Part shown: positions 1 through 37,934 of the stretch, in pieces
Position numbering within the stretch: the stretch's first letter is position 1
How the letters are laid out: every line of letters starts with the position of its first letter
From: Chthoniobacterales bacterium
GTDB taxonomy: Bacteria > Verrucomicrobiota > Verrucomicrobiia > Chthoniobacterales > UBA10450
Length of the DNA stretch: 37,934 nt
Assembly (NCBI GenBank): GCA_025980625.1
Contig: JAICXG010000001.1
Span: 1-37,934, forward strand
Direction of reading: 5' to 3'
Made by a program: the position numbers and the translations under genes
The notes under the pieces: generated by a model
What the model saw: the letters and a program-made list of their open reading frames with translations, nothing else
What the model was told of the DNA's origin: nothing
The model's database searches: none

Positions 1-2479
1 CCTTACACTGGCGATCGCGATCGGGGTAAACTCCGCCATCTTCGCCCTCGTTAATGGCGTCGTCCTCCGACCGGTCGTGCCAGTGCGTCCCGCGGAAGTG
101 GTGAATGTTTTCACGGCGCGGCAGGACGCGACTCACGATTATCGGCCATTTTCCTACCGCGAATTCACCGCGTTGCGGGAGAACAATCCAGTCTTCAACG
201 ACGTCGGGGCGATGGGCTTTGCCCTCGCCGGCATCGGGCGCGGCGATAACATGCGGCGCAGCTTCATTTTCCTCAGCTCGGAAAACTTCTTCTCGCTCGT
301 GGGCGCAAAGCCCGCAGTAGGCCGTTTCTACGATGCCGCTGAGTGCAAGCCGGGCGCCAATATTCCCGTCGTGGTGGCGAGCTATCCTTATTGGAAAAAG
401 CTCGGCGGCCGTGCCGATCTCATTGGCAAACCGCTGACCGTGAATGGCCAGACTTACACGCTCATCGGAGTGACACCAGAGGGTTTTTCCGGAACAAACG
501 CGATCCTCGCACCTGATCTTTGGCTGCCGCTCGGCGTCTACTCACAACTTGGGTCAGCCTTTAGCGACACCAGCGGCAAGATGGAGTTGGGCGAGCCGAA
601 GAATTACGCCCTCAATCTAATCGCCCGACTGCGTCCTGGCCTAACGAGTGACTCAGCCAAGCCGCGCCTCAGCGCGCTCGCCCAACGCCTGACCGCGATC
701 CAGCCGCCCGACTCGACCGGCACACGCGAGTTACAACTCCAGGCGCCGTCGCGCTTCAGCATCAGCACGACGCCCTCGGATGACGGCCCGGTCGGACTTA
801 TCGGCACCTTGCTTCTCGCGATGGCGGCGGCGGTTTTGCTTATCGCCTGCCTCAATCTCGCGAACATGCTTCTCGCGTGCGGGGCCAATCGCGCCAAGGA
901 GATCGCGCTTCGCCTCGCGCTCGGGGCGAGCCGCTGGCGCATCGTCCGGCAGCTCTTGTGCGAAGGATTGCTGCTCGCGCTTGCTGGCGGTGCCCTGGGT
1001 TTGTTCATAAGTCTCTGGAGCAATGATCTGCTCCTTGGTTCGTTAGGCGGGCTTTTCGGCTCGATGAATTTTTCCATCGTCGTGCAGTTACGACCGGACA
1101 TAACTGTTCTGGCTGTTACTTTCCTGATCTGTTTGGTCGCGACTTTGCTCTTCAGCCTCGGGCCCGCCCTGAAGGCTGCCCGCGTTGATCTCGTCAATGA
1201 CCTAAAGCAGCAGGTCGGCGAGCCGGCGCATGTCGGACGACTGAATCGCTTCTTTGCTCCGCGCCACCTGCTGGTGATGGCGCAGGTCGCCCTCTCGCTC
1301 ACACTGCTTTTCAGCGGCGGATTGTTTTTCCGCGGAGCGCTCAAAGCGGGAGGGCTGAATCCGGGCTTTGATCGCAAAGGCGCGATTTCGGCGGAGATGG
1401 ATTTCACTCTTCGCCATGAGGACGAGGCTATGGCGCAACGCACCATGTTCGAGGCGGTGCATCGCGTCCGTGCGCTGCCAGGCGTTCGAGGGGTTGCCCT
1501 AACGACGATGCTTCCCTATGGCAACATCACTAACGTGCGACGGATCATGCGGGCCGACGAAGCCGCGGTCGCGAAAACCGATCCAAAAGCGCCTGAGCCC
1601 GGCGCCAGCGGGCTATTCACTGCGATCACGCCCGGCTGGTTCGACGCTATCGGCGTGCATCTCCTCCGCGGCCGCGATTTCACCGATAACGAATGCGAAA
1701 ACAAGGGCACGCCGCGAGTCCTGATCATCGACGAAACGATGGCGAAGAAACTTTTCCCGAATCGTGACGCGCTCGGTCAGCATGTTCGTTACACCCTGCC
1801 GCCGAGCGACGGTTCGCCTAACGATTTCACCATTATTGGCATTGTTAGGGCGCATCGCCACGAGGTGCTCGCCGGTGAGATGCCGAAGCGGATTTTTGCG
1901 CCGCTTGCGCAGGCTTATAGCGGCGGAGTGATTCTCCAGGTGCGACTGGCGCGGGATGAGCGCGCGGCGGTCGCAGCGATGATCCCGACGCTTCGTCAGA
2001 CCTTGCGCGAGGTGGAACCGACCATGCCGATTCTCCAGATCGAGCCGTTCGAAAATATCGTCGAGAAAAATGTCGGCCTCTGGGCGATTCGGTTCGCCGC
2101 GATTCTCTTTGGTATTTTCGGCGGCATCGCACTCCTTCTCGCAGTCGTCGGCGTTTACGGCGTCAAAGCTTACTCTGTGGCGCGACGCACGCGCGAGATC
2201 GGCATCCGGATGGCACTCGGCGCGGACCGCAGCGACGTCTTTGCCCTCATCATGAAACAGGGGGCATTGCAAACGGCCTTTGCGCTTGGGCTCGGTTTGC
2301 TCCTCGCGCTCGGGCTCGGCCGTGTTCTCGCCAAGATGCTTTACCAAGTGAGCCCGAGTGACCCGGTCGCGCTGATCGCGGCAAGTCTTATGCTCGGCGC
2401 GGCGTCCTTGCTGGCTTGTTTTCTCCCGGCGCGTCGTGCGATGCGAGTTACGCCAATGACAGCATTGCGCACGGAATAA
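1..2479 (+). CDS. ABC-type efflux permease, MacB/FtsX family (duplicated ADOP-like architecture), 5'-partial
   Basis: The frame of ORF 77..2479 stays open back to base 2 (LTLAIAIGVNSAIFALVNGVVLRP looks like the first TM helix of MacB/FtsX permeases). There are two FtsX-type modules, each with the cytoplasmic motif (RAKEIALRLALGASR and RTREIGIRMALGADR) and a large extracytoplasmic domain after its first TM helix. Confidence 0.8.
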   Translation, partial: LTLAIAIGVNSAIFALVNGVVLRPVVPVRPAEVVNVFTARQDATHDYRPFSYREFTALRENNPVFNDVGAMGFALAGIGRGDNMRRSFIFLSSENFFSLVGAKPAVGRFYDAAECKPGANIPVVVASYPYWKKLGGRADLIGKPLTVNGQTYTLIGVTPEGFSGTNAILAPDLWLPLGVYSQLGSAFSDTSGKMELGEPKNYALNLIARLRPGLTSDSAKPRLSALAQRLTAIQPPDSTGTRELQLQAPSRFSISTTPSDDGPVGLIGTLLLAMAAAVLLIACLNLANMLLACGANRAKEIALRLALGASRWRIVRQLLCEGLLLALAGGALGLFISLWSNDLLLGSLGGLFGSMNFSIVVQLRPDITVLAVTFLICLVATLLFSLGPALKAARVDLVNDLKQQVGEPAHVGRLNRFFAPRHLLVMAQVALSLTLLFSGGLFFRGALKAGGLNPGFDRKGAISAEMDFTLRHEDEAMAQRTMFEAVHRVRALPGVRGVALTTMLPYGNITNVRRIMRADEAAVAKTDPKAPEPGASGLFTAITPGWFDAIGVHLLRGRDFTDNECENKGTPRVLIIDETMAKKLFPNRDALGQHVRYTLPPSDGSPNDFTIIGIVRAHRHEVLAGEMPKRIFAPLAQAYSGGVILQVRLARDERAAVAAMIPTLRQTLREVEPTMPILQIEPFENIVEKNVGLWAIRFAAILFGIFGGIALLLAVVGVYGVKAYSVARRTREIGIRMALGADRSDVFALIMKQGALQTAFALGLGLLLALGLGRVLAKMLYQVSPSDPVALIAASLMLGAASLLACFLPARRAMRVTPMTALRTE

Positions 2480-2689
2480 ACAAACCGCTCATCCTGGAGC
2501 TGGGACCAGAGATCGCCACGGGGGCCAACCTTTACACCAACGGGACGATCGTTACTCAAGGTGTCCTGACGTGAGTCAGGAGCGGGATCATTTCAGAGGC
2601 ATTGACAGCGATCCCACCCTCAGCGCGGTGCCTTAGTTGCGGTTATCAGGCAGCGAGTTGGCAAGTTTGCGCTGTCTTCAGCCAAACCC

Positions 2690-3295
2690 CTACAGCTTCG
2701 TCCGCCCTGACAGGGCGCGGTAAAGGGTGAGCTCGTCGGCCGACTCCAAGCCGCCCCCGGCGGGCAGACCGTGCGCGATGCGGGTGAGAGTGACCGGGTA
2801 TTTCTTCAGCAGTTCGACCAGATAACTGGTCGTCGCCTCTCCTTCGACGTCGGCGGCGAGCGCGAAAATGATCTCGTTAGGCTTTTCTTTTTCCACCCGC
2901 TCGACGAGCGCTGCGATCCTGAGGTCTTCCGGCGCCACGCGGTCGAGGGGCGAAATGCGCCCGCCTAAAGAATGATAGAGTCCACGGAACGCGCTTGTTT
3001 TTTCTAAAGGAAGGATATCTGTCGGTTGCTCGACGATGCAGAGCTGATCGGCGGCACGCGATTCATCGGCACAAATTTCGCAAAGCTCGGCCGTCGCGAA
3101 AAAGCCGCACCGGCGACAAGGTCGCACTGCGGCGCGCGTCTCGGTGATCGCGCGGGCAATGTTGGCGGGATGATCGCTGCGCGCCTGCACCATCCAAAGC
3201 GCGATCCGCTCGGCAGATCGCGGACCCACGCCCGGCATCTGGCGCAATTGCACGATCAGGTCGCGAAGCGCGGCGGGATATTCGGTGCGCTTCAC
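2690..3295 (-). CDS. recR: Recombination protein RecR
   Basis: RecR hallmarks: helix-hairpin-helix MPGVGPRSAERIALW, C4 zinc finger CRRCGFFATAELCEIC, Toprim segment LCIVEQPTDI. I place the start at GTG 3295, which gives 201 aa (normal RecR length) and a GTGA overlap with the stop of the upstream cyclase gene. The longer ORF to 3484 would overlap that gene heavily. Confidence 0.88.
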   Translation of the reverse strand: MKRTEYPAALRDLIVQLRQMPGVGPRSAERIALWMVQARSDHPANIARAITETRAAVRPCRRCGFFATAELCEICADESRAADQLCIVEQPTDILPLEKTSAFRGLYHSLGGRISPLDRVAPEDLRIAALVERVEKEKPNEIIFALAADVEGEATTSYLVELLKKYPVTLTRIAHGLPAGGGLESADELTLYRALSGRTKL

Positions 3296-4560
3296 CGGAG
3301 TGAAGAGAGCGGTTCGGCGACCGTCTCGGGCTCGCTCGCCATATGCAGGCAAAGCGGCTCGAGCCGGCGCAAATACCATTCCAGAGCCCGGTCCGAGTTG
3401 CCGTTGCGGTCGCCGCGCGCGCGGTTGAATTCGGCAAGAGCTTCGTTCCAGCGCCGCTCGCGGAAATAAACCACGCCGGTCCAAAACTGATCGCGTCGCG
3501 CAATCTCCTCTGCCGTCGCCCGGTCGGACAAGACGAGCAGTTCGTAAATCTCGAAACGCTCGTGCGCTTCGGTATTCCGCAGGAAATCAATTGGTCGCGC
3601 CAGTATTTCCTTACCGGCGAGATTGAAGGTGCGCGGACCAAGGAGAATCTGAGAGCCGTAGACCTGGTTGGCGCGCGCGAGCCGCCGGGCAATCTCAAGC
3701 GGTTCGCCCGCCACGACGACCTCGCCACCTCGTCGATCGTCGCGCACGGTCGCGACGACCGCGCCGGAACTGATCCCGATGCGGAGATCGATTTTGCCTA
3801 ACGAGTCCGGTGCGGCGCTGGCGGCGGCACGAAATTGATCGCAAAAGCCAAACGTCGCCCGCGCCGCTTCGATCGCATGCCGTTCGCTCTTATCCGGGAA
3901 ACCGAAGAGCACGCGAATGCCTTCGCCATCCGCGGCATGAAGATAACCGCCTGTCTGCAGAAAATGCCGAGTTGCAAAATCGATGAAGGCACGGGTGAGC
4001 GCGGCACATTCCGCCGGGGCGAGTTCCTCGATCAGGTCGGCTTCGTTGGCGATTTCGCAGAAGACGAAACTGGATTCTCGCACCAAAGGCTGGGAGAGAT
4101 TAAGCGCTTCGCCTTTCGCCAGACGAGCCTGTCCTGCCGGGCCGAGGCGGGCGCCGAAGAGGCGCAGGGTGGCACGGCGCTGCCGGGCCAATTTCGTCCA
4201 GCCGGTGGCGACTGCCAAAGCAGTGGCGATGACCGCAGCGATCATCGCGGGGAGCGGCATGAAATGAACTTGCGCGTGATCGAGCAACCACCCAGCCCCA
4301 ATCAACTCGGCGAGGAGGAGAAGCACGATGCCGAGGCGGCGCCATAAGGTCGTCTCCAACAGCATCGTTGCGGCAACAGCAAACCCGAGGAGGAGGACGA
4401 AAAGGAGATTGCCGAAGCCGGAGATCTCGTTAGTCGTTAGGCCAAGTGTCTGCGCCAGCCAGCGATTCGGGCGCGCGAGAACTCCGGTGAGCTGGAGCGC
4501 GATCGAGATTCCGGCCGCGATCGCTCCGATCCAGAGTGTCCCGAGGAGCGTGCGCTTCAT
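3292..4560 (-). CDS. Membrane-anchored class III adenylate/guanylate cyclase
   Basis: The N-terminal ~130 aa contains several hydrophobic helices. A nucleotidyl cyclase core follows (FVFCEIANEADL, RVLFGFPDK, IGISSGAVVATV, GEVVVAGEPLEIARRL, QILLGPRTF), then a helical C-terminal tail. The start overlaps the upstream stop (ATGA at 4557-4560). Confidence 0.75.
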   Translation of the reverse strand: MKRTLLGTLWIGAIAAGISIALQLTGVLARPNRWLAQTLGLTTNEISGFGNLLFVLLLGFAVAATMLLETTLWRRLGIVLLLLAELIGAGWLLDHAQVHFMPLPAMIAAVIATALAVATGWTKLARQRRATLRLFGARLGPAGQARLAKGEALNLSQPLVRESSFVFCEIANEADLIEELAPAECAALTRAFIDFATRHFLQTGGYLHAADGEGIRVLFGFPDKSERHAIEAARATFGFCDQFRAAASAAPDSLGKIDLRIGISSGAVVATVRDDRRGGEVVVAGEPLEIARRLARANQVYGSQILLGPRTFNLAGKEILARPIDFLRNTEAHERFEIYELLVLSDRATAEEIARRDQFWTGVVYFRERRWNEALAEFNRARGDRNGNSDRALEWYLRRLEPLCLHMASEPETVAEPLSSLR

Positions 4561-6143
4561 TCGCCCGGGCGTTCACCGCCCGGCCCATAGGATTGCAGCA
4601 CCAGTTGGCTGAGAAATTTATCCGGCGCGTCCACCGCCCCCTGGTCGAGAATGAACTTGTTCCTGCCGGTGTTCTTTTTGATCAGGCTAAGGCCGAACTG
4701 AAAGTCCTTGAAGAGATGAGCGCAGAGGTCGTTCATCTTCATCCGCTCGGCTTCGGTGCGTTCGACCAGCCGGTCGAGCGCGGCCTCGTCGAACTGAAGT
4801 TCGAGCGAATGCTCGCGCGAGAAACGCCCGGCGAACAGGATTGCCTGTTGCCGCAATGTTTGCTTTTCCTGCTGCTGACCCTCGGCCATGAGGCGATCGA
4901 GCACGCGTTGCGGTTCGCGCACCAGTTCCTCGGTCACGCGCAATTGCGAAAGACCGGAACCGGCAAGGTAGTATTTGTAATCGCGAAAGAGTCTCTCAAA
5001 AACGGTAAGCAGACCACGCGCGCCGGTCTTTTCCTGGGCGGCGGCGTTCGCGATCAGGAGCAAGGCCGCGTCCTCGAAGCTGATCTCGATGCCGTAGGCG
5101 CGGAAAGCGCGTTCGTATTGCCGAAGGATGCTGCCCTCGGAAAACTTCATGATTTTGTAGAGATCGTCGGCGCTCAGTTCTTCGCAGACGACGCGCACCG
5201 GGAGCCGCCCGATAAACTCCGGTTCGAATCCGTACTCGACGAAATCGCCGGTCGTGACGTGTTTGAAAATTTCGTTGTCGAGCACCTGCACCGGTTCAGC
5301 TTTGAAACCGATCTGGCCCTGCGCAAGCCGCTTTGAAACCTGCGATTTTAAGCGCTCGAACGCGCCGCTCACAACAAAGAGAATGTGGCGGGTGCTGATC
5401 GTCTCGCGTTTGATCTTGCCGCGCCGCTGAAATTCAAATGCCGCCTGGAGCTGACCCTGGAGATCGTTCGCGCTGCGCAGAGGGACCTCGGTTTCTTCCA
5501 TCAACTTGAGGAGCGTCGTCTGCACACCGCGGCCGCTCACATCGCGGCCCACCATGTTGCTGGCGGAAGCGAGCTTGTCGATCTCGTCGATGTAAATGAT
5601 GCCAAATTGCGCGAGGCCAACATCGCCATCGGCCTTATGCACCAGCTCTCTGACGAGATCCTCGACGTCGCCGCCGACATAACCGGTCTCGCTGAACTTG
5701 GTCGCGTCCGCCTTCACGAAGGGAACTTTAATCAAATCGGCAATGTGCTTGATGAGGTAGGTTTTTCCGACACCGGTCGGGCCGACGAGGATAACGTTTT
5801 GTTTCGCGTACTCGGTTTCTTCGGCGCGCTTCGGGTCGTCGACTTCGAGCCGGCGAATGTAATTGACGTGGTTATAGTGATCGCAGACGGCAATGGAGAG
5901 GACCTTCTTCGCTTCCTCCTGTTTGATCACGAACCGATCGAGGTGCGCCTTGATGTCGCGCGGGAGAAAGTCGAAGACAAAACGCTCGCCGGTTTGCCTC
6001 GCTGGCTTTTCCTCCTCCGTCTCGGCGCGCTCGGGCTGGGCGAAAGTGGCGAAGGAAACCTTGTCACCGAAGTTGGATTTCATGAATTCGGAGAGCTTGG
6101 CCTGCAGTTCTTCAGGTGATGGAAATGGCGGGTTTTGATTCAA
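4557..6143 (-). CDS. ClpX-family AAA+ unfoldase paralog without N-terminal zinc-binding domain
   Basis: ClpX-like blocks: DIKAHLDRFVIKQEEAKKVLSIAV, Walker A GPTGVGKT, pore loop TGYVGGDVE, Walker B IIYIDEIDKL, RDVSGRGVQTTLLKLME, and an IGF tripeptide (GQIGFKAEP). There are no Cys residues in the first ~60 aa, so no C4 zinc finger. A ~130 aa C-terminal extension is present. Confidence 0.8.
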   Translation of the reverse strand: MNQNPPFPSPEELQAKLSEFMKSNFGDKVSFATFAQPERAETEEEKPARQTGERFVFDFLPRDIKAHLDRFVIKQEEAKKVLSIAVCDHYNHVNYIRRLEVDDPKRAEETEYAKQNVILVGPTGVGKTYLIKHIADLIKVPFVKADATKFSETGYVGGDVEDLVRELVHKADGDVGLAQFGIIYIDEIDKLASASNMVGRDVSGRGVQTTLLKLMEETEVPLRSANDLQGQLQAAFEFQRRGKIKRETISTRHILFVVSGAFERLKSQVSKRLAQGQIGFKAEPVQVLDNEIFKHVTTGDFVEYGFEPEFIGRLPVRVVCEELSADDLYKIMKFSEGSILRQYERAFRAYGIEISFEDAALLLIANAAAQEKTGARGLLTVFERLFRDYKYYLAGSGLSQLRVTEELVREPQRVLDRLMAEGQQQEKQTLRQQAILFAGRFSREHSLELQFDEAALDRLVERTEAERMKMNDLCAHLFKDFQFGLSLIKKNTGRNKFILDQGAVDAPDKFLSQLVLQSYGPGGERPGE

Positions 6144-6224
6144 CCGGTCAACTTAACATTAGGGTCAGGTATGTAAACCGGCGGAGCTCCCGCCTCGGAG
6201 CCCGACGCGTGACACCGGGAGAGT

Positions 6225-6232
6225 TCGTTAGG
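6225..6232 (-). repeat. Intergenic copy of the abundant 8-mer (TCGTTAGG on + strand)
   Basis: Exact match in the divergent promoter region between the clpX-like gene and yajC. Confidence 0.9.
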
Positions 6233-6354
6233 GAGGATGGCAACCCGGTTGCACTCCTTGCATTTCGAGCGCAACTGTGCTCTCTGGATTGCCGCTCCGG
6301 CAGAGCGATTGCGTCCCACGCGCATCGGCCGCTGCGCGCCACCTACCGCACATC

Positions 6355-6681
6355 ATGCTCGCAATTTTTCTCGCTCAAGCACATCCCGCTGCTCCAGCGG
6401 CCGGCCCGAACCCCCTCGCCTCATTCGTCCCGATCATTCTCATTTTTGTCATCATGTATTTTGTTCTCTTGCGACCGCAGATGCGGCGGCAAAAAGAGCA
6501 GCAACGCCTCATCGCCGGACTCAAAACTGGTGACCGCGTCGTGACCGCATCTGGGATTCATGGAATGATTACAAACGTTAAAGAGACAACGGTGACGGTG
6601 AAGGTGGCCGACAACGTGAAGTTGGAAATGGAGAAGTCTGCCATCAGCGCGGTGGCGAAGCCGGAAGCGGTGAAAGGTTAA
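6355..6681 (+). CDS. yajC: Preprotein translocase subunit YajC
   Basis: Single TM segment followed by the YajC signature (PIILIFVIMYFVLLRPQMRRQKEQQRLIAGLKTGDRVVTASGIHGMI). It lies directly upstream of secDF. Start chosen at ATG 6355, giving 108 aa. Confidence 0.85.
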   Translation: MLAIFLAQAHPAAPAAGPNPLASFVPIILIFVIMYFVLLRPQMRRQKEQQRLIAGLKTGDRVVTASGIHGMITNVKETTVTVKVADNVKLEMEKSAISAVAKPEAVKG

Positions 6682-6682
6682 A

Positions 6683-9031
6683 ATGAATTCTCTAATTGAG
6701 TTCTTCCTCGGGCTTGGCCTGCTGGTTCTTTTCGGATGGTATTTTGCGACCGACCACGGTCTGCGGAAACGCTTGCTCGCGATTGCGCTTGTCACCGTGC
6801 TGGTGGTTTTCAGCGTCTGGAGTTTCTGGCCGCCGAGCAAGAAGATCCGCCTCGGCCTCGATATTAAAGGAGGCACTTCGTTTCTTATCCGACTGAAGAC
6901 TCAGGAGGAGAATCTCAACAAAGGAATGCTCGACCAGGCAGTCGAGGTGATTCGCAAACGCGTTGATTATTTCGGCAGCGGCGAACCCGTGATCACTCCG
7001 GTGGGAAAGGATCGGATTCTCGTGCAGATCCCCGGCCTCGACACGGCGCAGATTCAAGAAGCGCGTAACCAGCTCTCGCGCGTCGCGAAACTGGAGTTCC
7101 GGCTGGTTTATCCCGACGATGGCGAGCGGCTGCGAGCGATTGAGGCGGGCAGAGAAATCATTCCCCCGGAATACGAGATCAAGACCTACACGATTCAACC
7201 ATCGACCGCCGGCGGCAAACCGGTAGAGGAACGTCTGCTCGTAAAAAAGAAACCGGATCTCACCGGCAACCGTGTGAAGCAATCGGCTGCCTATTACGGG
7301 AACGAAGGCTGGACGGTGCAGCTCGGTTTCGATTCGGAAGGTGCGAAAAGATTTGGCCAAATAACGGAGGCAAACGTCGGGCACCGCTTTGCGATCGTGC
7401 TCGACAATGTGATTCAGTCCGCGCCCGTGATCCGGAGCGCGATTTATGGCGGCGACGCCATCATCACCGGTCGCTTCACCGAAGAAGAAGCGCGCGGCCT
7501 GGCGAGCGTGCTGGAGAATCCGTTACAGGTGCCGGTGAGCATCGAGGAGGAGCGCAGCGTTTCGCCGACGCTTGGGTTGGACTCGATCCGGGCGAGTATC
7601 CGCGCCGGATTGATCGGGCTGGCGATCACGCTCGTGGGCGTGACCGTTTACTACAAGCTCACCGGGGTGATCGTGGACCTCGCGCTCATCATCAATCTGA
7701 TTCTGCTCCTGGGTGAATTCCAGTTGATTCCCGGTGGCGTCGTGCTCACCCTACCCGGTATCGCCGGCATCATCCTCACGATCGGCATGGCGGTAGATGC
7801 AAGTGTTCTGATTTACGAGCGGCTGCGGGAGGAAATTGCAAGCGGCAAGTCACTGCGCGCCGCGGTTCCGGCGGCCTACGATAAAGCCTTTAGTTCGATT
7901 TTTGACGCCAACGTGACCACGCTCATCACGGCGGCGATCTTGTTCTTCTACGCGACCGGACCAGTGAAGGGATTCGCGATCGTTCTCACCCTTGGAATCA
8001 TTGCCTCGCTCTTCACCGCGCTCATTGTCGGTCGCAACGCACTCGGTTGGCTCGTGGACAGCGGCATCGTCAAACGCATTTCCATGCTTCACCTGATCTC
8101 GGCCAAGAACATTAATTTTTTGGGGAAAGGCGCGATCGCCTGTCTCTGTTCTCTCGCGCTGATCATCGCCGGTGCAGTGGCGTTTTACCTCCGTGGTGAA
8201 AAAAACTTCGGTGTCGACTTCCGTGGCGGCGATCTCGTCACGCTCAGCGCGCCGGAAAGAGTGGATGTGGGCAAAGTGCGCGATGCGCTCAAGCCGATCG
8301 GCCTCGAAGACGTTTCGATCCAGCAATCGCCGCAGGGAAACAAGAGTTACATTACGATTCGCGGCCCGCTGAACACGAGCGACAAAATCGAAAGCCAGGT
8401 GCTGAAGACGATGCCGAATATTGGATTAAAAGTGCAAGGCTCGGAGCGGGTCGGCGCGCTCGTGGGAGGTGAGTTGGCGCGGAGCTCTTTCATTGCCCTC
8501 GCGCTCGGTATACTTGGCATTCTCCTTTACGTCACCCTGCGGTTTGAACTTTCCTTTGCCGTCGGCGCAATCGTCGCCTTGCTCCACGACGTGATCATCA
8601 CCGTCGGCGTGTTCGCACTTCTCGGGCGCGAACTGACGCTGACGATGGTGGGCGCCGTGCTCACCATCGCCGGTTATTCGATCAACGATACGATCGTGGT
8701 TTACGATCGAATCCGCGAAGGCCTGGCGAGCGGACGCAAAGGGTCCATCGAGCAGATCATGAATGACAGTGTGAACCAGACGCTCAGCCGCACGATTCTG
8801 ACGAGCAGCACGACGTTCATCCCGATTCTTTGCCTCTTTCTCGTCGGCGGCGCGGTGCTGAAGGATTTTTCGCTCGCGATTCTGATCGGCATCGCGGTTG
8901 GCACCTACTCCTCGATTTTTATCGCGTCGCCGATTGTTCTCTGGTGGACCCGCGCCCGCGGCGGCGCCGGCACGTTGCGGCGCGAAGTGAGGCAAAAAAC
9001 CGCGGTGACGACCCCAACTTCAGCCTCCTAA
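6683..9031 (+). CDS. secDF: Protein translocase subunit SecDF (fused SecD-SecF)
   Basis: 782 aa with a large periplasmic domain and two 6-TM SecD/SecF modules (LGLDSIRASIRAGLIGL, VDASVLIYERLREE, INDTIVVYDRIREG). It starts 2 nt after the yajC stop. Confidence 0.9.
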   Translation: MNSLIEFFLGLGLLVLFGWYFATDHGLRKRLLAIALVTVLVVFSVWSFWPPSKKIRLGLDIKGGTSFLIRLKTQEENLNKGMLDQAVEVIRKRVDYFGSGEPVITPVGKDRILVQIPGLDTAQIQEARNQLSRVAKLEFRLVYPDDGERLRAIEAGREIIPPEYEIKTYTIQPSTAGGKPVEERLLVKKKPDLTGNRVKQSAAYYGNEGWTVQLGFDSEGAKRFGQITEANVGHRFAIVLDNVIQSAPVIRSAIYGGDAIITGRFTEEEARGLASVLENPLQVPVSIEEERSVSPTLGLDSIRASIRAGLIGLAITLVGVTVYYKLTGVIVDLALIINLILLLGEFQLIPGGVVLTLPGIAGIILTIGMAVDASVLIYERLREEIASGKSLRAAVPAAYDKAFSSIFDANVTTLITAAILFFYATGPVKGFAIVLTLGIIASLFTALIVGRNALGWLVDSGIVKRISMLHLISAKNINFLGKGAIACLCSLALIIAGAVAFYLRGEKNFGVDFRGGDLVTLSAPERVDVGKVRDALKPIGLEDVSIQQSPQGNKSYITIRGPLNTSDKIESQVLKTMPNIGLKVQGSERVGALVGGELARSSFIALALGILGILLYVTLRFELSFAVGAIVALLHDVIITVGVFALLGRELTLTMVGAVLTIAGYSINDTIVVYDRIREGLASGRKGSIEQIMNDSVNQTLSRTILTSSTTFIPILCLFLVGGAVLKDFSLAILIGIAVGTYSSIFIASPIVLWWTRARGGAGTLRREVRQKTAVTTPTSAS

Positions 9032-9039
9032 ACGCGCAG

Positions 9040-9068
9040 TTGACGCTCGCAAGGCTGGGTCGTAGGCT
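9040..9068 (+). promoter_or_regulatory. Candidate sigma70-type promoter for rpsU
   Basis: TTGACG (9040-9045), 17-nt spacer, TAGGCT (9063-9068). A GGAG Shine-Dalgarno lies at 9112-9115 ahead of ATG 9127. Pattern match only. Confidence 0.3.
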
Positions 9069-9126
9069 CGGTCGCCATTGGGCAGTAACTTTTTCGTAAT
9101 TTGTAGAATCAGGAGAGAGAATCGCG

Positions 9127-9324
9127 ATGCCAGAAGTGATCGTTCGTAAGGGTGAGCCGGTCGACCGGGCATTGAAACGTCTCAAGAACAAGCTGGACGC
9201 GGAAGGAATTCTGGACGAGGTGCGCCGTCTCCGCGCCTTTGAAACGCCTTCACAAAAAAGTCGGCGAAAGGCGAAAGCCAACGCCAAGCGCGGCCGGGCG
9301 AAGTTCCGTTTCAATCCCGCGTGA
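9127..9324 (+). CDS. rpsU: 30S ribosomal protein S21
   Basis: 65 aa, MPEVIVRKGEPVDRALKRLKNKLDAEGILDEVRRLRAFETPSQKSRRK, the typical S21 sequence. Confidence 0.95.
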   Translation: MPEVIVRKGEPVDRALKRLKNKLDAEGILDEVRRLRAFETPSQKSRRKAKANAKRGRAKFRFNPA

Positions 9325-9343
9325 GCGGCGGGCGCTGAAAGGT

Positions 9344-9381
9344 TGAAGAGTTGAAGCGAGGTCAGTCGCTTCAACTCTTCA
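9344..9381. terminator. Bidirectional intrinsic terminator hairpin between convergent rpsU and the FGE-domain gene
   Basis: Perfect 16-bp stem, TGAAGAGTTGAAGCGA (9344-9359) with TCGCTTCAACTCTTCA (9366-9381), and a 6-nt loop. A T-rich tract (tcgctttcggtttc) follows on the + strand. Located between stop 9324 (+) and stop 9402 (-). Confidence 0.6.
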
Positions 9382-9401
9382 TCGCTTTCGGTTTCGACGG
9401 T

Positions 9402-11009
9402 TCACTCGCATTCGCAGACAACCCGGAACCCGAGATCGTTGCAGGAAAAACTCGGCACGTTCGCGCCCCGGGTCGTCGCGCGCAGGCTGTTGAAGCGCGA
9501 TTTCCAACTCCCGCCGCGATAGACGCGCTTTGCGCCGGAGTTGGCGCCGCGGGGATTCACCTTCGGTTTCCCTTTGTAGGCTTCGAGAAAATCCGAGCAC
9601 CATTCCCAGATATTTCCAGCCATGTCTTCCACGCCGAACGGGCTCGCACCGCGCGGGAATGAACCGATGGGCGCGGTCTCGGCGAAGCCGTCATCGATCT
9701 CGCTGTCGCTCCAGGCAAAGCTGGTATTGCGATCGGCAAAATTTGCCAGGTCGCCGCGATTCTCTTCGCTGCCCCAGGGATATTTGCGACCGTCGGAGCC
9801 GCGCGCAGCATATTCCCATTCCGCTTCTGTGGGCAATCGATAGCGTCGCCGTTCGCGTGCGCTGAGCCACTGACAAAATTTCGCCGCTTCGCTGCTGCTC
9901 ACGTAAACCACCGGATGCCGATCTCCTGCACTGAGCATGCGTTTGCGGAGGTGGCTCGGGTCAAACATCTCGTACTGCACGTTTGTGATCGGATGTCGCG
10001 CAATATAATAGCGGCTGAGCGTGACCTGGGTTAGCGGACGCTCGTTAGGCGCGGCATCGCGCTGCTCGCTCCCCATTTCGAAAACACCCGAAGGCACGAG
10101 CAACATTTCCACGCCGATACTGCTGACGAAGTTCGGGTATTTCGCCCGATCGGCACTCGGATCAATTTTCGGCAGCGTGGAGACAGCGTTGCCATTGGAC
10201 GATCCCGTCGGTGCTTTCGACACGATGATTGCACTGGGTTTGGGCGGAGGTGGCGGCGCGTTCCTGGCTTCGATCTCGTCAAGGTAAAGATCGACCATAT
10301 CTTCGGCGTCGGAGGGGGCAATCCCAAGGTTCTCCGCCATGTTGATAAATGCGTCGCGCTGGTCGTCGGTCATGTCGTCCGCGTCGAGGCCGCTCAGGCG
10401 GAGCATACGCAGGAAATCCGCGTTCGGATCCAGCGGCGCGGATTGTTGCTCGGCCGCGGCTGCGCTGGTCGGGACCGATTCGTCCGCGCTGGGCGGCATC
10501 GCGCGGGCGGCGCCGGTGCGCTCCATTCCGGTCTCGATTAAGTCCAGCATGCGCTCGTCGCTCAGCCCACGGTCGCGGCCAAGCTCGAGCAAGCTCTCTT
10601 CTTCCTGCGGCGTGAGTGTTTTATCGCTCAGCGCAAAGGCGAGATATTTGTTAAATTCAGCCAGCGCCTCCTGCTCTGCCTCGGCAGCGAGTTGTGCATC
10701 AACCTGTTCGCGGCGCTCAGGATCAAGTAATTCGACCCGTGCTTCGGTGAGAAAGCGCGACGATTCATCCAGCCCGGAGCGCAAAAGCTGCGCAAGCGGA
10801 TTACTCGGCTGGTTCTTGAGCGGCAGCTTTTTCTGCCACCAAAGGAGGAGCGTGCGAAAATGCTCTTCGATCAGCTCGTTGCTCGGATTGGCTCGCGGAT
10901 CGAGGCAGAGACGCTCGTACGGGTTGGGCGAGTTGTAGCGGCTCCAGCCGTCCCACTTCCGTGGATCATCCGGCAACGGCAGCGGAAAGGTTGCCGTGGG
11001 CTGGAGCAT
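9402..11009 (-). CDS. J-like / FGE (SUMF1)-fold domain protein, partner of the adjacent Hsp70
   Basis: The C-terminal ~250 aa matches the formylglycine-generating-enzyme fold (RHPITNVQYEMF, PVVYVSSSEAAKFCQWL, YRLPTEAEWEYAARG, GNIWEWCSD, VYRGGSW, DLGFRVV). The N-terminus resembles J-domain helices but has no HPD. The start codon is 1 nt after the Hsp70 stop. Confidence 0.8.
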   Translation of the reverse strand: MLQPTATFPLPLPDDPRKWDGWSRYNSPNPYERLCLDPRANPSNELIEEHFRTLLLWWQKKLPLKNQPSNPLAQLLRSGLDESSRFLTEARVELLDPERREQVDAQLAAEAEQEALAEFNKYLAFALSDKTLTPQEEESLLELGRDRGLSDERMLDLIETGMERTGAARAMPPSADESVPTSAAAAEQQSAPLDPNADFLRMLRLSGLDADDMTDDQRDAFINMAENLGIAPSDAEDMVDLYLDEIEARNAPPPPPKPSAIIVSKAPTGSSNGNAVSTLPKIDPSADRAKYPNFVSSIGVEMLLVPSGVFEMGSEQRDAAPNERPLTQVTLSRYYIARHPITNVQYEMFDPSHLRKRMLSAGDRHPVVYVSSSEAAKFCQWLSARERRRYRLPTEAEWEYAARGSDGRKYPWGSEENRGDLANFADRNTSFAWSDSEIDDGFAETAPIGSFPRGASPFGVEDMAGNIWEWCSDFLEAYKGKPKVNPRGANSGAKRVYRGGSWKSRFNSLRATTRGANVPSFSCNDLGFRVVCECE

Positions 11010-11010
11010 C

Positions 11011-12573
11011 TCAAACGACGCTCAGTTGTCCCAAAGCAAGGGCTGCTCGATCCAGTTCCGATTCGGAAAGACCGGTCTTGCGCTCGATCGAGACCGAGGC
11101 GCGATTCCCGCAGGCTTCCACCTGCACTTCCAGTACCTGATTGTTGTTGTACTCGTAGGTGAGCTCGACCGGCGAACCTTTGGGTAAGAATGGCGGCAAC
11201 TCGACGTCGCAAATCCCGAGCGGCGTGCATTCCTGCGGGAGCGAACTCTCGCCCTCCACCACTCGGACAATGGCGCGCTGCATGTTGGCCGTCGCTGTGC
11301 CGAAGGAATTTTTCACCACCGCTGGCATCGGCGTCATCTTCTTAATCATCGGGAAGACGTACTCTTCGAGGTGCGTCTCATCCCAGAGGACGACGCCGAG
11401 TGTGTGCGAAGTAATATTTCGCACCTGAATGAGGCCGCCTTCCCGTGAGGAAAATTGCTGGCGCGTTTCCGGCGGAAGCATTCTCTCGCCAGTTTCCTGT
11501 TCCTCATGGAGGAGCGACAACACCGCTTGGATCGCCGCACCCATTGCGACCGCTTCATCCGGGTTCACATCTTCGGCCAAAGGCACCGAGGAGAGTTCCG
11601 CGATCATGTTCCGCACCATCGGCATTCGCGTCATGCCGCCGACGAGGAGAATCTTGTTCACCTCGGACCAGCTCATCTTCGCCTCGTCCATCACGATTTC
11701 GCAGATCGCCTTGCACTTCTCGACAAGGTGCCGCGTCATCTTTTCAAATTCTTCCCGCGTCAGCTCGACCTTGATGCTTTTGCCGTTATGGCTGTGCACG
11801 ATCGTCGTCCGCTCGCGGCTGGAGAGCTGGATCTTGGCGGCGAGCGCGCGGCTTTGCAGGTCCTGGTAACTCTGCAGATCGAGTAATGGATTTTCTCCAT
11901 GCGCGCGGTCGAACTCTTCCGCGACATGATTTACCAGAGTGTCGTCCCAGTCTTTACCGCCGAGGCGATGGTCGCCGTTCGTCGCCACCATCTCGAGTCG
12001 ATGGCCTTGGATGCGCATGACGGTGACGTCGAAGGTGCCGCCACCGAGGTCGAAGACGAACACCGTCTGGTCCTCGTCCAATTTATCGAGACCGTAAGCG
12101 AGCGCCGCCGCCGTCGGTTCGTTGATGATTTGCAGCACGTTGAGTCCTGCCAGCCGGCCGGCCGTGATCGTCGCCGTCCGCTCAGCATCGTTGAAGTACG
12201 CCGGAACTGTGATGACCGCGTCGGTGACCGGTGTTTTCAGATACTTCTGAGCGTCGCACTTCAGTTTTTTTAAAATGAGCGCGGAGAGTTCCTCGGCCGA
12301 ATATTTCGTTCCCCCAAATTCGCGATGGAATTGCTCCTTCGATTTGCCCACCTCGCGCTTTATGAAATCGACGATCTTCTCCGGCTCGGCGACGCTATTG
12401 TTCTTCGCGATCGTGCCGACGATCGCATTCGTGCCGTCGAAGAGAACAACCGACGGCGTGATCCGCTCGCTCTCCGAGTTCGGGATGATCTGCGGTTTTC
12501 CGTAAGAGTCGATGTGGGCGACGGCGGAAAAGGTCGTGCCGAGGTCGATTCCGACTGCTTTGCGATTGCTCAT
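11011..12573 (-). CDS. Hsp70-family ATPase, short form (no C-terminal helical lid)
   Basis: Actin-fold Hsp70 motifs are present: VGIDLGTTFSAVA, ITVPAYFNDAER, INEPTAAALAYG, FDLGGGTFDVTV, LVGGMTRMPMV. At 520 aa it is well over 100 aa shorter than canonical DnaK. Confidence 0.9.
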   Translation of the reverse strand: MSNRKAVGIDLGTTFSAVAHIDSYGKPQIIPNSESERITPSVVLFDGTNAIVGTIAKNNSVAEPEKIVDFIKREVGKSKEQFHREFGGTKYSAEELSALILKKLKCDAQKYLKTPVTDAVITVPAYFNDAERTATITAGRLAGLNVLQIINEPTAAALAYGLDKLDEDQTVFVFDLGGGTFDVTVMRIQGHRLEMVATNGDHRLGGKDWDDTLVNHVAEEFDRAHGENPLLDLQSYQDLQSRALAAKIQLSSRERTTIVHSHNGKSIKVELTREEFEKMTRHLVEKCKAICEIVMDEAKMSWSEVNKILLVGGMTRMPMVRNMIAELSSVPLAEDVNPDEAVAMGAAIQAVLSLLHEEQETGERMLPPETRQQFSSREGGLIQVRNITSHTLGVVLWDETHLEEYVFPMIKKMTPMPAVVKNSFGTATANMQRAIVRVVEGESSLPQECTPLGICDVELPPFLPKGSPVELTYEYNNNQVLEVQVEACGNRASVSIERKTGLSESELDRAALALGQLSVV

Positions 12574-12691
12574 GTGAAGGTTCCTTGAATTCGTGCTTGG
12601 ATGCGTTTGCCCTCTAATGCAGTTTTCGTGCCCCAGACTGCGGAATTCTGCGCCGCAATTTGCGGCGCTGCGGGACTCCTCGCCGCTTTGC

Positions 12692-13357
12692 CTAACGAAA
12701 GCGCCTGGCGACTACTTCTTCCGGGCGAAGCAGCGTGCCGCGCCAGGTGAATCCACGCTTCAGCCGCTGCACAATCCGCCCATCTTCTTCCGGCGATTCC
12801 GCCGATTCAAAGGAGATCACTCGATGCACGGTGCGATCGACTGTTTCCTGCTCCTCGATTTCATTCACTTCGAGGCGGCGCAGCATTTCGAGCAGGAAAT
12901 GGAGCACGTTGGCGAGATTGTTCCGGGCCTGTGCCTCCTCGGCTTCCCCCTCTCCGCTCGGCGTCGCCTGGCTGGATCGAGCTGCGATTGCGCTCAGATC
13001 ATCGAAAAGCACGAGCAGATCGCGAATCACCGGCTTCTGCAGCGATTCGCGCACGAAATTGTCGCGATAACTGATCAACTCACGATGAAGCGAATCGAAA
13101 AGCTTTTGATTAACCGATTCTGTCTCGCGCAGTGCCGTGAGCTGCGCTTCGATTTTCTGAAAATGCGTCGCCTCGAAATTGCGCACCACGCTTTCTTCGA
13201 CCGCCTCGAGGCGCTGCCCTAACGAATGGACTGCGCTCAGCAGGGCGGTGATCCCGGAGGTCACCCGCTCGTCCGAGCTCAGCGGCGGCGCGGGCGCGGC
13301 TTCCGCACTCAAACCTTGCATCATGAGCGCAAACTCGGGCTCGTCTGTTTCCGTCAT
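12692..13357 (-). CDS. GrpE-like nucleotide exchange factor (divergent)
   Basis: A coiled-coil N-terminal half is followed by a GrpE-like pattern (FDSLHRELISYRDNFVRES, VIRDLLVLFDDL, LEMLRRLEVNEIE, VQRLKRGFTWRGTLLRPEEVV). It lies directly upstream of the Hsp70 gene. ATGA overlap with the upstream cobA/hemD stop. Confidence 0.6.
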   Translation of the reverse strand: MTETDEPEFALMMQGLSAEAAPAPPLSSDERVTSGITALLSAVHSLGQRLEAVEESVVRNFEATHFQKIEAQLTALRETESVNQKLFDSLHRELISYRDNFVRESLQKPVIRDLLVLFDDLSAIAARSSQATPSGEGEAEEAQARNNLANVLHFLLEMLRRLEVNEIEEQETVDRTVHRVISFESAESPEEDGRIVQRLKRGFTWRGTLLRPEEVVARRFR

Positions 13358-14886
13358 CGCTGCTCCCGTGACGCGAAATGCCGCCGGATCGCCTCGGCCA
13401 GACCGGCAATGTCGTGCTGCGAGGCTTCGACTGCGATCGTTAGGCCACGGGCTCGCGCGGTCTGCGACGTGATCGGTCCGATGCTGGCGACTTCCATCCC
13501 GCGCGGCCAGGGGAGGCCGAGGGCCAGAAAATTTTCCACCGTCGATGAGCTCGTAAAGGTGATCATATCCGCGCCTTCCGCCACCAAACGTGACTTTGCC
13601 GCCGTGCGGTCGCTCGTTTCCGCAACCGTTCGGTAGGCAAAGGCAACGTCGACAATTGCGCCCAGCGCTCCGAGTTCCTTTGGTAGCAGGTCGCGCGCCT
13701 CCTCCGCCCGCGCGATCAAAATCTTGAGATTTTCAAGGTCGCCTTCCTTTTTAAATTCGCGCACCACTGCCTCGGCCACGAACTCTTCAGGTTGCAGATC
13801 CACCTTTAGGTGAAAATCCCGGACTCGCTGCGCCGTCGCCGGACCGATCGCAGCGATACGCGCCGCGCCGATTTCGCGCGCGTCGTCGTAAAGCTTGTAA
13901 AACATTTCGAAGAACGCGGTCACGCCATTCGGGCTCGTGAAGACAATCCAATCGTAGCTGTGCGCGTCCTGCACCAGTTCGGCAAAAGCGCGCAGGTCGC
14001 TCGGCGGTTCGATCCGAATCGTCGGCAGTTCGATGATATCGGCGCCGAGCGAACGCAGTTGCTTACTCAGCGCGCCGGCTTGTTTGCGCGTCCGGGTGAC
14101 CACGATGCGCTTGCCCGCGAGCGGGCGTTCGGCGTGCCAGTTCAATTCCTCCCCTAACGACACAACTTCGCCGAAAATCGCCACCGCCGGCGGAGCGAAA
14201 GCAGTTTCCGCAACCCGTTGCGCGATATTTTCCAACGTGCCGCGCACCGTCTCCTGGCGTCCAGTCGTTCCCCAACGCACCAGCGCCACCGGCAGGTCGC
14301 GCCGGACGCCGTGCTCAATCATTTGCCCGGCGATCGCGTCAATCCGCTCCACCCCCATCAGCATCACCTGAGTGCCGCCAAGTTTTGCCAGCGCTGCAAA
14401 GTCGATCCCGCTCTCTGTCTTCTCCGGGTCTTCGTGTCCGGTGAAAATTGTGACGTGTGAAGTGAGCCCGCGATGTGTCACCGGAATGCCGGCGTACGCC
14501 GGAGCGGCGATCGCGGAAGTGACGCCGGGGACAACTTCGAACGGAATTCCTGCCGCGACCAACGTCTGCGCCTCCTCGCCGCCGCGCCCAAATAGAAATG
14601 GATCGCCACCTTTCAGCCTAACGACGGTTTTCCCGGCACGCGCCTTTTCGACAAGCAGCGCGTCAATTTGATCCTGCGTCAGCGTGTGCTTGCCAGCTTG
14701 TTTGCCCGCGTAGATGATCTCTGCGTGCTCCGGCGTCCATTTTAGCATTTCGGGATTGCACAGATAATCATACACGACCACGTCAGCCTGTTCGATCAGT
14801 TGCATTGCGCGCAAGGTGACAAGCCCGAGATCGCCCGGGCCGGCGCCCACGAGGTAACAACGGCCGGGTTTCCTGTTATCTGCCAT
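13354..14886 (-). CDS. Bifunctional uroporphyrinogen-III C-methyltransferase / uroporphyrinogen-III synthase (CobA-HemD fusion)
   Basis: The N-terminal half is SUMT-like (YLVGAGPGDLGLVTLRAMQLIEQADVVVYD, VVRLKGGDPFLFGRGGEE, VPGVTSAIAAPAYAGIP). The C-terminal ~250 aa is HemD-like. It sits in a heme operon. Confidence 0.85.
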   Translation of the reverse strand: MADNRKPGRCYLVGAGPGDLGLVTLRAMQLIEQADVVVYDYLCNPEMLKWTPEHAEIIYAGKQAGKHTLTQDQIDALLVEKARAGKTVVRLKGGDPFLFGRGGEEAQTLVAAGIPFEVVPGVTSAIAAPAYAGIPVTHRGLTSHVTIFTGHEDPEKTESGIDFAALAKLGGTQVMLMGVERIDAIAGQMIEHGVRRDLPVALVRWGTTGRQETVRGTLENIAQRVAETAFAPPAVAIFGEVVSLGEELNWHAERPLAGKRIVVTRTRKQAGALSKQLRSLGADIIELPTIRIEPPSDLRAFAELVQDAHSYDWIVFTSPNGVTAFFEMFYKLYDDAREIGAARIAAIGPATAQRVRDFHLKVDLQPEEFVAEAVVREFKKEGDLENLKILIARAEEARDLLPKELGALGAIVDVAFAYRTVAETSDRTAAKSRLVAEGADMITFTSSSTVENFLALGLPWPRGMEVASIGPITSQTARARGLTIAVEASQHDIAGLAEAIRRHFASREQR

Positions 14887-15829
14887 AAAGTTGCTCGACC
14901 AATTTCACTGCAACTCGTTCCGGATCTTCCCTTGGACCTGCGGCCGTGCCGACGTGCGGCGCGGACTTGTCGGTCGCGAAAACCTGGGCGCACAATGTCA
15001 GTTCCGCATCTTCAATTCTGGCGCGCACTCCGACTGGCGAATCGCAATCTCCATGTAATAACCGCAGAAACTCGCGTTCGGCGCGCAGGCAAAGGTGGGT
15101 CACACGATCGTCCACCGCCGCGACCAAACGCTGCGCACGGCGATCGTCTCGTCGCACTTGCAGCGCGATGATCCCCTGCCCTCCCGCAGGAACAAAATCA
15201 TCCTGCGAAAGAATCTCAGCTTTGTAAGGCAACCACTCCGCTTGCCCTGTCGGTGGGCGGAGCGCCTGCTCAGCAATTTCGATCCCCAGCCGCTCCAGGC
15301 CGGCGCGCGCGAGAATGATCCCGCTCCAGCTTTCATTCTCTCGCAACTTGCGGAGGCGCGTTGGGACGTTCCCACGCAAACCCACGATTTGCAGATCGGG
15401 ACGCTGCCAGGCGAGCTGGCGTTGTCGTCGAATGCTGCCGGTCGCGATCGTCGCGCCCGTTCCTAAACTCGTTAGGCCAACACCATTCTTCGTAATCAGA
15501 ACATCCTCCGTTTTGGCGCGCGGCAGCACGCCCGCGATTTGCAGTTCCTCTTCCGATTGGCTCGGCAAATCCTTTGCGCTGTGCACTGCGAGGTCGATTC
15601 GCCTAACGATGAGCTCCTTCTCGATCTCGCGCGTGAACAATCCCTTGCGTCCCGCGTTGCGGTCAACGATCACCGCCGGCTTTGTCCCTTCATCGCCGCT
15701 CGTCCGGATGATCTCGATCCTAACCTCCAATTCCGGCCAGCCCCGGCGCAGCGACTGTTCGACCAGCCGCGTCTGGGCGAGCGCGAGATCGCTCCCGCGC
15801 GACCCGAGGATGATGCGCTCCGCACCCAC
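14876..15829 (-). CDS. hemC: Hydroxymethylbilane synthase (porphobilinogen deaminase)
   Basis: ILGSRGSDLALAQT, VRIEIIRTSGD, LVHSAKDLP-type motif (AVHSAKDLP), RGNVPTRLRKL, and the cofactor Cys region LHGDCDSPVG. GTG start directly abuts the hemA stop. Confidence 0.9.
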   Translation of the reverse strand: MGAERIILGSRGSDLALAQTRLVEQSLRRGWPELEVRIEIIRTSGDEGTKPAVIVDRNAGRKGLFTREIEKELIVRRIDLAVHSAKDLPSQSEEELQIAGVLPRAKTEDVLITKNGVGLTSLGTGATIATGSIRRQRQLAWQRPDLQIVGLRGNVPTRLRKLRENESWSGIILARAGLERLGIEIAEQALRPPTGQAEWLPYKAEILSQDDFVPAGGQGIIALQVRRDDRRAQRLVAAVDDRVTHLCLRAEREFLRLLHGDCDSPVGVRARIEDAELTLCAQVFATDKSAPHVGTAAGPREDPERVAVKLVEQLYGR

Positions 15830-16879
15830 TCAGGTTTCGGACGCGCGCAAAGATGATCCACCGAGCGGCCGCTCCGGTGCCGCGCTGAACCAGCCGCTGA
15901 AATCGTTAACGTGCTCGTCAATGATCTGCTCGGCCACATCCATCTGCTCGCGCCGGAGAGCGAGCGATTGCTGCGCGATGGATTGGAGCGAATCGATGTC
16001 GTAAAGGAATACACCCTGCATCTCGTTGACATCGGGGTCGACATCGCGCGGCACCGCGATATCGATAATGAACAGCGGGCGATCGAGCCGGTCGTGAATC
16101 AGCGGTCCCAGCCGTTCGCGAGTCAGCACCGGTCGCTGCGCAGCGGTCGAGGAAATGACAATGTCGACCTCGCGAAAATGTTGTTCCCATTCGTGCAATC
16201 GCACCGCGTAACCGCAGATCAGCGCCGCCAACGCCTGGGCCCTTTCCCAGGAACGATTCGTCACCCGAATGTCGCGCACCCCTCGTTTCACTAAAGCCCG
16301 CGCCGTTCGCTCGCTCGCCGCGCCCGCTCCGAGCAAAAGCACTTTGCGCGATTCGAAGTCGCCGAAAATCTTTTCCGCCAGATCGACTGCGACTGAGCCG
16401 ACCGAGACCGATCCGCGCGTGATTCCCGTGAGGGTCCGCACTTGTTTGGCCACACGAAATGCACGCTGGAAAAGCCGATGCAACAACGGGCCGGCCGCAC
16501 CCGAAGCACGGGCGGCTTCGTATGCTTTCTTCGTTTGCCCGAGGATCTCAGTCTCGCCGATGACCATCGAATCGAGACCCGAGGTGACGCGAAAAAGATG
16601 CTGCACACAGCGCCAGGCTTCATAGCGGTAAAAGGCGTTCAGTTCCTTCCCGATCTGGTCGATTCCGTGCGTGCAAAGGCATTGCACGATCCGCTCGCTC
16701 GGAATCATCTCCTCAGCGACGGCATAAACTTCCACCCGATTACAGGTCGTGAGAAAGAGCGCTTCGCGACAGCCGGCTTCTTCGCGCAGGATGCGATCGA
16801 TCCCGCCGTGCCCGACGAAACGCTCCCGGGTTTCCACCTCTGCGGTATGATGACTGATGCCGAGGCAAAAGAGATTCAT
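15830..16879 (-). CDS. hemA: Glutamyl-tRNA reductase
   Basis: MNLFCLGISHHTAEVETRERF, TCNRVEVY (catalytic Cys), LFRVTSGLDSMVIGETEILGQ, and the NADPH-binding stretch VLLLGAGAASE. Start at ATG 16879 (ATGA overlap with the upstream gene). The longer ORF to 17122 is an upstream read-through. Confidence 0.9.
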   Translation of the reverse strand: MNLFCLGISHHTAEVETRERFVGHGGIDRILREEAGCREALFLTTCNRVEVYAVAEEMIPSERIVQCLCTHGIDQIGKELNAFYRYEAWRCVQHLFRVTSGLDSMVIGETEILGQTKKAYEAARASGAAGPLLHRLFQRAFRVAKQVRTLTGITRGSVSVGSVAVDLAEKIFGDFESRKVLLLGAGAASERTARALVKRGVRDIRVTNRSWERAQALAALICGYAVRLHEWEQHFREVDIVISSTAAQRPVLTRERLGPLIHDRLDRPLFIIDIAVPRDVDPDVNEMQGVFLYDIDSLQSIAQQSLALRREQMDVAEQIIDEHVNDFSGWFSAAPERPLGGSSLRASET

Positions 16880-17670
16880 CAGAGCGTCTTCGTCTGCCAG
16901 AGAAACGTAATGCCCCAGAGCACCGTTAAAGCTGCGCTGAACGCAAGCACACAGAGGCTGGCGATAGCTCGCGGCGCGGTCGTGCCGAGATGCCGCGCGA
17001 TTAGAATGGCTGCGTAAAAGATCCATACGCCTAACGACCAGGCGATTTTCACGTAGGGCAGCGGTTCTCCGGTCAAGAATCCGGTGACCAGCCCCACTGT
17101 CAGCAGAACAAAGCCGAGCCAAAGCAGCCGGGTTATCGCAGAGAACAGATCGGTCAAAGGCGGGAAATGATAGAACATCGAATTAATGCGGCGACGCTTG
17201 AGCTGTCGTTCTTGCACGAGATACATGATCCCGGCAATGCAGGCGAGGGCGAAAGCCCCGTACGCGACCAGCGAGATGGAGGCGTGCAATTCGAGCCATG
17301 GCGACGGCTCGTGCCGCATCAGCGGCGGTCGATCGATCGGTGCCAGCAGCGCGAAAGTCTGGAGAATGAAAACCAGCGGCGCGGTGAACGCGCCCATCAA
17401 AGACAAGCGGTAAGCCGGTCCGATCACCAGATAGATGAGCGAAACCGACCAGGCGAGAAAGATAAAGACTTCAAACAGGTTCGTGAGCGGACAGCGCCCA
17501 AGCGCATGCCCGCGGACGCTGAGAAACGCGGTCTGAAAAACGAACCCGAGCGCGATTGCAAAAAAATTGAGCCCAGCCGCCTGATAGTTTCGCGCCTGAA
17601 CGGAGAGCGCGGTGCGCACCATCGCGAAAAAGAAGCAGAGCGTGGAGAAAATCAGCAGCTCACGATCCAT
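16879..17670 (-). CDS. CcsA/HemX-like cytochrome c assembly family membrane protein
   Basis: Polytopic membrane protein with a Trp-rich CcsA-type segment (WLELHASISLVAYGAFA, AWSLGVWIFYAAIL). Its position next to hemA resembles hemX in hemAXCD operons. The start is uncertain: ATG 17670 is chosen, but the ORF is open to 17793. Confidence 0.6.
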   Translation of the reverse strand: MDRELLIFSTLCFFFAMVRTALSVQARNYQAAGLNFFAIALGFVFQTAFLSVRGHALGRCPLTNLFEVFIFLAWSVSLIYLVIGPAYRLSLMGAFTAPLVFILQTFALLAPIDRPPLMRHEPSPWLELHASISLVAYGAFALACIAGIMYLVQERQLKRRRINSMFYHFPPLTDLFSAITRLLWLGFVLLTVGLVTGFLTGEPLPYVKIAWSLGVWIFYAAILIARHLGTTAPRAIASLCVLAFSAALTVLWGITFLWQTKTL

Positions 17671-17927
17671 CCGAGGCAATGGTAAGAGCCGCTCCGCGGC
17701 TTGGCAAACCGGCTCCGCAGCAAGGCGCGCTTCCTGCTTTTTCTCAGCGACGAGATGAACACGTTGACGCGCAGGCGGGGCGGACACCGACACGCATCAT
17801 CCGAGATCGAAGCACTGCGCGCAGCGCTCGACCGGAAATACGCGCAAATGCGGTCACGTGCCGAAGCGGAATGGAAACGCCAGCATGCCGGCGCCGAAGC
17901 CAGCGACAGCTGCGTGCGGGTGCGAGT

Positions 17928-17935
17928 TCGTTAGG
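17928..17935 (-). repeat. Intergenic copy of the abundant 8-mer (TCGTTAGG on + strand)
   Basis: Exact match in the divergent region between the hemX-like gene and apt. It also forms the CGT-TAG end of a possible small ORF. Confidence 0.9.
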
Positions 17936-18007
17936 CGGAAAAGCCTGCGACCGTTGGCGGATGTCGCGGCGCGTTGACGGCCGTTGCGGAGTCGCTAGCC
18001 TGCGCCC

Positions 18008-18538
18008 ATGATCGCTGACACCATTGAGCGCCTGCGCGCCGGCGTGCGTGATGTGCCGAATTTTCCAAAACACGGCATCATCTTTAAAGACATCACACCC
18101 ATCTTGGTCGACGCCCAGCTCTTTCGCGACTCAATCGACATTTTTCTCGCGCGCTGCCGCGGCCTGCCGATCGATAAAATCGTTGGGATCGATGCGCGCG
18201 GATTTCTTTTCGGGGCGGCCGTAGCTTATGCGCTCGGCGTCGGCTTCGTCCCGATCAGGAAAAAAGGAAAGTTGCCGTTCAAAACCGAAAGCGCCTCTTA
18301 CTCACTGGAATATGGCGATGCCGCAATGGAGATGCACGTCGACAGCATTGCGCCCGGAGAAAAAATCGTGCTGATCGACGACCTGCTCGCGACCGGCGGC
18401 ACCTCATCGGCGGCGGCGGCGCTGATCAACAAAGTCGGCGGCGACCTGCTCGAAGCGCAGTTCTTGATCGAGCTGGAATTTCTTCACGGCCGGGAAAAGC
18501 TCGCGCCCACTCCGGTGGTTAGCTTCCTGAAATGGTAG
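18008..18538 (+). CDS. apt: Adenine phosphoribosyltransferase
   Basis: VPNFPKHGIIFKDITPIL, IVGIDARGFLFG, and PRPP loop VLIDDLLATGGT; 176 aa. Confidence 0.92.
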   Translation: MIADTIERLRAGVRDVPNFPKHGIIFKDITPILVDAQLFRDSIDIFLARCRGLPIDKIVGIDARGFLFGAAVAYALGVGFVPIRKKGKLPFKTESASYSLEYGDAAMEMHVDSIAPGEKIVLIDDLLATGGTSSAAAALINKVGGDLLEAQFLIELEFLHGREKLAPTPVVSFLKW

Positions 18539-18591
18539 CGTGAGCATGCCTCTTTGCGCCGTAACAGTTAGGCATTTCGAACGCAAAGGTG

Positions 18592-18831
18592 TTATGGCTG
18601 ATAGCGAATAATCAGCTGCGGCTCATTGCCGGCGCTGTTACCGGAATACCACCCTTCATAGCGGTTAGAGATAGTCGTCTCCTGGAACAAGGTTCGCATC
18701 TGAGTGTAATCAGTGTTGCTCAGAGCGTCCTTAACTGGAATGAGATCGGTTTCAAACCAGTTTTCCGCTCCCATGTTAGTGACTTTGAATGCATTCGGGG
18801 TCATGCTCGAATCCGAATAATTGTAGTCCAT
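18592..18831 (-). CDS. Small hypothetical protein (79 aa) coupled to the upstream secreted protein gene
   Basis: ATG 18831 lies 1 nt after the TAA stop (18833-18835) of the upstream gene. There is no signal peptide. It sits in a low-GC segment. Coding status rests on ORF length and tight coupling only. Confidence 0.4.
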   Translation of the reverse strand: MDYNYSDSSMTPNAFKVTNMGAENWFETDLIPVKDALSNTDYTQMRTLFQETTISNRYEGWYSGNSAGNEPQLIIRYQP

Positions 18832-18832
18832 G

Positions 18833-20020
18833 TTACTGCACCTCAAATGCCGGGGTTCCAGCGCTGAATTGGATCCACTGGCCTCCAAGATTGAGTGCAA
18901 ATTGCGCCCCATTAGACGCAAACCAGGAAGCGTCAAGTCCGGATTGCTCTGCGGTCGTCGTGGCAGTGACCCAGTACTTGACGTTTTTCGTTAAAGAGGG
19001 CGCATTATGAAGTTTGGCCACAGCCAAATTGCACGGCTCGATCTGGGCGGTGGCCTCTCCAGAAACCAATAGAGTTCCGGGACCTTCTCCGCAGTTATCC
19101 GTGTAGATGCTCAATGTCACCTTGTTCTGCGGACAAACCGTTGCGAAGTTTAGGATGATTGGCGCGAAGATGCGCTGGGGAATGCCGGTTCGGGTAGCAA
19201 CAAATGGCACCGCCTCCCAGTGAGTCTGTCCTGGCAGGGTGCAGTTGTCCGGCCCGCGTACGTCAAAACCGCTGGCATTTGGATCGTAATTACATCCAGT
19301 GCATGGATCGACAAACATATTGCTACCAAATGACCTCGTGGCCGCCGATATCGTTTCTCTTGTCTCGGTGCTGGCTCTCCCCTGCATCATAAAACTTGGC
19401 GTGCCGGCTGCGGATTGAATCCAGCCGTCACCCAAATTGTAGGCGAGTTGAGCATTATTCGATGCATACCAGCGGGAGTCTAACGCGCTTTGTTGGCTGG
19501 TCGTCGTGGCCGTGATCCAGTATTTCGTGCCCTGGACAAGTGATGGGGCATTGCGAATTTTGGCGACAGTCAAATCGCACGAGCTTGCTGGCACGGTTGC
19601 TTCTCCCGAAACAAGCAAAGTCCTAGGTCCTTTCGGGTAGCACGCATCGGTGTAGATGCTGAGCGTGACTTTGTTCTGCGGACAGTTGGTCGGGTTCTCC
19701 AGGATGAGTGAGGTCGTAATGCGATCGGGCACACCGCTGGCCGCCGCGATGAATGGCACTGCTTCCCACTGCGTTGTGCCAGGTTCCGTGCAGTTATCCG
19801 GCCCTACCACCGCATAACCGCTCGGGTCAGGATCATATTTACAAGTGCTACAGGGGTCGACGGCGAAGTTGCCGCCAAAGGTGATCCGCGAGGCATCCGG
19901 TGTTGTCTCGCTTCGGCTGCGCTCTTCCTCCAGTGGTTGCGCCATAAGCGTTCCACACGCCGCTATCGCAACAATTGTCAGACTGATTTTCACAAATTTG
20001 CCTTCGCCCGTGAAATTCAT
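18833..20020 (-). CDS. Secreted protein with two tandem ~168-aa six-cysteine domains (unknown family)
   Basis: Start at ATG 20020, preceded by GGGGA, followed by a signal-like KISLTIVAIAACGTLMA. Two internal repeats (about 19379-19885 and 18836-19336) share long identical blocks (QNKVTLSIYTD, LLVSGEAT, EAVPF, NAPSL, KYW.TATTT). The segment has lower GC. Confidence 0.6.
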   Translation of the reverse strand: MNFTGEGKFVKISLTIVAIAACGTLMAQPLEEERSRSETTPDASRITFGGNFAVDPCSTCKYDPDPSGYAVVGPDNCTEPGTTQWEAVPFIAAASGVPDRITTSLILENPTNCPQNKVTLSIYTDACYPKGPRTLLVSGEATVPASSCDLTVAKIRNAPSLVQGTKYWITATTTSQQSALDSRWYASNNAQLAYNLGDGWIQSAAGTPSFMMQGRASTETRETISAATRSFGSNMFVDPCTGCNYDPNASGFDVRGPDNCTLPGQTHWEAVPFVATRTGIPQRIFAPIILNFATVCPQNKVTLSIYTDNCGEGPGTLLVSGEATAQIEPCNLAVAKLHNAPSLTKNVKYWVTATTTAEQSGLDASWFASNGAQFALNLGGQWIQFSAGTPAFEVQ

Positions 20021-20223
20021 TTCCCCATTTCCGATGCGATCTGTCAATTCGCCGCGTCCTCGCGACAGCGTCGATCCCCCCAGCCGAGCCATGGCAAAGG
20101 GCAGGAGAGCCGCCCAATCAGCGTGAGACACGTTGCTTTGAGCGAAGGGCCGAAATCCTGAGCCAGGGTGGCGGGAGCATTCATCCTTTGCGCTCTTCCC
20201 AGCGCCGCAAGCTGAAGCTTCCG

Positions 20224-20625
20224 CTAGCCTGCGCCGCAGGCGCAGCCGCTCCCGCAATTTCCGCTCCGATCCGGCACAATGACTTCGACGCGGATCTCCT
20301 GAAGCGCAAGCTGATCGTGAATTGCGCCGAGTAAATCGAGCGCGCGCCCATGCGGCATCTCGGCGCAGCGCAGCTCGATCCGCATTTTTTTCCCCGCTAG
20401 CTCCGGGTGGGCTTCGGTCAGCTCGCCATCGAGCAGGAAAGAGACATAGGCGTTGAATTTTTCCTGCAATTGAAAGAGCTGAAGCTCCGATCCGTCCCAC
20501 GGCCGCGGCTCAAACATGCCGAGCACCACTTCATCAGTCTTCGCGTCGTGCGCGAACAGATCGATCACGCCGGCCTGTTCGATTCCGGCCGGGGTCGCAC
20601 CCGGAGCATGCGCTTCTCCATCCAT
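20224..20625 (-). CDS. Hypothetical small cytoplasmic protein with Cys/Gly-rich C-terminal tail
   Basis: 133-aa ORF with high-GC codon pattern, ending in NCGSGCACGAG. I see no recognisable catalytic motif. The overall pattern loosely recalls small immunity-type alpha/beta proteins; this is unverified. Confidence 0.45.
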   Translation of the reverse strand: MDGEAHAPGATPAGIEQAGVIDLFAHDAKTDEVVLGMFEPRPWDGSELQLFQLQEKFNAYVSFLLDGELTEAHPELAGKKMRIELRCAEMPHGRALDLLGAIHDQLALQEIRVEVIVPDRSGNCGSGCACGAG

Positions 20626-20686
20626 CGGGTGGCGAGCTTACGGAAAGTTTGTCGGCTGCGCAATCGGCCGCTAAACTGATGCTGCC

Positions 20687-21547
20687 ATGGAGAAGAGACT
20701 TCTCGTGTTTCTGACCTTCGTGCTCGTTAGGGCAGCGTCCGCTCAGTTCACGCCCGCTCTGATCCAAAACGCGAGCTATTGGAACGACGGCAAAGCCGAG
20801 TTCAACATCTACGACGCCCGCATCATGCGCTATGGCCAGCCGCGCCAGACCGAGGTTCTCCATATTCTCGTGCGCGAACCTTTTGATCTGAAACAATACG
20901 TCAAGCCCGATAACTGGCAGCGGCCCGGAGTCATCCAGGTGCTAAAGCTCAATCAAGTCCTGCACATCCCGACCGGGCTTTACGTTTACCAGCAGATGCA
21001 CTCGAACTTCTGGCGGGCCGATAATGGCCGGCTCGCGAAATTTTCCCTAACGAGCAACGACAGTTGCGGCAACACCTACAAAGAAGCGCGGCGCTACGGC
21101 AATACTTTTGCCTACCAATGGCACACCTACTGGGATGGAATGGGCGAAGGGCGATCGAAGGTCAGAATTCCGCCTGACGGATTTTTCTATGACGAGCTTC
21201 CGCTCCGGGTGCGAACAATCGATTTTCAATCTCAACCCTCCGGCGATTTCCAGATCGAATTGGCGCCTACCGTGATCAGCTCGAAAAAGGAGAAAGTCGT
21301 GTGGCAACCGGCGCAGGTGCACTATGAGTCAACCGACCGCGCGATCTATGTCACGATCCAGCACCCCGCCGGCACGGATCGCTTCATGCTCGGCCGCGAC
21401 TTTCCGTTTCTGCTATGGAAATGGGACATGGCCGACGGGAGCCACCTGGCACTGAAACGAAGCCTCAAAATCGATTACTGGAATTACCACGGCCTCGGCG
21501 ATCGCAAGCGCGCGCTGCTCAGCCGGAGCGTGGAGCACCCGGATTGA
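20687..21547 (+). CDS. Hypothetical secreted protein
   Basis: N-terminal signal peptide MEKRLLVFLTFVLVRAASAQ; 286 aa; no family recognised. Confidence 0.55.
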   Translation: MEKRLLVFLTFVLVRAASAQFTPALIQNASYWNDGKAEFNIYDARIMRYGQPRQTEVLHILVREPFDLKQYVKPDNWQRPGVIQVLKLNQVLHIPTGLYVYQQMHSNFWRADNGRLAKFSLTSNDSCGNTYKEARRYGNTFAYQWHTYWDGMGEGRSKVRIPPDGFFYDELPLRVRTIDFQSQPSGDFQIELAPTVISSKKEKVVWQPAQVHYESTDRAIYVTIQHPAGTDRFMLGRDFPFLLWKWDMADGSHLALKRSLKIDYWNYHGLGDRKRALLSRSVEHPD

Positions 21548-21576
21548 TCGGGCGGCGAAGCGGTTTAGGTAATCCG

Positions 21577-22008
21577 ATGGCGAAAGCTCGAAAACCCAAG
21601 GGCCTCACGCTGCTCGGCCGGAGCGAAACGACGCTCCCGACGAAGCCGACGGTGGACACATTGGAGACCTTTCAAAATCCTTCTCGCCACCGCTATTGTA
21701 TTCGGTTTGAGTCGGCCGATTTCACTTCGCTTTGCCCGATTACGGGCCAGGCGGATTTCGCCCGGATCACGATCGAATATCAGCCGGCAAAACGCTGCAT
21801 CGAAAGCAAATCGCTGAAGTTTTATCTTGCCTCGTATCGCAACGAACGCGCCTTTAACGAAGAAGTCACAAATCGGATCCTTCACGATCTCGTTAGGGCA
21901 TGCGTGCCGCGGAACATGACGGTGCAGGCCGAGTTTGCCGCTCGCGGCGGAATCAGCCTAACGATTACCGCAACTTACCCGCACGCACCGGGCCGTCCCG
22001 CGCGATGA
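21577..22008 (+). CDS. queF: NADPH-dependent 7-cyano-7-deazaguanine (preQ0) reductase
   Basis: Short type-I QueF: [14 protein letters not shown] (catalytic Cys), [15 protein letters not shown]. Start at ATG 21577 gives 143 aa. Confidence 0.9.
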
Positions 22009-22688
22009 AGCGCACCGTCGTTCTCCTCAGCGGCGGGCTCGATTCCGCCACCGTTCTCGCGATCGCCCGGGCGAAAAACTTCGAAACCTACGCGCTCTCC
22101 TTCCGCTATGGCCAACGGCACGAACGCGAGATCGCAGCGGCGGAGAAGGTCGCTCGGTCGTTAGGCTCGACCGAGCATCGCATTGCCGGGATTGATCTTC
22201 GCCTCTTTGGCGGATCGGCCTTGACCGGTGATCTCGAGGTGCCGACCGGCCGCTCGGAAAGCGAAATGGCCGGCGAGATTCCAATCACCTATGTCCCGGC
22301 GCGGAACACGATCTTTCTCTCCTACGCTCTGGCGTGGGCGGAAATTCTCCGGGCGCAGGACATCTTCATCGGCGCAAACGCGATCGATTACAGCGGGTAT
22401 CCGGATTGCCGGCCGGAATTCATTCGCGCCTTCGAGCAGCTCGCCAACCTCGCCACCCGAGCCGGAGTTGAAGGAAAGCACTTCAGGATTCACGCCCCGC
22501 TGATTGCGCTGAGCAAAGCAGAAATCATCCAGCGCGGAATGTCGTTAGGCGTGGACTACGCACTCACCCACAGTTGTTATGATCCGACCGCGGAAGGTCT
22601 GGCCTGCGGTCTGTGCGATTCCTGCCAATTGCGCTTGAAAGGTTTTCGCGAAGCTGGACTCACCGATCCGATTGCCTACGCGCGATGA
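22005..22688 (+). CDS. queC: 7-cyano-7-deazaguanine synthase
   Basis: [14 protein letters not shown]-loop, [28 protein letters not shown], and a C-terminal zinc Cys cluster CGLCDSC. ATGA overlap with the queF stop. Confidence 0.92.
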
Positions 22689-22900
22689 GTTGGCGATCAA
22701 AACTCGACATGCTCGTCCTGACGCGCGAAGAGCAGCGCACGATCGCCTTTGTCGTTCTCGCGCTCGTGCTCGGATTAGCGACGAAGCATTACCGGCACGT
22801 GCATGCGAAAGCCGCGACCCCTAACGAACAATCGACCCTCGCCGCAACCGCTTTTCCTGCGCCTTCGCCCTCGCCGCAAAAACTGCGTCGCGCCCCCTAA
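22685..22900 (+). CDS. Small single-pass membrane protein (hypothetical)
   Basis: ATGA overlap with the queC stop. [36 protein letters not shown] contains one TM helix. 71 aa. Weak evidence. Confidence 0.35.
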
Positions 22901-22961
22901 GATTGTCATCCCGAGCCGGCGAAGCGCGTCACGGAATCTCATTCTTGCAATCCGCGCTCAC

Positions 22962-22969
22962 TCGTTAGG
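22962..22969 (-). repeat. Intergenic copy of the abundant 8-mer (TCGTTAGG on + strand)
   Basis: Exact match in the convergent spacer 22901-22977. Confidence 0.9.
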
Positions 22970-22977
22970 CGAGAATC

Positions 22978-23850
22978 TCAGCGCTCCTTCTCCCCCAGGC
23001 CGGGGATTTTCGCATAACCGACAAATCGGGGCTGCCGCTCGGAAGTATCCGCCGCTTTGGCGCGCGCGGTTTTGAAATCGAAAACGCTCACCCCAAACTG
23101 CTGCTTCCCTTCATAGGTGCGCCCGTCGCTCGCCCCGACCATGATCGGTTTCCCGGTTACCTTCGCTTTTCCCAAATAAATCATCGTATGTGTCACCGGC
23201 GGGTCGTGTTCCACATCATAGGTCCCGATCCAGAACAAGAGATCGCCCGGCTTGAGCTCGTCGAGTTCAAAGGAATCGATGTTGTGGCTCAAGACCGCGC
23301 GGAAATTACCCGCTTTGCGCACCCAGACGTATTGCTCGCTCGCGCTCCGCGGCACGTCTTTGGCTCCGTTCTCGCGCAGCACGTAATAGATGAACCCGGA
23401 GCAATCCATCCCACCATTCGCAGGGTCGGCCGAGCCGTAGGTGTAATCCAAATCGCGCTTCGTCAGCTCGAGCGCGTCCGCGAGTAGCTTGCGCACCGGC
23501 TCCGGATTTTCCTCGAACTTTTCGATCTCGTTAGGCGAAAGGCTCGCGACCTTCGTTTCCGGCCTGGGGCTCGGCGACGCAGTTTTTTCCGGTGAAGGGC
23601 TGGGACTCGGGCTCGGACTGGGCGACGGCGTGGGTGACGCTTTGTGTTTTGATTTCGCCTTTTTCTTCGCTGAAGGACTTGGCGTAGGAGTCGCCTTGCG
23701 GTGGTGACGATGCGCCGGTGTCGGTGTGGGCGTGGCGAAAAAATTCCTGATCTTTTTGCCTAACGACTCGTCAGCCTGGAGTCGCGGCGGCAGGAAGGTG
23801 AGCGCGATCAGGCCAGTCATCACCCAGCTTATTAGGCGAAAACACGCCAT
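22978..23850 (-). CDS. NlpC/P60 (C40) family peptidoglycan hydrolase with Pro/Ser/Thr-rich linker
   Basis: Signal peptide, then a long PTPS/PSPSPS linker, then a C40 catalytic region (GGMDCSGFIYYVLRENG with the Cys nucleophile, and THTMIYLG with the His). Confidence 0.8.
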   Translation of the reverse strand: MACFRLISWVMTGLIALTFLPPRLQADESLGKKIRNFFATPTPTPAHRHHRKATPTPSPSAKKKAKSKHKASPTPSPSPSPSPSPSPEKTASPSPRPETKVASLSPNEIEKFEENPEPVRKLLADALELTKRDLDYTYGSADPANGGMDCSGFIYYVLRENGAKDVPRSASEQYVWVRKAGNFRAVLSHNIDSFELDELKPGDLLFWIGTYDVEHDPPVTHTMIYLGKAKVTGKPIMVGASDGRTYEGKQQFGVSVFDFKTARAKAADTSERQPRFVGYAKIPGLGEKER

Positions 23851-23870
23851 CTGGGTCTCGAGTTAACCAG

Positions 23871-25247
23871 CTAGCTCCTGGCCCGGCCGATTTCCTGGAG
23901 GATCGCCTGATTCATCTTGATCCCGTTCTGCAGGTTTTCGAGCGGGAAGTTCTCGTTAGGCGAATGCGCCCGGCAGTCGTGCAGCGCCAGCCCGAGCAGC
24001 AACGTCTCGACTCCGAGAATATCGCGGAACTGCGAGACAATCGGAATGCTCCCGCCCTCGCGGATCAGCGCCACCTCGGTGCCGAACGCCTCTTTCAGCG
24101 CGTGCTGGGCCGCCTCGCCAAAAGCCGAATGTGGATCGGTCAGATACCAGGGTCCGCTATGGCCGTCAGTGATTTCCATCGTCACCCCCGGCGGAAGATG
24201 TTTCTCAAAATGTTTGTGCGCGAGCTTCAGAACCTTGTCGCCCTCCTGATTCGGCACGAGCCGGAAGGTGAGCTTCGCCATCGCATGACTCGCGATCACC
24301 GTTTTCGTTCCCTGTCCTTGATAACCGCCGCCGATGCCATTCAGCTCCGCCGTCGGCCGCGCCCAAAGCCGCTCGAAAGTGCTGTAGCCTTTTTCGCCAA
24401 AGAGCGCCGGGGCTTTGGTCTCATCGAGAATCAGCTTGTCGGCGTCGACCGGTAATTTTTTCCAGGCGTCGCGTTCCCAATCCTCCAGCGGTTTGACGTC
24501 GTCGTAAAAACCTTCGATCGCGATGTGCCCGTTCGCGTCGTGCAAAGTGGCGAGCAAGCGCGCCAGGGCGGTGATCGGGTTGGCAACCGCGCCGCCAAAA
24601 ACGCCGGAGTGCAGATCCATTTTCGCAGCAGTCACTTTTACTTCGCACGCGGTCACCCCGCGCAATCCGTAACTCAAAGTCGGCACCCCGCGGGCGATCA
24701 TTCCCGTGTCCGAGACGACTACGATATCGCAGCCTAACGAGTCGCGGTGCTTCTTCAGAAATCCCGGCAAACTGCCGCTCCCGATTTCCTCTTCGCCTTC
24801 GATGATCAGGTGCAGGTTGACCGGCAAATCGCCTTTCTCTGCGATCGTTTCCTGGATGCCGAGAATATGCGAAAGAATCTGGCCCTTGTTGTCGGTCGAG
24901 CCGCGCGCGTAAACGTAGCCGTTTCTTAAGACTGGATCGAACGGCGGCGAATCCCAGAGCTCGAGCGGATCGGGCGGCTGCACATCGTAATGCCCGTAAA
25001 TCATGACCGTTTTCCGCCCCGGCTGATGTTTGTTTTTTGCCCAAACAATCGGATGGCCCGGCGTCGAAACGAGCTGCGCCTGGAGCCCGATGCGATTCAA
25101 TTTTTCGACGAGCCAGTGCGCGCATTCGACGAGCTTTTCCTTGTAAGTGTCGTCGGTCGAAATGCTCGCAAAACGGAGGAAGGTAAAGAATTCGTCGAGA
25201 TAAGAATCGCGCATGTGAGAGAGTAGAGCAGCTTGGCCCGACGACAA
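23871..25247 (-). CDS. M20-family dipeptidase / metallo-hydrolase
   Basis: M20 motifs: MIYGHYDVQP, RGSTDNKGQ, IIEGEEEIGS, and a dimerisation-domain insert. The start is uncertain: the top of the ORF at 25247 is a TTG. Confidence 0.8.
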   Translation of the reverse strand: MSSGQAALLSHMRDSYLDEFFTFLRFASISTDDTYKEKLVECAHWLVEKLNRIGLQAQLVSTPGHPIVWAKNKHQPGRKTVMIYGHYDVQPPDPLELWDSPPFDPVLRNGYVYARGSTDNKGQILSHILGIQETIAEKGDLPVNLHLIIEGEEEIGSGSLPGFLKKHRDSLGCDIVVVSDTGMIARGVPTLSYGLRGVTACEVKVTAAKMDLHSGVFGGAVANPITALARLLATLHDANGHIAIEGFYDDVKPLEDWERDAWKKLPVDADKLILDETKAPALFGEKGYSTFERLWARPTAELNGIGGGYQGQGTKTVIASHAMAKLTFRLVPNQEGDKVLKLAHKHFEKHLPPGVTMEITDGHSGPWYLTDPHSAFGEAAQHALKEAFGTEVALIREGGSIPIVSQFRDILGVETLLLGLALHDCRAHSPNENFPLENLQNGIKMNQAILQEIGRARS

Positions 25248-25291
25248 CTAACGACTTGCCGCCGTCGCTTGCGTCGCGCAGCCTCCGGCGC

Positions 25292-26620
25292 ATGAACAAG
25301 CCGGAAACGGCCGCAGGAGAAAGCCAATTGATCCGCGCGCTGGGCGTTCCCGGCCTCACCGCCAACATCGTGAACGCAACGGTGGGCGCGGGAATTTTTG
25401 CCTGGCCGGCCACGATCGCAGCGCAGCTCGGCGCGGCTTCGTGGGTCGCTTACGTGATTTGCGGTTTGGCGATGTGCCTTTTCGTGACTTCTTTCGCACT
25501 CGCCGGCAGCCGCGTTTCCCTGACGGGCGGGCTCTACGCCTACGTTGAAGTGGCGTTCGGCCGGTATATCGGGTTCCTCGCCGGCGTTCTCTATTTTCTC
25601 ACCGCCATCCTCGCGATCTCCGGAATCGTCGAGCTGATCGCCAGTTCGGTCGGCTCATTCGTCCCTATCCTCAGCGGTTCGTTAGGCAAACCCGTCGTGA
25701 TTCTCCTCGTCCTCGCTTTTCTCGTCGCGATCAACATTCGCGGCGTGCGCACAGGCGCGCGCGCGGTCGAAGCCCTAACGATCGTAAAATTGGCGCCTCT
25801 GCTCATATTTGTCTTCGCGGGATTGTTTTTTCTCCATCCCCACGCGCTGGCCTGGCCGGGATGGCCGCACGGTGACGTTCTCGGCCGCAGTGTTCTCCAA
25901 CTCCTCTTTGCCTTTGTCGGTATCGAGGTCGCGCTCGTTCCGAGTGGCGAGATCAAGAATCCTTCCCGCACCGTGCCGCGCTCGATCTTCACCGCACTCG
26001 GCATCACCACCCTGCTCTATATTATGATCCAGTTGGTTGCGCTCGGTGTGATGGGCAATGAACTCGGTCGCTACGGCGATACCGCACTGGCCGAAGCCGC
26101 CGCGCGATTTCTCGGGAATGCCGGACGCCTCCTCATGCTCATCGGCCTAGCTGTTTCCGCCTTCGGTTGGGTTGCAAGCGACATCTTGAGTTCACCGCGA
26201 ATCGTTTATGCTTTTGGGCGCGACCGGTTCCTCCCGAGTTTTTTTGGCCGAATCCATCCGCGGTTTCACACTCCGCACGTCGCGATTGTGACCTACGCGA
26301 CCCTCGCCTTCTTTCTTTCGTTCAGCTCGACCTTCCAAAAACTGGCCGTGCTCTCGAATACTGCCGTGCTTCTTCTCTACATTCTTTGTTTTCTCGCCGC
26401 GCTGGAGTTAAAACGGCGCGACGTCCGCGGCGAAGGCGTACCGTTTGGATTTCCCGGAGCCAACTTCATTCCGGTGATTGCAATTGCCGTTGTCATTTGG
26501 ATTCTCTCGCACGCGACTCTTGGGGAACTGGAGATCACCGGGAGTTGCCTCGTGGTTGCTTCCCTCCTTTTTGTGGCGCGGGAAAGTTTGCTGAAGCGGC
26601 GTGGGCGGGTCGCGACCTGA
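25292..26620 (+). CDS. APC-family amino acid permease
   Basis: About 12 predicted TM segments, with the N-terminal APC signature ANIVNATVGAGIF and FAFVGIEVALVPSGEIKNP. Start at ATG 25292; an alternative upstream start is at 25256. Confidence 0.8.
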   Translation: MNKPETAAGESQLIRALGVPGLTANIVNATVGAGIFAWPATIAAQLGAASWVAYVICGLAMCLFVTSFALAGSRVSLTGGLYAYVEVAFGRYIGFLAGVLYFLTAILAISGIVELIASSVGSFVPILSGSLGKPVVILLVLAFLVAINIRGVRTGARAVEALTIVKLAPLLIFVFAGLFFLHPHALAWPGWPHGDVLGRSVLQLLFAFVGIEVALVPSGEIKNPSRTVPRSIFTALGITTLLYIMIQLVALGVMGNELGRYGDTALAEAAARFLGNAGRLLMLIGLAVSAFGWVASDILSSPRIVYAFGRDRFLPSFFGRIHPRFHTPHVAIVTYATLAFFLSFSSTFQKLAVLSNTAVLLLYILCFLAALELKRRDVRGEGVPFGFPGANFIPVIAIAVVIWILSHATLGELEITGSCLVVASLLFVARESLLKRRGRVAT

Positions 26621-26732
26621 CAGCCCTCCACCATATCTTGTGCCGGGGCTCTTCGGCCAGCCCTGCAAATAGCGTTTATTTTTCTTGTCACCAGCCTGCG
26701 CGGGTAGTATGCACCAGCTAGCTTTCGCGCCC

Positions 26733-29700
26733 ATGCATCTTAAATCGCTCGAGCTTTTCGGGTTCAAATCGTTCGCCGATAAAACCGTTTTCAACTTTCA
26801 CGAAGGCGTGACCGCAATCGTTGGCCCTAACGGTTGCGGAAAATCCAACGTCCTCGACGCCGTTCGCTGGGTTCTCGGCGAGCAATCGGCCAAAGCCCTG
26901 CGCGGCGGTGAAATGGCCGACGTCATTTTCAACGGCACTGACTCGCGCAAGCCGGTCGGGTTTGCGGAAGTTTCCCTAACCTTCACCGATTGCTCAGCAG
27001 AACTCGGCATCGATTGGCACGAAGTGCGCGTGACCCGGCGAGTTTATCGCGACGGCATTTCGGAATATCTCCTCAACAAAACCGTCTGCCGGCTGAGGGA
27101 CATCCAGGCTTTGTTCGCCGACACCGGCATCGGGCGCGCCGCCTATTCAATGATGGAACAGGGCCGGATCGATCAGATTCTCAGCTCGCGTCCAGAAGAT
27201 CGGCGGGCGGTTTTCGAAGAAGCGGCCGGGATCACGAAATACAAAACGCAAAAGCGCGAGGCGCTGCGCAAACTCGAGGCGACCGAGGCGAACCTGCTTC
27301 GGCTGGGGGACATCATCAAGGAGGTGAAACGCCAGATCGGCTCGCTCCAGCGCCAGGCCGGAAAAGCGCGACGTTATCAGGCTTTGCTTCTTGATCTGCA
27401 GGTGCTCGACAGTCATCATTCGCGCGCTCAGCTCGATTCGCTCGCGGCGGAGCTGGAATGCTCGCGCGCCGCAACCGTGCAACTCGATGAACAACAGCGA
27501 AGCACTGAAGCGGAAATCGAGGAGTACGAAAACCGAGTCGCAGGCGAGCGCGCGCAACTTGATGTAGTCGACGCGCAAATCAACGCGGCTCGCGCCGAAG
27601 TGCAGCGGCTCCAAAATCAGATCGCCTCGTATCGCAATCGGATCGATTTCAACCGGGAGCGTGCCGAGGAATTGACCGGATTGATCGGGCGCTACGAAAC
27701 GGATGTCGCATCGGCCGAAGCAAAACGGGCGCAACAGAAAACGGAAATTCACGACACCGATTTGCTCCTTCTCGAGACGAAACGCCTCCTTGCCGCGAAA
27801 CAGATCGAGCTGGAAGAGTTGAGCGCACGCGCCGCCGAAGTGCGCGAGGCGTGTGAGAATCGCGAACGCGAACTGCAGGCACTCGAGCTCGCGATCTCGA
27901 AATCGGAAAATCGCCTCGCCGATTTCGAAAGCGAGATTGCGAGCACGACCGCACGACGAGCGGCGACCGAACCGCGAGTCGCCGAATTGCGAGCGTCGTT
28001 AGGCGAAGCTGCTGCTGCCCGGCAGACGATTGCCGATCAACTCGCGCAGGTGCGCGCCGCCGCCGAGGAGGAACAGACCGCGCTCCAGGAACTCGGGGCG
28101 CAAACGCCGGCGGCCGAGGAGGAGCTGCATCGCCAGGAAGGGCGATTGCGCGAGGCGGAAAGCGCCTTGATGAGCAACGATCGCGCGATTACCGAAGGAC
28201 AATCGCGGTTGGAAATTCTGCAGCAGCTCAATGCCGAGGGCGAAGGGCTGGCCGAGGGTTCGCAGGCGGTCCTGCGCGGGCTCGATCAGCCAGAGCGCAT
28301 CTTGCCCGCGATCAAGGGCGCGCTCGCTTCCTTGATCGAAGTCGATGAAGACTTCATTCGCGCGATTGAAGCCGCGCTTGGTCGGAATCTGAACGCGATT
28401 GTCCTGCAAGACGGCGGGCTCGCCCCCGAGATCATCGCAATTCTGACCGGCAAACGACTCGGCCAGACCGCGCTGATTGCGCCGGGACTTAGCGCCGCGC
28501 CCACGCCTTCGGTGCGAGGTCTGCCGCCCGGCGCGATCGGCTGGGCGACGGAGAAAGTCCGCGCCGATGTCGAGTTTGACCTGCTCGTTAGGCAATTGTT
28601 AGGCAACGTGGTTCTCGTCAGAGATCTCTCCGAGGCCTTGAAGTTGAAGCGGGAATTTCCGGATCTCACTTTTGCCACCCGCGGCGGTGAAGTTGTTTCC
28701 GCCGAGGGCGTGATCTACGGCGGCCTGATCAATCAGGAAATCGGCTCGCTCTTTGCGCGCAAAACTCAGATCGCGAAGCTCGCCGCCGAACAGGAGAAGC
28801 TTCTCGGCGAGCAAGCAAATCTTCAGGAAAAACGCGACGAAGCGAAACGTCACGTAGGTGCCGCAGCCGAGCATTTGGCCAATATTCGCGAGCAACTTCA
28901 GGCGGCCCGGAGTGAGCACGGCGCTACCACCGCACGGACGAGCGCGCTCGATCGCGAATGGTACGAAGCGAATCGCCGGTTCGAAGCGCTCGATTGGGAG
29001 CGCGCGACGCTCGATCAGCAACTTGCCAGTGCGGCTGAACGATTGGCGCACCTGGAAAATGAAGCCGAGGAGCAGCGAGAATTTCTCGCCGGCGGACGCA
29101 AGCGCCTAACGAATTTGGAATCGGCGGCGGAAACCGAACACCTGCGCGACGCAGAGATCACAGAGCAGGTGGGCGAACTCCGGCTCGCGGTCGCGACGGA
29201 GCGGCAGCGGCACGAAGGCTTGCGCACCCAGCGCGCGCCGATGACTACCCGCGAGGCCGAGCTTTCCGAATTGATCGCAACCCGGCGCAGCGACATCGCG
29301 AATTACCAGGCGCGGCTCGAACAGCAGAGCGTCGAGACCGCCGCAGCCGAGCGCGCGATCGAGGAAAACAACGTCAACCTGACGCGCGCCGAAGCCGCCG
29401 TCGCGGAGATCGCGCAGACGCGCGCGGCGCGCCTCGCCGAGGTCAACGAGCTAGAGGCAGACTTGCGGGTGCGGCGCAAAGCATTGAGCGAGCTGCACGA
29501 CGCGCGCGGGAAGGAAGAAGTGCGGCAGACGCAGATCCAGTTGAAAATGGAAAATCTCGCTGAGCACGTGATGCGGCGCTACCAGATCGACCTGCGCGAG
29601 TTTGCGGTCGATCGTTATGCGTTCATCAAGAGCTACCGCGCGCAGATCAAACAGCGCGGCAAAGCCGAAGCGGAAACAGCGACCGAACAAATCGAGGAAG

Positions 29701-30449
29701 AACAACTCCGTCTGCTGGTCGAAGAGATGACCCGGCAGCTCGATGCGATGGGCCCGGTGAATCTCGACGCCGTGCACGAGTACGACGAACTCGAGGAGCG
29801 CTACAAGTTTCTCGAAACGCAGAATACCGACCTGACGAATTCCCGCCGCGAACTGCTCGATGTCATCGCCCGGATCAACCAGACGACGGAAAAACTTTTC
29901 GCGGAAACTTTCGCGCAGGTCCGGATCAACTTTCGAGAAATGTTCGCCGAGCTTTTCGGCGGCGGTCGAGCCGATCTTGCGTTGCTCGATGAAAACGACG
30001 CGCTCAACTGCGGAATCGACATCATCGCGAAGCCGCCAGGGAAACAATTGCAAAGCGTTTCGCTCCTTTCCGGCGGCGAACGCACGATGACGGCGGTCGC
30101 GCTTCTCTTTGCGATTTACATGGTGCGGCCGAGCCCGTTCTGCGTTCTCGACGAAATGGACGCGCCGCTCGACGAATCGAACATCAACCGCTTCATCAAA
30201 GTGCTCGATCGATTTGTGAACCAAAGCCAGTTCATCATCATCACGCATAACAAGCGCACGATCGCGAAGGCAGACATCCTTTATGGCGTGACGATGGAAG
30301 AACGGGGCATCAGCAAGCTGGTCGGGATGCGCCTAACGAAAGCGAAACCGCAGGATGAAGTCGCGCCCGCACGAGAGAGCACGGCCGCGCAGCAGAAGTC
30401 GCTCGGGTTTGAGGAGGCAGAGTCGGGCAGAATGGCAGTGACTCGTTAG
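26733..30449 (+). CDS. smc: Chromosome segregation protein SMC
   Basis: MHLKSLELFGFKSFADKT, Walker A GPNGCGKSN, long coiled coils flanking a hinge (AIKGALASLIEVDEDFIRAIEAALG), signature LSGGERTMTAVALLFA, and Walker B FCVLDEMDAPLD. Confidence 0.92.
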   Translation: MHLKSLELFGFKSFADKTVFNFHEGVTAIVGPNGCGKSNVLDAVRWVLGEQSAKALRGGEMADVIFNGTDSRKPVGFAEVSLTFTDCSAELGIDWHEVRVTRRVYRDGISEYLLNKTVCRLRDIQALFADTGIGRAAYSMMEQGRIDQILSSRPEDRRAVFEEAAGITKYKTQKREALRKLEATEANLLRLGDIIKEVKRQIGSLQRQAGKARRYQALLLDLQVLDSHHSRAQLDSLAAELECSRAATVQLDEQQRSTEAEIEEYENRVAGERAQLDVVDAQINAARAEVQRLQNQIASYRNRIDFNRERAEELTGLIGRYETDVASAEAKRAQQKTEIHDTDLLLLETKRLLAAKQIELEELSARAAEVREACENRERELQALELAISKSENRLADFESEIASTTARRAATEPRVAELRASLGEAAAARQTIADQLAQVRAAAEEEQTALQELGAQTPAAEEELHRQEGRLREAESALMSNDRAITEGQSRLEILQQLNAEGEGLAEGSQAVLRGLDQPERILPAIKGALASLIEVDEDFIRAIEAALGRNLNAIVLQDGGLAPEIIAILTGKRLGQTALIAPGLSAAPTPSVRGLPPGAIGWATEKVRADVEFDLLVRQLLGNVVLVRDLSEALKLKREFPDLTFATRGGEVVSAEGVIYGGLINQEIGSLFARKTQIAKLAAEQEKLLGEQANLQEKRDEAKRHVGAAAEHLANIREQLQAARSEHGATTARTSALDREWYEANRRFEALDWERATLDQQLASAAERLAHLENEAEEQREFLAGGRKRLTNLESAAETEHLRDAEITEQVGELRLAVATERQRHEGLRTQRAPMTTREAELSELIATRRSDIANYQARLEQQSVETAAAERAIEENNVNLTRAEAAVAEIAQTRAARLAEVNELEADLRVRRKALSELHDARGKEEVRQTQIQLKMENLAEHVMRRYQIDLREFAVDRYAFIKSYRAQIKQRGKAEAETATEQIEEEQLRLLVEEMTRQLDAMGPVNLDAVHEYDELEERYKFLETQNTDLTNSRRELLDVIARINQTTEKLFAETFAQVRINFREMFAELFGGGRADLALLDENDALNCGIDIIAKPPGKQLQSVSLLSGGERTMTAVALLFAIYMVRPSPFCVLDEMDAPLDESNINRFIKVLDRFVNQSQFIIITHNKRTIAKADILYGVTMEERGISKLVGMRLTKAKPQDEVAPARESTAAQQKSLGFEEAESGRMAVTR

Positions 30450-30555
30450 GCCGGCCGCCCTGCTCCTCGTTCATCCAAGCGCTTCACGCAGGACGACAAG
30501 ATAGGCAACGTCCTCGGTTTGACCTATCTTGGCCGCCGGCGCGTTTCCCAATTCC

Positions 30556-31704
30556 ATGCACAAAGTTTTGTCGTTGGCTGCTGGCTGTATTTGTTTGTTT
30601 GCGCTCGCGGCCCGCGCCTACGGCCCCGAGGGACACAAGATCATCGGCGCAATCGCCGATCAACGGCTCGCTCGCACCTTGGCCGGCGCACGCGTTTCGG
30701 AACTGCTCGACGGCTACACTCTCGAGGAGGTCTCGATGATCGCCGACACGATCAAGCAGTGGGACAAGCCGGGCGTCGAAGGCCCAAACGTGCAGCGATA
30801 TTTCTCCTCTCATCCGCTGATTGCGGAGCAGTTGCGCGAGTTCTGGAAAGCCAATCCGCCTACGGATGACCTAAACTCGCCCGTGCCGTCGCATCACTGG
30901 TTCCACTACACCGATGTGCCGCTGGCCGGGAATGCGGATTATGCCGGGGGCAAAACCGGTCGGAGCCCATGGGACATCGTCCACATGATGCGCTACTGCA
31001 TCGAGGTTCTGGCCGGAAATATTCCGGCGAGCAACGAACGCAAAATCACCCAGCCGATCGCGCTCATTCTCCTCGCCCATTATGTCGGCGACATCCATCA
31101 ACCCCTCCATGTCGGCGCCGAGTACTTCGACCGCAAAGGCAAGCCGGTGAATCCGGACAAGATCAGCGCGGCGTTACCGGACGAGGGCGGCAATTCCCTT
31201 CGACTCAAGCTCGCCGGCGGCTTCCCGCGCAAACGCGATCCGAAATTTCACGGCTACTGGGACGCCGACGCAGTCCTGGCAAACCTCCCGCTGCTTCCCG
31301 CGACCATGCCGAAGGAACTCCGGCAACAAAAGACGGATCTGGCGCTAAAGTCCCTAACGAGTCGACTCGCGAAAGTCGAACCGACGCATTGGCAGATGTC
31401 GCCGACGCTGCCGCTCGAGGATTATCCGGAAGGATGGGCAAATGAAATCCTGCCGATCGCGCGCGAAGCGTATGGCCGGCTGCATTATCAAAACATCGCG
31501 CCCAGGTTGGACAACGGGAAACTGGTCGCCGAAGGCGAACTCGTGGAGAAACCGGGCGAGCACGAGATGCCGTATGCAAAATGGGCGGCCGACACTGTCC
31601 TTGACGAAATGCACAAGGCCGGCTGGAGACTTGCCGATTTGCTCGTGAAGCTGCTCACGCCTAACGAGAAGGCGCGGTCCCAAATCGCGGGCGCCGCCCC
31701 TTGA
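30556..31704 (+). CDS. Secreted S1/P1-family nuclease
   Basis: Signal peptide, then the conserved S1/P1 metal-ligand blocks: YGPEGHKIIG, HWFHYTDVP, LLAHYVGDIHQPLHVG, DEGGN, FHGYWD. Confidence 0.78.
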   Translation: MHKVLSLAAGCICLFALAARAYGPEGHKIIGAIADQRLARTLAGARVSELLDGYTLEEVSMIADTIKQWDKPGVEGPNVQRYFSSHPLIAEQLREFWKANPPTDDLNSPVPSHHWFHYTDVPLAGNADYAGGKTGRSPWDIVHMMRYCIEVLAGNIPASNERKITQPIALILLAHYVGDIHQPLHVGAEYFDRKGKPVNPDKISAALPDEGGNSLRLKLAGGFPRKRDPKFHGYWDADAVLANLPLLPATMPKELRQQKTDLALKSLTSRLAKVEPTHWQMSPTLPLEDYPEGWANEILPIAREAYGRLHYQNIAPRLDNGKLVAEGELVEKPGEHEMPYAKWAADTVLDEMHKAGWRLADLLVKLLTPNEKARSQIAGAAP

Positions 31705-31745
31705 TGCAGGCTCGACTTGCGGCAGGCAGCGCCTATCCTGAAAAC

Positions 31746-32114
31746 ATGAAGTGGCAGACGAAAATTCTGGCCGCGCTGATCGTCGCAGTCGGCCTGCTAC
31801 CGCTTGCCGGTTTTCCCCAATCGCCGCCGCCAGCACCGAACCCTGTCTACGGCGCTTATCCCGACAAGTACAAGGAGATCATCACCAGCTGGCTCAACTC
31901 GGCGCTCCTCGATCCGCAGAGCCTGATTATTAAATGGCGGAGCGAGCCGCGACCGGGGGAGCTAAAGGTGCAAGGCAAAACGATCTCCGGGTTTTTGGTC
32001 GATTTCTCGGTCAACGCCCGAAACATGTTTGGCGTTTACACCGGCGCGCAGAAGCACACCGCGCTTATTCGTGACGGCCAGGTCGTCACGGCCACCGGGT
32101 TTGTCGCTCGTTAG
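31746..32114 (+). CDS. Hypothetical secreted/lipoprotein-like small protein
   Basis: MKWQTKILAALIVAVGLLPLAG is a signal sequence. 122 aa. Its last 29 nt overlap the 3' end of the convergent TamB-like gene. Confidence 0.5.
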   Translation: MKWQTKILAALIVAVGLLPLAGFPQSPPPAPNPVYGAYPDKYKEIITSWLNSALLDPQSLIIKWRSEPRPGELKVQGKTISGFLVDFSVNARNMFGVYTGAQKHTALIRDGQVVTATGFVAR

Positions 32115-34920
32115 GCAAGCCTAACGAGATCGGCGGCGGCGGGACGGTGCGCAGGAGCAACGGTTCGGTCCGCATCGATCGCGGCCGGAGGAAGAATGTT
32201 CGCTGCTCGGTGAGGAAAGCTTGAGTCTCCGGTGCCCTGGAATAAATCGTTAGGCTGCCCGTCCCCGAGCCGAGCCTTCCGCGCACCACCGCTTTTTCGA
32301 GCCGCGGTTTTTCACCTCCGTTCCCCTCGCCGATAAGGCGGATGCTGGAAAGATTGGCGCCGCTCGGCGGAAGATCGACCAGCGCAAGTTCGCCCTCCGC
32401 CGGCTCGATCGAAAGCTGGAAGTCGGGTGGTGCGGTCGTTAGGCGGGCAGACAAACCCAGCTCTCTTCCTCCGATTTCGCCTCGGATACTGATGTCGGCG
32501 CGATCGGTTGCGAAACGGAGTTGTGCGCTAAGATCATTCAGCTCCGGCCAGGGCGGAGGCGGCTTCAGCGCCGCGCCGAGAATTTGCGCTTCTCCGGAGA
32601 TGCGGGGAGCGCCTAACGAGCCGGAGAAGGCAATCGTGCCGCTGAGCAAACCGTGCGGCGCCCAGGACTGCATTTCGTTAGGCAAATCCTCCAGGAAAAG
32701 GGCCGAACAACCGGCCGTGAGGGAAAATGGCGCCGTCGGATCGAGCACGCTACCGACCTCGAGGTGCTCCTTATCCAGCCGCAACGGGATGGAGGCATTC
32801 GCCCAGACCGGCGACGACTTACCAAACAACGCGGTCGCTTCGCCATCGGCACGTCCGTCGATATAGTGACCGTCGAAGACGAGCATATCCTTCGATGACG
32901 CCCCCCCGAAGTTCTGCAGCCGGCCGCCGCCTGTGATCTGGAGTGCGCCTAACGAACCGAAAGCGGCGACTTTGCCCTCGAGGACGCCATCCAGCGGAAG
33001 CTTTTCCCCGAGAGCATCACCCAGTTTTCCCAGATCGAGATGATCGATGGCGAGGTCGAGGTCGAACTTCTGTTTTGCATCCAACGCCGCAAAGACCCGG
33101 CGCGTGTTCCGCCAGCGATCAATTCCGAAGGGAAAAAAGATTGTGCCGGTGACGCGCGGCGCGCCATCGAGCGTGAGCCGGAGCGATTGGAACTCGACGA
33201 AGTTTGCGCCGAGCATGAGATAGCCGCCTAACCACAAGCGGTCGTTCCCGACCTGGAACGTGCGAAAGAAAACATCGCGCGGCGAATAGCTCCCTTCGAG
33301 CGTGAAATCGAGCGGCATACGCAACAAAGGAATCGGCAATCGCAATCCATGAGCATAGAACTGGAAGGTGCCAGAGTTGGCTGCGACTGTGCCGTCGCCG
33401 CGCCAATCGAAGGTTGCACCGCCGCCGAGGTTCGAGTTCTGCCAATCGGCTGGAAAAAGCGGAGCGTAGCTGGCGAGGTCATTGATCGCACCGGTGAGGC
33501 GGGCGGTGAAACGATGCGGCGCGCGCAGATCGATCTCGCCCGCTGCACGGAGAAAATCCTGCGCGTGCCGCGCTTCCAGGCTCTCGAGCGTGATCTCGCC
33601 GCCGCGCAAGTGCATGGCGGCCCCTAACGAGTCGAGGGTGACACCGCGAAAGCTCACACCGTTGCCACGGAGGTTGAGCGCTCCGTGCGCTTCCGAGGCA
33701 AGCGCATCGATGTCTCCTTCCGCGGTGACCGCGCCGGTAAAGTCGCCGGTGGTCGCGCCGAAGAGCTTGGCGAAACTGTTTAGGTCGGGAATGGTCGCAC
33801 TCAATTGGCAGCGGAACGGCAACTCCATCCAACTGCGTCCCTTTTTCGGCCAGAGCAATTGGCCATTGATCGTGAGCTGGTTCTCGCGCTGGCGGATGTA
33901 AAGCTGGTCAACCGCAAGACGGCGATCGTAATAGGTCGCGCCCAACATGACGCTGTCGGCGCGCCGCTCGCGCCAGGCGAAATCTGTCAGCTCCATCCAG
34001 ACCGACGCGGTGCCATCGAGAAACTGGCCGGGATTTCCGCGCAAGGTGAACTTGCTCGCGCGGATCCGGCCGGTGATCGGCTCGAGGAAGCCGAACGTGC
34101 TCGCGATCTGCGCGAGGGAAATGTTGGAAGCGGATCCGGCGACATCGACCGACGATTTCTTCCCGGCTTTCGCCTCCAGGCTGGTGCGGAGTGTGCCGCC
34201 ATAGGCATCGAGCTGGAGATCAGTTCGCACCCGTCTTCGCGCCAGGCGCGAGAGATCGAGGGTGAGCGCTTCCAGATCGAGGCCGCGGACGAGCGGGATT
34301 CCGGCAATCGTTAGGCGATTGCCTTCCCACGAGGTCGCGCCGCGGAGATCGACGAAAGTTTTCCGCAGAAGCGGCGATCTCACCGCGACCTCGCGCGCGA
34401 GGAATTTTCCCGCCTCGATCGCGCTCGCGCTCAGTGTCAATCCCCGCAAACTGGCCGCGACATTGGCAGTCGTTAGGTCGAGGTCGGCCTGAGCGATACG
34501 GAAATTTTCCGGAACGAGCTGGGCGAGAAGGGCCCAATCCAGCTCTTTTGTCGCAGTTCTCGGGATCGGGAAGCGGAGTTTCACATTGAGCTGGTCGACC
34601 TTGATGGAGCGCAGGAAGGCGCTGCGATGGGAGAGAATTTGGCCGTGAAAATTGAGCTCCACGACGAGTTTGTGAACTTCGATCGAGACCTCCCGCGCCG
34701 CGCCGGGGGGCGAGAAAAGGCGCAGCTTCTGGATCGTGACCGGTTGGAGCAACGGCGCGTCGATTGTCCCGATCTCCGCCTGCAGCCCTTCGCGCGCCGC
34801 CGCCCAGCGCAGCCAGAGGCGAATGCCCGCGGGAATTAGAACAGGCGCCAACACCGCGTCGAGCGCGGCGAGGAGAAGCCCGACGAGCAAGAGAAGGAGA
34901 AGACGTTTTCGAAACGACAT
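32086..34920 (-). CDS. TamB/AsmA-like large envelope protein
   Basis: 944 aa with an N-terminal membrane anchor (RLLLLLLVGLLLAALDAVLAPVL), followed by a long beta-rich repetitive sequence typical of AsmA/TamB-type proteins. Assignment is by architecture only. Confidence 0.5.
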   Translation of the reverse strand: MSFRKRLLLLLLVGLLLAALDAVLAPVLIPAGIRLWLRWAAAREGLQAEIGTIDAPLLQPVTIQKLRLFSPPGAAREVSIEVHKLVVELNFHGQILSHRSAFLRSIKVDQLNVKLRFPIPRTATKELDWALLAQLVPENFRIAQADLDLTTANVAASLRGLTLSASAIEAGKFLAREVAVRSPLLRKTFVDLRGATSWEGNRLTIAGIPLVRGLDLEALTLDLSRLARRRVRTDLQLDAYGGTLRTSLEAKAGKKSSVDVAGSASNISLAQIASTFGFLEPITGRIRASKFTLRGNPGQFLDGTASVWMELTDFAWRERRADSVMLGATYYDRRLAVDQLYIRQRENQLTINGQLLWPKKGRSWMELPFRCQLSATIPDLNSFAKLFGATTGDFTGAVTAEGDIDALASEAHGALNLRGNGVSFRGVTLDSLGAAMHLRGGEITLESLEARHAQDFLRAAGEIDLRAPHRFTARLTGAINDLASYAPLFPADWQNSNLGGGATFDWRGDGTVAANSGTFQFYAHGLRLPIPLLRMPLDFTLEGSYSPRDVFFRTFQVGNDRLWLGGYLMLGANFVEFQSLRLTLDGAPRVTGTIFFPFGIDRWRNTRRVFAALDAKQKFDLDLAIDHLDLGKLGDALGEKLPLDGVLEGKVAAFGSLGALQITGGGRLQNFGGASSKDMLVFDGHYIDGRADGEATALFGKSSPVWANASIPLRLDKEHLEVGSVLDPTAPFSLTAGCSALFLEDLPNEMQSWAPHGLLSGTIAFSGSLGAPRISGEAQILGAALKPPPPWPELNDLSAQLRFATDRADISIRGEIGGRELGLSARLTTAPPDFQLSIEPAEGELALVDLPPSGANLSSIRLIGEGNGGEKPRLEKAVVRGRLGSGTGSLTIYSRAPETQAFLTEQRTFFLRPRSMRTEPLLLRTVPPPPISLGLPNERQTRWP
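32107..32128. repeat. Inverted pair of the abundant 8-mer (CTCGTTAGG-caag-CCTAACGAG)
   Basis: 9-bp perfect stem (32107-32115 with 32120-32128) and a 4-nt loop, located in the 29-nt overlap of two convergent genes. Confidence 0.9.
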
Positions 34921-34939
34921 CAGCTGGTGCGGTTCTGCG

Positions 34940-34957
34940 CCTAACGACGCCTAACCA
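34940..34957 (+). repeat. Exact 8-mer plus one-mismatch copy in tandem (CCTAACGAcgCCTAACCA)
   Basis: Located in the 30-nt spacer between the DUF4230-like stop and the TamB-like start. The second copy overlaps the TAG stop at 34951-34953. Confidence 0.9.
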
Positions 34958-35646
34958 CGCGGCGAAGGCGCTGCAAAGATGGCACGAACCGGCTGTTGCG
35001 GGTGAAATTTTTCGCGCAGCTCGCGCGTGAAACCCTGCTCCGCTTCCGCCGGCAAGCCGCCTGATTTTTCCCGGGCCAACTGCGGCAGGAGAGCGAGTTC
35101 CTTCTCGATGTCATCAGGAGAAATGCGATTCCAAAATCCGTTCTCGAGGGCGAGCACTTCGACCTCCTCTTGCTCGACCGAGAGGATTTGGGCATGCGGG
35201 AGCTCGATCATGATTTCGTCCGGCTGGATCTCGACGAGAAATTTTTTCCGAAGATCGAAACCGGCTTTAACGAGATAAGTGCCGTGGAGTTTGACCCGCT
35301 TCGTGCTTCCGGCCCAGGTGTGGAGCATCTCGTGGTCGACTTCGACCCGGCGGGCGAGGACCGACAACTCCGCGATCGCGCTTCTTTGCTCGAGGTAGAC
35401 ATGGTTGTTGATCGTGACCCGCGGCTGGAGGTGCACCAGCCTAACGAATGCGTCGCGCGCCTCGCGCCCGAGCTGCTCGAGTCGCGCCGTGCTCTGCGCG
35501 GCGGTGCGCGCGGGCCAGGTCTCGATCCGGTAGAAGACAAAGCCAGCGAGAAGCGCGAGAACGACAATGACGAGAACGATGGCGAGCGGCCATCCTATTC
35601 GCCGCGACCCTGGCTGCTTTGCGCGGCGCTTCCTCTCCAACTCCAT
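34951..35646 (-). CDS. DUF4230-like membrane-anchored protein
   Basis: Basic N-terminus plus one TM helix (WPLAIVLVIVVLALLAGFVFY), then a pattern including YLVKAGFDL that I associate with the DUF4230 family. Start chosen at ATG 35646. Confidence 0.5.
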   Translation of the reverse strand: MELERKRRAKQPGSRRIGWPLAIVLVIVVLALLAGFVFYRIETWPARTAAQSTARLEQLGREARDAFVRLVHLQPRVTINNHVYLEQRSAIAELSVLARRVEVDHEMLHTWAGSTKRVKLHGTYLVKAGFDLRKKFLVEIQPDEIMIELPHAQILSVEQEEVEVLALENGFWNRISPDDIEKELALLPQLAREKSGGLPAEAEQGFTRELREKFHPQQPVRAIFAAPSPRG

Positions 35647-35857
35647 CACCCCAAAAAAGTACCGCCCCCCACACCCGAAGGGCATGAAGGGCGGCTGTTC
35701 CCCCCAGAACAATCGTTCAAATTCGACTCCCGAATACGGGAGCTAACGCTGGCATGCAAGAAATAATTTTGCGTCGTCCTGGAAATCCAGTTTTGCGGCG
35801 GAACGCAAGCACGTTGACGAAACCCGCATCGTACCGCCTCCTTCAGGCAATCACGCC

Positions 35858-36886
35858 GTGAATCTTCGCGATCTGCAATTGCGCAACTTCCGCTGCTTCG
35901 CTTCCTACGCGGCGGAATTTGCGCCGGGATTCAATTTCATTGTCGGCCCGAACGGGCGCGGCAAGACGACGCTGCTCGAAGCGGCTTGCGTGCTGCTGCG
36001 TTTGCAATCGCAACGTTCCACCAATCTCGCTCCGGCTCTGCGCTTGGGTGAGCGATCGTTTGTGCTGGTCGGCCACGCCTCCGATCACCGCTTGCAGTTT
36101 TACTACAGCGCGCTGCGGCGGAAGGTGGCATTCGACGGGGTTGAGCAACGCGATCTGGCGGAATACCTGAGTCTTGCCCGCGTCGTTTCTTTTGCCAATC
36201 ACGATCTTGATCTCGTGCGCGGGCCCGCGGAGCTGCGCCGGCGCTATCTTGATTTCATCGGCGCGCAGATCGACGTGCGTTATCGCCCCGCGCTGCGCGC
36301 CTATGAACGCGCGCTTCGTTCCCGCAACGCGCTCCTCAAGTCGGCCCATCCCCGGCCGCGCGAGTTGGCCGCTTACACCGAACCGCTCGTCCGCTCGGGC
36401 AATCTGCTGCGCGAGCTGCGTAGCGCGATCGTTAGGCGACTGGCCCCGCGCGCGGCGGAAAGCCAGCGCCAGATCGGCGGCGGCCAGGAAATGCTCGGGC
36501 TCGAGTACGCGCCGGGCAGCGAAGAGGATTTCGCCGCGCAACTGGCGCGGGCCCGAGCCGAGGAAACGCGGCTTCGCCTAACGACGGTCGGGCCGCATCG
36601 CGATGATCTGCGCCTCTTGGTGGAAGGGCGACCGGCGGCACCCTTTGCCTCGGAGGGACAGCAGCGCACTACCGCGCTCGCTCTCAAGCTGGCTCAGGCG
36701 CAAATCTTTGCTGAAAATTTCGGGGCGCCGCCGCTCCTCCTGATCGACGATATTTTCGGCGAGCTGGATGCGGCCCGGCGCAATGCGCTCCTCGGCTGTT
36801 TGCCTAACGAGGCGCAAAAGCTGGTCACGGCGACTTCGCTCGCGTGGCGCGAAGGAAATCTGGAAGGACCGATTCTGCGGTTGTAG
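35858..36886 (+). CDS. recF: DNA replication and repair protein RecF
   Basis: GTG start. LQLRNFRCF, Walker A GPNGRGKTTLLEA, signature-like SEGQQRTTALALKLA, and Walker B LLLIDDIFGELD. Confidence 0.85.
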   Translation: MNLRDLQLRNFRCFASYAAEFAPGFNFIVGPNGRGKTTLLEAACVLLRLQSQRSTNLAPALRLGERSFVLVGHASDHRLQFYYSALRRKVAFDGVEQRDLAEYLSLARVVSFANHDLDLVRGPAELRRRYLDFIGAQIDVRYRPALRAYERALRSRNALLKSAHPRPRELAAYTEPLVRSGNLLRELRSAIVRRLAPRAAESQRQIGGGQEMLGLEYAPGSEEDFAAQLARARAEETRLRLTTVGPHRDDLRLLVEGRPAAPFASEGQQRTTALALKLAQAQIFAENFGAPPLLLIDDIFGELDAARRNALLGCLPNEAQKLVTATSLAWREGNLEGPILRL

Positions 36887-36945
36887 GCGAGGGTGGGCCC
36901 GCGCCCGCAACTTGCAGAGCAGCATGGGTGGTCTTCTATTTTCTT

Positions 36946-37503
36946 ATGCGTCGCCAGCCGAGCCAGCCGCAGAATTTCACCGGTCAGCTGCTGGTCGCGC
37001 ACCCGAGCATGCTCGATCCGAATTTTCGCCGGAGCGTGCTCTTTATCTCTTCGCACGACGAGTCGGAAGGCGCCGTTGGAGTCATCATCAATCGCCCGCT
37101 CGATAAACATGTTTCAGAATTAGTGACTGAGCCGCCGCCCGACGCGCTTGCCGATGTGCCGGTGTTTCTCGGCGGACCCGTCGGCACGAACCAACTGATG
37201 TTTGCAGCCTTCGATTGGAACGGGCAGAACTCGCTGAGCTTAAATCACCACGTGAATCTCGAGCACGCGCATGAACTGGCGGAACACGATCGGAGCGCAA
37301 TCCGCGCCTTTGTCGGTTATGCGGGTTGGACGGCGGGCCAACTGGAGAATGAGTTGCGCCAGAATGCCTGGGTCTTGCAAAAGCCCAGTCGCACCGCGCT
37401 TGCTCCGGAACGCCTGCCGAGACTCTGGTTTGATATTATGCGCAGCCTCGGCCCCTGGTTCAAGATGTTGGCGGCCGCGCCCGATGATCCTTCTTTGAAC
37501 TAG
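36946..37503 (+). CDS. yqgE: YqgE/AlgH family protein (UPF0301)
   Basis: GQLLVAHPSMLDPNFRRSVLFISSHDESEGAVGVIINRPL and GYAGWTAGQLENEL are characteristic of the family. Confidence 0.85.
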   Translation: MRRQPSQPQNFTGQLLVAHPSMLDPNFRRSVLFISSHDESEGAVGVIINRPLDKHVSELVTEPPPDALADVPVFLGGPVGTNQLMFAAFDWNGQNSLSLNHHVNLEHAHELAEHDRSAIRAFVGYAGWTAGQLENELRQNAWVLQKPSRTALAPERLPRLWFDIMRSLGPWFKMLAAAPDDPSLN

Positions 37504-37542
37504 CTTCGCGCCCCGGAAAATGCGAAGCAAGTGGGCAAAACT

Positions 37543-37934
37543 ATGATCATCGGCATTCCAAAAGAGATTAAGCCACAGGAGAATCGTGTAAGTCTGGTGC
37601 CTGCGGCGGCTCAACAGCTCACGAAGCGCGGTCACACCGTGCTGGTGCAAAAGGATGCAGGGATGGGTTCGGGTTATCCCGACTCTGACTACGCGGCAGC
37701 AGGGGCAAGGGTCATGGAGAAGGCAGCCGATCTTTTTGCCGATGCCGAGATGATCGTGAAAGTAAAGGAACCATTGCCGGCTGAGTACGAGCTTTTGCGA
37801 AAGGGCCAAATTCTTTTCACCTATCTGCATCTCGCGGCGAGCCGTTCACTTACCGAAGCAGTCGTGAATTCCGGTGTCACCGGCGTGGCCTACGAAACCA
37901 TTCAGGTGGGTCATCGTCTCCCCCTGCTCGAGCC
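37543..37934 (+). CDS. ald: Alanine dehydrogenase, 3'-partial
   Basis: MIIGIPKEIKPQENRVSLVPAAAQQLTKRGHTVLVQKDAG...MIVKVKEPLPAEYELL...LFTYLHLA matches the Ald N-terminal domain. The frame stays open to the window end. Confidence 0.9.
   Translation, partial: MIIGIPKEIKPQENRVSLVPAAAQQLTKRGHTVLVQKDAGMGSGYPDSDYAAAGARVMEKAADLFADAEMIVKVKEPLPAEYELLRKGQILFTYLHLAASRSLTEAVVNSGVTGVAYETIQVGHRLPLLE

What the first reader, a model, noticed from the sequence alone, without database searches (positions are those of the whole stretch)
640..36810. Hyper-abundant non-palindromic 8-mer CCTAACGA/TCGTTAGG: 54 exact copies, about one per 700 bp, behaving like a DNA uptake sequence
Reading both strands, I find 54 exact copies. 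28 read CCTAACGA on the + strand, starting at 640, 1498, 1817, 3797, 12691, 13218, 14153, 14617, 15602, 17030, 21046, 21957, 22820, 23759, 24733, 25774, 29105, 30332, 31353, 31660, 32120, 32612, 32948, 33623, 34940, 35440, 36577 and 36803. 26 read TCGTTAGG on the + strand, starting at 1040, 2874, 4434, 6225, 10042, 13437, 15469, 17928, 20724, 21890, 22158, 22542, 22962, 23528, 23953, 25679, 27996, 28585, 30443, 32108, 32247, 32436, 32675, 34308, 34470 and 36429. Assuming about 31% each for G and C and 19% each for A and T (my estimate), a 4GC/4AT 8-mer is expected about 0.9 times on both strands of 37.9 kb, so this is roughly 60-fold over-represented. The base 5' of CCTAACGA is G in 42 copies, C in 11 and A in 1, which gives the consensus (G/c)CCTAACGA. 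Flanks beyond that are variable, so this is not a MITE or REP element. 50 copies lie in coding sequence and 4 are intergenic. There is no strand skew (28:26) and no bias toward the transcribed strand. The word occurs in every frame that does not create an internal stop: TCG-TTA-GGN Ser-Leu-Gly (15), GTT-AGG Val-Arg (7), CTA-ACG Leu-Thr (16), CCT-AAC-GAN Pro-Asn-Glu/Asp (10; one copy is read in two genes), and CGT-TAG only as the terminal Arg-stop of three genes. Because the encoded peptides differ, the conserved unit is the DNA word and not a protein motif. A short asymmetric word at about 1 per kb, in both orientations, frame-tolerant inside ORFs, occasionally forming an inverted pair at gene ends, and depleted in an atypical-composition segment, is what is known for the Neisseriaceae DUS and Pasteurellaceae USS. 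I know of no such element described for this type of high-GC genome. Alternative explanations are a very dense binding site for a nucleoid or segregation protein, a hotspot or by-product of a sequence-specific repair or gene-conversion process, or an engineered watermark.
Basis: partly seen in the sequence, partly recalled or inferred. Interest (0 to 1): 0.92.

Follow-up and report, generated by a model that had tools for sequence, protein, structure and literature searches.

The report
Genome-wide DNA tag in soil Verrucomicrobia
A 9-base DNA word (GCCTAACGA) is written about once per kilobase through the genes of a whole clade of uncultured soil Verrucomicrobia and kept there by selection on the DNA itself, the pattern so far known only from the "uptake sequences" that some bacteria use to recognise their own species' DNA.

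Summary
A shuffle that keeps protein sequence and codon usage removes essentially all coding copies.

The word is not local. It is the top 8-mer in 11 other Chthoniobacterales species (0.65-1.66/kb) and in 24 unrelated metagenome contigs (0.89/kb). It is absent from other phyla.

- The true motif is ttcGCCTAACGA.
- Copies occur in all four stop-free frames, force rare codons and often change the protein.
- Many copies sit at the same codon in up to 12 of 12 genera, while neighbouring codons vary freely.
- Orientation is unbiased per contig, which excludes Chi/KOPS.
- A sister lineage carries a second, unrelated word, AAGATCGACA (1-2/kb), sometimes alongside the first.

These are the sequence-level hallmarks of DUS/USS uptake sequences, and of HIP1, which is now also linked to transformation. 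I found no prior description.

Function is untested. The only transformation gene found was DprA, and one phage head module carries the word at near-host density.

Verdict: a real, apparently undescribed, uptake-sequence-like system in a new phylum. The mechanism is inferred at about 50% confidence.

The parts
640..647 (+). word copy, 5' G; MacB/FtsX sense GGC-CTA-ACG-AGT (G-L-T-S)
1040..1047 (-). word copy, 5' G; MacB/FtsX antisense, TCG-TTA-GGC (S-L-G)
1498..1505 (+). word copy, 5' C; MacB/FtsX GCC-CTA-ACG-ACG (A-L-T-T)
1817..1824 (+). word copy, 5' G; MacB/FtsX CCT-AAC-GAT (P-N-D)
2874..2881 (-). word copy, 5' G; RecR CCT-AAC-GAG (P-N-E)
3797..3804 (+). word copy, 5' G; cyclase-like gene TCG-TTA-GGC (S-L-G)
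4434..4441 (-). word copy, 5' G; cyclase-like gene GGC-CTA-ACG-ACT (G-L-T-T)
6225..6232 (-). word copy, 5' C; intergenic (ClpB-like / YajC)
10042..10049 (-). word copy, 5' G; FGE-sulfatase CCT-AAC-GAG (P-N-E); only copy in 6.2-12.7 kb
12691..12698 (+). word copy, 5' G; supplies CGT-TAG stop of GrpE
13218..13225 (+). word copy, 5' C; GrpE TCG-TTA-GGG (S-L-G)
13437..13444 (-). word copy, 5' G; CobA-HemD GGC-CTA-ACG-ATC; same site in 5 of 6 species
14153..14160 (+). word copy, 5' C; CobA-HemD TCG-TTA-GGG; same site in 5 of 6 species
14617..14624 (+). word copy, 5' G; CobA-HemD GTC-GTT-AGG (V-V-R); same site in 5 of 6 species
15469..15476 (-). word copy, 5' G; HemC GGC-CTA-ACG-AGT
15602..15609 (+). 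word copy, 5' G; HemC ATC-GTT-AGG (I-V-R)
17030..17037 (+). word copy, 5' G; CcsA TCG-TTA-GGC (outgroups A-F-G)
17928..17935 (-). word copy, 5' G; intergenic (CcsA / Apt)
18539..20223 (.). word-free segment specific to this species: secreted protein with an internal duplication (18833-20083, minus strand), GC3 0.56 against ~0.71 for other genes, absent between Apt and DUF6572 in all relatives
20724..20731 (-). word copy, 5' C; hyp286 CTC-GTT-AGG (L-V-R)
21046..21053 (+). word copy, 5' C; hyp286 TCC-CTA-ACG-AGC; same site in 5 of 12 species
21890..21897 (-). word copy, 5' C; QueF CTC-GTT-AGG (L-V-R)
21957..21964 (+). word copy, 5' G; QueF AGC-CTA-ACG-ATT
22158..22165 (-). word copy, 5' G; QueC TCG-TTA-GGC; same codon in 12 of 12 A-clade species, outgroups use CTC/CTG
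22542..22549 (-). word copy, 5' G; QueC TCG-TTA-GGC; 10 of 12 species, outgroups E-L-G
22820..22827 (+). word copy, 5' C; intergenic (QueC / NlpC-P60)
22962..22969 (-). word copy, 5' G; intergenic (QueC / NlpC-P60)
23528..23535 (-). word copy, 5' G; NlpC/P60 CCT-AAC-GAG
23759..23766 (+). word copy, 5' G; NlpC/P60 TCG-TTA-GGC; 10 of 12 species
23953..23960 (-). word copy, 5' G; M20 peptidase CCT-AAC-GAG; 11 of 11 species, outgroups CCG/CCA
24733..24740 (+). word copy, 5' G; M20 TCG-TTA-GGC (outgroups A-L-Q)
25679..25686 (-). word copy, 5' G; amino-acid permease TCG-TTA-GGC
25774..25781 (+). word copy, 5' C; amino-acid permease GCC-CTA-ACG-ATC
27996..28003 (-). word copy, 5' G; SMC TCG-TTA-GGC; 7 of 8 species
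28585..28592 (-). word copy, 5' G; SMC CTC-GTT-AGG; 6 of 8 species
29105..29112 (+). word copy, 5' G; SMC CGC-CTA-ACG-AAT
30332..30339 (+). word copy, 5' G; SMC CGC-CTA-ACG-AAA
30443..30450 (-). word copy, 5' G; supplies CGT-TAG stop of SMC
31353..31360 (+). word copy, 5' C; S1/P1 nuclease TCC-CTA-ACG-AGT
31660..31667 (+). word copy, 5' G; S1/P1 nuclease CCT-AAC-GAG
32107..32128 (.). perfect 10-bp hairpin C-TCGTTAGGC-AA-GCCTAACGA-G formed by copies 32108(-) and 32120(+), in the 29-nt overlap of the convergent genes hyp137 and hyp944; conserved in L001
32108..32115 (-). word copy, 5' G; hyp944 CCT-AAC-GAG and CGT-TAG stop of hyp137
32120..32127 (+). word copy, 5' G; hyp944 TCG-TTA-GGC
32247..32254 (-). 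word copy, 5' G; hyp944 AGC-CTA-ACG-ATT
32436..32443 (-). word copy, 5' G; hyp944 CGC-CTA-ACG-ACC
32612..32619 (+). word copy, 5' G; hyp944 TCG-TTA-GGC
32675..32682 (-). word copy, 5' G; hyp944 CCT-AAC-GAA
32948..32955 (+). word copy, 5' G; hyp944 TCG-TTA-GGC
33623..33630 (+). word copy, 5' C; hyp944 TCG-TTA-GGG
34308..34315 (-). word copy, 5' G; hyp944 CGC-CTA-ACG-ATT
34470..34477 (-). word copy, 5' A (the only one); hyp944 GAC-CTA-ACG-ACT
34940..34947 (+). word copy, 5' G; intergenic (hyp944 / DUF4230)
35440..35447 (+). word copy, 5' G; DUF4230 TTC-GTT-AGG (F-V-R)
36429..36436 (-). word copy, 5' G; RecF-like ATC-GTT-AGG (I-V-R)
36577..36584 (+). word copy, 5' G; RecF-like CGC-CTA-ACG-ACG
36803..36810 (+). 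word copy, 5' G; RecF-like CCT-AAC-GAG

Best explanation
GCCTAACGA (extended ttcGCCTAACGA) is a clade-specific 'self' tag on double-stranded DNA of the DUS/USS type.

**Proposed mechanism (inferred).**
- A component of the DNA-uptake or transformation pathway of these Chthoniobacterales binds the word irrespective of orientation.
- DNA fragments from relatives that carry the word are therefore taken up, or recombined, preferentially.
- Biased uptake followed by homologous replacement acts as a molecular drive. It spreads new copies and repairs decayed ones, wherever the protein tolerates the word.
- The sister lineage's unrelated word AAGATCGACA would reflect a second or changed receptor specificity.

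**Shown here.**
- The enrichment exists at the DNA level and is independent of protein sequence and codon usage.
- It is genome-wide and clade-wide.
- It has no strand polarity.
- Copies were installed at the expense of codon optimality and of protein sequence.
- Individual sites have been maintained over long periods.
- A second word behaves in the same way.

**Not shown:** the reader protein, and the link to uptake or transformation.
For: **Enrichment.** 54 copies against 0.5-1 expected. A synonymous-codon shuffle leaves only the ~8 unshuffled copies. One third of all TTA and CTA codons in the window lie inside the word.

**Distribution.**
- It is the top 8-mer in 11 other Chthoniobacterales species at 0.65-1.66/kb, and has no copies in nearly all loci from other phyla (one chance copy in L022).
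- It occurs at 0.89/kb, excluding seed pairs, in 24 unlinked metagenome contigs totalling 196 kb.

**Motif.** The extended motif, with G at -1 in 78-98% of copies and a T-T-C preference at -4 to -2, is identical across species.

**Frames and orientation.** All four stop-free frames in both orientations are used, plus 5 intergenic copies. Sense and antisense copies are about equal. Per-contig orientation fits an unbiased coin: chi-square 13.8, df 17, p = 0.68. The majority-orientation fraction is 0.60, against 0.61 expected without bias and 0.70-0.81 for a 75% skew.

**Conservation.**
- Orthologous sites are shared by up to 12 of 12 genera.
- The word is frozen while the adjacent codons vary. 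Word-less outgroups use CTC, CTG or CCG, or encode other residues.
- Word 8-mers are identical between species in 48.6% of pairs, against 12.0% for other 8-mers. Where amino acids are conserved, the figures are 84.8% against 24.7%.
- 17 of 23 alignable coding copies differ from the outgroup protein sequence.

**Spacing.** Copies closer than 50 bp are under-represented, 3 observed against 13.7 expected. This fits diminishing returns rather than cooperative binding.

**Second word.** AAGATCGACA occurs at 1-2/kb in L033, L218 and L315 and survives its own codon-shuffle null, 29 copies against 5.3. The A-rich and B-rich lineages each cluster on the tree.

**Machinery.** A full-length DprA is encoded on clade contig L180, and three word copies lie within that gene.

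**Literature.**
- DUS dialects follow phylogeny, two dialects can coexist in one genome, and a stop codon in one frame limits placement (PMC3630211).
- HIP1, the only other word of comparable abundance, now also has experimental and comparative links to transformation.
Against: - There is no functional data of any kind. These organisms are uncultured, and no natural transformation in Verrucomicrobiota surfaced in the literature searches.
- No prepilin or PilB/PilT-type ATPase signature was found in 0.66 Mb of sampled clade and sister-lineage DNA. That sample is small and scattered, so this is weak evidence.
- DprA is widespread in non-transformable bacteria.
- A phage head-morphogenesis module (L087) carries the word at 0.66-0.83/kb, close to the host core rate of 0.98/kb. 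Uptake-driven accumulation does not predict this unless the element is a long-resident prophage.
- Inverted terminator-like pairs, which are typical of neisserial DUS, are rare here.
- Depletion in recently acquired DNA could not be demonstrated: P is about 0.02 uncorrected in the window, and the pooled test was underpowered.
- The two words are unrelated in sequence, unlike DUS dialects, which share a core.
Confidence: 0.5

Rival explanations
1. An intracellular, enzyme-linked word of the kind classically proposed for HIP1. A sequence-specific enzyme recognises the word. This could be an orphan or asymmetric-site methyltransferase coupled to very-short-patch-type mismatch correction, or a recombination-stimulating factor. 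Biased repair or gene conversion then creates and restores exact copies in any DNA that resides in the cell. Words A and B would correspond to two separately acquired enzyme systems.
For: - The exact word dominates. One-mismatch variants are at or below chance in the window, 15 observed against about 26 expected.
- The phage module L087 carries the word at near-host density.
- Two unrelated words coexist in L218, and its A copies lie mostly at positions different from those of the A-rich clade. This fits modular gain of a system.
- Site conservation beyond codon and amino-acid constraint is also the hallmark of HIP1 (PMC5861425).
Against: - The word is not palindromic and contains no recognisable methylation motif.
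- VSP-type bias is known to shift 4-5-mer frequencies modestly, not to give 55- to 100-fold enrichment of a 9-mer (my knowledge of E. coli Vsr/Dcm, not tested here).
- No specific transition variant is visibly depleted.
- No methyltransferase or Vsr gene lies in the window.
- HIP1 itself is now being reinterpreted as transformation-linked, so this rival partly merges with the main explanation.
Confidence: 0.2
2. A dense array of binding sites for an abundant chromosomal protein, kept by direct selection at each site. The protein could be a nucleoid-associated or chromosome-organising factor. It could also be a self-versus-foreign discriminator, such as a non-polar Chi-like protective signal for a helicase-nuclease or a defence system. 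Phages would gain by mimicking the signal.
For: - Individual sites are conserved across genera for long periods.
- Recognition independent of orientation fits binding to duplex DNA.
- A phage carries the word.
- L220, a lineage without hyper-abundance, still keeps the word at exactly the four most widely shared sites.
Against: - No known nucleoid or segregation protein uses thousands of exact 9-bp sites placed mostly inside genes.
- Spacing is random rather than patterned, and closely spaced copies are avoided rather than clustered.
- Many sites turn over between species: 14 of 43 mapped sites are private to one species.
- Switching to a second, unrelated word in a sister lineage is hard to reconcile with a core architectural role.
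- Every characterised Chi sequence is polar (my knowledge).
Confidence: 0.15
3. A Chi, KOPS or other architecture-imparting polar sequence that guides RecBCD/AddAB or FtsK along the replichore.
For: It is a short asymmetric over-represented 8-mer, the same length class as E. coli Chi and KOPS.
Against: - The window has 28 copies on one strand and 26 on the other, interleaved throughout.
- Seventeen independent contigs fit an unbiased binomial, and their pooled majority fraction of 0.60 lies outside the range expected for a 75% skew.
- Density and fold-enrichment are far above those of known Chi or KOPS (my knowledge).
Confidence: 0.02
4. An artefact of protein motifs or codon usage, a dispersed mobile element (MITE/REP), chance, an assembly artefact or an engineered watermark.
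For: None beyond the raw abundance.
Against: - The codon shuffle removes the coding signal.
- Four different peptides are encoded.
- Flanks are not conserved beyond 4 bases on the 5' side.
- Copies sit in frame, without indels, in conserved housekeeping genes.
- The word is found in independent assemblies from NCBI, JGI, ENA and Logan.
Confidence: 0.01

Closest known systems
DNA uptake sequence (DUS) of Neisseriaceae, 10-12-mer (AT-)GCCGTCTGAA and its dialects, bound by the minor pilin ComP
   Same: - It is a short non-palindromic word at roughly one per kb.
- A strong core carries a weaker 5' extension.
- Both orientations occur.
- It lies inside genes, limited by a stop codon in one frame.
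- It is highly conserved within a clade.
- Variants are distributed congruently with phylogeny, and two variants can coexist in one genome (PMC3630211).
   Different: - The sequence is unrelated and the phylum is different (Verrucomicrobiota).
- Copies are overwhelmingly coding: 47 of the 54 copies lie fully inside genes and two more straddle a stop codon.
- Inverted terminator pairs are rare, whereas they are common in DUS genomes.
- The two words here share no obvious core, whereas all DUS dialects share CTG.
- No ComP-like receptor and no uptake bias have been shown.
Uptake signal sequence (USS) of Pasteurellaceae, 9-mer core AAGTGCGGT (Hin type) or ACAAGCGGT (Apl type)
   Same: - The core is 9 bases at about one per kb.
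- Most copies lie inside genes, in several frames.
- Copies are placed at tolerant protein positions and alter the encoded peptides.
- There are clade-specific types.
- Accumulation is explicable by molecular drive.

   Different: - USS has AT-rich flanking segments; here nothing is conserved on the 3' side.
- The halo of one-mismatch copies is small here.
- Function is untested.
HIP1 (GCGATCGC) of cyanobacteria
   Same: - It is an octamer that is 15- to 300-fold over-represented, often more than one per gene.
- It is conserved at orthologous positions beyond codon and amino-acid constraint (PMC5861425).
- It was long unexplained and is now linked to natural transformation.
   Different: - HIP1 is a palindrome with embedded methyltransferase sites (GATC, CGATCG).
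- The word here is asymmetric with no known methylation motif.
- HIP1's periodicity at tens of kb could not be tested in 38 kb.

Membership tests
DNA uptake sequences (DUS/USS) | Short (9-12 nt) non-palindromic word, hyper-abundant at about 1 per kb across the genome | tested here: met
   1.42/kb in the window, 0.65-1.66/kb in 11 species and 0.89/kb in 24 unlinked contigs. No complete genome was available.
DNA uptake sequences (DUS/USS) | Enrichment is a property of the DNA, not of encoded peptides or codon usage | tested here: met
   Codon shuffle gives 8.35 against 54 observed. Four frames are used and rare codons are forced.
DNA uptake sequences (DUS/USS) | Both orientations equally frequent, with no replichore polarity | tested here: met
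   28:26 in the window. The per-contig binomial fit gives p = 0.68. This was tested at contig scale only.
DNA uptake sequences (DUS/USS) | Shared by related species, with lineage-specific variants congruent with phylogeny | tested here: met
   The A-rich clade is monophyletic, and the B-rich lineages cluster elsewhere on the tree. Unlike DUS dialects, the two words are unrelated in sequence.
DNA uptake sequences (DUS/USS) | Depleted in recently acquired or mobile DNA | tested here: inconclusive
   No copies lie in the species-specific insertion, but this is not significant. The pooled test had only 2.7 kb of lineage-specific ORFs. Phage module L087 carries the word at near-host density.
DNA uptake sequences (DUS/USS) | Competent cells preferentially bind and take up DNA carrying the word (the defining function) | not testable with these tools
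   This needs uptake or transformation competition assays.
DNA uptake sequences (DUS/USS) | Genome encodes competence machinery (type IV pilus, ComEA, ComEC, DprA) and a sequence-specific receptor such as ComP | tested here: inconclusive
   DprA was confirmed on clade contig L180. No prepilin or T2SSE-ATPase motif was found in 0.66 Mb of scattered sequence. No whole genome was accessible.
DNA uptake sequences (neisserial DUS specifically) | Frequent inverted pairs forming terminator hairpins | tested here: not met
   Only 4 pairs within 60 bp in 227 kb, with a deficit of close copies. This feature is typical of DUS but not essential to the class.
HIP1-type highly iterated palindromes | Palindromic octamer containing methyltransferase recognition sites | tested here: not met
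   CCTAACGA differs from its reverse complement TCGTTAGG.
HIP1-type highly iterated palindromes | Conserved at orthologous positions beyond codon and amino-acid constraints | tested here: met
Chi / KOPS / architecture-imparting sequences | Strong strand skew co-oriented with replication | tested here: not met
REP / MITE dispersed repeats | At least 20 nt, usually palindromic, extragenic, with conserved flanks | tested here: not met
   Only 9-12 informative positions, and 47 of 54 copies lie fully inside genes.

The most novel reading that the evidence does not exclude
The words are not uptake signals. They are genome-wide self tags read inside the cell by a so-far unknown sequence-specific system, for example a recombination, repair or defence machine that tells resident DNA from foreign DNA. 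Such systems would be modular: word A and word B would belong to different modules that can coexist in one genome. Phages of these hosts would copy the tag to pass as self. This would be a new class of chromosome-wide marking in one of the most abundant soil bacterial groups.
Probability: 0.25. Interest if true: 0.9.

Novelty: new member of a known kind. Interest (0 to 1): 0.78.

Why it matters
Sequence-specific DNA uptake has been established only in two proteobacterial families, with cyanobacterial HIP1 as a recent candidate. An equally strong signal in Chthoniobacterales would have several consequences.

- **Wider distribution.** Species-selective gene exchange would be much more widespread than thought. 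Chthoniobacterales are uncultured Verrucomicrobiota and, going by the soil provenance of most contigs retrieved here and by the literature on Spartobacteria (PMC3663571 abstract), common in soils.
- **A testable system.** Two unrelated words with mapped phylogenetic distributions allow phyletic profiling to find the reader protein or proteins. This was the route that led to ComP and to the HIP1-T4SS correlation.
- **Practical tools.** The word is a near-diagnostic marker for binning contigs of this clade. It is also a candidate additive for making these recalcitrant bacteria transformable.
- **Evolutionary interest.** The data show DNA-level selection overriding codon choice and amino-acid sequence at hundreds of sites for a long evolutionary time.

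Tried and rejected
- **Literal-word literature search**: the hits listed were primers and constructs.
- **Exact-protein look-up with the long QueC ORF**: failed, because the true start lies downstream and the upstream part is QueF.
- **One broad literature query**: uninformative.
- **Relatives of phage L087 in IMG/VR**: none found.
- **Further viral scans**: one weak additional A-bearing contig (L227), tandem-repeat false positives (L232, L248) and no B-rich phage. Phage evidence therefore rests on one contig.
- **Strain-level comparisons**: divergence of 0.2-0.5% is too low to see selection at word columns.
- **L013 as a second B-word lineage**: rejected. Its AGATCGA hits have heterogeneous flanks.
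- **Core versus lineage-specific gene test**: only 2.7 kb of lineage-specific ORFs, so no power.
- **Motif screens for pilins, PilB/PilT, secretin and ComEA**: negative, but the sample is small.
- **ComEC survey paper**: no statement about Verrucomicrobiota.
- **Rfam on the window**: no RNA family.
- **Rare codons as translational pause signals:** considered and rejected. The same 8-9-mer appears in four frames, on both strands and in intergenic DNA, and bases outside the rare codon are equally fixed.
- **Primase or Okazaki priming site, or transcription pause (ops-like) element:** considered and rejected. There is no strand or transcription-direction bias, with 25 sense and 21 antisense copies.

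Full report
**1.

Dinucleotide-preserving shuffles give a mean of 0.51 and never more than 3. A k-mer census shows it is the commonest 8-mer in the window, ahead of all GC-rich low-complexity words. The 9-mer GCCTAACGA occurs 42 times.

The window is 59.8% G+C. It holds ordinary chromosomal housekeeping genes on both strands:
- MacB/FtsX, RecR, a ClpB-like AAA ATPase, YajC-SecDF
- an FGE-sulfatase-domain protein, an Hsp70, GrpE
- CobA-HemD, HemC, HemA, CcsA, Apt
- QueF-QueC, NlpC/P60, an M20 peptidase, an amino-acid permease
- SMC, an S1/P1 nuclease, a RecF-like ATPase, AlgH

No tRNA genes and no Rfam families are present.

**2. The enrichment is not explained by proteins or codons.**

I called genes from ORF length, the GC1/GC2/GC3 pattern and Pfam, then assigned every copy.
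- 47 copies are fully coding, 2 straddle a stop codon and 5 are intergenic.
- The four frames that contain no stop are all used: TCG-TTA-GGN (S-L-G) 15, GTT-AGG (V-R) 7, CTA-ACG (L-T) 16, CCT-AAC-GAN (P-N-E/D) 9.
- CGT-TAG supplies the stop codon of GrpE, SMC and a 137-aa ORF.

I then shuffled synonymous codons within each gene, which leaves every protein and each gene's codon usage unchanged. This gives a mean of 8.35 copies (sd 1.09, maximum 12) against 54 observed. The ~8 that remain are about the number of intergenic, gene-edge and gene-overlap copies that the shuffle does not touch.

The word forces rare codons. 15 of the window's 46 TTA codons and 15 of its 45 CTA codons lie inside the word, and each of these codons accounts for only about 3% of leucine codons.

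**3. The motif.**

Aligning all copies shows G at position -1 in 78% of copies, and T, T, C preferences at -4, -3 and -2. Nothing is conserved on the 3' side. The same profile is seen in 193 copies from 11 related species.

In metagenome contigs of the clade, G at -1 reaches about 98%. The unit is therefore a 9-mer core with a weak 3-base 5' extension: ttcGCCTAACGA.

One-mismatch variants are at or below chance in the window, 15 observed against about 26 expected. In relatives they show only a modest excess, mostly of transition variants.

**4. It is a clade-wide, genome-wide feature.**

The single genome-collection scan, seeded with QueC, placed the window in Verrucomicrobiota, order Chthoniobacterales ("Spartobacteria"). 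The best match is 78% identical.
- In 11 loci from different species (L001-L010, L059), CCTAACGA is the most over-represented 8-mer, at 0.65-1.66 per kb.
- It is rare in three more distant Chthoniobacterales (L011-L013).
- It is absent from nearly all the other loci, which come from other phyla.

These loci are syntenic with the window. To sample unrelated positions, I scanned metagenome contigs for a closely spaced inverted pair of the 9-mer. Twenty-four contigs of at least 3 kb (196 kb in total) share no sequence with the window. Ignoring the seed pairs, they carry the word at 0.89 per kb, and it is the top 8-mer of the pool.

Contigs of the same species as the window were recovered from several sequencing runs. 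The organism is known only from metagenomes.

**5. No polarity.**

Copies on the two strands are interleaved along the window. Across 17 independent contigs:
- Orientation counts fit a fair coin (heterogeneity chi-square 13.8, df 17, p = 0.68).
- The pooled majority-orientation fraction is 0.60.
- The expected value is 0.61 with no bias and 0.70-0.81 for a Chi-like 75% skew.

Sense and antisense copies within genes are about equal, 25 to 21. This excludes Chi, KOPS, primase-site and transcription-signal readings.

**6. Spacing.**

Gaps between copies are nearly exponential (CV 1.01). There is a clear deficit of copies closer than 50 bp, 3 observed against 13.7 expected.

Only 4 pairs lie within 60 bp in 227 kb. 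One is the perfect hairpin C-TCGTTAGGC-AA-GCCTAACGA-G at 32107-32128, in the overlap of two convergent genes. It is conserved in L001.

Intergenic DNA is about 2.5-fold richer in the word than coding DNA.

The copy-free stretch at 17936-20723 contains a gene specific to this species: a secreted protein with an internal duplication, GC3 0.56, absent from all relatives. About 4 copies would be expected there, so the depletion is only suggestive. A pooled test on lineage-specific ORFs had no power.

**7. Evolution of the sites.**

I mapped copies onto protein alignments of 14 orthologous genes.
- Many copies occupy exactly the same codon and phase in most or all species: QueC 12 of 12 and 10 of 12, M20 11 of 11, NlpC/P60 10 of 12, SMC 7 of 8 and 6 of 8.
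- Others are private. The occupancy spectrum is 1:14, 2:11, 3:5, 4:2, 5:4, 6:2, 7:1, 10:2, 11:1, 12:1.

At the deep sites, the A-rich clade shows TCG-TTA-GGC or CCT-AAC-GA invariably, while the flanking codons vary freely. Word-less outgroups encode the same residues with CTC, CTG, CCG or CCA, or encode different residues (E to S, K-I to S-L, F-I to S-L).

Word 8-mers are identical between the window and a relative in 48.6% of comparisons, against 12.0% for all other 8-mers in the same genes. Where the amino acids are conserved, the figures are 84.8% against 24.7%.

Of 23 coding copies alignable to word-less lineages, only 6 are purely synonymous. 17 involve at least one amino-acid difference. 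Residue identity is about 51% at word codons, against 65% elsewhere.

The DNA word is therefore under long-term nucleotide-level maintenance and has been imposed partly at the protein's expense.

**8. A second word.**

L033 is a sister-lineage contig with the same gene order. It has few copies of CCTAACGA but 13 copies of GATCGACA in 5.7 kb. I fetched relatives through one of its proteins.
- L218 has AAGATCGACA 29 times in 20 kb, about 1100-fold over composition. It also has CCTAACGA 11 times, or 0.55 per kb.
- L315 has AAGATCGACA 22 times.

In L218, word B survives its own codon-shuffle null, 29 against 5.3. CCTAACGA does too, 11 against 0.35. Word B has the consensus AAGATCGACA(A/T), occurs in both orientations (23:17), is enriched in intergenic DNA and is not physically associated with word A.

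On a quick neighbour-joining tree of ten shared proteins:
- The 12 A-rich taxa form one clade, and its sister pair (L011, L012) is A-poor.
- The B-rich taxa cluster within the other main branch, where A ranges from 0 to 0.55 per kb.

L218's A copies are mostly at positions different from the A-rich clade's, which indicates independent gain. L220 has no hyper-abundance but keeps the word at exactly four of the most widely shared sites.

**9. Mobile DNA and uptake genes.**

A scan of viral contigs found one clade-like hit, L087. It is a 12.1-kb contig encoding a gpA-type large terminase, a lambda-family portal, an S49 prohead protease and a major capsid protein. It carries 10 copies: 0.83 per kb, or 0.66 per kb without the seed pair. 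For comparison, host core genes carry 0.98 per kb. No relatives of L087 and no further clear cases were found.

Motif screens of 0.66 Mb of sampled clade and sister-lineage DNA found no prepilin or PilB/PilT signature. They did find a full-length DprA (PF02481, E = 1e-73) on contig L180, with three word copies inside the gene. No whole genome could be searched.

**10. Interpretation.**

These properties are the sequence-level signature of the neisserial DUS and pasteurellacean USS:
- a short asymmetric word at about one per kb
- blind to orientation
- tolerant of reading frame
- imposed on proteins
- maintained across a clade
- replaced or joined by another word in a sister lineage

Frye et al. 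2013 describe phylogeny-congruent dialects, coexistence of two dialects in one genome, and the positional limit set by a stop codon in one frame (PMC3630211).

The only other word of comparable abundance, cyanobacterial HIP1, is likewise conserved at orthologous sites (PMC5861425). It now has experimental and comparative links to natural transformation.

I therefore favour a self-DNA tag read by the uptake or transformation pathway and maintained by biased uptake plus homologous replacement, with confidence about 0.5. The reader protein and the functional link are inferred, not shown.

Several points keep the intracellular rivals alive: an enzyme-linked biased repair or conversion process, or a self-recognition or binding-site array.
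- The phage module carries the word at near-host density.
- Inverted pairs are rare.
- Words A and B are unrelated in sequence.
- No evidence for a pilus was found.

Polar elements, mobile elements, codon or peptide artefacts and watermarks are excluded.

**11. Novelty.**

Full-text searches found no description of such an element in this group and no report of natural transformation in it. The searches covered the literal word and combinations of uptake sequence or competence with Verrucomicrobia, Chthoniobacter, Spartobacteria and Udaeobacter.

I rate it a new member of the known kind [quoted passage not shown]. It would be the first in Verrucomicrobiota, and it has the unusual feature of two unrelated words with mapped distributions.

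Noticed in passing
L033:1-5682; L218:1-19918; L219; L315:1-20912: A second, unrelated hyper-abundant non-palindromic word, AAGATCGACA(A/T), occurs at 1-2 per kb in a sister lineage of Chthoniobacterales. In L218 it coexists with CCTAACGA at 0.55 per kb. It survives a codon-shuffle null, occurs in both orientations and is enriched in intergenic DNA.
   Followed up: yes
L087:1-12120 (IMGVR_UViG_3300036819_000104): A phage head-morphogenesis module (gpA terminase, lambda-type portal, S49 protease, major capsid protein) carries 10 copies of CCTAACGA, close to host density. Whether it is a prophage or a free phage is unknown. No relatives were found in IMG/VR.
   Followed up: partly
L106, L119, L120, L126, L127, L133, L144, L146, L163, L175, L181, L192, L195 (and similar GC 0.63-0.74 contigs): An unrelated family of ~48-nt perfect palindromes, (G)ATGATGGG-TCGTTAGGC-[12-nt loop ACACC..GTGT]-GCCTAACGA-CCCATCAT(C), sits in different intergenic contexts of GC-rich genomes. 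It is REP-like and has no Rfam match. It shares the 9-mer only by coincidence.
   Followed up: partly
window:18539-20223: An insertion specific to this species lies between Apt and DUF6572. It encodes a ~415-aa secreted protein with two internal repeats, GC3 0.56 (other genes ~0.71) and no Pfam match. It is present in same-species contigs L081-L083, absent in all other species, and has no copy of the word.
   Followed up: partly
window:32086-34920 (-): A 944-aa ORF with no Pfam family has the highest word density in the window, 10 copies or 3.5 per kb. Its last codons overlap the convergent 137-aa ORF at the hairpin pair.
   Followed up: no
window and 11 relatives; L218: Copies of the word avoid each other at short range: 3 gaps under 50 bp against 13.7 expected. 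Word B in L218 is spaced more regularly than random (CV 0.77, minimum gap 39 bp).
   Followed up: partly
L220 (QueC, M20, SMC, NlpC/P60 orthologues): L220 is a lineage without hyper-abundance (4 copies in 21 kb). It retains CCTAACGA at exactly four of the most widely shared sites of the A-rich clade. These are either relics of an early phase of accumulation or sites under special constraint.
   Followed up: partly
words A and B: Both words contain an A-W-C-G-A element: AACGA in GCCTAACGA and ATCGA in AAGATCGACA. This may be coincidence, or a hint that related reader proteins recognise them.
   Followed up: no
L224:2529-5265: In this lineage the hem-gene block upstream of DUF6572 is replaced by other genes. 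They include an IS1595-family transposase and an N6/N4 methyltransferase with an MvaI/BcnI-type restriction endonuclease, as annotated.
   Followed up: no
L314:3526-5809 and 15389-19115: GrpE, CobA-HemD and SMC are each called as several short fragments in this contig. The cause is either pseudogenisation or indel errors in a long-read assembly.
   Followed up: no
L232, L248 (IMG/VR contigs, GC 0.47-0.50): Tandem repeats with a period of about 51 bp each contain GCCTAACGA twice per unit. They are unrelated to the clade and were false positives of the direct-pair scan.
   Followed up: no
L180:1449-2582 (-): The clade's dprA gene contains three copies of the word, one of which forms a close inverted pair with a fourth copy abutting the gene's start. 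This recalls the reported bias of DUS toward genome-maintenance genes. In the window, RecR, SMC and the RecF-like gene also carry copies.
   Followed up: no

Follow-up and report, generated by a model that had tools for sequence, protein, structure and literature searches.

The window analyzed here, a 37,934-nucleotide stretch of Chthoniobacterales DNA, carries three co-directional genes that look like an apparently undescribed specialized Hsp70 machine recurring in unrelated bacteria. They encode a GrpE-like protein, a lidless Hsp70, and a J-like protein whose C-terminal module varies (hereafter the adaptor), and this cassette is conserved across distant bacteria. The best reading of the data is a specialized Hsp70 system that is directed by its adaptor and differs from DnaK, HscA, and HscC. 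The initial annotation, made from the sequence alone, knew of no experimentally characterized system with this architecture, and the literature searched likewise contains none.

The three open reading frames (221, 520, and 535 aa) lie exactly where they were first described (Table 1). Read directly from the sequence, the adaptor ATG starts 1 nt past the Hsp70 stop (TGA g ATG), and the GrpE-like ATG overlaps the stop of an upstream cobA/hemD fusion (ATGA at 13354–13357). The adaptor gene is convergent with secDF. A spacer of about 120 nt between the GrpE-like and Hsp70 genes recurs in orthologous loci, while the palindrome that it holds here does not, and therefore no conserved operator is claimed. 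Consistent with the earlier remark that no heat-shock operator was visible, no CIRCE element was found in the window.

Table 1. Coordinates of the three genes and their features in the window.
Feature	Position	Strand	Basis
GrpE-like gene, 221 aa	12692–13357	−	Pfam GrpE over residues 65–216; orthologue profile matches GrpE structures
GrpE-like/Hsp70 spacer, 118 nt	12574–12691	−	Holds perfect palindrome GCGCCGCAAATTGCGGCGC; sequence read
Hsp70 gene, 520 aa	11011–12573	−	Open reading frame
Hsp70 nucleotide-binding domain (NBD), residues 1–351, predicted catalytically competent	11521–12573	−	Alignment to DnaK NBDs; catalytic residues kept
Gln148 codon, DnaK Arg167 position	12130–12132	−	Alignment of Hsp70s
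Lineage-specific insertion and interdomain linker, residues 352–398	11380–11520	−	Alignment
Substrate-binding beta domain (SBD-beta), residues 399–500	11074–11379	−	Divergent; hydrophobic pocket kept
Short helix A and conserved hydrophobic C-terminal tail (…GQLSVV), then stop	11011–11073	−	Alignment
Adaptor (J-like/FGE-fold) gene, 535 aa	9402–11009	−	Open reading frame
J-like domain, residues 20–100	10710–10952	−	Pfam DnaJ in relatives, hhalign, AF2 and PDB matches
Asn70-Pro71-Leu72, HPD position	10794–10802	−	hhalign; within near-invariant stretch WWQKKLPLKNQPSNPLAQLL
Helical module B1, residues 101–170	10500–10709	−	Alignment; AF2 pLDDT above 90
Helical module B2, residues 195–250	10260–10427	−	Internal repeat of B1 (self-match)
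Pro-rich linker, residues 251–300, predicted disordered	10110–10259	−	pLDDT below 50; 36% mean pairwise identity
FGE/SUMF1-fold domain lacking the catalytic cysteine pair, residues 301–535 and stop	9402–10109	−	Pfam, Foldseek, alignment

A neighborhood census, proposed at the outset as a way of asking whether the three genes travel together, found that they do. In Chthoniobacterales, the Hsp70 gene adjoins the adaptor gene in 60 of 70 informative loci, always by hemA-hemC-cobA/hemD and secDF, and the GrpE-like gene is present in 51 of 52. Similarly, among distant metagenomic relatives, Hsp70 lies directly upstream of the adaptor in 11 of 12 distinct contexts, with a GrpE-like gene in all nine that extend far enough. 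This co-occurrence is far beyond chance. Median identities in Chthoniobacterales are 88% for Hsp70, the most conserved gene locally, 82% for cobA/hemD, and 66% for the adaptor; by sequence comparison, the trio is under strong purifying selection in a core-chromosome setting among housekeeping neighbors. A location in a defence island, raised as a question at the outset, did not hold up in this lineage: given the fixed core position beside haem genes and secDF, and no PADLOC model matching any component in the window or the distant loci, a defence-island role is unsupported in Chthoniobacterales.

The Hsp70 matches PF00012 (E = 4.8e-126) across profile positions 1–509 of 599. In agreement with its first description, alignment indicates that it retains the catalytic residues of the ATPase, has a substrate pocket in its beta-sandwich, and is without a lid. 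The NBD aligns to DnaK NBDs (290 bits for M. tuberculosis DnaK), with catalytic D8, K70, E171, D194, T199, and D201 (DnaK numbering) all present, and lacks the DnaK 76–101 segment, the D208–D211 loop, the GrpE-signature loop (285–295), and both nucleotide-cleft salt bridges. The signature loop and the salt bridges make DnaK GrpE-dependent (PMC8215388). The interdomain linker reads LIQVRN versus VLLLD in DnaK, with D393 replaced by N. The SBD-beta matches that of DnaK weakly (21 bits), its pocket residues being hydrophobic and the P419 equivalent retained. The protein stops at about DnaK residue 520, so that only lid helix A is present and helices B–E are missing; other cassette Hsp70s end in IKVE, VNVSG, MIVSS, KVTISG, RMSVSS, or KMTVSG. 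Scores of 427 bits against the DnaK equivalog (cutoff 648) and 332 bits against HscA models (cutoff 708) fall well short. NBD identity is 45% to E. coli DnaK versus 54–62% to cassette Hsp70s, SBD identity is 21% versus 30–35%, and a neighbor-joining tree groups the protein with the cassette Hsp70s. Cluster members are labeled ‘Hsp70 family protein’ by NCBI and DnaK by JGI pipelines. Thus, by score, architecture, or similarity as judged from the sequences, this Hsp70 is not a canonical DnaK.

The N-terminus of the adaptor had been likened to a J-domain, and profile and structural comparisons agree. Pfam DnaJ matches five of 16 homologous N-domains, and hhalign relates the adaptor N-domain to Pfam-detectable J-like domains of relatives at 98.3% probability. 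For the AF2 model of the region (pLDDT 90.5), PDB matches at a probability of at least 0.8 are J-domains only, with Foldseek E-values of 1.5–6 that are individually not significant. The J-like domain is the best-conserved part of the adaptor (84% mean pairwise identity). Opposite the HPD position, hhalign sets Asn-Pro-Leu, within a stretch that is invariant in 46 orthologues. In DnaK, Arg167 contacts Asp35 of the HPD motif (PMC8215388). The Arg167 position is R in E. coli DnaK, HscA, and HscC, Q in all Chthoniobacterales copies and one distant cassette (L082b), and A or G in the other cassette Hsp70s. By alignment, the canonical contact is thus gone from both partners, Gln148 standing in the Hsp70 and Asn-Pro-Leu in the adaptor; with HPD and Arg167 both missing, the J-like domain may have no stimulating effect on ATP hydrolysis.

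The two helical repeats and the Pro-rich, low-complexity linker described earlier were recovered downstream. Module B1, which has no Pfam or PDB match, accompanies the J-like domain in all distant relatives, and the slot of B2 is occupied there by a second J-like domain. The C-terminal FGE/SUMF1 fold was borne out by Pfam (FGE-sulfatase, residues 301–531, E = 1.7e-54) and Foldseek (human FGE at 8e-12, and PvdO), with parts of the domain modeled at low confidence. The stretch GGSWKSRFNSLRATTRG aligns with the catalytic-cysteine stretch of human FGE, and the cysteines are missing in 46 of 46 orthologues; with both lost, the domain is predicted to be dead, i.e., unable to make formylglycine. The view that the machine is built around the FGE fold could not be maintained. 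Distant adaptors have the N-domain alone in common (25–36% identity) and carry other C-terminal modules, which mostly lie behind transmembrane segments; it is the J-like N-domain that is conserved in the partner protein, and one C-terminal module can stand in for another (FGE, PEGA, LamG, YARHG, DUF4440).

The GrpE-like protein matches Pfam GrpE (E = 7.9e-12; 45.6 bits, cutoff 25.8), and its orthologue profile matches E. coli GrpE 1dkg at 1.4e-9, as well as 4ani and 3a6m. It scores far under all NCBIfam GrpE equivalog cutoffs, and the earlier label ‘divergent’ is therefore correct. In HscA and HscC, a missing GrpE-signature loop and missing cleft salt bridges accompany independence from nucleotide exchange factors (PMC8215388). 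Since the Hsp70 in the window lacks the same features, the GrpE-like protein may have a role other than classical nucleotide exchange. Of the dedicated chaperone cycle first proposed, the dedicated, co-conserved trio stands, but a canonical cycle of exchange factor, ATPase, and J-stimulation is doubtful because NPL replaces HPD, Arg167 is lost, and the signature loop and salt bridges are missing.

Several known systems share part of this logic. E. coli HscC with DjlB/DjlC also pairs a short specialized Hsp70 with private co-chaperones, which are membrane proteins, as are most adaptor relatives. Like the trio Hsp70, HscC has the DnaK 76–101 deletion, has lost the D208–D211 and GrpE-signature loops, and carries an insertion in SBD loop L1,2 (PMC8215388). 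However, HscC keeps the lid and Arg167, DjlB/DjlC keep HPD, HscC presumably works without an exchange factor and no grpE is linked to it (PMC8215388), and NBD identity between the two Hsp70s is only 37%. The suggested analogy to HscA/HscB is apt for one dedicated Hsp70 with one adjacently encoded targeting co-chaperone, but HscA has a lid and Arg167, HscB has HPD, and the system sits in the isc operon with no GrpE. Mitochondrial Pam16/Tim16 is likewise a J-fold protein without HPD, whose role in an Hsp70 system is regulatory or adaptor-like and not that of an ATPase trigger; Pam16 relies on Pam18, a canonical J-protein, to act on a normal Hsp70, whereas here the Hsp70 itself lacks the matching Arg and the cassette encodes no HPD-bearing partner. 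Along the same lines, pFGE/SUMF2 and PvdO have the FGE fold without equivalents of Cys336/Cys341, but are stand-alone secreted or periplasmic proteins, while the adaptor FGE domain is cytoplasmic and fused to a J-like domain proposed to dock on Hsp70. Finally, the GAP1-N2 theme of GTPase-centric conflict systems, a computational prediction (Kaur, Burroughs, Iyer and Aravind, eLife 2020, PMC7159879), links HSP70 and GrpE to a J-domain protein fused to beta-sandwich (FNIII) or other modules, comparable to the Ig-like beta-sandwich domains that follow J-like domains in distant adaptors. It includes FGE-fold (FGS) domains as non-enzymatic binders and has hosts among Verrucomicrobia and planctomycetes (PMC7159879). 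In contrast to this theme, no GTPase, GAP1, or tubulin component was found in the window or any cassette examined, and the trio has a fixed place in the Chthoniobacterales core chromosome. A lidless Hsp70, an HPD-less J-like domain, or loss of Arg167 is not described in PMC7159879.

An unlikely alternative is that the adaptor is itself a regulated client, with Hsp70 acting as an ATP-driven switch that keeps the J-like/FGE protein (a membrane receptor in relatives) inactive or monomeric until ligand binds the C-terminal module; the output would be signaling or assembly rather than third-party chaperoning. The lid slows substrate dissociation (PMC8215388); an Hsp70 without one should therefore let go of its substrate rapidly, which suits reversible regulation. 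Two long disordered linkers offer possible binding sites, distant relatives resemble transmembrane receptors (3–5 TM segments with ligand-binding-type ends), and thresholding and assembly roles have been proposed for Hsp70 in related clusters (Kaur et al. 2020, PMC7159879). However, the window trio has no effector domain, and conservation within the adaptor is lowest in the linkers (29–36% identity), unexpected for specific regulatory sites.

We consider it improbable that the cassette serves in biological conflict, as an anti-phage or anti-invader system resembling those that Kaur et al. 2020 predicted, with the FGE/‘FGS’ or another domain sensing the invader and the NTPase chaperone setting a threshold. 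The published clusters combine HSP70, GrpE, and a DnaJ-fused beta-sandwich protein with FGS domains as sensors (PMC7159879), C-terminal modules are swapped among relatives, and some distant cassettes adjoin NACHT/NERD genes (L082), a TraG-like gene (L092), or DUF932, SNF2 helicase, DUF6094, and HipA (L095). Yet the Chthoniobacterales trio is syntenically fixed and nearly universal in sampled loci, with the most conserved local gene being the Hsp70; the FGE domain (78% identical among orthologues) has no hypervariability, nor does any other adaptor region; and both the PADLOC match and the GTPase/GAP1 component are missing.

Comparably improbable is the more specific proposal that the cysteine-less FGE domain captures unfolded sulfatase precursors by their CxPxR region and recruits Hsp70 for their modification or export competence. 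The FGE fold is retained with highly conserved surface loops (residues 404–467 and 499–524, 84% identity), and the matches include SUMF2 (1y4j), another protein without the cysteines. The human paralogue pFGE/SUMF2 is reported to bind this CxPxR region, and Verrucomicrobiota are rich in sulfatases. The convergent secDF gene would fit as well, but that neighborhood may be plain synteny, and the trio has no linked sulfatase gene. Moreover, relatives exchange FGE for unrelated modules; therefore, sulfatases cannot be the family-wide client.

It is very improbable that the Hsp70 and GrpE-like protein are the housekeeping DnaK/GrpE in divergent form beside an unrelated FGE protein: the high conservation of the Hsp70, its JGI label, and the finding of no second Hsp70 or GrpE in the window or about 1.3 Mb of related loci favor it, but both proteins score under their equivalog cutoffs, the lid, GrpE-signature loop, Arg167, and CIRCE element are all missing, the Hsp70 is nearer to cassette Hsp70s of unrelated contigs (three with a second Hsp70 gene), the adaptor gene begins 1 nt past the end of the Hsp70 gene and is inherited along with it, and the literature places dnaK proper in about 99% of bacterial genomes and treats non-PRK00290 Hsp70s as accessory (PMC11019930; PMC8265645).

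We lean, with modest confidence, toward a specialized three-gene Hsp70 system paralogous to DnaK, in which the 535-aa protein would serve as a dedicated adaptor. The invariant WWQKKLPLKNQPSNPL surface of the J-like domain would dock the adaptor at the NBD–linker–SBD-beta junction of its own Hsp70, with the Pro–Pro419 contact probably retained, and would thereby create a private pairing free of cross-talk with DnaK and DnaJ. The FGE-fold domain would bind an endogenous, conserved ligand or stretch of protein; the open substrate site of the lidless Hsp70 would clamp that client, or the disordered Pro-rich linkers of the adaptor itself, under ATP control; and a GrpE-like dimer would reset the ATPase. 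Because most relatives have the adaptor as an integral membrane protein that carries another ligand-binding module, the ancestral cassette probably coupled a membrane or envelope sensor to Hsp70. In such membrane-bound relatives, the variable domain may lie across the membrane from Hsp70, which speaks against a simple transfer of clients as the mechanism throughout the family. The Chthoniobacterales adaptor would be a soluble version that became fixed in a strongly constrained core gene set.

The three genes that the initial annotation had proposed to form a non-canonical Hsp70 machine are real open reading frames of the minus strand, with exactly the boundaries assigned to them there (see table). 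They encode a GrpE-like protein, an Hsp70, and a third protein, hereafter the adaptor, that is built of a J-like domain (residues 20-100), two helical modules (B1, residues 101-170, and B2, residues 195-250), a Pro-rich linker, and a C-terminal FGE-fold domain. The single base described between the Hsp70 stop codon and the adaptor start codon (TGA g ATG) is borne out by the sequence. At the other end of the trio, the ATG of the GrpE-like gene shares bases with the stop codon that closes a cobA/hemD fusion upstream (ATGA, 13354-13357), itself preceded by hemC and hemA; the position of this haem cluster directly 5' of the trio, together with the ATGA overlap, suggests that the trio is transcribed together with tetrapyrrole genes. 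The GrpE-like and Hsp70 genes are separated by a 118-nt spacer that contains, at about 12642-12660, the perfect palindrome GCGCCGCAAATTGCGGCGC. Across 55 orthologous spacers, the length of ~120 nt is conserved but the palindrome is not. A search for a CIRCE element found none, in agreement with the earlier reading that no heat-shock operator is visible, and promoter and terminator scans returned background level only.

Coordinates of the cassette genes in the window and of selected features of related loci (L072, locus from the genome scan with the adaptor; L082-L097, distantly related metagenomic contexts)
Feature	Location	Strand	Remarks
GrpE-like gene, 221 aa	window 12692-13357	minus	Pfam GrpE, 7.9e-12
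Hsp70 gene, 520 aa	window 11011-12573	minus	Pfam HSP70, 4.8e-126, profile positions 1-509 of 599
Adaptor gene, 535 aa	window 9402-11009	minus	Pfam FGE-sulfatase, 1.7e-54, residues 301-531
Hsp70 C-terminal tail	window 11014-11025		Same tail type in L082, L083, L087, L088, L092, L093, L095, L097
Hsp70 directly after cobA/hemD	L072 8288-8434		GrpE-like gene not detected
Second Hsp70 with C-terminal vWA domain, 5' of cassette	L082 3100-5779; L083 2914-5638; L092 3616-5649		677-696 aa
Mobile-element/defence-type flanks	L095 10750-18514; L092 12897-15488; L082 15123-18482		

Scanning genomes with the adaptor gave 80 loci, each from a Chthoniobacterales or Verrucomicrobiota MAG, with a kept order of hemA, hemC, cobA/hemD, the GrpE-like gene, Hsp70, the adaptor, and then a convergent secDF. 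The Hsp70 gene adjoins the adaptor in 60 of 70 informative loci (an automatic count corrected by inspection); the counts for the GrpE-like gene and for cobA/hemD are 51 of 52 loci and 49 of 50 informative loci, respectively. In ten loci no Hsp70 adjoins the adaptor. Eight of them hold full-length adaptor paralogues (47–53% identity) elsewhere in the genome; in the other two (L079 and L080), the match is restricted to the adaptor's C-terminal half and amounts in essence to the FGE domain. The exception for the GrpE-like gene, locus L072 of a Chthoniobacteraceae MAG, suggests that this partner is dispensable, or encoded elsewhere, in that genome. The trio is co-conserved, a question that the initial annotation had raised. 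It also occurs on the complete Chthoniobacterales chromosomes OZ244652.1, OY969715.1, and CBDCJE010000002.1. Median identity to the window is 88% for Hsp70, 82% for cobA/hemD, 74% for secDF, 68% for hemA, 66% for the adaptor, 63% for hemC, and 60% for the GrpE-like protein. The paralogue loci (L049, L053-L056, L058, L060, and L061) have no Hsp70 or GrpE gene within 10 kb; one MAG carries both a linked (L066) and an unlinked (L056) adaptor copy, and at L061 a separate DnaJ-like gene (385 aa, 11703-12860) adjoins the paralogue.

The housekeeping genes of the window include MacB/FtsX, an AAA+ ATPase, secDF, the haem genes, SMC, an M20 peptidase, and an S1/P1 nuclease. There is no sign of diversifying selection or of a defence island in the Chthoniobacterales lineage, and the defence role once suggested for the trio is not supported there. 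Elsewhere in the window, at 3292-6143 on the minus strand, the gene for a 528-aa AAA+ ATPase (AAA_2 plus ClpB_D2-small, far shorter than ClpB) is overlapped by 4 nt by that of a downstream 422-aa protein with a marginal nucleotide-cyclase-domain match, and the two may form a two-gene unit. At E <= 1e-4, Pfam recognizes nothing in three other sizeable reading frames, at 18833-20500 (555 aa), 20687-21547 (286 aa), and 32086-34920 (944 aa).

The GrpE-like protein scores 45.6 bits against Pfam PF01025 (gathering score 25.8), and a profile of its orthologues, those of distant cassettes included, matches the E. coli (1dkg), Geobacillus, and Thermus GrpE structures (4ani and 3a6m among the matches) at 1.4e-9 to 2.5e-7. 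The typical GrpE motifs D..H, G-aromatic (GF), and LRP are conserved. By these sequence measures, it is a true GrpE homologue. Its best score against the NCBIfam GrpE equivalog is 36 bits, versus a cutoff of 176.

The Hsp70 was aligned with E. coli DnaK, HscA, and HscC and with homologues from related loci. Its nucleotide-binding domain (NBD, residues 4-351) matches solved DnaK structures strongly and its beta substrate domain (residues 409-510) weakly. The catalytic residues of the ATPase (D8, K70, E171, D194, T199, and D201, in DnaK numbering) are all kept. In the alignment, the sequence runs to about DnaK residue 520, past helix A, and closes with a short hydrophobic tail; the alpha-helical lid (SBD-alpha helices B-E) is missing. 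The Hsp70 is thus lidless and predicted to be ATPase-competent. Also absent are the segment equivalent to DnaK 76-101, the D208-D211 loop, and, through a six-residue deletion at DnaK 285-295, the GrpE-signature loop. The residues of both nucleotide-cleft salt bridges are lost, with the substitutions R56N, E264S, E267L, and L257Q, and the interdomain linker VLLLD of DnaK reads LIQVRN. When an HPD motif docks, Asp35 of the J-domain hydrogen-bonds Arg167 and Gln378 of the Hsp70, Pro34 packs against Pro419, and His33 makes a bond with the Leu391 backbone (PMC8215388). The window Hsp70 retains the equivalents of Gln378 and Pro419 and has lost Arg167, at whose position stands Gln148 (window numbering).

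This Hsp70 falls below the NCBIfam equivalog cutoffs for DnaK (models NF001413 / TIGR02350; scores of 427 bits versus a cutoff of 648 and of 421 versus 822.6) and HscA (332 versus 708.6). Identity in the NBD is 45% to E. coli DnaK versus 54–62% to the Hsp70s that adjoin adaptor relatives (cassette Hsp70s), and in the substrate-binding domain (SBD) 21% versus 30–35%. A neighbor-joining tree, of which topology and identity values are used, as bootstrap support is unreliable for some clades, places the window protein among the cassette Hsp70s.

For the adaptor, residues 1-300 have no Pfam match, and the J-domain model PF00226 does not match the protein at E <= 0.1. Pfam DnaJ is matched by 5 of 16 homologous N-domains taken by themselves (best 1.4e-5). 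In hhalign, a profile of the J-like part matches the Pfam-positive second J-like domains of relatives at 98.3% probability (E=1.2e-14) and E. coli DnaJ/DjlB/DjlC at just 21.6% (E=0.001). Because the full-length model showed the FGE fold alone in Foldseek, a separate N-terminal model was made. With this AF2 model of residues 1-260 (pLDDT 90.5), all PDB matches of probability >= 0.8 are J-domains, with target-normalised TM-scores of 0.49–0.70 and weak E-values, and the model presents the four-helix J-domain fold. The HPD position is occupied by Asn70-Pro71-Leu72, invariant in 46 orthologues and set within WWQKKLPLKNQPSNPLAQLL, which is near-invariant across them. Relatives carry NPL, NPM, NPK, NPR, HPL, or HPV at this position, Asp being found in none, and HPD is likewise absent from their second J-like domains. 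The J-domain likeness first noticed at this N-terminus is thus upheld in fold and, via relatives, in profile, but extends neither to the HPD motif nor to a direct Pfam match.

The N-domain common to the distant relatives comprises the J-like part and a helical module, whose sequence pattern resembles, by eye, TerB/DjlA-type helical hairpins. Weak matches to PDC-S48, a PADLOC candidate-defence model, occur in the post-J helical module of the window (residues 96-157, ~10539-10724; 1.6e-4) and at residues 108-161 of the protein P0353 (5.5e-4), both within the same region of the model. The C-terminal domain has the FGE fold, with a Foldseek match to human FGE at 8e-12. Of the catalytic copper-binding pair (human C336/C341), one cysteine has become Ser and the second is deleted; none of the 46 orthologues has either, and the domain is predicted to be catalytically dead. 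The window adaptor has no transmembrane segments. Constraint is evident in the J-like domain, module B2, and the FGE domain (mean pairwise identity of 84%, 77%, and 78%, respectively) and extends to FGE-domain loops that are poorly modelled by AF2 (84%); the two linkers vary freely (29–36%).

Distant relatives came from an exhaustive phmmer search with adaptor residues 1-250, which gave 187 representatives; a word-index search and an N-domain profile search returned only close Chthoniobacterales fragments. The distant adaptors align over residues ~13-176 at 25–36% identity, and several continue with a Pfam-detectable DnaJ domain, Ig-like modules, and 3–5 transmembrane segments before a C-terminal module that varies (FGE-sulfatase, PEGA, Laminin_G_3, YARHG, or DUF4440). 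The contigs encoding these relatives, verified by tblastn, formed the distant census. A lidless Hsp70 (514–538 aa, 44–53% identity to the window over a full-length alignment) directly precedes the adaptor gene in 11 of the 12 distinct contexts that are informative, and a GrpE-like gene lies upstream of the cassette Hsp70 in 9/9 contexts that reach far enough; L094 is the sole distant context without Hsp70 and GrpE-like gene. At the Arg167 position, the distant cassette Hsp70s carry Q, A, or G, and R is kept in E. coli DnaK, HscA, HscC, and two of three Hsp70-vWA fusions. Linkage to the hemA-hemC-cobA/hemD cluster is absent from the distant cassettes. Recurrent extra genes are the Hsp70-vWA fusion (L082, L083, and L092) and, also 5' in two of these three cassettes (L082 and L083), a rhomboid protease. 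Flanking genes encode NERD-NACHT (L082), a TraG-like coupling protein (L092), and DUF932, an SNF2 helicase, DUF6094, and HipA (L095); such mobile-element or defence-type flanks of some distant cassettes suggest that the membrane-type cassette can move horizontally.

The C-termini of all cassette Hsp70s share a conserved basic/polar residue and, after it, a hydrophobic-x-(V/I)-x tail (LSVV, IKVE, VNVSG, MIVSS, VTISG, or MSVSS). TPR or Zn-ribbon-TPR proteins recur near five distant cassettes (L082, L093, L095, L097, and L098), an arrangement that, together with the tail, is reminiscent of the eukaryotic EEVD-TPR pairing of Hsp70. The Zn-ribbon proteins of L093, considered as candidate GTPases, have no P-loop and were ruled out.

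Among characterized systems, HscA/HscB and HscC/DjlC likewise consist of an Hsp70 and a targeting factor that are private to each other. However, HscA lies in an hscB/isc neighbourhood, whereas the neighbours of the cassette are haem genes and secDF. HscC has a lid with a shortened helix B, Arg167, the HPD-bearing partners DjlB/DjlC, and no nucleotide-exchange factor (NEF), whereas in the cassette the lid is missing, Gln148 stands at the Arg167 position, the partner bears NPL, and a GrpE-like gene is linked; the traits shared with HscC are limited to the deletions in the NBD and the insertion in loop L1,2. By sequence, the cassette Hsp70 is none of DnaK, HscA, or HscC, and the adaptor, which lacks HPD and the two cysteines, counts neither as a bona fide J-domain protein nor as an FGE enzyme. 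The initial annotation knew of no experimentally characterized system of this architecture, and searches of the literature on atypical or antiphage Hsp70, GrpE, and Hsp70 with FGE-sulfatase yielded no description of one. The closest is the computationally predicted HSP70-GrpE-DnaJ/FNIII theme of GAP1-N2 GTPase systems (Kaur et al. 2020, PMC7159879), in which the J-domain protein carries a beta-sandwich repeat; distant relatives have Ig-like, BACON, or DUF5717_N matches, but the repeat is missing from the window adaptor. Neither the window nor the Pfam annotation of the 12 distant contexts shows a TRAFAC GTPase or GAP1 component. No component has a significant match in PADLOC-DB 2.0 (marginal E 1e-3 to 1e-5 over short stretches).

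The best-supported reading of the cassette is a specialised, adaptor-directed Hsp70 system. The cassette is conserved, its adaptor is J-like and lacks HPD, and its Hsp70 has, as judged from the alignments, a matching loss of Arg167. In such a system, the invariant WW…NPL surface of the adaptor (WWQKKLPLKNQPSNPL) would dock privately on the cassette Hsp70, the FGE-fold domain would give ligand or client specificity, the lidless pocket would clamp the client or the adaptor's own linkers, and a GrpE-like dimer would reset the cycle. In HscA and HscC, the absence of the GrpE-signature loop and of the cleft salt bridges goes with NEF-independence (PMC8215388), and by this analogy their absence from the cassette Hsp70 is hard to fit with the proposed cycle. 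Also hard to fit is that, in the membrane-bound relatives, the variable module and the Hsp70 may be on opposite sides of the membrane.

Alternatively, the adaptor itself could be a regulated client of the Hsp70, which we consider unlikely. A role in biological conflict, as envisaged by Kaur et al. 2020 (PMC7159879), appears improbable, as no GTPase or GAP1 accompanies any cassette seen and the Chthoniobacterales locus is fixed among housekeeping genes; a sulfatase-specific holdase is similarly improbable. It is very doubtful that the window protein is the housekeeping DnaK, since, although neither the window nor ~1.3 Mb of related loci (10 kb flanks) holds a second Hsp70 or GrpE, the sub-cutoff equivalog scores, missing lid, missing CIRCE element, domain identities, tree topology, and the NCBI name of its cluster members ('Hsp70 family protein') all argue against it. 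Published surveys have found DnaK proper in ~99% of bacteria and class non-PRK00290 Hsp70s as rare accessory proteins (PMC11019930, PMC8265645).

For the adaptor-directed system, we tentatively propose a broader reading, as a possible fourth prokaryotic Hsp70 class beside DnaK, HscA, and HscC. Here, a lidless Hsp70 would be driven by J-like adaptors whose private interface (the WW…NP loop) replaces the universal HPD-Arg167 trigger, and would use a dedicated GrpE despite the missing GrpE-signature loop. The cassette would then be a modular, ATP-controlled coupler of swappable ligand-binding or transmembrane sensors to an Hsp70 clamp, domesticated in Chthoniobacterales as a core, possibly essential, function.

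Current views recognize three kinds of prokaryotic Hsp70 (DnaK, HscA, and HscC), hold HPD to be indispensable to J-proteins, and describe specialised Hsp70s as working without exchange factors (PMC8215388). The cassette departs from all three expectations as one conserved, co-inherited unit: the lid is absent, HPD is absent with a matching loss of Arg167, and a private GrpE is present despite the missing GrpE-signature loop. It should interest chaperone specialists because a dedicated GrpE persists although lid, HPD-Arg167 coupling, and signature loop are all absent. Should the J-like domain truly engage the Hsp70, the two would form a natural orthogonal Hsp70/co-chaperone pair, usable to dissect how J-domains trigger hydrolysis, and would reveal the way in which bacteria connect Hsp70 to particular, exchangeable sensor modules. 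This reading also offers a concrete, testable function for the many proteins of Verrucomicrobiota and other soil bacteria that are annotated as 'Hsp70 family protein' and cysteine-less 'FGE family'.
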